Positions 1 to 64,000 of a DNA stretch of 64,000 bases are shown here, in pieces. Both the position numbers and the translations under genes were made by a program. A model generated the notes under the pieces. It searched no databases and was not told where the DNA came from. It saw only the letters and a program-made list of their open reading frames with translations. Within the stretch, counting starts at the first letter, position 1, and each line of letters begins with the position of its first letter. Origin of the DNA: Dicyema japonicum (Eukaryota; Animalia; Dicyemida); assembly GCA_011109175.1 (NCBI GenBank), contig RDEW01000032.1, positions 328,656 through 392,655 of the forward strand. The letters are read 5' to 3'.

Positions 1-1024
1 CTATGCCATAATAATGAACATCCATCTAAAACAAAGTGGTATTAGAATACGCAGATAATCTAGACAGCTTCCGAAAATTGCAATCTCGAAAAGAGTGTGG
101 AGAAGTCTAACAGAACGGATCATCCGGGGGTGGAACAAACAACGGGAAGATATAACGTTTTTTATTGATAATGTGTATAATTATTTGTTTTGGTAATTGC
201 AGAATGAAAATACTAAATACACGTAATTCTGAAAACATAGCTTCCGTTCACCAAATCCTACAAGAGTCCCGAATTCTCAACTTTAATAAAAATTACTTAC
301 GAGACATTAACTTAGTTATCATGGATGAAAAATATTTTCACAATCAAAGTCCTCTCGTCGTAAAATTCAGACGTCGTGCTATTTTAGTACCAGTAAACGT
401 CCCTACATAATCTTTCGTCCCTCATTATATCGTTTACAATGAAGGATTCAGTTTACCAGCTAAAGATTCCTCAATTACTTGATTTAAAAATTGTAGAACT
501 TGAATAACCAATTATGATGGTTCGCATACGATTGTTCTATAACAACAGTCCATATACTTTTTTAAGACTAAAAAATCCCTTATTTATTGCCCTTGGATCA
601 TTGATTAAAGAAAAAGAGTCCTAACAAGTGATTCAAGTTTCCAAGGTAGGATTAAATAGCATCTTTTCCAAACGCTCGTTCATTTATGAAATTCTTCATG
701 TTTAATAGAATAAAGATAGATCCTTTTCATATGCCGACCGATGACTGGGGTCTCCTTGGATTGGTGGATCTTATGAAAAATCTCTCATCGAACTGTTATC
801 GTAACTTTATCTGTAACAAATCATATTTACAATTTTTAAGTAAATTTTTTTTAAAATTAAATTGAAAGACTTTTTTAATATATTTGTTTAAATTGCAATA
901 TTTTCATACAAATATGCTTTTTTAGAATAAATTTCATTTTTTAGTTTCACTAATTACTCAAACAACACAGATTTGGAATAAAGTGACTTTGGCGAAGTGG
1001 CAGCTCTTTGGACATATCCTATGA
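1..1024 (+). CDS. 3' part of an unidentified multi-exon protein-coding gene (runs off window start)
   Basis: Long near-open reading with indels; terminal exons read DPFHMPTDDWGLLGLVDLMKNLSSNCY|LSLITQTTQIWNKVTLAKWQLFGHIL-stop across a 144-nt AT-rich GT-AG intron (801-944). No family recognised. Confidence 0.4.
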
Positions 1025-1039
1025 CTTACGGAAATGGCA

Positions 1040-1230
1040 CCGGCCAATCAGGCCGTGGAATCATACTTTTTTGTATTAAACAAAACAACGTATCGAGGTC
1101 GACAAAGAACTCTCTTGCATAGGAAAAACTGAAAACATTAGAGGATCTGGATGAGCGGTTGCTAGAAAGAGGATGGAAGCGACTTACAGCGCGTATCCAG
1201 ACTCCATGGCAAAAGTGGAATCTCAATTAA
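1040..1230 (+). mobile_element. RTE-clade LINE 3' remnant
   Basis: Translates to NQAVESYFF...YRGRQRTLL...LEDLDERLLERGWKRLTARIQ, resembling the RTE ORF C-terminus and the copy at 14690-15125. Confidence 0.5.
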
Positions 1231-1239
1231 TAGTCTCGG

Positions 1240-1375
1240 ACAAAATCCTAGTGGTTCCTGGTTCGAATCTCGCTGCTGTAAATTCCAGGTGACGAGTAGT
1301 TCCCTTCAGAACCGAATCGTCTACAAGGACTCACTGGAAGAAACTATAAGTATTATGGCTTTCGCGAAAGATGAG
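1240..1375 (+). mobile_element. Truncated tRNA-headed SINE (family A related)
   Basis: B-box-like GGTTCGAATCTC, tgacgagt core and tail motif actata..tattatggct.tcg.gaaa shared with 17640-17795 and 37149-37466. Confidence 0.4.
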
Positions 1376-3299
1376 CGAGCAGTGTATCGTAGATCGGTCC
1401 TAAAGAAGAATACCCCGATAAATTTCTTTTGTTGCATTCGTGGATGAACTAGCGTTTCATGGTTGGTACAATGAAGATCAAGCAGCAGGGTCCGGGAATT
1501 AATTAAAGCTGGGATCACTTAATTAGTGTTTTAACATCTTTATTGGTGATCTTGGTGTTCTCAAATAAATAAATAGTTTCGGGTTTTCAATTATAATTCT
1601 CAGGCTGGTGATTCAGTGGCTTGGATGTCATTTCACTACTAATACTGCGTTGGTTCGATATCCAACACTAGCGACATGGTTTTAGATTTCTCTTCATTTC
1701 CTGTTCTTTATCTCACCGTGTTCTAGTAGAGTGGTATAAAGCGATCCATAATTCTCATGTGACGCCCAGTCGTTATGTAGCAAATTTGCTTTCACTTACC
1801 CCACTGAATAGATTCTAACAACATAAAGGACCAGGTATTCTTCCTTTTCCGCTGGTTTCGGATGAACTTGTGTGATATTAACAAGTCTTTGTTTCTTTGA
1901 TCGTGGAAATCAGAAATATTTAATTTGTTGACTATTAACTTCTTTCTTGATGCACTATGAGTTAATTATTAAATTATAACCACTAATAATTTTTTAATTC
2001 GATTTAAAAAATCAAATATTTATTTAATTCTATTTAATTAAAATTTATTTATTGTACAACTTGACTGGAGAGTTCCCACATCTGCAAGGAATTTACGTCT
2101 TCTACATTTATGCTGGTTTTGGACAGGCTTGTGTGACGTGGAGGGACTCTGTTTATGTGAGAGTGGGAACTGATTTACTCATTTAGTTGTTAACTGTTAA
2201 CTTCTTCCTCGGTGTATCCAGGAATTAATAAAAAACCTTCCAGCCACAAGTTCACTTACAATCACCACCTAAAATCTCAGGAAATATAATATAGGGAGAT
2301 CAATCAGAAAAATATATCTCAAGAATTAAAGCATTGTGACCAGTTGAGGTTATTGATTGGAAGGTCGAGGTGATGACGTACCTATTGTACGAAATGTCTA
2401 ATTTGTTTAGTGATGTGTAATCTTTTGATTTCCTTATTGCTAGCATGGACGAGGTGACTGGTGCAGTAGACAACCTATCTCTGAACAAACGAAAGACATG
2501 TCGAGTTCAAAAAGTGATTTAAATCCATATTGCTAAATTTCTTAACATTTTCTTTATCTTAGATTAGTGACCTCACGTTTTTTTGAACATGTCAATACTG
2601 GGAACTAACATGAGACTTACATTATGCCAAGATCATGGCACAACACATCCACAATAAACACAATGGGTTAGCTTTAGTTAAAGCAGGAAGAACCTGTGTA
2701 GAGTTTGCTGATACATCATCAACAATACGGTCTTGAGTCTCCTGCACTCACTAAAGGAATGCCGATCATCTTCAGGACAAGAAGAACGAAAACCTTAGAG
2801 TCGGTGTTTTTTGCAGACCAATCCAGTAATCTGACAATTATAGCGGAAATTAAGACATATCTTCCATCTTCCTGATTCTTCGGCATGTTGTCAAAGTATC
2901 AGAAGTTCCCAGATAAAGTAGGAAATGTATTCCAAAAGACTTTTCAAAAAATAGAGAAAATACGGAATAAAAAAGTAGCTCACAAACGCTACTGAATTAT
3001 CGGTTGTTTATTGAGAACAGCTTATTGAGGGAATTTCCTTACGAAAAGTTTGTTTACAATTTCGCGAGCAGCTACCCTAACTTTAATATTTTTGGAAAGT
3101 TGTTTTATCTTTTCTCTTTAATCATTGTTTTTATAATCCTATTTCATTTTTGTTGCATAACGACAGAGTGAGAATTTTACTTTCTTTTTTAACAAGCATT
3201 ATTATTATTTCAAACTAAAATATCTTATAAGTGCTTAATTGAGAACGAATGCTACATCCATCTTAAAAGATTAGGATATATCCTGAAATTCAGTTAGCA

Positions 3300-4240
3300 T
3301 CACCACCTTAACCTTCCGAGCAATTACCCACTAACTTGATACTATCAGTAGAAATGCTTGCTATTGTTACTTTGTGGTAGATAACATCGATTTAATTAGT
3401 AAAGGGTGATTTATTTGAAAATAATGATAAAATAGTTTTTTAAAACTTCCTCTTCAACAGAAATCAAAGAATTACATAAAATTATAATCTAACATCAAGG
3501 AAGGTCATATGAGTCACTATTAGTAAGATACATATAATATTAACTATCATCATATATGTGCAGATTTAAAAAAAGATCCCCCAACTTGATTCAATTTTAC
3601 TGACGAGATTGTAGTCGGATCCTGTGTACATCAGGCACTTCCTTCGGCCAAACTATAATGTTTCTGATATCTCCTGAACCCATCAACTTGTTATTCTTGC
3701 TAGAACAAAGAAGACAAGGGCTTTCATCCGTAATGAAGCTAAATAGACATCTCAGAGAACAAAATCAATTTTAATCCTCCAACCAATTACTTATGCTAAC
3801 TAGTACTCTATTCTTTGTTCTTCCAATAAATTTAGGATTGAACTCATTATGCGAATTTAGACCACAAAAATCCTTTATTATTAAAAAAACAATAAGAGGA
3901 TATGAGTTAATTACCCCCAACCAATTTAAATCTTCGACCAAGGTGAGTCAATTTAAAAATTACTGAGAGTCTTTGATGGTTCATCTTAGGTAATATTTGA
4001 ACGATTCCATTCTCCCCTGTGTTTTTTCAATTCCTAAGAAAATTCATGGAATCCACCTGAGTCGAAAGAAGCCCATACTTTACAAGCATCCAAAAAATCC
4101 CTAGTGTAGGGGCTTCCACAATGGTGGAAATGGACAGATTTGAATCCCGATAAAGACAGGTCTTATTCAAAAAGTGAATAATACCTTCTTCAGTTAAATC
4201 TGTGGTAATATTTGATGCCAATTTGCCTGCCACTCAATAA
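3300..4240 (-). CDS. Candidate multi-exon gene with a WD40-like segment, divergent from TMC
   Basis: ORF 4027-4233 plus downstream segment PCLLCSSKNNKLMGSGDIRNIIVWPK resembling a WD40 repeat; exon structure unresolved. Confidence 0.3.
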
Positions 4241-4344
4241 ATTCCACGCATAATTAGCTAATATGAAAAGCGATCATTGTTTAATTGTGTGTGATCAACC
4301 GCATATTAATAGGGAATACCACTCGTGATAGAAACGGTCGAGAA

Positions 4345-6531
4345 ATGGAGGAACAGGACGAAAAGTTCACTTTGGTTAAAGAAAAACTGATCGAATACAT
4401 GGAATACGCGAAAAACAACGAAAAACAAATAACAGTCTACTTTTTAAACGAACTTCTCAAAGAGACCAATCTGTCCTTCCAAGAAAAGCTTGAATTGAGA
4501 AATCAACTCATGGAAGAATATCCCCGCTAAAGAGCCCGGAGGCTTTCAAGAGGGACACTCAGCTCTTTTATCGGCAGAAATACATTAAAAGTATCGACTT
4601 TGAGCAAATCTACTCCAAATTCTTCCAGAAAATATACAGTTTCAGATATCCGTGTTAATTTTAGATAATTGGGGGTTCGGAGCTATGAGTTACTTCAAAT
4701 TCCTGAAATTCATAATGATCTTAAATCTGTTGATCTTCGTCATCTCTTTTACCTTCCTGGGGATATTTCCTCTTATGGGGAAAGGCAAAGTAGAGTGGCT
4801 CAATGTGAATTGTACCGAGCACACCCCGAGTCTCACAACGGGAATCTACACGGCATTTATCTCAATTTTTACGGGGGAGGTTTCGTTAAGTCTTATTTTA
4901 GGGATATTTGGAGTCCTCGTTTTTATTTTATGGGGGTTATGGACATACTGAGTATACAATCTCCTCGATCAATGTAGCCTATAATATGCAAACGGGGTAC
5001 CCTCTGGTGATTTTGATCTGCTATGGAGTATCCCTGGTCTACTTGGGAGTGATGTACCGCTTCTGGTCATTTCCAGGTTGTACAGTCAGTCCAAGACGAC
5101 GGCAATGTACAAAAACATCAGAAATGACGACCTGAGATTCACTCAGCTGGTTTATATCCAAAAGATATTCGGAAGCAAGGTCTCCGACAAGAAATACAAA
5201 TTACGACAGTTCCAGGTATGTCCACGACTAATTGCAGATGGAAATATTCCACGAGCGACAGTTGCAGAAGAACGAGAAGACAAAAATTACCTTGGTTTAC
5301 GTCATAATGAGGATACTGATCAACATCCTCACTGTCGGACTCATCGGGGGGAGTGCGTTCCTGATTTACTACGCCAACGAATACGCCTTGAAAAATAAAG
5401 TTGACTTCCACAATATTGAAGGGGAACATTTTGATTGAGTACAGCCCTTCATTCCTCTTCATCGTCTTCGACTTCATATTTCCCATAATATTGAACTTCT
5501 TCCAGCGCTTCGAAAAGTACAAAGGCAATACTGCCATTGTGATGAAGCTCCACCGGTATGGATGCTTCTTAACATCTTAGACTGGTTTTGTTCAGAATGA
5601 TCCCCCTGATTGTGTACATTTATTTTGTGTTCGGGTCCCATGACGAGGATGAAGAGTGCAAGAAAGTGAATGCCCTTAGTTTTACTGTAGTGCTGGGAAA
5701 ATACCGCGGGCAAGTCTTTGTACAAGATTCTGTTCACCATCATGATTTTCGACCTCCTCTCTGTCCTTGTAGTGACTCCCATACAAATTATAATCACCCA
5801 AAGACATCCAGAGTTCTTTCTGATGAACAACATAATCCAGCTTATCAAGATGCAGCTTCTCCAATGGTCTCCTTAGTAGTATATTCCAGGATAATGATGA
5901 TCTTCGTCCCCCTGATTTCACTGATAACTCTGATCTTCCAAGTGTTTCTGATGTTCCTGAAATATGTAAATTGTCGTGAGATCTCAGATTGAACTCAAAT
6001 ATTTGACTTCTCAGTCGAAAATTCCGTTGAATTACATTCCGTCGGAAATATTCTTTACCGGTGTTCTCCTGGTAGTCTTCAACGTGAAATGCTTCATTTC
6101 GTTGTTCGTATTTTTCAGGTTTACTTATATTTACAATGTCAGAATGAAGACGTCCTTAGATTGTGGTCCCTTTAGGGTCCCCCACTCTTCGAATCCTTGT
6201 GAACCACATATACCCCAGAGTTCCGCGATTTATCAATAAATTTATTTTGCAGCAAAACACGATGATTGCCATCGGACTAATCTTTGTGTTCCGCGGTTTA
6301 TAATATTTTAGAACGTCGGCGATTATCCTTTCCTGCAAGTTGAGGATTCTCAGCTTAGATTTGTCCACGTTGAAGAAAAACGTTGAAATTGTATTAGGTG
6401 CTGTTTATATCACAGAAAAAAAGATGGAACAAAAATCAAATGCCATTCGAATCAAATACGTCTCTGAAAGTAAAAGATATAAAAACGTGATCGACGACTA
6501 TAGAAAGAACAAAGATAAACCTAACGAGTAG
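4345..6531 (+). CDS. TMC: Transmembrane channel-like (TMC) protein
   Basis: WGFGAMSYFKFLKFIMILNL matches TMC FGxxVxSYFxFL; many hydrophobic helices; LDCGPF matches PSxxCGPF; 26-nt intron gtttcag...ttttag joins KIY-N-NWGFG; several homopolymer frameshifts. Confidence 0.85.
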
Positions 6532-6619
6532 TTATTTAATAATGCCGCCAATTCTTATTAAATATTTAATTTATTTTAATTAATAAAAGTCATTAAATAA
6601 ATAAAAAAATTTAAAAGGC

Positions 6620-7237
6620 AATTTGGTTTGGTGATTTTTGTGAGATTTCGTTAACTTTCTGAGAGAAAGCCGCTTCCGCTCTAAATAGTAGCCTCATTCG
6701 GTAAGACTTCTTTGAGTGGTTCCTTACTTGCTAGAGTAAAACTAGCATCCATTTGTGCTACGTGATGTCGACCACGTGGAAATTTCTTTTAAGACCTAGT
6801 TGGTTTGAAACAAATACTTGATGTTGTTACCACATGGGCAGAAATTATCTTAGAGTATGTACATCTACCATGAAGTGACCGATTGATGGTAGCATCGGTA
6901 TTGTTTGCCAGAGGTAATAAAAGCGCCGCGGAAGATTTTTCTGACTCTCCGTGAGCCAGTTCTCCATTATCCTGGCGTTGATCCGGTTCAGGTTATTTGC
7001 ATTCTTTCTATAGCGTTCCAGATGACCTGATCTGGAAAAACCAAACAAAAACGTCTGCATAGAAAAGATAAACATATTATCGGATTCAGGAGTCAAGAGA
7101 TCGGCCAGAAAAAAGTTAAACAGAAAGGATTTAACGGAGATCTTTGAGGGACTCCGTTGGGGAGGATACGTGAGATGGATTTCAGATTTCTGAGGTATAC
7201 ATTTGCGTCCACTTATTACATCGGTATCTAAATACAT
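6620..7237 (-). CDS. Unidentified protein-coding gene, convergent with TMC
   Basis: ATG-initiated 130-aa ORF just downstream of an AT island, followed by a plausible 20-nt intron (gtagatgtacatactctaag) and further coding-like sequence. Confidence 0.45.
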
Positions 7238-7699
7238 TGGCGTCTCTAAAATATATACTATTTAAATAAATAAAAATAAATAAAATTAGCAAAAAACTGT
7301 GAAGAATTTTAATCAAACTGAAGAAGCAATATGGATTTTCAGGCACAAGTAGACCATTTGGTTCTTTCCTTGGATTAATTAATTATGACTGTTTGTGTTG
7401 GGGCTACTAAGACGACATACTAATGAATTCTAGAATTGAAAATGATTTTTTTTCGTATGCATAAGAAGTAAGAATATTCGAATCTGCGAATATGAATTCA
7501 AACCCATTGGTTACGAAATTCTCCTATTAAAAGCTACTTGTAAATTTTTCGTATATTTGAAGATAAAATATTTGAACAGAATGCTTGAGTAATAAATACC
7601 AATTTTTAATTTGAAGATACAGTAATATTCCTCGAATTATTGTTCAGTGTTTATATATGTTTCATGTATTTGTTTTTCATTAGAACTCTGTTTACCGAT

Positions 7700-8600
7700 G
7701 ATGAGATCAGGATTTGTCAGATATTGCGCCATCCCGATCTCATACCTCTTCTGTTCATGACTGCTTGTAATTAAATAGTATTTCTGTCGTATTGAATGAC
7801 TTTATTTTATCGTAAAGTCCGAATGTAAAGACAGCTTTATATAGGACGCTAATAATCGTTGGCATAATCTGTTGTGTAATATTTGGTAATACTATGCGTA
7901 AGACTAAAGATTTTCTATTAAGAGACTTGAGGAAACTGATACTACATTGAATACAGGAGCTATGGATATAAATGTAAATCTGCAAAAAATGAGTATGGAC
8001 CTGTATGGAATATCCTATTTGAAAGTATACCTGTAGCAGTAATCTAGTCTGTTAACGTGAAGGTCGTCAGTGACAAGAGAATGTGATCAGATCAATGACT
8101 TTACCAAAGCCTACCAGCCTCGTTTTGCCAATGCAGGCAAATGGCTACGACTTTGAAACTGACAACTCAATTGGTAGACAACCCCATTGTGTAACTTTTT
8201 AAGGCTTCAAGTGATTTGAAGTATTGACGTATATCAGTCGATTAGTTTCTCCATGGGCGTCGGTGATTTAATGTTTTCCCCTGTGTACCATCTCTCCGTT
8301 AGCTTAAAGGCCCTTTTCTGGGTTGCGGAGATTTTCTGGATGTTGGTATAAGAGGCCAGTGGACTTCATGAAGTACACGCATATGAAATGCATGGTTCGA
8401 TGTACTGTGAGTAGAGCGTTTTAAGTATAGGGTGATGTCCTATTTTCCATAGACCTGTTAGGCATTTCAAAAAGTTGATTTTCTTACATAACAGATTCTC
8501 CAAGCCAATCTATGTGAATGCTTCTATAGCGCTCCGCTCAAAAACTATGTACTTTATTGAAATAATGGTGTCTGGGGTATATCAGGAATGTGGTAGAAAA
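7700..8600 (-). mobile_element. Non-LTR retrotransposon 3' fragment (I/Jockey-superclade-like)
   Basis: KINFLKCLTGLWKIGHHPILKTLYSQYIEPCISYAC...TNIQKI..QKRAF is a typical post-RT LINE region; 7700-8130 aligns with 9280-9720. Confidence 0.65.
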
Positions 8601-9279
8601 AAGTAGAAATCATAATGACCGCCCTAAAAAATAGAACTTCAATAATGAAGACTAATACTCATTCAGATAGTGAAATAATGAAATTGATCTTGCAAGGTAT
8701 AATATCGACAGAAAGTACCAAAATTACAGAAAAATTTAAATTTTTGAATTTTTGTTAGTCTTTGAAGTAAAATTTAAAATTACGCTAATAATTCAAAACT
8801 GTCTAAGCTTTTTTTATTTCCAAAATTTATTTATTAACTTTTAGTTATATAAAGGATCTTCTATACTGATGAGTATCATAGGATAGCCAAATATTGAGTA
8901 TTCATTTTAACCTTGTAAGCAAGATGCTATGGTATTTTGGTGGGTCATTTGAAATTTGATTTCAGAACAAAGAAGTAGAAATGTCAACCAACAATTAGTG
9001 ATAAAAAATTAAGTTTCAATACATATTATGGCAATGCGACTTTGAAAATGTATTAATTCCAAAAAAGTATATTATTTTTTTGAATATATAAAATGAAGTA
9101 AAACAATAATGCGCAGATTAACATGAAGCAGACATTTCGCTTATTGAAAGAGAAAATTGATGAGTGAATATTTTGGAAGAAAATAGCAAATTATTTTTTT
9201 AATATCTGCGTTTTTAAAAATGTCATATATTAATGTTTCAAATAGATTTTTCAATGTTGAAATGTATTTGTATCTCATT

Positions 9280-10150
9280 ATGACTCCCTTCACTGCTGAT
9301 GGCATTAGGATTTTGTCCGGCGCCTATCTCAGAGCTCTTCTGTTCAATCTGTTTATAGGTTGATTGAAATATATTTATTGTATCTTATAGTGATAGTCTA
9401 ATGTGAAGACAGCTCTATATAGGCCGGTAAAATCATTTGCATAATAATTGTGTAATACTGTGCGTAATACCCAAAGATTTTCCATTAAGAGAGACTTGAG
9501 GGATTTTAATGATACATTGAATGCTGGAGCTATAGATATTACTTGTAAACCTACAAAAATTGAGAATGTACCTCTTATAGGATCTCCTATTATAAGTTTT
9601 AGATAGTCTACCTCCAGCTGCATTCTAGCCTGTCAGCGTGAAGGTTGTCAACCCTAATGAATTCTATCAGATCAAAGAACTCTTTATTCTGATAGACTTT
9701 AAAACCTAGCAGCCTCGGTTGGATCATAAGGCTACGGCTCTCGGAACAGAGAGTAATTTTCAACTGGGAGACAACCTCATTGGGTTATTGGTCCTATCGA
9801 TGAGACGGAAGGTAACCATATCCAAATTGACTAGAAAATTTTTAATAAGATTTTATAACTGGCAAAACTCTCAGTTTGTGTCTCTGTTCTTTAGAACGAT
9901 AAAATATGCCTTCGCCAAAATGGGTCGATGAACTGCACACTAAACCAATCGGATGCATCATCTCTTGATTGTCTAAACATGGTGGAGCAATAGAAATCAC
10001 AAAAACCAATAAAAAACCAAACCTCGTGAGATTTAAAAAAGGATGTGAAACGATAACGTATATTATCAGATATTTTGGTTGAATGCCTCGGGATAAGTAA
10101 TAGTCCAACAGGATAATAGAATTCAAAAAAAACATGACCAGCAAAAATCT
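9280..10150 (-). mobile_element. Second diverged copy of the same LINE 3' fragment
   Basis: Direct similarity to 7700-8130 (atgtgaagacagctctatatagg / ttaagagagacttgaggga / gcgtgaaggt). Confidence 0.6.
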
Positions 10151-11933
10151 GTTAGTTGGATGTTCACTATCTGTTGACGGCTTCTATTTAAAGGCATTTG
10201 AGGACGATAATAGGGAAATCGCAGAGTTTTCCTCAATAAACCTGGAATCAATTTTCTTTGAAGATCTAATCTCAGAAAATATTAACTTGGCTAGGAACCA
10301 ATAATTGAGATATCTATGGGTGAAAATTTTCTGGGACTGAAGAGACCAATAAGCATTCTTCTCATGGCTGAGACAAGCTAAGGGTCTTCTTAGTCTCCTA
10401 TCTTCACGTCGAACATGCAAAACCTCACTTCGCCTACATAAAGAGAAGTCACATTAGGCAGATGTAGGCACTTAACCTAAAGACGAATATCACTAATGTA
10501 TTAATGGGTTTGTATAAACGAGAGAGAACACCGCCATGACCTCATACCACATCAATTGGGAGTTCTTGGAGAGGAGCAGATTTTAACGAAGTTTAGGCAT
10601 GCTTGATTGTTTCCTTGTAATTAAAAATGTTACACCTTAGATGGTCAATGTGGCCTTTAAGGTATCAAAAAAAACCGAACATGATTATGATCTCAAGTTA
10701 GTTATAAATGGTTCATAAACCTGATTGAGACTCTTCAGTATTTTGACGCGAATCTAAAGCTTGAAGGTCTGTAATCTCTCTATTTTTGGATCGTCGCTAA
10801 CTGGAAAACATTGGGCTTACTTGGCTGCCATCTAATCTGCTTGATTTGTTCATTATTTAAGATTATGGAGCTTAAGTCTCCAAGAAGTTATCTGGTCTTG
10901 TTGAGGTACAAAATTTTTTAGAAAAATTATTTGGCTGTACAGACCGTTGATGGTTGTAATTATTATTATTATCATACCACGTTTTTATTGATGTCAATTT
11001 TTATTTAAATTTTTATATTCCACGTAAAAGTTTCAAAAATTAATTTAAATAAAAATAATTTTAGTTGTTATTCTAAATGAGTTAAATTTATTTAAGAGAA
11101 ACATCACCCTAGAGTCATACAGTCGCCCTGACTGCGTGGCTATCCTTCTCAGGATGGCGAGCTAGATGCCCTTTAGAATAAAGATGGATACACCATCATC
11201 AGCAGTAATTCCCACTATATCTAGACAACTCAAGCACGATTTATTATTAATGTCTGCCCTCGTCTGTTTCCTGAATACATACTAATAATATTAAAATATC
11301 GTCTTAATTTTGGATCACATCGATTGTTAGTGAATTCTTAGAATTCAAGAAGAACATAGATATAATTGATGATGTTGTCGTGAATACTTGAAGAGTAACT
11401 AGCACTATGCATATATATATAGATTAGCGACTATTGTGGGCGGAGATAGTAAAGCGATTAAATACTAGGCAAAGACGGTTCTAATCTCATTTGAGTGGTA
11501 GAAAACTCTAATCCCCAGTACATAAAAACCAATTATTTATTTAACACCCAAGACCACGGTAAAACCAAACTAACTATCACGTGATCCCGATGCCCTCCAA
11601 TGTAAGTATTCTGGTCCCCCGTTGATTTCTGCGACATCATATTTATCTAATTGATCTCTGGGTCATCCACCTTTTATGTCACTTTGTCAACAGCCATCGG
11701 TTTTTATCATTTGAAGTGGTGGGAGTAAGTAATAAAATAACTAAGTGATCGCAGGCCAACAAGGTGAGGTAAACCTATTGGAATAAGAACTTAACCGCTT
11801 TCCATTAAAAAAGTGAGTCTTTTTGTTCTCGGCTGGTTTTTAAAGTACGTAATAAGGATATACTAGAAGGTGCTTCCTAGGTCGTCCCACGTTGGGGATT
11901 CTCGTGTCGTTTGAATAGAAGTAATATTAAAAA

Positions 11934-11977
11934 GAAGCAGGGCCATTTGGTGTTCTGGAAGCAGGGCCATTTGGTTT
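11934..11977. repeat. 24-bp tandem duplication
   Basis: gaagcagggccatttggt repeated with a 24-bp period. Confidence 0.8.
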
Positions 11978-12899
11978 CCTTTTCAGTAATCTCCCAACTA
12001 CATAGTTGAGGTTACGTCAAATCAGACTACAAAAGTTGCGATACTAGACTAAATAACACGGATTGTAGACCTCCACGTCATGCTTTTGTTAAATCACTTA
12101 CTCATAAGAGTTTTCTTTAATTGAATGCAAGTCCTCGTTGTTACATAACTTATCCGTATGAATTGAGGCAGTCACTTTCCACAGTGTTGTGCAACTCCTC
12201 TCATGTCGTTGAGATGTCTTGACAAAGGTTGTATCCTTGATTTAAAAAGCAAGGCTATATCCACCGTTGATTTCCATGTTCCGAATCCACTCCTTGGTAG
12301 ATTCAATGTAACTAATGCCAAAACTTATAAAGAATTAGAAGCGTAGCTGTCCACGTGTAAAATAGAACATTTCTTTGGGAACATTAAGCAAATTTTGAAG
12401 TAGACGTATTTGAGATCAGCATCAATGCTAACAAAGAGCGACTTGTATTAGTCCACATAAACGTGGACCAATCTAATTAAAGTATTCTTCCATCGTAATG
12501 TTTAAATGTGTACCCATTTCCATTCATAGTATGTCTCTAAAAAAGCCTCCATCAAGTCAGTAATCTCTAAGCTCAACGGACCAGTGGAAAATACCACATA
12601 GAGCTTTTAAAAGCAAATTAGTGCGATCAATGTCCTGAGGTGCCTCAGTCATCACTCCTCAATATGATTACGATGCCTCTAATCGTTATTTCCTTTTTAG
12701 ACACCTACTTCCTAACCAAGTCCCCTGCAATTAACAAAAAGTTGATACTTTGTTCATGAGATGAATAGAGGAAGTACATTTTGTTAACTCCTTCACTCAG
12801 CTGAAACTGTTATCGATAAAAATTGTGAAATATTTTAAATGCATTAATTTTATAAATTGATTATTTATTAAAAATAGTAAATTAGTCATTTCAAATTTG

Positions 12900-13080
12900 T
12901 GTTCCTGTTTAGGCCTCGTGGCGGCATGTGGTGCTATGAGGCTAGTTGGTCATAAATTATTTTCCTTCCCTCCGATGGCGTCATTGGATACATCTTACTG
13001 AGAGACGCCCAATCCCTGACCAGGCATCAAGAGGATCCAACTATTCCTTCCCCGGGGACAATGTCGTTACCTGGAGACAA
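12900..13080 (+). mobile_element. Short dispersed repeat (SINE family B body)
   Basis: gcgtcattggatacatcttactgagagacgccc matches the minus-strand copy at 52430-52620 (gcgtcattggatccacctaactcaggagcccc). Confidence 0.4.
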
Positions 13081-13392
13081 GTTCTGGAACGCTGGAACGA
13101 GTCAGGACCAAGGAGTTGGTTAGTTTAGATACCGTTGGTCTTTGGAATAATTTTAATCGACTAATCTTGATTTTTGAATATTTTCTTGTGGTGTTGTGCA
13201 TGCACATACTACATATTAACAGCACTAGTACTTTAGTTGTGGAGACAGAATCAGAGAAATTCGGAGACTACTGCACAGTGAATGTGTCAATGATAATACA
13301 ATATGAAGTAGGTATGCCCTTGATTACATAAGCGAATTCAGAATGAATGCATTCCTAATGGACAGTTAAATTGTTAACACAATGTAAGAAAC

Positions 13393-13517
13393 GTGGTTCA
13401 CCTTCACGTGGAGAAAATTGGATACAAGCATCAATCTGGCAACTAAAAGAAATTTTCGATGTGGTTCACCTTCACGTGGAAAAATTGGATACAAGTATCA
13501 ATCTGGCAACTAGAAGA
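13393..13517. repeat. 68-bp tandem duplication
   Basis: gtggttcaccttcacgtgga(g)aaaattggatacaag(c/t)atcaatctggcaacta at 13393 and 13461. Confidence 0.9.
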
Positions 13518-14689
13518 ACCACTGTTATTCCCTGTCAACGCCCTGTATACCCAAAATAACTTCACTGTAAATATCCTCGACTGGACACTTTGGTAGTACG
13601 TAGACATAATAAAACAGATTACTTTTGATTACAACAAAACGGAAGTACCACCAAACAACGACTTCTAATATTTTTGGAGGGTTTATTGGTTTCCAAGGAT
13701 AAATGAATATGAAGAAATATGAATTTTCCACCAAATGGTGATACCAAAAATATAGTTATCCAGGGCAAAGGGACAAATGAATAACAAGAAATTGTAGGAG
13801 TGACGAGGAAGATATAAACCAGGTAACAGCGTAATTTTGAAGCATGATATTAATGACAATCCCAAAACAGAAGATTATACGACAACATTGACATATAATT
13901 ATTACACAAACAATCAAGTCGACATTAGTAAAATTTCTTCATAATTCAAAGCACATGAAGAATTGATGAATCAAAGATCTACTATATAAAAGTTTGAAAC
14001 ATCTTGCATTTTCAATAATGAAGAAATAATAATAAATACAATAACTAAAAAGCAACAACAAACGACCACAAGAGGCGATGATAACGTGTATAATAAACTT
14101 GATGAATGGTGGTTGACCATTTTAAAAAATAAATTTTGATTAATATAATTAATAAAATTATATTTTTTATACTCATTTTTGATTTTTTAACTTTACACGT
14201 TTGGATTTAAAAAAACAGTCCCACCCATGAGCGACGAGTCCATCTGCACGACACAGTAGTTAAAAGGGATCCTCTTATCTTTCTCCCTGACCAAATCCTC
14301 TGATGAAGATTGCATTATGAAAAATATTCCGCTAAAAAATGAAGTGATATCCACGACGGTAAGACGTGGGACAAAAATGGAAGAGGCCATTGCTTGTAAT
14401 GGTCTATTGGAGGATGGATTTTGTCAACACAAGCAGACGTTCTCTCTTGGCTACCTTTCTTGGATTAATTGGTTATGACTGTTTGTGTTAGGCATAACAC
14501 AGATTGTAGACACGTGGTTAATAAACACATGAAATATAAAAAGAAGGTATTTCAGTAAAGGAAATAAGAAGTATATAAAGAAGCATACAAGATAGATTTC
14601 GCGTATGTCTTTGAAGGAAATTGAAAATCATTTAATCAACCCCACTGTATTACTTTTTGAAAGGATATTCACACTACAGCTTTCTATTT

Positions 14690-15125
14690 AGTTAGTTAGG
14701 TAAAGCACATTCCCATTACCAGTAAACACTGTTTATGGTTTCCTTTGTTCCATGCTTTTCGATTATCCTTTCCTTCAGTCTTTTCCATCTTTTCGTTGTC
14801 GTGCTCGTTTCCTGATTTCTTCCAGATCGTCTGCATCCATCAGTCGGCCACCGATAACTGCGTAAACTTCCGAGAGTGTCCTTGAAAGACAACTTCTTGA
14901 ACGTACTCTGAATGCAGGAGATACAGTATGGCCGAAACAATCTTACGTCTGTTCATCCATAGGTAGAATATGTCCAAAAAAGCGCCAGCGTGCTTCAAGT
15001 ACGATTAGACTCATTGGTCCACAATCAGTCAGTTTTTATAATTTATTGTTTGAGATTTACTTTGGACAAGAGTATCCAAGGAGTTTTCTTGTTAGCTTCT
15101 GTGAAAAGAGTCAAGCTTTCTATTT
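14690..15125 (-). mobile_element. RTE-clade LINE 3' end with (CTAA)n tail
   Basis: LDSFHR...ISNNKL...MSLIVLEARWRFFGHILPMDE...ARQRKRWKRL matches the RTE C-terminus; followed by gaatgtgcttt and ctaactaactaa. Confidence 0.8.
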
Positions 15126-16667
15126 CCTTCTATTATAAATTTTTTTTATGTTAATAACTTTTTTTAATATAATAACACGTTTCAGAAATATCGAAAGATT
15201 TGTGGATATAAAACGTGGATTAAAATATAATGAAAAATTCCATAGACCATGATAACTCTAACTAACTACCCACGTGGTCCCATACACCCCAGTAGAGACG
15301 TTGGTCCAATATTCCTCCACAAGCCCATACAATACAGTATCGGTCAAATAATCTGGAAACACCCCTCGGTTCTTACAGATTATAAATTCCAGAATGAACC
15401 TGGAACCCCAGCTAACGTGGCCATCTTCAACTAAACGCTCTCCGATTCTGTAAACCACGAAGTACCATCCTTCCAATGATCCTCAACAGGAGTTCTGAAA
15501 AATTGATAGACGCTTAAGAGAGCGAGAAGATCTGGATGGACTACAAGAGCTTGGGTGTGCCAGGGACAAGTAAAGAAAAATGACTTTGTTAAAAATTTCT
15601 CGAGTTGTATTTTCTCCAGTATTCCTTACAAGAGTTAAAGGAAAATACAATATTCCCCAAAGTCCCAACAACGAACTTCTTGCAGTGGTTAAACATCATA
15701 TATCTTCGGAGTCGAGTTTGACTTGTCAATCTCTCTAACAACCACGTTGAACAACTTTCCACTAAAGCAAAGCAAAAATCAAATATGCTTCCAGCAGTGG
15801 TTGGTCACTCGAACGGAGACAAAGGAGTGTATAACGCATTAATTATGCCTCTCCAAACTGGGGTATATATAATTCTCCCTATTACAAAAGCTTCTGCAAG
15901 TCCAGAATTCAGCATTGAGAGCTATAACGGGTTGTTTAAAACGATCCCTGTTGGGGCTTACACTGGGACTCGAAGATCATGCCTTTTGGTGGCCACTTTA
16001 AAATGAGGTGCGTCCAATATTTCAGAAAATCAGCCGACCTTCCCATTACTTAAATCTATCAACTGCAGACACATATGGAGAACATTCACTTATCTCCAAA
16101 GAACACACAGGAAAATCCAAACAAAAGACCTAACCTGGCTAAAAAAATGCACATGATTTTGTGTTTAGGCGTGAATACAAACCCTGGAAGGAAACAAGAT
16201 ACAGGAGCGCAAACCTCTTGAGATTAGAGTATCAGAACACCTTCTTCAGAAGTCAAAGTTACGCGAAATCATGTATTTAAAATCGATAATTAACTTAGTT
16301 GAAATGGACAAAGAGTGTAATCTCAGTTTATAAGAAGAAATGCTTATATTTGATTCTGATTATTCTGACGGTCGATATGACGCTATTTCCTTACATTTCG
16401 GAAGAATTTGATGAGTTATTAAGTTCCCATGATGAGAACTCAACATCTGATTATGAAGGTTACGACAACTCTGATACCTTCTACAGCTTTGATTCCGACG
16501 TAATGTACTATCGTTAATAATAATGATCACAACGGAAGTCTTGTAAAAACTAGTTATGCAATCTAGTTGTTGGCATATGGGGGAAGCAGTAGCTACAGTA
16601 GATGAAATTATTTATCTTAGTATTTGGTTACATCTTAAAGCGCTAGAAGTTGCTAAGGATTTTATGA

Positions 16668-16945
16668 AAAATGAAAAATGAATTAAAACAACAAGTTATG
16701 GAATAAGTAGTCCGCCGGTTGGCCTGGACTGTTCCTCCGGGTACCCCTTATCCTTGCTATCCATCCAATTACTAATTTATCTCCAGAACGTTGTAGGTAC
16801 AAAGCCAGTACGCCCATCTCCAGATAGTTCTCCCTTTGTAGGTCCTTTCCTCAGTATGTTATACCACGGTGGTCCCAAACCGTCCTGCAGGGACCGATGA
16901 TGTGGTTAACAAAGTCCCGTGTAGATCCCAATTCGAATGTAGGGA
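16668..16945 (-). repeat. Unclassified dispersed repeat, 3' part
   Basis: Close reverse-complement match to 46380-46665. Confidence 0.85.
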
Positions 16946-17639
16946 TCAATTGGATTTTATGAACTTTTTTTTCAAACATCTCAATCTGCTCTTTCTACAC
17001 TGATTGACCTGTCTACAATGCTTGAAATCGTTATCCTTCATCCTTGAGTTGCATTCATTACTTCCGTTTTTATCTCCAATGCCTAAATTGCAATTTAAAT
17101 TATAACATCTTTGTAGCATGTTCTCGTGAGAATTATTCCTCTGGTTTTGAAATGGGACGGAATTATTTCCACGTGCTACAGAAATCATTTGAAAGCTTTG
17201 TCGATTGATGTGCCGATAAGAGCTATTCAAACGGTGGCTTTAAAGAAAACATTATAAAGTATTATTGTTGAGCACAAACAGTCTAGCAGTCTAGACACCA
17301 ATTTACGAAATCTACGCGTCGAGGAGACTGGTAGAGCGGGCAACTCATCCATTGGAGAAACGGACGACCCACTGTCCGAGGTGAAAGTGTAAATCATGTG
17401 GATATTGTCGATTCTTAGAATTGTATCGTTACTGAATGGAATAGTTTTTGGTAATTCGAAAATTCCCTTTTAGGAATATAATTTATATATATTTTAACAT
17501 ACGGAAGTATAACATCTTGACTGAGGATTATTTATATAAAATAAAAAACCAGTATTGGCGATAAATTATGCAACTTTATATGAATAAACAAGCCCTTAAT
17601 AGTTTGAGGACTTTTATGTAATTGTCAATGAAGCTACCC

Positions 17640-17795
17640 ACACAAGAAAAAGTAAAAAAAAAGAAGTGAAGATCATTCCTTGGTTCTACGATTAGTTAAA
17701 ATTAACTGTTCTTTACTTAAATAAAGTGTGTGTCCTGCCTATGCGGAGCTATAGATATTATGGCTCTCGTGAAAAGGCTGTTATTATTATTAATG
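17640..17795 (+). mobile_element. SINE family A, 3' half
   Basis: aagtgaagatcattccttg...aaataaagtgtgtgtcctgcct...ggagctatagatattatggctc and TTA tail, shared with 26625-26925 and 37149-37466. Confidence 0.6.
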
Positions 17796-17999
17796 AAGCT
17801 AGTGTTATAATTTTGCTATAGTTTTTCTTTAGACTTGTAAAAAATTCAATATTTTTTCCTAGTGATTGGGGATGGTTCGCTTTGAGTGTTCTTGTGAGCA
17901 AGATGGCTTCATCGATTCGTTAGAAAAATCCTCACCGCATTGCAAACACAATGGTTTAAGTGAATCCTTTGGATTTTGAATACAACCATAGGATAAATA

Positions 18000-18500
18000 G
18001 TTTTAAAAAGCACTCCGAGATAACATAAAATTAGTTAAGCTTCCCTTGTGCCGTATTCCGAATCATCCTCTCCGTCAGCTTCGACCATGATCTTCTATTG
18101 CGCACTAGATCTCTTAAGTAGTCCAAGTCGTCCGCCATTTCCATTATAATATCTGACGATATCCACACTCTTGTAGCGTTGTGAATCAGGTCCTGATGGA
18201 CTGCGAATCCAAGACCACAATGTCGGGAGGCTGACGGGAGAATAAAAAGGTGGAATTTTCCAAACAGTTCTGTACATTGTACGGTCGTTTTTGTCTCTAG
18301 TAGACAGCAGACGTCATATTTGGTTAGATCGCATACCAATTGGTGTTTCTTGTAAGGTTGAATAAGTCCTCTCCAATTGAAAGATCCCAGAGTGAACGGA
18401 GAAGTCGGTAAGGAATACGGATAAGACATAGTGCAATAGAGGTGTCGTTACCTCCTCAACCAGTTCTCTTTATATTCTCTTATTTTTAACAACTACCATC
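18000..18500 (-). mobile_element. Internally deleted RTE derivative (mini-RTE type A) with intact 132-aa ORF
   Basis: APE endonuclease start (LGSFNWRGL...DLTKYDVCCLLETK...CGLGFAV) fused in frame to an RTE C-terminus (LDYLRDLVRNRRSWSKLTERM); same junction at 63570-63960. Confidence 0.85.
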
Positions 18501-18709
18501 AAATAGCTGCATGCTTTGTCATTTAAATTATTTAAAATAAATTTATTTTTTAATATATTTTAATTAAAAAAATCGCACATTGAATTTTCTTTGAAATCAA
18601 GTAATGATTGAGGATTTCATAGCCGCCGAATTTCATGGAATGATGATTTAGTCAGATCTAGGACAAATGTTTTGAAGATCTACGATTGCCAAAAAAGAGC
18701 CTTCAAAAT

Positions 18710-19180
18710 CACGGAACGCTGGATTTCTGGAAAGTTCCAGCCATCAATGCCTCTTGAAACCATGATCCGAATGAACCATGGAACGTGGTCTCGTGACTGC
18801 GAAGATGTAGTCACTCGACCGATAGGTGCTTGAGTGGAGTCGAAGAAGGAGCATCGGGCCAAGATGAGGTCCCTGTAACAGCGTGATAGGATCACGTGAT
18901 TAATTATTTCATGTAACCGTTGTCTCTGATGTTTTTTTATTTATTTAAGCACCCAAATACCACTGTTAAAAATCGAAACTAACTAGCACGTGATCTCGAT
19001 ATGTTCGAATAAAGTCCTCATCTTTGCCCGATGTTCCTCTCGATCCCACACATGTACGTATCGAGGGACTGTTTGCAGAGGTGCTTTGAGTCATCCCGGA
19101 ATCTATCCGCATGAGGACTTCCAGAGGAGTCGGTCCGATCCATGTTCCCCACGAGTCTATCGCTCCGGTGTTAATATTGT
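18710..19180. repeat. Diverged inverted repeat pair (about 190-bp arms, about 85-bp AT-rich spacer)
   Basis: gagcatcgggccaagatgaggtc...gatcacgtg versus reverse complement of cacgtgatc...tcctcatctttgcccgatgttcc. Confidence 0.6.
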
Positions 19181-20230
19181 CATTAGGCTATACCTTTATT
19201 TTGTTAAGTTGAGTTTATCGATTACATTACAGAAGGTCATCAAGAAAATTATAGAAGACGAGTGTTTCCTTCATCAAGAAAACTATAAAGTACACAGGGT
19301 TCACGACTATAAGACTTTATCGAGAAAACTATGAAAGACGGGGGTTTGTGATATGTCATTATCAAGAAAACATCTAAAGATGTAGGTTCCACTCATATCC
19401 TGTAAGAAAGAATACCAAGAAATCAAATTTGATGAGAGCGATGACATATTTCAATTTGTTCAACTTATTCTTTACTAACCAGACTACACATGGAGATGAA
19501 AATTAATTTACTGAGTTGAAATCGTCCCCTCTTCATGATCTGGAGATCTAGTCTGCCATCACAGAAATGTAATTGCACCTGGAACATCTACAAGATTGGT
19601 TAAAGGACAACTGATTATCAAAAAACCTAAGACCTCACTTTTCACCTCGAACATGAGTCTAGAAGAAAAATAATCAATCTCACATACAATATCAAAATCT
19701 TTTTTTATGAATTTCAAAAAACCTTAGAATATTCTCATATGGAGATGAATCTACTAAAAAGTCTCAAACAGTACATCTACCCATCACACAAGTGCCTTAT
19801 AGAAAGACGCTGAGAGGACGGCTATAACGGAAAGGGAGTGCAGAATGACAGAAGAGTGGATTTCTGGAAAGATACAAAAATAATCTTAAAGCATCAGCAT
19901 TCACATGACAAATCGATGAGTGTTCTTCAAATTTCTTTCATTCGCCACAGACTGCATCTGGGTAGTCAGAATATGTAAAAAACAAAAAGCGTGAAGCAGT
20001 GTATAAGCTGACACATGTCCCAAATGAGAGATCTTCCATGTGAAAATGCGAAAATGTAATCACGACTCAGAGACCCCTGTGAACGGAAATGGTTCTCATA
20101 ACACATTGTAGTCGTAGTGGAAATGGTCACTGTCTCTATGCCACTGCCACCTGATTGCAAACTGTGAACTTAAACGAAAAGGTAGAAATCCCGAAAGTAA
20201 ACAATAAATGTTAGTAAAATTAATGATTAA

Positions 20231-21682
20231 CTAATAAAAGTAGTTCCTCCAGGTCAGAGTCTCCTCAAGTAACTCTTCCTCCGTCATTTCGTGGTTCTCC
20301 ACGTTGTTACCATTTTGAAGCTAAATAAGTTTAATAATAAACGTTAGAAGCCTTCATCTGAAGAGTCGCCATTTGCGGGAGCATCCACCCGCTATAAAGT
20401 CAGGACAAAAGACCAACCAAAGTACCATTACCTCTATTCTGAACTCTCATTGACATAGAACTCCCTTTAAATCGCTCCTCCAGCACGTGGCCAACTTTTT
20501 GAACACAATAATTGAGATCCACCAGTTCGTCAAAGCTCAGATCTCCATATTTCACCACATTCTCTTCGCAACGGACAAACGAAGACGTCTTATATACAAA
20601 TACTGTACTAACGCCCAGGAGAGCAGGTCTAGGATTCACGAAAGCGACGGAAAACTGAGTGACCAGAAATACTTTATTTGATGTGACAGAAAGGTCCCCC
20701 GACTCGAAGACAAAGTCAGAGTCAATTTCCCTTTGATTACTCAAATTCCTACTTCGGAGACCAGCAAATGGAATTGGGGTAAAAATTGGACAAGCGATGA
20801 GTTGTGAAACAAGGCATTCGATCTCTCCACCTTTTTGATTAGCGCGTGGTCTATATCCGCCACAATAAAGCCCACCTCCTCTCGCAACGGGTCACTACCT
20901 CACCCCATGGATCCACAATCTAGTTTCCCCAATTCTAAACCATGGGTTTCGAATGACCTCATTGTATCGTTGTGCCAAGCCAGTCTGGCCAAACTGCCAC
21001 CACATAACTCTGAGTTTCCACAGCTCTGGTCTTCACCATGCTCTAAGATTCACTCCCTCGTATACCTCCCAATGAACTCTCCCGTCTCGTACGTGAACGC
21101 AGCTGAGTAGACAATAATGTCGGCCCCCATTTTTTCTTAACATCAAAGCAAACTCGGCAAATCGTAGATCATAGCACTTTAATATATTTACCGATTTCTA
21201 CTATTTGGAGACCCACGTTTCCCGCTGGAGGTCTTTACTGGGGGAGTCAAAGTAACCCCAGGATCAATGTCGGCACTCTCTTTGGTAAACACGACGAGGT
21301 CGAACATGTTAATTTTGTTATAAGTCGCGACAATTTTTCCACTACAGTTGATTACCACGTATTTGTTGCGTAATTTATCGGAGACTTGACCCCCCGAGTA
21401 GAATTTTGTTTGGTAGCCACCCAGGAAGAGCCACATGTTTGTGTCACGTGCCAGAGCTTGCATTCGTTGTACTACACTGCCAGTGATAAAATCAGCCAGT
21501 TTGAATTGTTGATCATGAGTGGAACGTATAAAATCAAATGCTTCAGGCAAGAAAGCCATTTTTGCTCCTGTTTTTTCAGCCTCTTTGACAAGTGATGTTA
21601 TCATGGACATATTTTGTTCTACATTGTCTGTGCATTGTAGCTGAATTGCTGCAATTCTAGTGGCGCATTGAACTTGGCTCAT
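20231..21682 (-). CDS. NitFhit: NitFhit fusion (nitrilase Nit1 plus Fhit-like HIT domain)
   Basis: Nitrilase triad motifs FLPEAFD, YNKINMFD, QI|CYDLRF (25-nt intron), IVDPWG; contiguous Fhit-like part AFVNPRPALLG|HVFVCP...GDLSFDELVDL...VGHVLEERFKGSSMS and final exon EMTEEELLEETLTWRNYFY-stop. Confidence 0.9.
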
Positions 21683-21689
21683 TATTTTT

Positions 21690-21850
21690 CTATAAACATT
21701 TTATTAAAAAAATTAAAAATTAATAATAAAAAAATAGAATTAAAAATAACAAAAATCAAATATTAATTGCACTTAAATTTTTTATTGCTAGAAAAATTAA
21801 ATTTAATTGACAAGCAAAATGCACGTTTTTTATTCAAATATTTTCTGTTG
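21690..21850. promoter_or_regulatory. A/T island immediately upstream of the NitFhit start (putative promoter/NDR)
   Basis: Almost pure A/T with poly-A runs adjoining the ATG; function inferred. Confidence 0.45.
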
Positions 21851-23519
21851 TTAAAGGAAATTATTAGTTGAGAGAGTAATAAAATGATACACTTACCCAT
21901 TAATGGGCGCGGCTGTTGATACGCCCATTTACCACAGAAATATATGATATGATATAGCACGATTATTTACACTAACAAAATCAATCAGTAGATTAGTAAT
22001 TGATGGTAATTTCCACTCAATTTGCTGAAATTGCGTCGAATCAGCATTCTACTTGAATTGCGTATTCTTTCTTTAAGTTTCGGCTCTTGTTGAAACTGAT
22101 TTCCGTGAGTACTTGTGAGCGTAAGAATGAGTGGGAGAAACAATCGATACAAGTGACGCACAAAGCTAAGTTTTCCTCTCTCATCTATCGAAAAGTCATT
22201 TCGTCAGGCCTTTGGTTCGTGCAGTCAAGTTCAAGGGTTCAGTTGTAATATATTTAAGACTTCGAGTCTTATGAATACTTTGTTTATTACCTCGTTTTTT
22301 GTGGTAGAAACACAGTGCGATTCTCCCGCAATATGTTAGTTGGATATTGGGGAATTGATCATATGCTGATCCCTTAGATTAGTAAATCTAAAGGTGTTGT
22401 GACGTAGTCTACGAAAGCTACGGTGATGGGTGCAGAGTAACCTTCCTGTCAAACGGGTAAACGAAAAAAACGTATCACATACATCTTGTGGTGTTACAGA
22501 TATTATAAAATACCGACCGTGCTCTCAGAGAACCAACTTTCACGATGAGTTCTGGTAGTCTAGGGAAGCAAAGAGATCTCTAACTTTTCTTCCATCTAGA
22601 GTAGACTGTATCAATTCCGTAGATATGATTCCGATAGCTCTAGAAAAAATTGATTCCGAAGTGCTGTTCTCAGGAGGTTAGAGTCTCAGTATTTCTTGTC
22701 TTCAAGTTATCCAGGTTTATTTGTTGGAGGTTGAATTAAACTTTCCGAAGGAGATAACAGGATCAGTTAACCTGGTAGCTAGCCCTTGAAAGTTGAGGTG
22801 TCACGGATCAAAGTCTTTTTGCATTGGATACACTGGAAACCCCAAGTTCTTAAATAAGGAATCATCTAAACTCTAAAATTCTGCCAAAATTAATAATCCG
22901 ATTTTGAGAGATAATTTTAAATTGGCGGAGACGTAAACGCTGCTGTAAGGACTTGTCCAATCCACACGTGAGATAGTCACCAAAGCTTTACTATGTTAAC
23001 AATGGAGATACACATTACTACCTACCTGGACTAATGATTCCCTTTCCACTCTTTGCCTGGACAATTTTGAGAGACGTCATGTGAAGCACCCGATGCATGG
23101 TGGCATCCAAAAAATCTATTTCTTCACTACAGAATTGTAAGGGTTCCCAAAATAACAGATGTGGATGCTTAGAAAGGATTAAATATTAATTAGACTGAGA
23201 ATGGGATATCCCGTAATCCACCTCTTATGTCAGAAGGGAAACGAGAGGCTAAATGAACTTTTAAATACCAGTAAAAGAACGAAAGGTTTATTGGTATATT
23301 TCTTAATAAGAGGAAACTTGGATAGAATTGTCATTACAGCGCGAAAATAGAGCAAATAATTCTAACAAAATTATAGACTCCGCTGGGAACTACATGAGTG
23401 AATGAATCAATTTGAACTCATTTAGAAAAAATCTTAAGATGTAGCAGAAATTATAATTTATTTAACCCCCAATACTTAAAAAAGGAAGTTATCACACTAA
23501 TTGAGTGATCTCGATAACC

Positions 23520-23750
23520 TCCTTAGTTAAATGCACACCTAGTTACATAAGCATGAATACTTAGGGTTCCGCTTGTGCCGTTCTCTTCACTATCTGTTCT
23601 ACCAGTTTGCTCATTGTAACTTTCCTCTTCCAATGTCTTCGCAGTTCATCGAGGAATCCATGTATAAGGTCTCTGTTTAGTGTTCCTCTGACGTTGAAAG
23701 TTACAATTATAAACGAGGTAGAATAGACAGACTCAACCAACATACTAGTT
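23520..23750 (-). mobile_element. Mini-RTE type B (about 200 bp)
   Basis: IVTFNVRGTLN (APE start) joined to KLVEQIVKRTAQAEP-stop, then ggtgtgcattt; second copy at 34980-35200. Confidence 0.65.
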
Positions 23751-23839
23751 TTAAAAGCATCAAATTTTTGAATTATTTACAAACTTTAATAATTTATTTT
23801 TTAATTTATAAAAAATAAACAACAAATAAATTTATTTAA

Positions 23840-25624
23840 ATGTTATATCGACTTGGTCGGTTGTTGTCGCGTACAAACCACTCTCTCCTTCTAAGCCCAT
23901 ACATAGGACTAATTACCGGCTCACTCACTGCGGCAGGAATGGCAGCCACCACAATAACATACATTAACCCAACTCTCCACGAGTGAGTCTATTATTTAAC
24001 CATAGTTACGTCTCCAATAAGTTAACTAGAAATACCCAACAGTTACAAGACATGTGCGAGACCCCAAACTATGAAACTCCAAAAATTGTAGATGAAACGC
24101 CACAAGACATCAAAATATTAACACGTGCTGAAAAAATAGAACAGCTGGAGGAACGTGTACATGAGTGCTCCCAGATGTGTGTTGATAGTAGCAGAAAAGC
24201 CTTGGATGAAATGTCAGAATATTCCCAGAATCTCAGTAAGATATTATCAGAGGTATTCAAGTCGTAAACATGACAGTACGGTAATATAGAGGGACTAATT
24301 GACAATATTTCAAAACTGAATGAATGTAACACAACGGTCGAATCAGAAATCCAACAAGCAAAGTATTTATTTAAAATTTTAAATATCGTTTAATTTTAAA
24401 ATAGATATTTTAATTTAAAATTAGAAAGATTATCGATACTATTTACAAAGAAGCATCTGAACTGATAGCCGATAATTACCGTCAGACCAGGAAAATACGC
24501 CAAATTAAATCCAATCTGAGAAGATGCGAAAACAACGTGGAAAATATAAACAAATTAGTAGCAATTGTTGCTCACATAAGCTTAGGACTGCTGATTCGAA
24601 GTACAATGAGGACCGGCAGTTGGTTAAGGAAATTATTGAATATGCTAACACCCTAATTGGGGATATTGAGGCACTCAGCGAGGATGAACTAATGGTGTAC
24701 CTCCATAGGAGAGTTGTGGAAAATAATGATGAGAAGGAGAGGCTGAAAGAACGTGAAGAACTGATACTGGCATCGATGATGGATGACCTGAAAAGGAAGA
24801 TGGATGAGGATACTGAAAGGATTGTAAAGAAGACTTACGACTCTCTGGAGAAGCGACTGGCATCAGCTGAGAGCACAGCTGTATACCACGTTTGATTATC
24901 TCATAGAAGAGTGATTTGAGGAACAGAATTGAGAATGAGATCGTAATGGCTGAGGCTAAGTATTCGAAACAGCGGATTATTGAGGACAGGGAGGTCCTGG
25001 AAGCCCAGAGAATGGAGTACGCTAGGCAAATAGGATTTGAGGACAGGCATAGCAGTATTGAGGACATGGCGGAGTTCAATGTTAATGCCAGGAAGTGGAA
25101 TAAATCCTTTGAATTGGTTACCGAGGATATATTTGATCTGTCGGTTGACCCACGTGCTGTGGAGTTGTGGGAAAAGTGCAACATTGTGTCTGATTTAATG
25201 AATAGAAAGGATTATGTAAGCCGAGAAGAGATTAGTGAGGTACATTGAGTGAGGTTACTTAGTTGATCTCTGAGTTGTTTGACTGCGCATACAAGACTGA
25301 GTTTGGAAGGTCTCTGATTAACTGTTTTGATGATCCCCGAATACATTTTGAGGATGTATGTCCACGTGGGATGATGAGGTTTGGTTGTTCTATTTTACTA
25401 GAAAACCTATGTCAGTGGGCATACTTAGATTTTTGCAGTCCCTGATGACTTTTGATTGTTCTTCCGTGACTGAGGACAGTTCTGAGAAAGCTTTGAGGAA
25501 TGGGAGAATGAGTGATGCCCGGAGACTGATGGATAGTCCCGATAGTCGTCGCCCTGTCAAATATTTGGAGCTAAGGCAGCTCGTTGATGTCCTTAGAAAG
25601 ATGTCGATTATGTCGGCTAGTTAA
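23840..25624 (+). CDS. IMMT: MICOS subunit MIC60 / mitofilin
   Basis: Basic presequence MLYRLGRLLSRT, TM helix IGLITGSLTAAGMAATTITYI, long coiled coil, C-terminal FLQSLMTF (cf. YLQSLLLF) and LELRQLVDVL (cf. LETKQIVEIL); introns 23983-24005 (23 nt), 24253-24276 (24 nt), 24363-24424 (62 nt, A/T). Confidence 0.75.
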
Positions 25625-25639
25625 GGTGACTATTTGTTA

Positions 25640-26200
25640 TACTAATTGATGACATTCACTTAATGAGTCGGTCTGATATGTTTTCCTATGCATTTTCGTT
25701 AATAGCCTTTTATTGGCCTCTTGTACAGTTGTTTTACCGTCATGACTTTTGGGGGGTTGACTCAGTTCCTTGTATATGTGGTTATTTCCAACCACTTTTA
25801 GTGTTTTGAGTTCTCCCTGAAAGTAGCATCAACCTCAGCCTATAATGAATAACAGGACTTAGTGTTTTATTTTCAATTCGTTTGGGAGATCGACCTTTTT
25901 CCCGCCGACACAGTCGTAAAACTTCTTGGTGAGTAATTTCAACCTCTCTGATGGCTATGTCACCGATAACTTTCAGATACCACTTTATCTGTCTTATTGT
26001 GCTGTAAAGCAACTAAAGATTTTAGAATATCTGTATGAATATCACCATTTCTGTCTGTAGACCGGCGGTTCAAGCCCTCTTGAACGAGTGTCTTTAAACA
26101 AGCCCCATTAAGGACGTATCTGGATGTTATCCCTTTGTAGCCAAAATAGACAGGCAATTGGCGAATATGAAATATTCGAAAAACAATAAGGAAAATTGAA
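25640..26200 (-). mobile_element. LINE pre-RT/RT remnant
   Basis: VEITHQEVLRLCRREKGRSPKRIENKTL resembles ITxxEVxxxIxxLxxGKSPGxDxI; many stops. Confidence 0.5.
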
Positions 26201-26624
26201 TATTCGAGTTAGATTCTCACCTGAGTGATCTCGCATTCTGAACTTAGTGAAAAAGAGTTTCTAACAGAGGAATCTATGTAAGAATGATCCACTAACAGAA
26301 GCCACGTGAAGATCACTAAAAATGGTTTCTTTTGAATTTTACCTTTTCTGAGCAAGTTTACGTTACTTTTAAGTGTTACGATAATTAGAAAATGTCTAAC
26401 AAATGATTGTCACGTCTAAATGAGACATTATCATGAATATTCTGGAATTAATAACTAATAATTCCCTCTTCGAGGCTATATTTCTTGGTGGATTGGACCT
26501 GAACACACAAATGGTACATCAAAGTCGCAACGAAGGATTTGTTTCAAAATCCCCTTTTTAACTCGAACCTATTAATTTTTATGAATACTTTTTTACTCAC
26601 ATTAAATCATTATTCTCCACTTTA

Positions 26625-26925
26625 CACTATGTCCGGGTCCGTATTATAACGAGGCCTGTTTTCCCCTAGTTCGAATCTCACTCATGTATTTCACGACTAA
26701 ATGTTCCACGTATATACGATGCTTTGGCTTGACGAGTGACACCGTCATCAATGAACATCTGACTACGGCACCGGATCATCTTCAAAAAGACTCACACCCA
26801 ACAAAAAGAAAAAACGAAGTGATTATTATTCCTTGATTCTCCCCTTCTATACTTAATAAAGTGAGTTTGCTGCCTAGGAGGAGCTACTTCTAATATGGCT
26901 CTTCATAAAGTGCAGTGTTATTACG
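26625..26925 (+). mobile_element. SINE family A, full-length copy
   Basis: B-box tagttcgaatctc, core ggcttgacgagtgacaccgtcatcaatgaac and tail aaagtgcagtgttatta; aligns with 37149-37466. Confidence 0.75.
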
Positions 26926-27161
26926 ATCATTCGGTAATATTTTTATCTAATAACTTGAATTTTCTTTAATCGGTTTGATTTTGAATTTAAATTTTTTTCA
27001 TAGTCGAAAACAAATAATTAGAATTATCTACATATGTGAATTCTCAGTTGGTTCTGAAGTCGAACAATTCTTTGAATCTCTCATTTTCTCTCGAGTCAGA
27101 CAAACATTGCTTGAAATATCTAAAAATGTACAAACTCCACAGTTAAGAATGACTTATCTAA

Positions 27162-27237
27162 TAATGTCATTCTTAACTGTAAAAATATCATTCTCTTCGA
27201 TAATGTCATTCTAACTGTAAAATATCATTCTCTTCGA
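27162..27237. repeat. 39/37-bp tandem duplication
   Basis: taatgtcattct(t)aactgtaaaa(a)tatcattctcttcga twice. Confidence 0.85.
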
Positions 27238-27292
27238 CATTCATATTCGATTATATGATCTGCATTTCAGTTTCGTTTTCTAAGGATATAAC

Positions 27293-27880
27293 TTATTTCG
27301 GATCAGAATCTGGACATTTGAGAAACAACCGTTTGTTACTGACAAATGTACAATACCTTTCATTAATTATTGTAAAAGTATGAATTTTTTTAAGTAGTTT
27401 ATATTTTCTTTGATTCGCAAGATGATTGCGTGCCGCCATGATTGCGTGACTATTCTTTTCATGTTGACGAGCGAGATTTGCACATATAGCAAGCAGCGCT
27501 AACGAGATCTCTCGTGTGTAGAAATCAGATTCCCTAGACGACCCAGGAATTCCAACGCTGAAGGAACATTGGAACCTGACGCACTCTCTTGGAGCTAGAT
27601 CTTCCAAACATATGTCCTTGAACGAAATTGCTAGACGAGCTTTAAACACTGCAGGACACCCTTCTACGCTCTAACCACTCGTCCTTCGCAGACGTGACAA
27701 GAAACGACTCGATATGATGACAATATACCTCTCTCCTCTGGAAACCTCTTGTCTGGGACATCATCTTCATCGACACATTCGCCCCTTGAAACCAACATCA
27801 AAAAGCCTTTTTAGTCTGGATTGCCTCTGTAAAGGACGATAGATCAGAAAGAGCAGAACACACGGTCCTACCGAGGATAC
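27293..27880 (-). CDS. Candidate unidentified gene
   Basis: 118-aa ORF plus upstream coding-like sequence next to an A/T island; no family recognised. Confidence 0.3.
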
Positions 27881-28199
27881 TTTATTTGCCTCCCTCAAAA
27901 TAAACAAAATCTATTGATTTTTTTACAGAAAGTGGATTTTTTATTACAAAAAAATATTGTAAAAAAAGAACTGCAATGATTCTTAAGGCATCAAGATGGT
28001 TTGGTTCGAAGAGAACCGGCAGGACCAATATTAAGATACTATCTGATATCATTCCTGGTTACATACTTAAGGAAGTACATGATTAGATAACTCCAAAGTC
28101 ACCTAAAACAAGTGGAAGTCGAAAAATTTAGAAACTACAAGGGTCCGGTCTCAAGTGAAAAGAGGTAGAAATTTTGATTTCTTATATTTATGTTAAAAT

Positions 28200-29780
28200 G
28201 AGATTCAATTTGATAAGTCGAAAAATGTTAACCTCCTTGCTTCAATAAATATGTCGATAGACTCTTTTTGAACAATCAATGAGGACTTACATCCAATCAG
28301 GTGTTCATCAAAAGAACTCTCGAGGTTATTTCAGTCGAACACAAGCACGTGATGAAGGTTTAATGAAGAGTTCGCCTCTGCTACCACTCAACTTGTGGAA
28401 CTGTCATGAACTCTAAGAGATTTTTCGACTGATTCTGATGTGGAGATGGGGAATAAGAGGGAGTTGTTGGCACACTCTTCTAAGAAATGAGAGGGACTAC
28501 CAGGATTAAACTCCACTTAATTAGATAATTTACTCGTTTCACTTTATAGCCACTTTCTTCCCTCTCTCTTATATGGATGCGAGTCGTTGATTCTTTAATC
28601 CAGGGAGAGCTTCCTCTTGATACGGAAAGGCAAGGAGATTGAATATAAGGTTTGCCCTCCGAATACTGTCCTACGTGAAGTTACATGAAAACCAGTAGGA
28701 AGTACGGGACCCAGTGCGGGAGACATATTCATCATAAATATACCATCATTTCCGATTAAATTCAAGAGGTTTATGTCCCCGGAGAGATTCGTTTTTGGAA
28801 TGATGAATAAATCCAAGGACTGTCGTTAAAAGTTGTGATCTAGAAAAAGGCGGTCAGGAGTAGATTCAGGAGTTAATATATAAAAATGAGAATATTGTAC
28901 CTCACAGGCTTTAAGTCCAAAATTAACTGAATAATCTTACAAATATAATAGCAATGTCTAAAAGCTACATCAGTCAGTATGTTTGGCAGTGTGTTCCATT
29001 CCCACACCTTTATGCTTTTTCCGTCTTTGATTTATAAGAAGCGTCATATGATTCGCCTGTCTAAAAAGACGCCCAGCATCCTGCTAGTTTACAAAAAATC
29101 TCACTCTGCCATACTCCACTGGAAGAGTTCCAACAATGGCGGATATGGATAGACATAATTTTAGAAAAGACGTGTTTTACTCTGCCCTCGAAAACTATCA
29201 TTACTCAGTCAGTTGTGGACTTGCTAGTGTATCGTTACGTCACAAACCTTTGAAGATATGCTAGCATAGCAAAGAGAAAAAATGTTAACAATAAGTAAGC
29301 TTATTGGACAAACACTCCATAGAAATACAAATTGTTGCACAGAATAAGTCTTAATTTAATTTATTAGCCACTGATACAGGGAGAAGGAAGTTAATAGTTA
29401 ACAACTATCAAATGCATCAAATCCACACAATCGCAGAAATGGAGAGACATACATTATCACACACATCCATCCAGAACCAATAAAAATAGAAAAAGCAAGC
29501 GATCTTTCCAGGTTTAGGCACTTATTCAATGAAATCGGAGAGCGTAAACGACCATTTTTCTCCTATCCTGGCACTTAAGAGAAGTAAATCACATGATGTT
29601 TTCTAGTATAATCAGGGTAGATAAGAAACAGAAAAGGTAAAAGAAATCTTCTAATAGACTCTGGGGATCGACCGAGCACTATAATAAGGTGAAAAACTAA
29701 TCACTAAGCCATATGGTTGAGGATATGGAATTAACATAAAAACTGTCAAAAAGGTTACAAAAATAAATTATACTTGAAAG
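28200..29780 (-). CDS. Candidate multi-exon membrane-protein gene (weak resemblance to the ERMP1 C-terminal half)
   Basis: Hydrophobic segments separated by 19-24-nt GT-AG introns (gtgatttacttctcttaag, gtttgtgacgtaacgatacactag); many frame breaks. Confidence 0.3.
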
Positions 29781-29792
29781 AAAGACATAATG

Positions 29793-30700
29793 TTATTTTC
29801 GTGTTCCAAATGCAGCCTTCTGCCTTTCCAGAACAATGGCATCAGGCGAAGGATCCGAAAAATCGTAGATCTTAACAGAACCGGAAGAAGTGAAAACGGA
29901 TTCAATCTTCTTCAGTAATAACTGATTAAATGGAATGTTTTTCGACATGCACGTTGAATAGAAAATTTGGTTTCCCTTGCTTGATGTCTTCAGGAAGTCC
30001 ATAAATGAACTGCATGGGGTTAACTTCAATTGAGCCATCCTTCTGTTTATAGAGTTTCTTGGTTGAAATCCTGTTGATCGCCGTAAAGGCATGATGGATT
30101 TTATTAAATACGACACCACAGCGAAATGAATAATATTTTATTTTAGAAATTTAAAATTTAAATAATTTTATTTCTGATAATCAATTTATAACATTTTAAT
30201 AAATTTTTGTTAAATCAGGTAAGTAAGTAAAAATAGTTTTCATCGTTTCTGTAAAATACTAATTTTTACTAGATGACAAGTTCTTAGTTTTCTACTTTAA
30301 TTGAAGCGCTGATTTAGTGATTTGACTTTAGAGAATAAATTAATCCTTAGTAATCCGAATCACTGAAGGATTGACCTCTTTTTGACCCGATGCAGAGGAA
30401 CAATAAGATTAAGATTGAATTCCAGCATCAAAATTGACTTTGATATCTTGTATCAAAATTTCTAGATCAAGGTAGTCACTAATCAATTGAATGTGTCAAT
30501 TTGTTTTATGTTTATCCTTGATAATTAAAATAAAGAGCTTCAAAAAAAGTTGGTTAGTAACATTTTTGTGTGATCGCTCTGTGGACCACGTTAAAAAATT
30601 TGATCTAACACACTTCCATTGTTCCCTACAAATCGCATTATAAAATCTAACGTATCATTAAGAAAGAAAAGAAGTATGAATTTTCTCGATGTCTTGGCTT
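29793..30700 (-). CDS. HBS1L: HBS1L short-isoform / Ski7-like protein (no GTPase domain seen)
   Basis: Terminal YDFSDPSPDAIVLERQKAAF matches the HBS1LV3 exosome-binding motif FDFxxPSPDDIVxxxQxxAF; upstream PRHR and, with compensating homopolymer indels, EVCLDQIFNVV...EALYFNY resembling HBS1_N. Confidence 0.6.
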
Positions 30701-30752
30701 TTTTCCTCGATTAATTAAAATAATTTTTCAAACTTTGTCTTGCTTAAGCGCA

Positions 30753-31130
30753 ATGGCTAAGAAAGGATTCGAAAGTACAGTTTTTTTTGTTTTTTATCTT
30801 AAAAATTTATTTAACGTTATTGGGAAAATTACGCTATTGCACTCGAAACCCTATACCATGGGGAAGATTCTAGATGATTTGATTTCTTGACCGAAGGTGC
30901 CAAGAGACTTGGACAATTTGTATAATCTCCCTGGCTAATTTACTTTTCTTTTTAACCCCAATAGCTGGTCTCGCCATGGTTGCAGAAAGTGATTCCAAAT
31001 ACTCAAGTTCATTCAGATCCCAATTTTGCGAACCACTCAAGAAATGATCCTATGATGTTAGGGAATCAAGTGAACCATTATCGCATTCGACTTGGAAGCC
31101 TTTTCACTCCATGAGCTTCAAAAATATATT
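30753..31130 (+). CDS. Candidate small gene divergent from the Ski7-like gene
   Basis: ATG (MAKKGFE) followed by a donor-like gtacag and coding-like segments (DFLTEGAKRLGQF|LVSPWLQKVIP); no clean model. Confidence 0.25.
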
Positions 31131-31959
31131 GGAGGACTGACAGCAACTAGAACAACTCCCCAAAATAACCTGACGTTAGAAGACCATAAAAATTATATAA
31201 CTATTCGGCCAGATCACCCACAAGGCAGTATGGGAGACACAAAAGGAAATGAAATTTCTAAAGACCACAATAATACCAAACATACAAACAACGTTACCCG
31301 ACATGCTGTAGCAGTGGCCTCATCTAGTGTAATCTGTCTAAGCGGATGTGTCCTAAGGGCTGATTTGATTTTGCATATGAATCAGTCAGTTGGAAGAACT
31401 ACTTGAATATAAAACTTTCTATTTATCGACTATTAGTATATTTAGACGCGGAGGACTGGGAATAGCTATATTAATTTCAGACTGCAGTGTTCACAGATAG
31501 AACTGGGGCTAGAGAAAATTATTATAACTCCGGGAACACAAGACAGAGGAAAAAGTCTAAATTAATTGATCCCGGTCTCATCTCCCTCTGTCCCGAGTTT
31601 GTCTGGATTCTTTCAAGAGTGTCCAAAAGGGAGAAGGTATGTATTATAATTTACGTGCATACTCATGGTAGGCATGAATCTCCTCTTCAAGAGGGCTTCC
31701 AGAAGACCTCGAAATTTTTAGTAAGTTGTGCTGTCCGTGTGCGAGAGAGAATGGTTCGTTGTGTTTCATCTGGCACTGGGTCCTAACTGAGACGGGTGGA
31801 TCACAAGACACCACTCTAGTACAACAAAGGAAAAGAAGAAAACTTAGAAAAGGAAGGTAAATATTAAATGAAGTAGTCCCCCTAAAGACCATCGTTACAG
31901 GTTCTACTAATAAGCCAGTGATGTGGGTAGGTTACCTGGTCCCATTAATTATTATTATT

Positions 31960-32148
31960 AACCCCAGGCTTACCACTGTAAGCCCAGAACAACTGTGTCG
32001 TGCCAGAAGACTCGTCGCCTCACGGGTGAGTTCGACAAGAATTGATCTTCGCTGAAAACTCCATCTTTCGGATTTGAACCCACGACCTTCAGATCCGATG
32101 TCATCAGACGTTATATTCAGCCAGAAGGCCGGTCTCATTAATATAGAT
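31960..32148 (-). mobile_element. tRNA-headed SINE (family C) with (TAA)n tail
   Basis: A-box tggctgaat, B-box gggttcaaatcc; head ctgaaggtcg..gttcaaatcc shared with the 37149 copy but different body. Confidence 0.6.
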
Positions 32149-32189
32149 GGGGTAAGGCCTTAAAATACCTATTTTCAGAAAATATTCTT

Positions 32190-32350
32190 ATCTAAAATTT
32201 AAATATTCTAACTAAATTAATATTCAATTTAATATGAAAATTAAAATTTAAATATTCTAACTAAATTAAATAATATCAATATGCTTTTGGGATATTAACT
32301 GATTATTTTAAATAAAAAAAATTAATTATTTAATATGAAATTAATTTTAA
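32190..32350. promoter_or_regulatory. A/T island upstream of NDUFS1, with an internal 27-bp direct repeat
   Basis: aaaatttaaatattctaactaaattaa occurs twice; adjoins the NDUFS1 ATG. Confidence 0.45.
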
Positions 32351-32373
32351 AATATACCAGCCTTTGTGGTTGT

Positions 32374-34939
32374 ATGCGAACATTACTTAGATTACTCTCA
32401 TCAAATTTCCACAAAAGTAAACTGTTTTATTAATAAAAGGGAAACTATCATCCACCAACAGATCGAGCTATTCATCAATGACAAAGCAGTGACGGTCCTC
32501 AAGGCAGTACAGTCTTTCAAGTATATATCCCCTTAATGCAGGCATGTGCTTTCGCCGGAGTAGAAATCCCCCATTTTTGCTACCATGAAAGACTCTCCAT
32601 TCCAGGTAACTGCAGAATGTGCCTTGTTGAGTTGGAGAAGTCCCCCAAAGTAAGTCATAAATTAATCCCAGCCTATTGCTTCGTGCGCTATGCCAGCTGC
32701 ACCTGGGATGAGGGTCCTTACGAACTCCCCCATGACTAAGCAAGCCAGAGAGGGAGTCATGGAGTTCATTTTGGCTAATCATCCCTGGATTGTCCAATTT
32801 GTGATCAAGCGGGGGAATGTGACCTCCAGGATCAATCTATGGCCTTTGGGTCTGACAGAAGCAGAATGATTGACGTCAAGCGGTATTTTTGTGGAATTTA
32901 TGCCTCAGTGCTGTGGAGGATAAGGATATTGGCCCCCTTGTACGGACGATTATGACTCGATGCATTCAATGTACTCGTTGTGTACGATTTGCTTCCGAAA
33001 TTGCGGGGGTTGAGGATCTGGGAACTACTGGAAGGGGATCAGACATTCAGATTGGCACCTATGTCAGCAAAATATTCGCTTCCGAGCTTTCTGGGAATAT
33101 TATTGATATTTGCCCTGTTGGTGCTCTCACTTCTAAACCGTATACATTCAAGGCTCGCCCTTGGGAGTTGAGGTACACTTTTCTTAGTATTTGCAAGAAA
33201 ATTGGTCTTTTTTGGCTCCTTAATTTAAATTATTTTATTTATTTAAACTGAATTTATTTTATTAATTTTCTCTTAATTATTTATTTTATCGTTATTTTTT
33301 GAAAATTTAATTTTTTTTAACATCTTATACTATTCAATATTTGCTTAGACGGGTGGAGAGTATTGATGTAATGGACGCAGTCGGAAGTAATATAACTGTA
33401 TGCAGTAGGTCAGATCACGTGCAGAGAATTTTACCGAGGTTAAACGAGGTTAATTCATGTGATCAAACTAATAGGAGATCAACGAGGAATGGCTGGATGA
33501 TAAAGCCAGATTTGCACACGACGGTTTACAGTACCAACGATTGGTGATCCCACTGACACGTGAGTCTGCCCATGATGAATTTGTTCACTCAGATTGGCCT
33601 ACTTCGTTAAGAAGAGTTGCCCAGAAGGTAGTTTGAAGTGATATTTCAGTTAAAATCAGTTGAATCTGACCAAATGGCTGTTCTGGCTGGCCGGTTCGCG
33701 GATTTGGAGACGCTGGCTGTTTTAAAGGACCTCTTCAACAGACTGGACTGTGAGAATCTATTCACTGAAGAATCCTTTCCTTTCTCAACGGACTTTCGGG
33801 AGTCCTACTGCCTCAATGTGGGAATTCAGAGTATTGAAGATGCTGATCTGGTCCTCATTGTTGGATTTAATCCTCGTCTGGAGTCTCCCCTTCTCAACTG
33901 CAGGATAAGAAAAGGGTACTAATGTATTTTTACCAGAGATGGCGAGAAGGTGACACACGTGTCTTTTTACTCGGTCAGAAACTAGACCTCACCTACGATT
34001 ATGAGGTATGTTGTGGTCCTCAGCTTTTTTTAGTATCTGGGAGACAGCGTGTCAGTTCTGGATGAAATTGCCTCAGATAACCACCAGCTTTCGTCTGTTT
34101 ACCATATGCTTACTATTTCTAGGAAATTAGAAATGCCAGAAAACCAGTTATTCTGTTAGGGTCATCGGCACTTCAAAAGGATGTCGAAATGGCCAAGAAG
34201 CTGTATTCCGGATGTCGTACGGTTTCAAATATGGTGTCATCAGCAACTTCTGTCTTCAACATAGTCCACCAGGTAAGTCGGAATTATAACTGTAGAAAGC
34301 GAGCCAAGTCGGAGCACTGGATTTGGGGTTCAAAGGAGGACAAATAGACCTGAAGAAGCTCAAATTCTTGTTCCTTTGTGGAGCTGAGGGAATTCGAAGA
34401 GATCAGTTGGCTGAAGACTGTGTGGTTGTGTATTTAGGTGACACTTTATTTCTGATATAGGTTGTCATGGAGATTCCGGGGCTGAGATCGCGGATGTCGT
34501 CTTGCCAGGTGCTGCCTATACGGAGAAGACCGCCACATTTGTTAACACGGAGGGGCGATACCAGGAGTGTCGGATGGCAGTATCTCCTCCGGGAAACGCG
34601 CGAGATGACTGGCAAGTGATCCGAGCCTTAGCTGAGGTTTCTGGGGTGGAGTTGCCATATGAGACTCTGAGTGGACTTCGGAGGCGGATTTCTGACATTT
34701 TGCCGGGAATCAATAGAATGGACTATCGAGAAGAGACTATTTGCTTTAGTGATGTTGCTAAGGATGTTAACGTGAGCAACGTTGAGGCTGTGGGGAAGCT
34801 CCCTGATTGTGAGATGACCAAACTGAGTGATTACTTTATGACAGATTCAATAAGCCGTAATTCCGTGACAATGTCAAAGTGTGTTTTGTCTCATCGTGAG
34901 AATGAGAAGGATGCATTAAAACAGTCATTGTCGCGCTAA
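32374..34939 (+). CDS. NDUFS1: NADH:ubiquinone oxidoreductase 75 kDa subunit
   Basis: [85 protein letters not shown]; introns of 23, 21, 22, 26 nt and one of 176 nt (33173-33348). Confidence 0.97.
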
Positions 34940-34979
34940 TAATTTATTTGTGCTAACACTTTTTAATATTTAACTGTTT

Positions 34980-35200
34980 ATTAGTTAGTTGGTTAGTTTA
35001 ATGCACTCCCGTGTTGTCCATAAGCAAATGAGTACTTAGAGTTCCGATTGTACCTGGCTCTTCACTATACGTTCTACCAGTGATTTTCCTCCTCACACCT
35101 CTACGCAGTTCATCGTGGAGGTTTCTTGTTTAGTGTTCGAAGCGAGTTTTCTGACTTGAAAGTTGCAGCTGTAAACGTGGTGGAATTGACAGACTGAGGG
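34980..35200 (-). mobile_element. Mini-RTE type B, second copy with (CTAA)n tail
   Basis: Aligns with 23560-23750 (gaacactaaac...gatgaactgcg...actggtagaac.gatagtgaagag); 3' gggagtgcatt then aactaaccaactaactaa. Confidence 0.65.
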
Positions 35201-35799
35201 TACGATAAGAACATGATATATCAGGGAGGTGTTAACCACTCAAGCAACACAACTGTTTTTTCATTTAAACTAATTACATAGTGATGTTACGTAGTAGCAT
35301 AGTTTTTATTGGTTATTGATTTTCAGTTGTCTTTTAACTTTACTAACAAAAAAACAATTAATATGCATTCTTTAGTCCCAGTTCGTTAGATTTAAGGGTA
35401 AATATTGTTTGTCTTCATACATTCTAACTGGGGGAACTGTATAAAACCTATTTCGGGTATATCTGCGTTATTAAATATGTTATCCTACCAGATGGATAGT
35501 AGGCTTCTATTGGGCCGAATTATCATAGTAACATAATTATGATTGTTTAACTAGTGGGATTCATTGGCTTTAGTCGAGAAGCTGTCGAATTGTGACAAAA
35601 TCTATGATTTATATGGTCGGGATATTTCCATTGAAAAAATATTGTCGGACTTTAACTAAAAATGTCAATTAGCCAAGTGGGTTATTGGTCTGAGGTCGTG
35701 GGGGGTGTACCTCTATTGAGAAGAATTCCTAATAAAAAATCAAAATCTTTATTAAAATGCAGAATAATGTAATCCAAAACGTTTTCCGGTTTAAAATGT

Positions 35800-36220
35800 C
35801 GGTCCTTAGACAGTATTTTTCTTATAAAGAAAAACTTCATTCAACAGATAATGATTTGGAAGGACACTTTTTCAAGTAGTTGTATACATTTTTCTATTTT
35901 TGTGATAGAAAACACTTCATTGACAAATAATCTTCCAGATGCATACAGATTCCACATAAATCGTCGCCGAATGCAATTTCTGAATGTGTTCAACAGCGTC
36001 TTCTATGAAATATGTTTTTTTCTGCATTTTTTATCAATTCACATATATTGTCATATTGGCAATATATTGCTGATAATTTTGTACGTAATTCGTTTTGAAA
36101 AACCGCTTGCGAAACATTTTTGACTAAAATCCCTTTTCCGTCGAAATTTTCGATTACTTTTTTATTTCGGTGTAATTTTTGCATTAATAGCCGGCAACTT
36201 TCATCTATCACCCCCATCTT
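35800..36220 (-). mobile_element. hAT (Ac-like) transposase remnant
   Basis: RTKLSAI..YDN and NIFHRRRC resemble hAT KIxAITTDN and HxRCxxH motifs; stops follow. Confidence 0.45.
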
Positions 36221-36519
36221 GTTAGAATAACTTCCAGTGGATACCCGATTTCAGCATTTTTCTGATAGATAATCGGGTGAAACGAGTTACTTGCAGAAGA
36301 AAATGGGCGGACAGTATTATATATGGACCACGTGATCATCCAGAAAGACTAAAAAAACCTTAAAGGAGCCAATGTTATATTCGTCGATTCACTAAACTGG
36401 AGACGGAGAAACCTTGTTAGGTTCACTGCTATTGACAGTATTTTTTTGAGATATCTCATTATCCAAAAGAGTGGTCTTTAAATTTAGATGCAGGATCCAA
36501 CACCCACCACACAAGAGTA

Positions 36520-38560
<2,041 letters not shown>

Positions 38561-38564
38561 AATT

Positions 38565-38640
38565 TAAATCATTTAAATAGTTTCAAAAATATTAAGAAAT
38601 ATTATTTTATAATAAATAAATCACTTATGTATCATTTCAA
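38565..38640. promoter_or_regulatory. A/T island between divergent ECD and MOCS3-like starts
   Basis: About 80 bp of near-pure A/T separating head-to-head genes; function inferred. Confidence 0.45.
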
Positions 38641-39560
38641 ATGAAAATTATGGATTATATTCGTTATGGTAGAAAACTGATTTTGCCCGAATTTGGTCTC
38701 TCAAGTACAGTAAATTCTAACTCAAGGACAAATTACTCTGAAAGACTCCCAATTCTTAATTATCGCTTCCCTCCATCTGGCATCTTCCGGTGTTGGTTTT
38801 TACCTACGAGTGACTTTAAGGCACGAGTGGACTCATGGAATTTGATTCCGTCTTTTTATCCAATCTTCCCAGACAACCTTTGTTTTCTGACTCAGACGTC
38901 GACCTTCCAAATGTAACACGTGCCAGAGATAGACTTGCAAGGTTCATTTGTATTTTTAATGACGTAGAATCAGTTCAGCTACTAATTATATCATTTTTAA
39001 TGAGGGAATCAAATCGGATAAACCTTCTCGATTATAGAACAGTTCCACGTGGCCTTTGACTGAACTGACAACGTGACATCACGATATTTGATTAACGATG
39101 CGTGTGTGATGATTTCACGTGTTTTCATATCTGGGGCTGCTCTGGGTTTCCAGGGGCAATTAACAGTGTATAATTACAATGGTCCCGGTTATCGATGTTT
39201 TTATCCGCAGTCTCCCACTTTTTGGCCGGGAAATGTGCTGAAAACTAAATCTTTCCAACGATTATTGGCATTATGGGAACTCTCCAAGCTAAGGAGGCCA
39301 TTAAAGTTGTAACTTGCTTTGGAGGTTTACCAACGTCTGAGTTCCAGGACCTCTAAGTGATAGATTACTAACTTATAACAGACTCTCTGCGAGTTTTAAG
39401 ACGTTTAAGCTGAGGGAATGTCAATCTAGCTGTCCTGTATGCCGAGACGACCCCTCGATCACAGAATTGAAGTAATGTATACTGGAATCTGTGGTACCTT
39501 AGCTATTATTCTTAAAACTGCGGTGTGGGATTTCACTTCAGGAATACTCGAAATTCAGGG
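38641..39560 (+). pseudogene. MOCS3: Degenerate MOCS3/Uba4 (MoeB-like E1 domain)
   Basis: [58 protein letters not shown]; GxGGLG loop missing in frame, DCTDN reads D-stop-TDN, GPCYRC reads GPGYRC, no rhodanese domain seen. Confidence 0.7.
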
Positions 39561-39655
39561 ATAAAGCAAGACTTGAAAAATAATTGTTCTTTTTATTTTA
39601 AATGAACTCGTGGTTAAATCTCGCAATTGATATCCGGTTACTATGGAAACACATA

Positions 39656-39742
39656 ATAAACAAGCTGCCCATAGACTTCAAGCCACTTATGTGACATATT
39701 ATGTCACATGGGCGGCGCGTAACGCATGGGCAGCCTGTTACA
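39656..39742. mobile_element. Palindromic MITE ending in TGTTACA (Ginger-type terminus)
   Basis: Arms aacaagctgcccat...atgtgacata and tatgtcacatgggc...atgggcagcctgttaca; 41005-41050 is a reverse-complement match to the right arm. Confidence 0.7.
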
Positions 39743-40027
39743 TTTTTTCGACCTTGAAAAGGTCTTTTGATTATCCGACATTATTATTATTAATGTCGGA
39801 TCACTGGGTCAAAAAGAAAGAAATAAAAGTTCTCATCTAACTAAGCGATCCCAGACCGACAAAAGTGAGGATGAGTCCCTCATTGGATTATCCGACATTT
39901 AATTTTGTATATCCGATTTATATCGTGATTTAATCCTGTTAAATTAGTTTTTTATTTATAAATGTTATGATTATAAAGATTTTATTTTTTATAGCGGTAA
40001 ACCTAGATTTCTAGCGTGATTTATAGC

Positions 40028-40937
40028 ATGGAAGATTATTTTGTTGCAATGGCTTCTTACAAGGGTTTTGTGAAAGATTGCGTTGAATATCAAACTTTAA
40101 AAGATGCTTTGCATGATAAATTTCCCGAAAATCTTCCGAGGCACCGAAAATATAGGCTTGTAAAGAAGATAGAGAATTTTTCTAATAACAATAACAGGTA
40201 TTGTAAATTTTCAATAATTTTAGAATGTATCTTAAATCAACTGATCCCAAGTTAGTCATATCCCTGGATAATGAAACCGAAATGGAGCATGTTGCGAATC
40301 GTTGCACGAGTTTTCACACGGAGGAGTCAATAAAATTATATCGGTCCATTAATGTTCTAACGAAAGTCCTTTCGAAAGATATCGAGGAATTAAGGGAATA
40401 AATTCAATAATTAATGGTTATACTTATATCACATTATGACTTATATAATTTAAGTGATGAGTATGCGATTCAAGAACAAATTGACGATTTGGTTAATTGT
40501 TCGACTCCAGAATCTATTGAAAATTCACGTAGGTTGATTTAAAAAATTTATATCTAGATAATTCCAAGTCAGATAATTTGTGTCCGAATGCCAAGAAATT
40601 TAATTTCGAAATTAAATCGATTGAAGAAAATTCGAATTATTACGAAGCTATGAACAGGAAAATGAATGTTCATAATAGTAAATATACTTTTAACATGGGA
40701 GATAAAGTATGAATCAAAAACATTAATAAATAGGTTCGGGCTAAAAATGACTTTGGAACAAATCCCTCATTGCGACTCGATAAGTTTGAGTCTCAGTATT
40801 ATCCAGTTGCAGAAATAATTAATATTTTATCGAATAATCGCGTGGAGGTAGTTTTAAATAGTTTAATTTGATAGATAAAAAATTCGAAAGGAGAAATATC
40901 GACTGTATTAATGAGTAGACCAAAAAAAGTTACTTAA
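40028..40937 (+). CDS. Intron-containing Ginger/gypsy-integrase-derived gene lacking the DDE core
   Basis: KFPENLPRHRKYRLVKKIENF...RMYLK...LVI...FH (integrase zinc-domain-like N-terminus) and FNMGDKVRAKNDF...EIINILSNNRVEIK (SH3-like C-terminus); several 26-38-nt GT-AG introns. Confidence 0.55.
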
Positions 40938-41004
40938 ATTTAATTTTTTGTGGTTAATAAATTATTTATAAAATTAATTGAAGTTAATCTTGGTTCAAGG
41001 TTAA

Positions 41005-41050
41005 TGTAACAGGCTGCCCATAGGTAACTCTTGGCCCATGTGACATATTA
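41005..41050 (+). repeat. Solo TGTAACAGGCTGCCCAT terminal repeat
   Basis: Matches the reverse complement of 39697-39742; no partner found downstream. Confidence 0.7.
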
Positions 41051-42294
41051 TAAACTGAACCGAATGCCACCTAAACTTTTGATTTTGTATTTTTTGCAGA
41101 TGCGCTAGTGGATAAAAACATAATCATCATTTTTTATTTCAACTCGTTGAGTGGGCTTATATTTGTATTTTACAATGATTTCATAATGATCTTTTAAAAA
41201 TATATTTGTTTAGTTGATTTTCCGGTTTGGGAAATCACATTGTTGACTCTTCTACTAGTAAGTGACCATCTTTGATCTCTTTTCCTTTACTATTGAACAT
41301 CTTATTCAGAAGATTTTACTTCGCTAAATATATGGTACCTGAACGATTGAGGAAGTCAACATATTTCAGAAAATTTTGCTTTTCATGTAGACTTATGACT
41401 AGAGAATCGAAGGCTAAGAGACGAAAATTGTGGGAAGAGAACGTGGGAGTTTGGTGGCTTATCTTCGTATGACCACTAATAAGTTATCCTGGTCTCGAAA
41501 AGATAACACAATTTTTGCATGAGAGGCCAGTTGAGTGGGATCGATGGGATATTGGAATCTTTATTTTTTTATTTGACGTTATTTTATGAATAAATTTAGT
41601 AATACCAATGTAAAACCAATATTCACACTTCTTCATGAAATTAAAGGGATAATCATAAAATGACTTATATATTTAAGTGACGAGGGTAAGATCCGTTCGA
41701 TTTCCTAAACTCTTCTCGTGTAAAGGCCTAGAGGACATAGAATATTTTATAGGGGAGCAATAATTTCTCTCAATCTTCTACTGGGCAAGATTCTTCGTAA
41801 CAATTGCCTAGAGGACATTCAACTCATTTGTAAGCAGTCGTGTGATCTCGACCTGCTGTTTGCCAGGCATCCTTTTTAGCATTGACCGGACAGGAGGTTT
41901 TCCGGAGATTAAGAATCCTGTGGATATTTTAGTCGACCTTTTTTTGTAAAGAGACTCCTCGAGACCGAATCGAACAACTTTTGAAAATCGATGAATATCA
42001 ATGATGCCTTGGGGAACTGAAGCCGTCCATGACTGTGATAAAGTCGTCACGCTGTGGTAGATCTACAAATTTGGAAAACGTGTTAAAAATTACAATAAAA
42101 TTAACTTATCTAACATTTTAGAGAGAGAAGACATGTCAGTTAAATCGGATGATATGAGATTGAGTCATTTTTGAGGTGCTGTATGTTTTCTTAAATACTT
42201 TAGAGGTACCAGGTCAATAGATCAATTAATTAATTTAATATTTTATATTTAATTTAAATATTTAAAAATAATTTAAATATCATGTCACACCAGA

Positions 42295-43150
42295 ATGAAT
42301 GTGAGACCAATCCCGTTTTTATATGTAATATTCTAGATAGAGAATTTTATATTAACTGAAATTCAGCACGTGTTGAATAATAGATTTAAAAATCTAAACG
42401 AATTAGTAAAAAAACGACTATCAGTGTTAAATGAAAAGCTACAACAAATCGAATCGTCTCATTTAAGGATGGAAGACTACTCACGCCAAATTTCTGAGGT
42501 AAACTCCGCTTTCAGTCGAATGCTCGTCTCCATGGATGTTCAAACGGATGTCAACCTCACCGATCAACAAAATCAGACAGACCCAAAGGAAGTTGTCGAC
42601 AGAGAAGATCAAACTGACGAAATCAGTGAATATTTTGAAGAGAAATATATTGGTCTTCGAACTGTTCCCTCGAATGATTCAATTATTGAAATTTCTGACG
42701 ATTCCACTGATAATGCGCACATCAAAGTGTCTTCTGATCGGGTCGAGGAGCAATTAGATACCACGTGTAGACCAACGAGTCTTCATCCTAAGCTTGTGCT
42801 TACAGTAAGGAAAAATGAAAACGGTTACAATTTGTCGATAACATAGGATTTGAGTTGATGTGGTTTTCAGCTGATGATTACAGATTTGAAGAAATCGTGG
42901 AATATGAAATATATTCGTTCAATTATCGGCCTGATTGCCCAGATGTACCTACTCAAAAGTGGAATTTGGTAGTATTTATTACTTATTTTAGCTGGGGAAA
43001 GTAAAGAGTTTAAAATTGCCGATGGTTTGTTCTCTGTGTTCTTATAATCCCCATTTGTCCTACTCATTTACTGTTCGGTCGTTGGCACGTGATAACTCAT
43101 TGGGTGCTTTTAGTAGTCCTTGCTGTATTGAGGCTGAAATTTTACTATAA
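42295..43150 (+). CDS. ATF7IP: ATF7IP/MCAF/Windei-like SETDB1 cofactor (compact)
   Basis: N-terminal coiled coil; C-terminal FN3 GFELMW...YEIYSF...KWNLLGKVKSLKLPMVCSL...YSFTVRS...GAFSSP matching ATF7IP WKKIGEVKALPLPMACTL...YYFAVRA; 23-nt intron gttacaatttgtcgataacatag. Confidence 0.85.
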
Positions 43151-44319
43151 AATTTGTGTCATTTAATTTTTTTTATCTTATTTCATTTTTTTGGTGGTAA
43201 GTGGAGTAATATTGGGGGTAAGATTATTTAGACATTGAATTTTCTTTTTTTGTTATTCATACAAAATAAACAACTCAGAATCGCCTTGTCCAATTTAGCC
43301 ATCTGCCCATATGACATTTTCGGGCTCTGCCACTTCAGTGTAGGTCTTTCGCTTAAAACAGTGGACTGTAGGTATTTCCTGAGCTTCCTATCTACTCCTA
43401 ACTATCTTGAATAACCTTTGTAGTACTTTGTTTTAATTCCTTCCCGCATCATTACCATTGGAATAATGAGGACCTTGCAGCCAAACATCTGGCTGATCTC
43501 GTTCGCAAGCAAGTCATACTTTTTTTAACCATCTCCACAGTCTGCAAACGATTTAGGGACATAATACTAATTTCTATGATGAGGACTTGGCCAGAATGCT
43601 TAGCATGTATCACAATGTCCGATCAATTGTGCCTTACAACTACCGAGGTTCGGATGACACTGTCCACCTTAATCTGGACCCAGATATTATCTACTACAGA
43701 TGCACCTTATGAGGCTGCCACTTTCTGAGTGGGGAATACCACACTTATTGCATAGTGGGAGATGAAGATTTTTCACTACCTCGCTATGCCTCCATACTTA
43801 GTCATGGCATAGTATGAATCCGCACCGAGTGGCTAATTCATCAACCGATATACTCGACTTACAGCGGAGACATGTATTTATTTATCGACTCTAAAAATAT
43901 TGCGATCTTGTATATACGTTTATAATGCCTCCGGTCGAGGTTAGTTGTCATCGACGACTTATGGTCTACATGTCGGTTATCCATTACTCCGAAGAGGACC
44001 TTATGAAGGCTTTTAAGTTGATTTTTTAAATGGATCTTATGAAGGATTTTTTATTTGATTTTTTCAATTAAGTTATTATTTTGTAATTCAATCAACGCCC
44101 TCACATCTACTTAGCTGATAATAATGGTCTGAGTCGCTCGTGTTCTCTCGGTCATAATTATGGCGTGTTTTCTAGTAGACACAATTGACCCAGCTATCAG
44201 GGTGTCGTGCATTCGCATAAAGATACGCTCACTTAGTTGAACTACAACGCACAACCGAATTTCTCAGGGGGTAAATATAGCCTCTCCTTATTGCCAGATA
44301 GCACATTGAAATGGTTTCA

Positions 44320-44690
44320 CCGAGTACTCCATGGATTAGTTAGTTGAGAAACCACCGCCTCACTAACTTGTGGGAGACTATTAAGGAGAAAATGCCGATG
44401 GCCCCCATAGATCTGTCAGTCTTGGAATTGTAGACGAACATTGTACTAATTAGAGACAATCAAAAAGTGGTTTGCTTTCAAAAAGAACAGAGGACATCTT
44501 TTACAACGTCTAGTTGATATACGTTCGTCGGTAGAGAAGGGTGATACCCACATCTTAGACGAGCCAGGTTTACCCGGATGTTCCTCGGAAAAGAGGATCC
44601 TGATTGGTCTATTGGAGGATGAGGCCGGCGTAGTATTTTGTTAAAATTGACTGAGAATTTAGTTGGCGTCGCAATGACGATCGATTTCAA
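44320..44690 (-). mobile_element. LINE 3' end remnant
   Basis: FPRNIRVNLARLRCGYHPSL resembles LPRxxRxxLAQLRSG; ctaactaa tail near 44340. Confidence 0.55.
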
Positions 44691-44793
44691 AGAAGGATGA
44701 CCTTAAAATAGCTTCAGCAATTTCGATCGGATTAGATGAGTCATGTGACATTAAGGATACGACTCAAATTTAGGAGAGTTTAACTTAATAATA

Positions 44794-46692
44794 CATTAAA
44801 CTCTCTTAAATTTGCCAATTCTCAGATTTGCCATTTTTAAAGAAATTTGTCAATTCCGAAATTTGCCAGAATTTTTGAAAGTTTTTAAAAAAATTATTGA
44901 AAATTATAACAATGAAACTTTATTCGAGTAGCATGCCTCGTTGTGATTCTAGTGGTCGATATACAAGACTCAATATCGAACAATAAGGACGGTAACAATT
45001 TATTTTCATGCCAAAGAAATGTCGAAAAGTTTCCTTTTTGTATAAAATGAAATTTTGCCGAAGGGCAGTTAACACTATCTTAAAGAGTCGTGAGTAAATT
45101 TTGGAACAATTCAAAACTAAAAATAATCTGGCTGAGAAAATCAAGATTAAAAAATAAGACCGCTACCGTTTTGTAACGTTGGCAATCGAGACGTCTGGTT
45201 CGGCCGGAAGTATTACAGCCTCTTTCCTAGAGGAAATTGGAGGAAATTGGCTCACCGTAGGAAAGACGTGCAGGAAGCGGTGGCTAAGGCAACGAATTGG
45301 GATCGCAGTTGTCCGGGGAAACGCTTACTCTGTAATGTCAGCAGCCGCTCTCCCCCATAGTTAATAAACTAAAAATTCATAAACAAAAACAGTCAAAAAG
45401 TGAAAGTTCCCGCAATTTGATGAAAAGCTTGTTGAGTGGATGGATTCGATGGAATCAAAAGGTATTCCCAGTGTTTTTAAATTTTTAGGTGCATTATTGA
45501 ACGATGCATTAATATCTAGTAAAGCAGAATTCTACGCTAAGCAGCTTTCTCTTGACAATTTAAAAAACTCGTGGATTTTTATCCAAATTTAAGAAATGGC
45601 ATGGATTTCGGATGAGGCAATTACATAGACAAATGTGTACTAACAGAAATGTCGACATTGAAGGGTTTTTCAAAGAATTTCAAGAAGTTTCAAAGTCATA
45701 TACCAGCGATCAGATTTATAACCTGGACGAAACTGGGATTTCTTACAAGCTTATTCCATCCAGAAGTATCTGTAAGACTCCGTTTCGAGGATACTATAAA
45801 AATGGCCTGGGAAGATGTATCCACTAAAACAATCAAAAATTGTTTTCAAATTCTAAAAAAATCGGGTACTAGCACACCTTTAGTAAATGTAACATAATTC
45901 AATAAATATTATCTAATACGGATGTTCCGATCAAAAATTCTGAAATTTGCCAATTCCCAAATTTGCCGCAAAAATGCTGGAACCATAACTACTTTCATGT
46001 TCTCTTCATGTTCTCAAGTCGAAGGAGTTTCAAGCGGAAGATCCACATTACAAGGGCCATATTAAAAGACGAAGGAACCTATTGCACTGCAAGGGAGTCT
46101 CCTCAAGGCGAAGAAACGTATTACAAGGTTGAGAAACATATTACGGGCCGAATAGACATATTCTACAAAAAACGAAGGAACCTTTTGGGGGACGCAGTAG
46201 CCAAAGGGTCAAAACTCCGGATATTTTCCAAGTTGGACCTAGTACCCACACCAATTGATCCTTACATTCGTATCCGGGTCTACACGGGACTTTGTTATCC
46301 AGGCCATTGATCCCTACAGGACCTGAGATTACTGTGGATGTCATACTGGAGTTGGGACTTACAGGGGGTATCCACACCATTTGTTTCCTACATTCGAATT
46401 GGGATTTACACGGGACTTTGTTAACCACATCATCGGTCCCTGCAGGACGGTTTGGGACCACTGTGGAATAACATACTGAGGAAAGGACCTACAAAGGGAG
46501 AACTAACTGGAGATGGGCGTACTGGCTTTGTACCTACAACGTTCTGGAGATAAGTTAGTAATTGGATAGATATCAAGGATCAATGGTACCCGGATGAACA
46601 GTCCAGGCCAACCGGCGGACTGGTACCTATTCAATGACTTGTTGTTTTAATTCATTTTGATTTTTGAATGGTAAATTTGGGAGAGTTTTCGA
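44794..46692 (+). mobile_element. pogo/Tigger-like element, internally deleted
   Basis: TA-CATTAAACTCTCTTAAATTTGCC left end and degenerate right end ggtaaatttgggagagttttc; HTH DEKLVEWMDSMESKG; IYNLDETGISYK; AWEDVSTKTIKNCF. Confidence 0.8.
45985..46665 (+). repeat. Unclassified dispersed repeat, longest copy, nested in pogo
   Basis: Matches 16668-16945 (minus) and 57685-58080; internal duplication of tacacgggactttgtta. Confidence 0.85.
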
Positions 46693-47516
46693 GACTTTCT
46701 TAGAAAGAACTTTTGGCATTATTTTCGCTAAAGGGTCAAACACGTTGAGAAGAAATTGTCTGAACCACTTTTGAATACAAGGAAACCAGATTCATATCAT
46801 ATCGTCCTCACGATATTCGGGTCTATTTATTTGTGTGAGAAAGCGTTTTTACATATGAATTTGATCAAATCAAAATTAAGGAGTCAAATTACTTTACAAA
46901 TTTGGAATCTTTTCTTAAAAATTACAAATTACGTCCCAGACATAACACTATTGGCGACGGAAATGCAGGGTCAATTAAATATAATTTTTTTATGTTTTGT
47001 TATTTTAAAAAGTGTTGAGTTTTATATTTTAAAAAGTGGCTCTTTAATTTTTATAATTGCAAAAAATAAAAAATTGGCTCTTTGACATAAAAATGGCCGA
47101 CTCCTGACCTATTAGATAATAAATTTTTTACTCAATAAATTTTCTACAGAGGACCTCCTGGTTTTGCCATTTTATATAAAATAATTTAAATGCCACACGA
47201 ACTAAAAATAAAACTAAACCTTTAAGAGACTATAATATTTAAAAATACGTGATAAATTGACTGTTAAACTATATTTAATCAAAAGGTTAATTATAATTTA
47301 ACAAAAATTAAAATGTGGTTTTCAAGGATTTTAACAATAAAAGTAATTTTTTTAGTATTTTAAGCAAAAATAAAATTAATTATTACAAAAAATCAGATTA
47401 AAAGTTTTACAAAAAATAAAAAATGACTAAAAAAATTTAAAATGATAATTTAATTAATTGATTTTACTTTGGCGAACCTCATTTAAATTAATTTTTTTAA
47501 TTTAAAAAATTTTTGA

Positions 47517-49345
47517 ATGGAAAGTTTGTCGGACAAAAACGAATCAAATAACGCTGACATTATCAAAAAGATTCAAATACCTGAAGGAAAAGTCAAAAAT
47601 ACTATTATTTTATTAGGGAATCACTTTAAAAAAGTTTATGGCTTTTTTTGGGCCGGGATTCCTTGTGAGTATTGCATACCTTGATCCGGGAAACATGGAA
47701 TCAGACCTTAGAACCGCAACAGTTGCTGGTTATAAAGTATATTTGTTATTCTTTTTAAAGTTGCTGTGGCTTTTGTTAATTTCTACAATTCTTGGTATTT
47801 TGCTTCAAAGACTTGCTCTTCGCCTCGGAGTCGTGACTGGTAACAGTTTATCTCAGAATTGTCGAACCTGTTTGCCTCGTGTTTCCAACGTTGTAACCTG
47901 GGTTATGGTGGAAATTGCCATTGTCGCCTCTGATATGCAAGAAGTAATCGGTACCTCGATTGCCATCTATATTCTTTCCCAACAAAAGTAAAAATCAAAT
48001 TTATTTTAGAATTCCCTTGTTTGCTGGAGTTTTGATAACAATTTTCGACACATTCATTTTCCTGCTGATAGATCGCTACGGATTCAGAAAATTAGAGTTC
48101 ATTTTCGCCTTTGGAATACTTATTATGGCTGCGATGTTCGGCTACCTTGTAATATTTAATATAATTTCTCAGTATGTGTTATCTGCCCCCGACCAGGGGA
48201 AGTTGATGAAAGGAATGTTCGCCCCCATGTGTGAGAACTGTTCTTACGACGCTCTTGTCCAGGCTGTTGGGATTATAGGGGCTGTGATAATGCCACATAA
48301 TATTTACCTCCACTCTTCTCTCACTGAGGTTACTTGGGTTAGTAGTTTAGACGAGAAAAATTGACAGAACTGACAAATCAAAAATCAAAGAAGCGAATTT
48401 TCTGTTTTTCACAGAAAGTTGTATAATCCTGCTGGTCTCCTTCATAATCAATTTGTTCGTTATGGCAACCTTCGCATCTGCATTTTACACTGCATCTGAG
48501 AGTTCCCAATCAATCGTTGAATTTTGCTATTAAAGTGAATAGTATAACATGTGTGTCGCCAGAAATATCTCGAATGGAATTATTTTCAAGAATATGACTG
48601 ATGCTTCTGATATGAATATTTTTTCGGGGGTTAGGGTTTTAGCTGATGTCGTAGTCCATCTTCTTGGGCTGCAAGTATGGCATAGCGACTACCTATATCT
48701 GGGCGATTGGCATTCTGGCTGCAGGACAGACTTCTACGATGACTGGGACATACACAGGTCAGTTCGTGATGCAGGTGTTACCTTTTAAAGACATCTTGCT
48801 AATTAGGGATTTTTGGGAATCACATGGAAGCCATGGAAGCGATTAATAGTAACACGAACAATTGCAATTGGCCCAACAATTGTAGTCGCAGTATTCCAAG
48901 GGTTGGACAAACTGACAATTTTCAACGACCTTTTAAACGTGTTGATGAGTATTTTGCTTCCATTCGCTCTGCTACCAGTCATTGCCTTCACAAGCTCAAC
49001 CTCCATAATGGGAAAGGACTTTGTCAACTCCAAGTTTGTAAATAAAATAAAATAGATTATCTAAAATATTATACATATTTTTAATATTTCTAATAATTGC
49101 CATCAACAATTATTTAATCGTGGATATTATCAAACAGTACACCACTGGACATATTATCTACCAAATTCTCATCATTTTGCTAATCGTCATATACTTTGTT
49201 ATTGTGATTTTCATAGTTTATTTATTATTTATTTTAGAGTATTAGTTTTCTAGCAATATCAGAAAGTGTCCATTTGGGGAAATACAGTCACTATTTTATA
49301 AAAGATGTTGGAGAAAATGAAGAAGAGAGATCATTAATTGAGTGA
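47517..49345 (+). CDS. NRAMP: NRAMP/SLC11 divalent metal transporter
   Basis: [72 protein letters not shown]; short GT-AG introns throughout. Confidence 0.97.
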
Positions 49346-49522
49346 AATTAGTATTAAACACATTTAATTCTCATGAAATGACTAATTTAGAATCATTTTT
49401 TCGATTATTAAAAAATGTTTATTAACTTGGTTACTAGATTAAAGGCGATAAACTTGAGACTGACTTTGTGATAAAGCCATCGCTTAGCATGTGGGGTTAA
49501 TATTAATCATTGTTTTTTGGCA

Positions 49523-49870
49523 CTAAAAATTATCCGATGAAACGATCAGAAATCTAGTCAGGTGACAATTCCTCCTGCTAATTCGAAGCGCACACGATTT
49601 TTTAATAAAGAGCTTTAACCCTCTCATGCTACTCCATTGTTCAATCTGGTACACATAGTCCCCGATTCTTTCAGATATATAAGAATTTAGGGATATGTCC
49701 ATTACAATTACGTCATTAATATTCTTCGAACGCGGAAAACTTGGCTCTTGAATGATATTGCATATAATCCCGCACATCTCTACAAAGGATTGTCTTCCCT
49801 GAAGATAATTTCTTATCCAAACAAATAGGTATTTTTGAACACATACAAGCTGCTTCAACAACATATCATG
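49523..49870 (-). mobile_element. LINE RT fragment (related to 53110-54350)
   Basis: WIRNYLQGRQSFV and QIEQWSSMRGLKL..KKSCALRISRR parallel WIRDFLTGRISQV and QVQDWCTKRGMRLSTEKSSSLRVSR. Confidence 0.75.
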
Positions 49871-49878
49871 CCATATAC

Positions 49879-50150
49879 CAGAGGTCGGCCGTCTTTTAAG
49901 CCAAAGAGCCAAATTTTTGTTCTTTTGGAACTTAAAAAAACTTGAGTCGTATCCTTAATATCACATGACTCATCTACTACGATCGAAATTGCAGTAGCTA
50001 TTTTAAGTACTAGGTGATCTTCTAATATAATCCTTAACGCACTATAGATTCTCAATCTCATTTTAGCATCAATATAAAAATCATATTTTCGATTTCTTTT
50101 AACTTGGGACCTTCCCACATGGTTGATCGCCAAAATATCATATTAGCAGT
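49879..50150 (-). mobile_element. hAT deletion derivative with TIR
   Basis: CAGAGGTCGGCCGTCTTTTAAGCCAAAGAGCCAA at 49879 abuts ISIVVDESCDIKDTTQ. Confidence 0.75.
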
Positions 50151-50783
50151 AATATAAAAATCATGATTTATACCTCTTCTAACACGGGAATTTAAACTTA
50201 AACAATAATTTTTTTCTGGATTTTGGTGAATTTGAGAATTTCTTTCATTACTTATTTAGAATTTTTGTCAATTTAAACAGTCCTTTTATAATTTCATTAT
50301 TTTTATATCCAATTAAATAACCAGACAATTTTGATCTTATATATGAGTACTTTGTAGAGACTAGATTACGTTTATGTGGATGCCATGAGTCACTCTTATT
50401 GGGATAAGTGAGATATGGAGAACATTAGGACGACTTAGAGAGTTTTGAGCAGGATTGTGGAAAGTGAAACCGCTCAGTTTGATAGTTTCTAACTCAGAAT
50501 ATCGATATACATAATAATTGGTTATGAACATATAGTTGGAAGGTTAATGATGGGTAAATTAAGTGTAAACTCATCCTTCAACATTCGATTCGCATGGAAT
50601 GTCCTTAGAGCAACCACAAGTTAGTTTCACCAGATAGTTTCCATGTCAGTTCAATCACCATACTCCCAACACGTGAATTTGTCCTTATGATTTTTATTGT
50701 TAACTTCTTAAGACGACTTCGTTCCATGTCGAGTCATAAAATGCAAAGGCACTTAAATGCATATAATATGGCTGTCACAAAAA

Positions 50784-51325
50784 TTAAAGGTTATTTATGA
50801 CCTTCTTAAACTCCAGCAACATCTTAAACTCCCACGGTCCCTGACCGAGAGACTTCTCTTCATGGATCAAGGTCACTAGGTCCCTCATCATTCCCCCACT
50901 CGCACCGAATATACGGAAATAAGAAACAAAAAACTGGTGGGTATATGGGTAACACAACACACGCGACATAAAAAAGTTCTTCAGACTCCTCAGTTCCTCC
51001 ACTGTCCAGTTCTCCGGGGATCCTACCTCAATGAAACACCAACCGGCAGACGCGAGGACTCGAAAACTGAAACTGCAAGTCCGAGACAGATCTTCAAGAC
51101 GAAGTACTCTGGCTTGAAACAGATCACTTCCAGCGAGTTTGGACCCTCCTCCGAATGCCTTGTCATGTTGAACTGTTTCATCTCCTCTCGATTGTAGTTG
51201 AGAATCCAATGACGGTAGACAACGCATACGAAGAAGTGGAATAACAACGGACACTCCCACTCTGTTGTTCCTCCCACGACATCCTGCGGAGACAACCAGC
51301 ACTTTTCTGATAGGAGAAGGTCCAA
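50784..51325 (-). other. Unexplained GC-richer coding-like segment (172-aa and 100-aa overlapping ORFs)
   Basis: Longest ORF not assigned to a gene; VCVVYRH and TRHSEEGPNSLEVI hint at a LINE endonuclease remnant. Confidence 0.3.
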
Positions 51326-52429
51326 CTGGTCACGTGTTACCGAATATGGCAGCTGCTGCAGTTTGTCCAGTTGTACATGTTTTCGGTATCATTCACGTGG
51401 GGCTTCATTTTCACGTTTAGGGGAACAAGTTAAATCCCCTAGTGTCACACACAGGCATACCAAACAGGGGAGACAGGTACTGGGAAACTGAATGGGTGGG
51501 TTCTGAAGGGATCGACAGCAAATGTCCCAGACACGTTACTCGACTGGGAGACGTCAAAGTTATTCAAGGACTGACTGAGTTTAAAATATTAGCGGGGACG
51601 AAAGCGAATGCTGGGTGGGCTTCTATTATAACAAAAGCATACAGGTGGTACAAATGCGATTTGACCGTACAGGGAAAAATTTCTATGGTAGTTTTTAATG
51701 CTGCCTCAAACTTGGAATTGAAGGTCTAGTCGCAACAAAAAAGTTTTAAGTTCCGTATAGCGTCATGGAATCAACTAACTCAAGAAACACAAAGTCTCTA
51801 GTCGGCATCCAAAAAGGATTCTCTCTTCCCTACTTCAATAGAAAGGTTCACACAATATTGAGTGGAAGGTAATAGTAGAACGTCCTACTCCGGCTTGGTA
51901 ACTTGATAAAACCTGTTAAAGATATTTTCTTTTTCCAGTTATCTTCTAATTTCTTTAACAAAATTAGACAGTTTAAATATCCATTGCTTTCTATCAGTTA
52001 ATTAAATTTCATGTCACAAGCACATACTTTGAAGTTTATGAAAATTAAAATTTGTCTTATAAATTAAATTTAAAAAATTAAAATAAAAAACTTACATGTC
52101 AAGTAAAATAATAAATGGTTAATAGCAAATATAAAAATAAACTGTCTAAAAGTGGGACGAGAACAAGGCGTCGAAGCAAGATGAGGTCAGAAACCAACAC
52201 TAAGAGGTAGTGGGTATTTTTGTTAACAACTGTAATTCCAAGACGTTTTCGGTACCAACACCACTCACTGTATCTTACAGCTCAGACGAAATTGCACTTG
52301 AGAGTACACGGAAAAGATCTCTGGTGACAGGTCTGACCTAACCTGAAGTCGTGACGAACCAAAGATGTCCCTGACCCCAGATTATTTAGCCACCTCCTTT
52401 CAGAAAAGTCCGGATATATCGGAATAGGT

Positions 52430-52690
52430 TTTATGCAGATACTTCGGTCTGAGGTGTGATGTCTCCTTCATTACGGGAACTCCCACTTGAGTAGTGAAGA
52501 GAGGGATCCATTTTGGATGTGGCTAAACATGGACATGGGGCTCCTGAGTTAGGTGGATCCAATGACGCTTCTCGAAATAAAAGAAGATAAAGAATAGTGA
52601 AAAATCCTTCGATCAATATGTAGCCATGTGTGAATTGAACCCAAACCTAAATGCGAGGCGAGCGAAAGCACTAACCACCACGCGACCTGG
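52430..52690 (-). mobile_element. tRNA-headed SINE (family B)
   Basis: Reverse strand ggtcgcgtggtggttag...gggttcaattc (A/B boxes) followed by a body shared with 12955-13060. Confidence 0.55.
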
Positions 52691-53109
52691 TTCTCTTCTG
52701 ATTATTTGAGCAACAGACAGTTCTTTATTCAGTTCTTGTTTCGATGTCTCCTGAGTATGTCACCTACTCCGTAGTCATGAAAAGAATGAAGACCGTCACT
52801 ATTTCAACGTACGGCCGATTTAAGATTTAACAGGCCCGATACAAAACTTCACTTCTCACGCTCCTCGAATCTTCGAACCGACTAGAATCAAACTCGACTG
52901 TTTAAGTCAAAGACCTCCATAAGATCAAAACGAATTAGAGAGGGTGAGGATACCACCTACGTAAACTGTCAGCGCATCAAAACTAATGAAGGAGACTGAC
53001 ATTGCTTTTAGTTTCCCCTGTTCCACATGCTTTGCCGTGACCATAGCATCTCCCTAATAATAGTTTTTCAATTTGCAGGACAAGGGTTTATTTATTAATT
53101 AATTTATTT

Positions 53110-54350
53110 ACCCCCATCCCATTCGAGTAAAAGAATCTGGTGCCTAACAAAAAAGTCAAAGTCAAGAGTAGGAATTCCAAGAGATCCGATAGATACATTT
53201 AGTTCTATGAAGAACTCGGAGGTGGATTCAGAGACATCTGTTCGATCTCCAAGATTATCGAGCGAATTATCTTCAGGAGGCTTAACGACCACATAGAAGA
53301 GAGTGGTTTCCTCCTCGCAGAACAATGGGGCTTCAGACCTGGAAAATCATGCACGGACTGTATCTACCAGATGCATTCAACTGTATTGAGAGGTCTGGAA
53401 GTCAAAAGACTAGTCAACCTGGTATGTTTGGATCTGTCCAAGGCTTTCAATAGTGTGTGCCATGAAGTACTCCTATCAAGGCTAGCAGCTGCTCAGATCC
53501 AAAAGAAACTACTCATCTGGATAAGGGATTTCCTAACAGGACGTATTTCCCAAGTACGCGTTGGAGCACATAATTCGAAAGACATCATACTGAAGAGGGG
53601 AGTTCCTCAGGGTTCCGTCCTGAGCCCTCTGCTATTCAACATATTTTATCGGATTTTCCAACTCCACCGGGCATAAACACAAAACTATTGATATACGCCG
53701 ATGATATTCTGATCACAGATACATCTGGCAAATCAACTCTTTCGGAGAAAAGGATCATGTCATTCATTGGTCAAGTTCAGGACTGGTGCACAAAAAGAGG
53801 GATGAGATTGTCTACGGAGAAATCCAGCTCTCTACGAGTGAGTCGCCTAAGGAGGCATCAGAAGGAGCCTTACTCATTAGAGATTCCTAAAGTAAACTCA
53901 ATGCGCTACCTCGGGATAGCAATCGATGGGAATGGTTCCTTCATGGAGGACATAAGACGAAGAAGGAAGAAGGCGCTTCAAGCACTCTTATGTACGAGAA
54001 AGTTGCTTGTAAGCCTGGAAACCTTCTTGTTCATCTTCATGAGGATCATCCTACCGGAACTGCTATATGGATGCGAAGCATGGTTTTTCTCTTGCCAAAG
54101 AGAAAGAATAATGTTTCTCATGGAAAAAACCAGAAGGTCGGCAATAAAGTTGGCTTTAGATAAAAGGATCTGGGATGCTCTCAGCACTGAAGAAGACATG
54201 ATTCTAACTCCTGTTAAAAACATCATAGAGAAAAGAATCAATGGGATCCGACGATAAAAGATAACTAAATGGAGAGTGGATACATCGGAAGTGTCCAGGC
54301 CGCATAGGCGGACACGTTTAAATATCCTAAAAAAATAACTCCTTACTTAC
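53110..54350 (+). mobile_element. 5'-truncated LINE reverse transcriptase (CR1/L2/Jockey-like), disrupted
   Basis: QWGFRPGKS, LDLSKAFNSV, GVPQGSVLSPLLFNIF, YADD, RYLGI, LLYGCEAW; one frame break before YADD. Confidence 0.95.
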
Positions 54351-54821
54351 TTACTATGGAATAAATTTGATTTGATTTGATTCAGAGAAGAGAAGATGTG
54401 ACTCGTCTTCTAGTCGTAAAGAAAGCATGATGGCCAGAGTGGAGATTGTCCGATCTTGTATAGAAATAAATGTAAATATATGGTCACAACAACGTAGGTG
54501 TGCCAAGTGGACACGAACTTCCTGTGGTACGGAAGCGTCGCTACCGTCAATAATAAGTGGAATAAGTCCCAGAAGCTTGTTGCTACCATTGCTTCTGATG
54601 GTTTGGTTCATATACAGCCATGGATTGTTTACTGTCGTGATTGGCAGGCTCAGTCTCTGGGATGGTTCGTAGAATCAGAATTAAATCGCTCATAAGAAGA
54701 TAAAGACTGTAAAAAAATAAGATCTTGAAACTAAAATGCAATTTAATTTATATAATTATTTTAATTTTCTATTTTAATATTTTTAAATAAATTAGTTTTA
54801 AGTAAACGTGGTTTTTGTGTC

Positions 54822-55379
54822 ATGGCAAACATTAAGTGTGTTAAAAAGGATATTCACAAAAAGAGGACTGACAGTGAGAGAAAAAAACTCCAAAGAGTTA
54901 AGAAACTAAAGATTCTGAAAAAGGGAGACAATGCCGTAGAAAAGGCAAAGGAAGTTGCCAAGGATCTACGACTGCCTAAGAAAAAGACAGTCAAACAGAA
55001 AGTCCGTACCAAAATACGCTTCTACCGACCAAAAACCCAGACAAAACCAAAAAACCCGAAGTACCCGTCCAGAATAATTCCGCGAAAGAGCCGTCTCCTC
55101 CAATCAGGGATTATAAAGTATGCCCTCAGCACGGAGACGGCCATGAAGAAAATTGAGACCGATAACACGCTTGTTTTCATTGTGGACTTGCAGGCTAATA
55201 AGAGGCAAATAAAGAGAACTGGGTGTGCTCTGAGTTCGGGGTAAAGACTGCCAAAATTAATACTCTCATTCGACCGGATGGAAAGAAGAAGGCTTATGTG
55301 AAGCTTACTACAGAATTTGATGCCTTGGATGTAGCTAATAAGGTTGGTAGTTGGCTTAGTTTAGATTGGGGTTGTTTAG
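54822..55379 (+). CDS. RPL23A: 60S ribosomal protein L23a (uL23)
   Basis: [55 protein letters not shown]|IGVV-stop (22-nt intron); one frameshift near 55230. Confidence 0.97.
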
Positions 55380-55389
55380 TTGTTTCTTA

Positions 55390-56430
55390 ATTTTTTCTTT
55401 ATTAATAATGTTTTTTGCCCTTTTCACTGTTTTTTGTGAATTCTCAATTGTTTGGTTAATCACAGATGATTGTCCATTTATCAATATTGAAATCTCCGTA
55501 CCTTTAGTAGCTGTTCGATTTCCGAGGCAAAAGAAAACCGATTGGTTAAAAACTCCCCCAATCGGATTCCTCTGCAGGAGGAGAGAAGGCTCTTTTGTAT
55601 GGGAGTCGGAACAGTGAGAGGTCATAGACGTTTGATGACTCCATTGATTACGGGAACTGGGATTACCTAGCAGGTCTCACAGTCAATTTTGTATTTGGCA
55701 TAATTATGTAGTGGATTTCATATTCAAGGTATTCAAGTCATTCAGCCGATGTATTAAACATAAAATTTGTTACAGTCGACAAATTTTGATAATGGTTAGT
55801 TCGTCAAAACACTCATGCGTTACCCATAAGTATATTAATACTTACAATTCCAGTTGTGGTTTTTGCTATCTATACTACCAGTTTTCTCCATGTAACCTCT
55901 CTCCTCGCACGCTCGAGGCCATATTATTTTGCTCAATAAGTCCATTATCTCGGCGATGCTTACAAGAAGATAAATTACATGAGACGACTAATCTAAGGTC
56001 AACTGGAACCTCTTGAAATTTGACCACGCATACAAAAGACCTGGCAACACTCTTCTATCGTAGAAAGGTGGAGCTACTTACTTTTGGAAGTTACCTTTCT
56101 AGATAGCTTCTTCCCTTCCAACATTGGGCTGACAGCTACTCACCTAAGATCAGTCTCAGCAAGGTCTGAAACTCTTAAAAGGAAAATGCGATAGTTCATC
56201 TTCAAGATCGTTACTGCCGAAATCTCAGGGATTCTCGGATCCAACTAACAAATTTTCTTAAGATTTGTTAAGAGCGAAGGCAGCAAATCAGCCGAGAAGA
56301 GGGATGACTGATTGAGATCTACTAACTGACAAACCCTCAACAGAGCGATATCATTCAACACTTTGAAAAGCAAACATCAATGTACATCAAAATTAAGTAT
56401 TGATTAGAGCTTAAAAACATTTGCATGTCG
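55390..56430 (-). CDS. Candidate unidentified multi-exon gene, convergent with RPL23A
   Basis: Coding-like segments (LNDIALLRVCQLVDL..., IAEIMDLLSKIIWPRAC...) separated by 20-29-nt GT-AG intron candidates; starts below an A/T island. Confidence 0.35.
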
Positions 56431-57684
56431 AAATATTAAAATAAGCTTTAAAATAGATTTTGAGAAAAATGTCATTCTGAGATTCGAACTGTAATATAAA
56501 TGTAAAATCAAAAAAGCAAAAACCCTCGCTCTTAATGTTTCCTTTTATATAAGGTGAGGGTTCCAAAAGTCTAAAGAATTAAAACAGTTTATAAGGTTAA
56601 GAGATGACCCTTAGACAAGTGGGTTATTAATTTTTAAATATCATAATTACATATCGAAATATATTACATGAGGAAGGAAATAAAATAATTCTATTAATTA
56701 TCAGTAAATTTATTAAATACTTAAAAAATTAAATTTAAAAAATATTTAAAAGTTAGCGCCATTTTTTGATTGTTTTTTGTGTGAATTTATTACATCACAT
56801 TCGAGGAATTCTCTTTCTCTAATCATGGGAATAGCTTGGATAAAGTAACTATAAAGAAGATGAAATTTTCAAAATCTTCCATGAGTTGTTGGTAGCAATG
56901 CTCGGTGTCTCTTCACAATCTTTCTGAATATATTTTACCAACTCTCTTTAACCTAAGCGCTGCATTGTCAATAGATATCTTTGCTCTTCTCTGTACATGT
57001 TTTCGTCGCTCAAGAATGCTGCCAACAAAATCATTGAAGCAAGTTCCAAGTCCACAATCGCTTGATTCCAATCCGTCTTAAGATTTCGTCCGCAAACCCA
57101 AATTGAGTGAACCGAAAAATTCTCATGCGGAGCAAGTCTTTATTAAAGGCCTCAGAAGATGTACGCTGTGTGTGCACTTGTTCATAGGGCACCTTTAAAT
57201 TTGGATGATTCTAGTTCCACAATACCAGTAAACCACCGGCTGTAGAGCATGCCTGTGTTGAGTGGAGATTCGCGCTCTAAATATAATCAAAATACGGGTT
57301 GGTGTCATGTCAATTAAAAGTATAAGGCACGATTCTGTCTTTAACGCCATTTTCCTCCTCTTTGTCGGTCTAGGATCACTTGGTTAGCTAAGAACTCTCT
57401 TTCTTTCCTTTATCCCTTGGATCTTGAAACATTAACGACGAAATAGCTGTATAATGAAGAAAAGGAATTCCATAAGGATATTTTACCTTGAACTTAATCG
57501 CAGATTTTACAAATACGGAAATGTTGTTGCCTTGAATGATTCGTCGACATGCCAACGTTTTGGGAAAATATTGGACGCAAAAGAAGTGGGGACAAATATT
57601 CTTATAATGTTGGTGGTTAGTCAGTTACGTAGTTTCGGGCTCATTAACTTGTAGGAGACCAGCGGCTATTAGCTAGAACGTTTG

Positions 57685-58080
57685 GTGCTACTTGGAATTT
57701 TCATTTTAACGAAGAATTTTTCAAAGATAAGAGTTTCAAGAAGAAGGAACCTATTGCAAGACAAATGGATATATTCAAGACGAAGGAACATATTGAAAGA
57801 CGTAGTAACCCAAAGTGGCGAACTCTCTCGATATTTTCACATTGGACCTGGTACTTACACCAATTGATTTTACAAGACTTTGTTACCCACATCATTGGTC
57901 CCTATAGGCGAATTGGTACCACTGTGGAAGAACATATCGGTGGAAAGGACCTACTTTGGGAGAACTAACCGGAGAGGACTCACTAACTTTGGACTTAATT
58001 GGTTCTGGACATACGTGCGTTTAATAATGAAGGAGATGGGGGACATGTGGACTGTCCAGGCCATTATAGCGTGGGCTAAG
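57685..58080 (+). repeat. Unclassified dispersed repeat, diverged internally deleted copy
   Basis: gaaggaacctattgca, acaccaattgat, gactttgtta.ccacatcat, ggaaaggaccta, gggagaactaac shared with 45985-46665. Confidence 0.7.
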
Positions 58081-58671
58081 ATAAAATTCTCTAGTTAACT
58101 CGTATTTACAGTTGTTACGATTATGGATTTTATTTACTAGATCGCTTCTGAGGTGATTTGCCTTCAAATCGGGGAGGTTTCAAATGGAACAAAGTACATT
58201 TTTTACATCATCCAGTTTACGTAGATATGTAGATAGGGGGTGGTTCCCACATCGCAGACTATCCAGGTTTACCGCGATGTCATTCTGAAGAAAGAATTTT
58301 GATTGGTAGATTGGAGGAGGTGGCCGGCAAGTATTTTATTATTATCGAGTCTTCGGATGGTACTCGTAGAGACAAAATCGTGCAACGGCCCAGATCATTG
58401 AGGTTGGAATTGGTCGATGATAGCATTCAAGAATATTGGTAGCAAGAGAATTACTGAGGTGCTGACAGTTTTCACTGATAATTTCATTGGAGTGTTCATC
58501 AAGAACACAAAGTAGAAATCGATCAAGGGAATGTTGGCAAAGATCTGTCTAAATTTTTTTGCTTGAATGACACTATCCACTTAAAAAATCTAATATGTAC
58601 AGCGGGGGAGATTACAACAGTATGAAATATATGCGTGAAATGCAGAACAATAACAGTTGGATCCCATATTA

Positions 58672-59975
58672 CAGGGGTCGGAAACCGTGGCTCTGAGTTT
58701 TTTTATGTGGCTTTTTCAATTATCGCAAAGATTACTTACATCTCCAATAAAAACATTTTCAAAACAGTGTTCTTCCAAGTTGTTATCATGTATATTTTAT
58801 ATGCTATTTTATATTAAATTGTTATTTTTATTTAACTTATTACATATTTTTCATATATTAATTTTAAAAATCTTACTCGCATAATCATAAATTCTGTTTG
58901 TGGCTATTCAACTATGTCTATAAATTTAAATTTATTGAACCAAAAACATCGTCATAACAAGAATTAAAAATTAATGTGATTCCCGGCTCCCTCAGCAGTC
59001 TTCACATGCTCGGACTTGAAGGAAATGCCGGCCAGGGGGAACTCCTCGGAAAGTTAATGTCCAATGGTTCTTTTGGATATAATTTAGGATTATATGTGCC
59101 GCCACCAGAGATGGTGAACTCACGACGCACCCTGGAGCCAAATGGGAAGAGGAGGAACAGGAACTCAAACATATAATCTACAATTTATGTAGCCACATAG
59201 CACCACACTAACTTTGGTGTCACGTGGAAAATAAGTATAAAACGGATAGAAAACGTCTTTCTCAATTTCAATGGACTGAGACTCTTGCCCTTATATTTGA
59301 TCACTTCCAAAATGTCTCTTTTGCCACGAAACATTCAACCAGAACAAAAATTCAACTCTGGAGAGACGCTTAAATCCAAAGAAAGGTGATTTTTTAGGAA
59401 AATATCGAATTGCGAGCACGAATACTATCTTTGAATTCCAAAAAATATTAAAATTGAAAGTTCAACATTATTGAAAGCAGTCTGCCAGGACTATTAAGAT
59501 TGTAGCTTCATCGTCAGTTATGATGTTGCAAAAAAGGGAAACCATTCACAGATGGTGAATACATCAAATCCTGTTTTTTGTTTTGGACTTGCCGGTGCTA
59601 TAGTTGGCAGATTCATGTCATGTATTGAAAAAGTTTATTCCAGATTCATATCATATCGTCCTCACGATATTCGGGTCTATTTATTTGTGTGAGCAGGCGT
59701 CTTCATATATGATTTGATAAAACCAAATAAAGGAGTCTTATGCAAATTGGAATCCTGTCTTGTTAAAAATATTACTGATGCAAATTTGGAGTCTTGTCAG
59801 AAATGACAAATTACTATTCAGACATAACAATATTGGCGAAGGTAATGCAAAGTCAATTAAATATAATTTTTTATGTTTTATTATTTTAAAAAGTGTTATG
59901 TTTTAGTTTTTTAATTTTTTTAATTGCCAAAAAACAAAAAATTGGCTTTTTGGCTTAAAAGGTTGACGACCCCTG
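58672..59975 (+). mobile_element. Non-autonomous hAT element with both TIRs
   Basis: CAGGGGTCGGAAACC at 58672 and GGTTGACGACCCCTG ending 59975; flanks ccatatta / ccattact (degenerate TSD); internal KPFTDGEYIKSCF; 3' part aligns with 46790-47106. Confidence 0.85.
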
Positions 59976-62539
59976 CCATTACTGTTATTTATGGTTATTT
60001 TTAGAGGCAATGACTACTTAGATCCAAAAAAGAGACAAGTCATAAGAGACATGTAAGGGAATAATATACTATTTATAGATTCGACCTAAATTTACTCTTT
60101 TTCGTAAGCATTATAAATCTAAAGATTTTCTCATCAAGAAACCAAATTATACGGGGATCGCCGATTTATACAAAGAAACTGTCAAAATCAGTGAAATAAT
60201 GGTTAACATCATTAGATGGGCTTTTATAAGTTTATAATATTTGACTACTGTGTTAAAGTCGATGAAGTCATACTTTTTAGCGTGGAAGTCGTGTACTTAA
60301 CGATTTCTACATTCGACGATGACTCTAAGCAAAATGATAGCCTCTGATAATTCACAACAGCAAATTCTAAGTTGAATCTGTACGAAATTTGAGTCTAGGA
60401 TTATCTTTTTAACTCATATCCTTCTTATTCAAATGGCACGTGTTATCAGTTAACAAGATGTTATTATTGTAAGATAAAAAGCTTATACATATCAAAATAT
60501 TATAATACAGGTTCACACTACTTTAACCGAGAAGCATGTGTTATCATGTTAACGGATTCGTTTATTTAAAGATTGTAGGAAATCTCTGTGAGGGTATAAA
60601 TGTGATCTTTAGCTATCCAGGTGACTCCGAATCGACTTTTCAATTTCCTTTAGCTTGAGGATTAGTACACAACCGAGATTTGATCAACAAATTGTCAATA
60701 TAACGTCTGGTATCCTCGGAGCCAGCTCTGACCATGAACTCTTTTTTCAAAGATATGAAAACTCGGGTACAGTAGCGATTGGGAGAATAAGATTAGAAAC
60801 TTTGCTGAATGTCTCTCCACAATCAACTGTCGATTCATCTCCCAATTCTAAAATGTCTTCAATTGTAATGCCTGTTTGAGCACGTGCTGTCCGAAATCCT
60901 GAAAACTGTCAACGGAATTAATTTCGTGTCTATGATTAAAGTACTTCTAGTCTATGACTCTTGGGACAGTGTAAATTCGTGACGACAACCGATCTACTGA
61001 ACATAATACTTACGACACCCTCAAATTCCTCGAAAAGTCTCTTTTCTTTGGTTTCGATCTTTCAAACGAAAGAAACTGGAAGTTGACAAGAAACTAACTC
61101 TCAAAAAACATAGACTCCAGATATCCGTCACTATTTCTTATGCGGAGGGTAAATTCTCTTTGGCAATTAACATTAAGCAATACTAGAGGGATTTTTGTCA
61201 ATAAAGTCAAAAATTCATATGTTTTTTAAAATTGTTTAAAACTTATAAAAAATGATTTTTAATTAAAAATATTATTTAAATCAAAAGCTATAAAGTCAAA
61301 ATTTTGGGTAATGTCAAAAAAAATTAAAATCTAATTTTTCAAGTAAATAAAGTCAAAACATTTATTGATTTTTATTGTTTAATTTTTAGGGTTTTTGAAT
61401 AAAATGCTAACGTTCAAATTCGGAAGGTCATTGAATAGGTTGAGACTGATATTAGAAAATATCTTTGCGAGTTTTCTATTAACTCACAATTTTCTAACAA
61501 CAGATTTTATTGAATCTTTGTCTAATAAACATTAAAAACTAACAGGTCTATCATTTCACAGTTGCTACTGTAAAAATATCTGATTTTCTCATTCCATGCT
61601 AAAGTGTAGAAAAAATATCCCAAGGGTAACTTGAAAGAAGCTATTTTTGAGTTTTTTACATGCATTTATTATAGAGTTTGAAAAATCGGTTTGATCTACG
61701 AAATCGACATAAATATATTTGAACACACAAATAAATTTCTTCCATAAAAGATTGAAATTGGCTCTACGCAAAAAAAATTGTGTTTAAATAACGATTTATG
61801 CGGAATTAAGAAGTATACGGAATCTAGATTTTTGTATTATGTTTTATCTATTAAAAATGGAAAAACAACAAATTTATACATGCATTTACGTCTATTTGAA
61901 AAATATTTTTCCTCGTTATCTATTTAGTAAAGATTATTATTATTGATAAAGAAAATGAACTTCCTAAAAAAGAGATCTTCGGATGGGTGCTTCAAGGAAG
62001 TCTAAGATGTTCGATGGAGATACCTTATCCCACATAATAAAGAATCGAAAATCCTCAAGTCAATAATTTCAATGATCTGTCCAAAGACAGATTCGTCCTA
62101 GTTCCTGATAATTCGACGAGATTAGAACACACTCTATCAAATGCTTCCTCGCTTTGAAACTTTAGATATACTATGTCTCCCTTGTCCATTTTCTCTCTAA
62201 AGGTGGAATAAGAGGTTACAACCACCTTAATTAAATTAAGATCTTTCGTTCAATAAAAAATACACCACTTACTCTAATAAAACAAAAATAAGTCAATATC
62301 ATTACTCAATATTTGTCCCCCGTCACTGATGAGTAACTCTCATTCTAATCTGCGACTCCTGAAATGAAAAACTGTACATCAAAGGAGGGTGACTATTTCT
62401 TGCAGGAAATGTGAACCAATTTAATATCATTTAACATAAAAAACCCAAAGAGTAGATGTTAACCATCCAAGTGATATCAATATCTTTCAGAAGGCAGTTA
62501 GTTTTTGGTATTCTTCCAAGGTTTCAGTGCCTTCTTGTA

Positions 62540-63330
62540 TCTTAGCAGTTATTCCTTGGTAGACCCAGGATGCGCAAGCGTAGTCGACAGTTGCCTTCAG
62601 AAACTAATGTAGACAAAAACAAATTGGACAGGGAAGTTAACATCACCTTCAGACAGCTGAGTAACCTTGTTTGTAAAAACATTCTACATGTGATGACAAA
62701 ACAATAGAACAGATCAAAGGTCACATACATTTCTGGAAACACTGGATGTTAGTTCACTCCTAATCATGTCTCAAGGTTCGCGAGAAAAGACTGTGACAGT
62801 CTTGGCCACTTAAGTAATCTGTTTACATGCGATGACAAAGTCATATGCATAAGTCAGTAGTATTAAATCTCATGGAGAGGAAATCTAAAAAGCAATTTAT
62901 AGAAATGATATCTCTGAGGAATTCTGAAATCAAGATTTTGGAGGACCAACATATATTTTTCTTCTGCGTCACCTGATCATATTCACAATCCATAGCTTTA
63001 TTTTGGGTTGATTCCGACGTTGAATAATTTCTTAGTGTGAATCTTTTTGACACAGAATCAAGGCGGTAATGACGTCAATCGTAATGATGCAACATGTTGA
63101 TTTTGTCCAACAACGAGCAGAAATTGTATACCTCTTTGAACCACAAGCATATTCTATAGCAAAAAAATGGTATGCCGGTAAAATTCGCATATGCAGTCTT
63201 CCGGACGTGGGTCTTCGTTATTTAAGAAAGTCCTCGAGACAGAGTCAAACGCTTTTTGAAAACTATTTAAAACATTGTTGTACGTGTATGGAGATAATTT
63301 TTGAAAAATTAATTTATTAACCCCGGATAC
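62540..63330 (-). mobile_element. Decayed LINE RT
   Basis: FQKAFDSVSRTFL and LLTYAYDFVI (YADD-like) with many stops. Confidence 0.65.
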
Positions 63331-63569
63331 ACCGAGAAGGAAGTTAAAATTAAACAACTAATTAAGTGTATCCAGTTTTCACTTCTAGAGTTCATCCGGA
63401 ACCAGCTTACAGTTGTGAAAACCCTTACAGTGGAGTGGGGAAGAACAAATGATCCTTTTTCGTGCCAGCCTAGCACTAAGAGCCGGCCGAAAAAAAACTG
63501 AAAAATTTAACCAATTGATCATGCATCACCACATGGCGCCAGACGGCGCTTTCGAAATATCTCCGTTAG

Positions 63570-63960
63570 AGTCCAGTGGGCTGTCCTATGGCATTTAAAC
63601 AACCTTAATAGAAACACCAACTGAAATGCGATCTAACAAAATATGACATTTCTGTCTGCTGTCTACAACATCCATAAACGATCGTACAATGCACAGAACT
63701 GTTTGACAAATTCCACCTTTTAACCCTCCCGACATAATGGTCTCGAATTTGCAGTCCATCAAGACCTGATTGACTGTGTTACAAGAGTGCGGGCAGCATC
63801 TGACATTATAATGGAAATGGCAGGCGACCTGGACTACCTAAGAGAACCAGGGCGCAACAGAAGATCATGGCCGAGGCTGACAGAGAGGATGATTCGGATT
63901 TCGGCACAAGGAAAATTATTACTTTTATGTTTTATCGGGAGTGCTTTTCAATAATACTAC
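63570..63960 (+). mobile_element. Mini-RTE type A, second copy
   Basis: Colinear with 18000-18430 including the deletion junction (acaagagtg...attataatggaaatggc) and 3' gggagtgctttt. Confidence 0.85.
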
Positions 63961-64000
63961 GTTGTCAAATGAACCCATCAAGGCTATTGTATCATTTGCA

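What the first reader, a model, noticed from the sequence alone, without database searches (positions are those of the whole stretch)
1..64000. Quasi-periodic near-pure A/T islands roughly every 1-1.5 kb, accommodated in rare long introns
Sharp islands of about 60-200 bp (up to about 400 at 47300), almost GC-free and rich in A/T runs, recur at roughly 880, 2010, 3200, 6590, 7270, 8780, 11030, 12860, 14150, 15150, 17500, 18550, 21750, 23800, 24390, 26980, 27930, 30170, 30750, 32270, 33260, 38600, 39950, 40950, 42250, 43160, 44070, 44890, 47300, 50290, 52090, 53095, 54770, 56720, 58850, 59900 and 61300 (positions by eye). They are not restricted to promoters: they punctuate transposon debris, and inside genes they occupy the longest introns (801-944, 24363-24424, 33173-33348, probably 30071-30270). 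Most other introns are 20-26 nt. This suggests a spacing-constrained chromatin element (nucleosome-free anchors, origins, holocentric or loop attachment sites, or breakage signals) that overrides intron compaction. Gaps of about 2-2.5 kb occur over some genes (TMC, ECD, MIC60 3' half), so the period is not strict. The function is inference.
Basis: partly seen in the sequence, partly recalled or inferred. Interest (0 to 1): 0.75.

Follow-up and report, generated by a model that had tools for sequence, protein, structure and literature searches.

The report
AT-rich islands, no spacing lattice
The short, almost G/C-free islands in this tiny-intron animal genome (Dicyema japonicum by its assembly statistics) are real, but they are not evenly spaced: they abut gene start codons, fill a few exceptional long introns, and are copied around inside transposons.

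Summary
The window is G000:C246:328656-392655. G000 matches the published Dicyema japonicum assembly (67.5 Mb, 377 scaffolds, GC 36.7%).

**Confirmed.** An objective call (50-nt windows, GC <=12%) finds 36 islands, against 1-6 expected from Markov simulations.

**Not confirmed: quasi-periodic spacing.**
- No spectral or Rayleigh peak.
- Window CV is 0.64-0.77, against 0.87 for a random null.
- 190 gaps over 264 kb decay monotonically: median 846 bp, CV 1.18, maximum 13.4 kb.

**What the islands are.**
1. 5' blocks. All five homology-anchored genes (NitFhit, NDUFS1, Nramp, RPL23A, CPSF73) start in an island or within 12 nt of one. None of the four in the window has an island at its 3' end; CPSF73 has one about 200 nt beyond its last modelled coding exon.
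2. Rare long introns, proven by residue continuity with solved structures: NDUFS1 176 nt; CPSF73 101 and 84 nt.
3. Parts of repeats, for example a TIR transposon with at least 39 other copies that carries two islands 1 kb apart.

Island GC (12%) lies below the substitution equilibrium I estimated (about 24-29%). The spacing-constrained chromatin reading is not supported. Earlier follow-up in this scan reached a similar verdict on another stretch of this genome.

The parts
806..904 (+).
   Evidence: GT..AG and the flanking frames are compatible. No Pfam support for the flanking exons. Unverified.
1960..2066 (.). AT island, unassigned; a repeat begins at its right edge (2064-2235)
6547..6625 (.). 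AT island, unassigned
7242..7313 (.). AT island, unassigned; weak ORF reading leftward from ATG 7237
8730..8853 (.). Two adjacent AT islands (8730-8782 and 8804-8853), unassigned
9041..9111 (.).
10996..11097 (.). AT island, unassigned
12815..12900 (.). AT island, unassigned; a repeat starts just to its right (12912)
14110..14198 (.). AT island at the junction of two repeat families (13661-14167 and 14143-14689)
15117..15184 (.). AT island inside a duplicated segment (copy on C328, 85% identical, spans it)
18508..18592 (-). AT island 78 nt upstream of the ATG (18429) of a 132-aa ORF on the - strand
   Evidence: The ORF has no Pfam match.
21674..21808 (-). 5' island of NitFhit; the ATG at 21682 lies in its edge
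   Evidence: Sequence. CN_hydrolase match, E 2e-18..
23749..23854 (+).
   Evidence: Pfam gave nothing.
24353..24445 (+). Island in the one long intron of that gene (24363-24424 or 24264-24424)
   Evidence: Model only. GC 0.08 over 24363-24424.
27358..27411 (.).
30118..30217 (-). AT island 26 nt upstream of ATG 30092 of a 99-aa ORF on the - strand; not an intron by my reading
32170..32365 (+). 5' island of NDUFS1; the start codon at 32374 is 9 nt past its edge
   Evidence: The exon from 32542 aligns from residue 52 of precursor chains, so the start must lie upstream of it. Sequence and frames. Spliced path from 32374.
33173..33348 (+). 176-nt intron of NDUFS1, which holds island 33215-33343
   Evidence: The upstream exon aligns to residues 130-215 of 5xtb_M, which puts its last codon at 216. 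The downstream exon aligns from residue 219 at its second codon, so it starts at 218. One split codon lies between. GC 0.17. No other copy in the genome.
38554..38651 (.). AT island, unassigned
39696..41051 (+). TIR DNA transposon copy that carries islands 39928-39995 and 40921-40991
   Evidence: At least 39 other copies, 91-98% identical, span both islands. Inverted termini are visible. An ATG at 40029 lies 34 nt after the first island.
41157..41207 (.).
42210..42292 (+). AT island at the start (ATG 42282 or 42469) of an ORF ending at 42846
   Evidence: Only a weak DUF7201 match.
43137..43192 (.). AT island, unassigned
44046..44095 (.). AT island inside the repeat 43268-44336
44868..44924 (.). 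AT island, unassigned
46973..47035 (.).
47262..47530 (+). 5' island of Nramp; the ATG at 47517 lies inside it
   Evidence: Sequence. Nramp Pfam matches.. A 96%-identical copy on C345 spans the locus.
49031..49100 (+). Not spacer DNA: a 22-nt intron (49034-49055) followed by an AT-rich open frame, probably the last membrane helix of Nramp
   Evidence: Reading. The Nramp Pfam profile ends just upstream, at position 352 of 357. The coding status of the AT-rich part is inferred.
52024..52117 (.). AT island, unassigned
54710..54810 (+). 5' island of RPL23A; the ATG at 54822 is 12 nt past its edge. A LINE fragment (RT) ends about 70 nt to its left.
   Evidence: Ribosomal_L23eN and L23 matches. RVT_1 match..
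56674..56759 (.). AT island, unassigned
58672..59979 (.). Repeated element that carries islands 58780-58878 and 59842-59927
   Evidence: A copy on C2 (74% identical) spans both; further partial copies exist.
61200..61366 (.). AT island inside a repeat (61184-61597), with internal direct repeats

Best explanation
The islands are not one spaced chromatin element. They are the AT-rich non-coding blocks of individual transcription units and repeats in Dicyema japonicum.

Shown:
- Every gene I could anchor by homology begins in an island or within 12 nt of one. None of the four in the window has an island at its 3' end.
- The same kind of sequence makes up the few introns that escaped miniaturisation, and there the island edges match the intron edges to within a few bases.
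- Many islands are internal parts of transposons and duplicated segments. They are copied with them and diverge at the same rate as their flanks.
- Island spacing therefore follows the sizes of genes and repeat pieces. It has no period.

Inferred:
- The 5' islands are core promoters plus very short leaders. Runs of A and T disfavour nucleosomes, so these blocks would stay open for RNA polymerase II, as in other AT-rich compact genomes.
- Transposon-borne islands are the elements' own promoter or subterminal regions, or relics of them.
- The extreme composition is kept or produced by more than point mutation: selection for AT richness at promoters, and slippage growth elsewhere.
For: Islands are real: 36 observed against 0.9-6.1 expected.

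Start codons:
- NitFhit: ATG 21682, inside island 21674-21808.
- NDUFS1: ATG 32374, 9 nt after island 32170-32365.
- Nramp: ATG 47517, inside island 47262-47530.
- RPL23A: ATG 54822, 12 nt after island 54710-54810.
- CPSF73: ATG L019:4996, at the edge of island L019:4992-5072.
- A random strand-aware position lies within 60 nt of an island 9% of the time, so five out of five is about 6e-6.
- Four further modelled ORFs start 0-80 nt from islands.

3' ends: the nearest downstream island is 1.4-3.6 kb away for the window genes whose stop I could place.

Introns: residue continuity with solved structures across 33173-33348, L019:4486-4586 and L019:3757-3840. Their GC is 0.10-0.17, against 0.33 for NDUFS1's short introns.

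Repeats:
- Islands are spanned by repeat alignments as often as control DNA (26.5% against 23.7%).
- They diverge like their flanks (identity 0.848 against 0.843).
- A TIR family with at least 39 other copies carries two islands 1 kb apart. Other elements carry 58780 with 59842, and 61200.

No lattice.

Composition: substitution equilibrium GC is 0.24 (95% CI 0.20-0.28) or 0.29. Both exceed island GC of 0.12.
Against: - No transcript or chromatin data could be reached, so promoter activity and start sites are inferred from position alone.
- Only about 8-10 of the window's 36 islands sit at a recognisable gene start.
- Across 331 island flanks, coding potential reading away from an island equals that reading towards it.
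- ORFs starting at island edges are not enriched over controls, although that control is biased by internal ATGs in genes.
- No shared motif rises above a first-order Markov expectation, so nothing sequence-specific marks the islands as promoters.
- My gene models are crude, and several long 'introns' they call are false joins.
- Islands in repeats evolve neutrally. This fits relics but gives no sign of function there.
Confidence: 0.6

Rival explanations
1. The islands are a neutral by-product. Any DNA free of constraint (spacers, long introns, dead parts of repeats) drifts AT-rich under AT-biased mutation. AT-rich low-complexity DNA then grows by replication slippage until it meets constrained sequence, which gives sharp edges. 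Islands sit next to start codons only because that is where unconstrained DNA borders exons.
For: - Mutation is AT-biased: GC->AT 0.073 per site against AT->GC 0.023 per site in repeat copies.
- There is a modest excess of internal direct repeats in islands: 11 against 4.5 expected at >=12 nt.
- No motif was found.
- Islands in repeats diverge like their flanks.
- Island edges coincide with intron edges.
Against: - Equilibrium GC from substitutions is 0.20-0.29, twice the island GC.
- Most non-coding DNA between islands stays at about 34% GC right up to the island edge.
- The four window genes have an island at the 5' end and none at the 3' end, which a pure 'unconstrained DNA' model does not predict.
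- The slippage signal is weak.
Confidence: 0.25
2. One reading: a spacing-constrained chromatin element (nucleosome-free anchors, origins, loop or holocentric attachment sites, or breakage or excision signals) placed every 1-1.5 kb and strong enough to override intron compaction.
For: - In this window short gaps are scarce: CV 0.64-0.77 against 0.87-0.88 for the null, p 0.03-0.23.
- Islands do occupy long introns.
- Dicyemids are reported to form circular DNAs and rearrange their genome (PMC6543705, citing Noto et al. 2003).
Against: - There is no periodic peak by Rayleigh test or spectrum.
- In 200 kb of the same contig CV is 1.06-1.22. The pooled gaps have no mode at 1-1.5 kb and reach 13.4 kb.
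- The 5.2-kb stretch 33343-38554, which holds the 3' part of NDUFS1, has no island.
- Non-genic islands alone have CV 1.22.
- Two 'lattice points' 1 kb apart belong to one transposon family.
- GT..AG pairs that bridge open frames across islands are no more common than control dinucleotide pairs (33 against 33-44), so intronic islands are exceptions.
- Strand skew keyed to islands is at most about 0.02.
Confidence: 0.04
3. The islands are scars of retrotransposition: decayed poly(A) tails plus AT-rich target sites, so that each transposon fragment ends in an island.
For: - Repeat alignment ends are mildly enriched near islands: 18.6% against 13.7% within 50 nt.
- A LINE fragment ends about 70 nt from the RPL23A island.
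- Several repeats abut islands.
Against: - Most islands have balanced A and T on one strand, unlike tails.
- Islands are spanned by repeat alignments as often as random DNA.
- The young TIR element sits in flanks of ordinary composition. A SINE-like element that another reader noted in a coding exon (s1-406338, not checked here) would also be outside any island.
- Gene 5' islands and intron islands are not explained.
Confidence: 0.05

Closest known systems
AT-rich, poly(dA:dT)-type promoter and intergenic blocks of AT-rich compact genomes (yeast nucleosome-depleted regions; Dictyostelium and Plasmodium spacers) - from general knowledge
   Same: Short, strongly AT-rich blocks directly upstream of coding sequence. 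They are defined by composition and not by a motif, and they contrast sharply with exons.
   Different: Here only 60-270-nt blocks are extreme (12% GC), while the rest of the non-coding DNA is about 34% GC. Most islands have no gene beside them. Many are transposon-borne. Nucleosome depletion is untested.
Two-class intron length distributions with a 'minimal intron' peak (Yu et al. 2002, cited in PMC13644364; dicyemid tiny introns in PMC6736024, PMC6543705, PMC13644364)
   Same: A tight minimal class (mode 22-23 nt here) plus a tail of longer introns.
   Different: The long introns proven here (84, 101, 176 nt) are near-pure A/T from donor to acceptor. I found no mention of 'AT-rich' in the term searches I ran on the three papers. 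Other notes of this scan report long introns with other contents (OGT, hnRNP L, SRSF1, VPS45; unchecked), so AT islands are one kind of long intron and not the rule.
Periodic A/T clusters (PATCs) in C. elegans introns - from general knowledge
   Same: A/T-rich sequence housed in introns of otherwise compact genes.
   Different: PATCs are defined by a roughly 10-bp phasing of A and T runs. No such phasing exists in these islands.
A+T-rich islands that act as replication origins in Schizosaccharomyces pombe, and AT-rich scaffold/matrix attachment regions - from general knowledge
   Same: Compositionally defined AT-rich islands in intergenic DNA.
   Different: Those are hundreds of bases to about 1 kb long and lie many kilobases apart. 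These have a median length of about 80 nt and occur at 0.74 per kb, which is too short and too dense.

Membership tests
Periodic or spacing-constrained genomic element (lattice) | A preferred inter-element distance: a spectral or Rayleigh peak, and CV well below 1 | tested here: not met
No spectral peak rises above noise. CV is 0.64-0.77 in the window but 1.06-1.22 in 200 kb of the same contig. The pooled gaps decay monotonically with CV 1.18.
Periodic or spacing-constrained genomic element (lattice) | Absence of long element-free stretches | tested here: not met
   Gaps of 5.2 kb in the window (33343-38554) and 13.4, 6.9 and 5.3 kb without N elsewhere.
Core promoter / nucleosome-depleted 5' region | Position directly upstream of the start codon of genes, and not at their 3' ends | tested here: met
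   Five of five homology-anchored genes start in an island or within 12 nt of one. The four in the window have no island within 1.4 kb downstream of their modelled ends; CPSF73 has one about 200 nt beyond its last modelled coding exon.
Core promoter / nucleosome-depleted 5' region | Transcription start sites and open chromatin inside the island | not testable with these tools
   No RNA-derived contigs or chromatin data could be reached.
Core promoter / nucleosome-depleted 5' region | Most members lie next to a transcription unit that reads away from them | tested here: inconclusive
   Only about a quarter of the window's islands have a modelled ORF starting at them. In bulk, coding potential away from and towards islands is equal. 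My gene models have low sensitivity.
Spliceosomal intron (for the islands inside genes) | GT..AG borders, and removal restores an uninterrupted conserved protein | tested here: met
   NDUFS1: residue 216, one split codon, then residue 218 of 5xtb_M. CPSF73: residue 113, one split codon, then 115; and residue 312 then 313 of 2i7t_A. Borders read.
PATC-like periodic A/T clusters | About 10-bp phasing of AA/TT | tested here: not met
   AA/TT autocorrelation is flat (within 0.007 of zero) at lags 2-30 over 196 islands.
A single repeated element or sequence family | Shared sequence or motif among islands | tested here: not met
   No 6-mer or 8-mer rises clearly above a first-order Markov expectation. 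Only islands inside copies of the same transposon are homologous.
Retroposon tails / target sites | Strand-asymmetric A-rich sequence at element 3' ends; islands confined to element junctions | tested here: not met
   A and T are balanced in most islands. Islands lie inside repeat alignments as often as control DNA.

The most novel reading that the evidence does not exclude
The near-pure A/T introns of 80-180 nt are a discrete, functionally retained second intron class in an animal that has shrunk its other introns to about 23 nt. They would be intragenic copies of the promoter-type island, acting as nucleosome-free regulatory blocks or internal promoters. More speculatively, islands in general could be the preferred cut or join sites for the circular DNAs reported in dicyemids.
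Probability: 0.12. Interest if true: 0.55.

Novelty: new member of a known kind. Interest (0 to 1): 0.3.

Why it matters
It removes an attractive but unsupported idea, a kilobase-scale chromatin lattice. That idea has been raised repeatedly for this genome by first-stage readers.

It replaces the idea with testable statements:
- In D. japonicum an 80-270-nt block of about 12% GC marks the start of genes. This would help annotate a genome for which only 5,012 genes were predicted.
- The rare long introns include a near-pure A/T kind.
- Island composition lies below what point mutation alone should give.

It also shows that composition-based island calls mix promoters, introns, AT-rich coding sequence and transposon parts.

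Tried and rejected
**Strand asymmetry.** GC and AT skew keyed to islands, as suggested by other readers' notes, amounts to only about +0.016 left and -0.016 right over 196 islands, and nothing in this window.

**Motif search.** Nothing rises above a Markov-1 expectation. The ATTTAAAT-like words that caught my eye are explained by composition.

**10-bp phasing.** None.

**ncRNA in the islands or introns.** Rfam gave 0 hits in the window, and ARAGORN found 0 tRNAs.

**Non-standard genetic code.** This was not needed once tiny introns were recognised.

**Spliced-ORF gene finder.** My dynamic-programming finder was useful for short introns. Its long 'introns' are often false: it joined a LINE to RPL23A and a transposon to a YL1-like gene, and it hid an AT-rich CPSF73 exon.

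**Bulk tests.**
- Genes starting at islands: inconclusive, because the control was biased.
- Islands being introns: no excess over control dinucleotide pairs.

**Gene identities.** Pfam and PDB searches gave no support for TMC, ECD or MIC60. I neither confirm nor deny these names.

**NitFhit paralogue on C19.** It covers only the 3' part of the gene, so it says nothing about the promoter island.

**RNA evidence.** Exact-product look-ups found nothing, and one protein search returned only the octopus host's RPL23A.

**Joined models.** Spliced models were searched exon by exon, by reference.

Full report
**Origin of the window.**
The window is G000:C246:328656-392655, in a genome of 67,542,437 bases in 377 contigs. 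This matches the published Dicyema japonicum assembly: 67.5 Mb, 377 scaffolds, GC 36.7%, 48.9% repeats, 5,012 predicted genes, mean intron 38 bp (PMC6736024). Window GC is 36.5%. Tiny introns with reduced splice signals are already described for this species (PMC6543705; PMC13644364).

**Are the islands real?**
Yes.
- Calling 50-nt windows with GC <=12% and merging neighbours gives 36 islands of 50-269 nt with GC 0.10-0.15.
- Markov order 1, 3 and 5 simulations of the window give 0.9, 2.5 and 6.1 islands.
- GC is back at 0.33-0.34 within the first 100 nt outside an island, so the edges are sharp.
Random positions score 13% and 23%.
Three of the skipped islands lie close to a listed one, and the additions lie in otherwise long gaps, so both choices regularise the list.

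**Is the spacing quasi-periodic?**
No.
- In the window, the coefficient of variation (CV) of centre-to-centre distances is 0.64, 0.68 and 0.77 at thresholds of 10, 12 and 14%.
- Random placement with a 150-nt exclusion gives 0.87 +/- 0.13.
- That means p = 0.03, 0.06 and 0.23 for the objective calls, and p = 0.002 for the hand-picked list.
- A Rayleigh scan over periods of 600-3000 bp is not significant for any objective call (p 0.22-0.69).
- The power spectrum of the GC profile has no peak above noise in the 0.5-4 kb band.
- I fetched the first 200 kb of the same contig (L003-L022). There the CV is 1.06-1.22, so islands are clustered and not regular.
- Pooling 190 N-free gaps over 264 kb gives a median of 846 bp, a CV of 1.18 and a maximum of 13,445 bp. 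Only 29% of gaps fall in 800-1700 bp. The counts per 100 bp fall monotonically from the shortest class, with no mode at 1-1.5 kb.
- Removing the gene-associated islands from the window leaves 25 islands with CV 1.22, against a null of 0.92 +/- 0.16.
- What remains of the impression is a shortage of very short gaps in this particular window. That is what one expects if the units between islands are genes and repeat pieces of finite size.

**Islands at gene starts.**
I identified genes exon by exon, by reference.

| Gene | Evidence for identity | Start codon | Island |
|---|---|---|---|
| NitFhit (- strand) | CN_hydrolase, E 2e-18 | 21682 | inside 21674-21808 |
| Nramp | Pfam, | 47517 | inside 47262-47530 |
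| RPL23A | Pfam, | 54822 | 12 nt after 54710-54810 |
| NDUFS1 | PDB alignments, | 32374 | 9 nt after 32170-32365 |
| CPSF73 (L019, - strand) | PDB alignments, | L019:4996 | edge of L019:4992-5072 |

- For NDUFS1, the exon beginning at 32542 aligns from residue 52 of full-length precursor chains. The start must therefore lie upstream of it. The only spliced open path begins at ATG 32374.
- For CPSF73, a 25-nt intron follows the first exon, and the next exon encodes GAGQEVGRSC, which matches residues 18-27 of the human chain shown.
- A random strand-aware position lies within 60 nt of an island 9% of the time. Five of five therefore has a chance probability of about 6e-6.
- At 3' ends, the nearest downstream island lies 1.4-3.6 kb beyond the modelled ends of the window genes. 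I did not fix the Nramp stop. CPSF73 has an island about 200 nt beyond its last modelled coding exon.
- This agrees with an earlier follow-up on another stretch of this genome (s1-406321).

**Islands in long introns.**
Three cases are proven by continuity of residue numbering against solved structures.

| Gene | Intron | Length | GC | Junction |
|---|---|---|---|---|
| NDUFS1 | 33173-33348 | 176 nt | 0.17 | upstream exon aligned to 215, ends at 216; one split codon; downstream exon aligned from 219 at its 2nd codon, starts at 218 (5xtb_M) |
| CPSF73 | L019:4486-4586 | 101 nt | 0.10 | residue 113, one split codon, residue 115 of 2i7t_A |
| CPSF73 | L019:3757-3840 | 84 nt | 0.155 | residue 312, then residue 313 |

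- The NDUFS1 junction rules out the alternative that the island separates two genes.
- In all three cases the island call coincides with the intron to within a few bases.
- The other introns of these genes are 19-31 nt in my NDUFS1 model and 21-25 nt in CPSF73 as read. NDUFS1's short introns average GC 0.33.
- The NDUFS1 intron has no other copy in the genome, so it is not an insertion of a recognisable repeat.

- 24363-24424 (or 24264-24424) is supported only by my model.
- 801-944 is frame-compatible but has no homology support.
- 30071-30270 looks like a 5' island and not an intron.

Intronic islands are exceptions. Across 196 islands, GT..AG pairs at island edges that join open frames of >=40 codons occur at 33 islands. 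Control dinucleotide pairs do so at 33-44.

Other notes of this scan report long introns of quite different content in OGT, hnRNP L, SRSF1 and VPS45 (unchecked by me). AT islands are thus one kind of long intron, not the rule.

**An island that is not spacer.**
49031-49100 consists of a 22-nt intron (49034-49055) followed by an open, hydrophobic, AT-rich frame. It reads as the last membrane helix of Nramp. The Pfam Nramp profile ends just before it, so the coding status is inferred. Similarly, my model first hid an AT-rich CPSF73 exon inside a false 180-nt 'intron'.

**Islands in repeats.**
- In an all-against-all comparison of the 264 kb, 52 of 196 islands (26.5%) are spanned, with at least 30 nt on each side, by an alignment to another copy. 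The figure for length-matched control segments is 23.7%.
- Within such alignments, islands and their 100-nt flanks diverge equally: identity 0.848 against 0.843, with gap columns 0.036 in both.
- Genome-wide searches give concrete cases.
  - Window 39696-41051 is a copy of an element with inverted termini (visible). At least 39 other copies, 91-98% identical, were scored. Islands 39928-39995 and 40921-40991 both lie inside it, and an ATG follows the first by 34 nt.
  - Window 58672-59979 is a repeated element holding islands 58780 and 59842.
  - Island 46973 is homologous to 59842.
  - 61200, 44046 and 15117 lie in repeats or duplicated segments.
- At least nine of the window's 36 islands travel with repeats. 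Some of the '1-kb spacings' are internal to a single element.
- Repeat alignment ends are only mildly enriched near islands (18.6% against 13.7% within 50 nt). Most islands have balanced A and T. They are therefore not simply retroposon tails or insertion targets.

**Nature of the sequence.**
- No 6-mer or 8-mer stands out against a first-order Markov expectation. AAATAA is mildly enriched (302 against 238).
- There is no 10-bp phasing of AA/TT.
- There is a modest excess of internal direct repeats: 11 islands against 4.5 expected at >=12 nt.
- Strand skew keyed to islands is about +0.016 on the left and -0.016 on the right, and absent in this window.
- From substitutions away from family consensus in ten repeat families, GC->AT is 0.073 per site and AT->GC is 0.023 per site. 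The equilibrium GC is 0.24 (bootstrap 0.20-0.28). Two other families gave 0.29.
- Island GC of 0.12 is about half that. Point mutation alone does not explain the islands. Either composition is selected, or slippage and insertion of A/T-rich sequence adds to it. These estimates rest on small samples.

**Mechanism.**
The best-supported reading (confidence about 0.6) has four parts.
- The 5' islands are core promoters with very short leaders, whose A/T runs keep nucleosomes off. The position is shown; the activity is inferred.
- The same sequence type fills a few long introns.
- Transposons carry their own copies.
- Spacing reflects unit sizes.

The main rival (about 0.25) is that islands are a neutral product of AT-biased mutation plus slippage in any unconstrained DNA. 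The 5'-only placement at the window genes, the 34% GC of the rest of the spacer and the equilibrium estimate argue against it. The neutral divergence inside repeats and the lack of any motif argue for it.

The lattice, origin, anchor or breakage reading is left at about 0.04. Thousands of small circular contigs are reported for a Dicyema species (PMC6543705). I found nothing that links them to islands and could not test it.

**Limits.**
- Only 264 kb of the genome could be read.
- No RNA or chromatin data were reachable.
- My gene models are crude.
- About 15 of the 36 islands remain unassigned.

**Verdict.**
- The scan has raised and followed up the same pattern on other DNA of this genome (s1-406321 and several first-reader notes).
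- What is new here is the homology proof of three AT-island introns, the demonstration that islands ride in transposons, and the equilibrium-GC comparison.

Noticed in passing
window 39696-41051: A young DNA transposon with inverted termini (ATGTCACATGGGC... / ...GCCCATGTGACAT). At least 39 other copies, 91-98% identical, were scored. Most other copies carry an extra 360-600 bp at the point matching window 40337/40338, so this copy is an internally shorter form.
   Followed up: partly
window 47133-49490 (and 49555-50250, 50808-51744): The Nramp locus, including its 5' island, has a 96%-identical copy on contig C345 (102943-105293). Flanking pieces match at 87-90%. This looks like a recent segmental duplication.
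   Followed up: no
window 8238-8485; 63595-63959; 31988-32130; 45989-46665: High-copy short repeats: a roughly 248-bp family at 93-96% identity, a roughly 365-bp family at 82-86%, a roughly 145-bp family at 88-93%, and a roughly 660-bp family at 78-96%. The genome-search tool scored only 39-40 candidates out of 1,000-3,800 per query, so copy numbers are far higher than listed.
   Followed up: no
C246:128657-138658 (L015-L016), - strand: My model gives a 10-kb spliced open reading frame (score 187). It lies inside the longest island-free stretch seen (13.4 kb). I did not identify it.
   Followed up: no
264 kb sample (window + L003-L022): Substitutions in repeat copies are AT-biased: GC->AT 0.073 per site against AT->GC 0.023 per site. 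The implied equilibrium GC is about 0.24, well below the genome's 0.365.
   Followed up: partly
window 20208-21075: The 3' 870 nt of NitFhit has partial copies at 68-81% identity on five other contigs (C19, C9, C13, C329, C88). The C19 copy lacks the 5' part of the gene.
   Followed up: partly
window 20900-21200, - strand: I could not thread a clean reading frame through the middle of the NitFhit gene by eye, and my model skips 21043-21201 as a GC-normal 159-nt 'intron'. This may hide several small introns, a frameshift or an assembly error.
   Followed up: no
196 islands in 264 kb: There is a very weak sign change of GC skew across islands (about +0.016 on the left, -0.016 on the right; roughly 3 standard errors). 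It runs in the direction another reader described as a 'saw-tooth', but it is far too small to see locus by locus and is absent in this window.
   Followed up: partly
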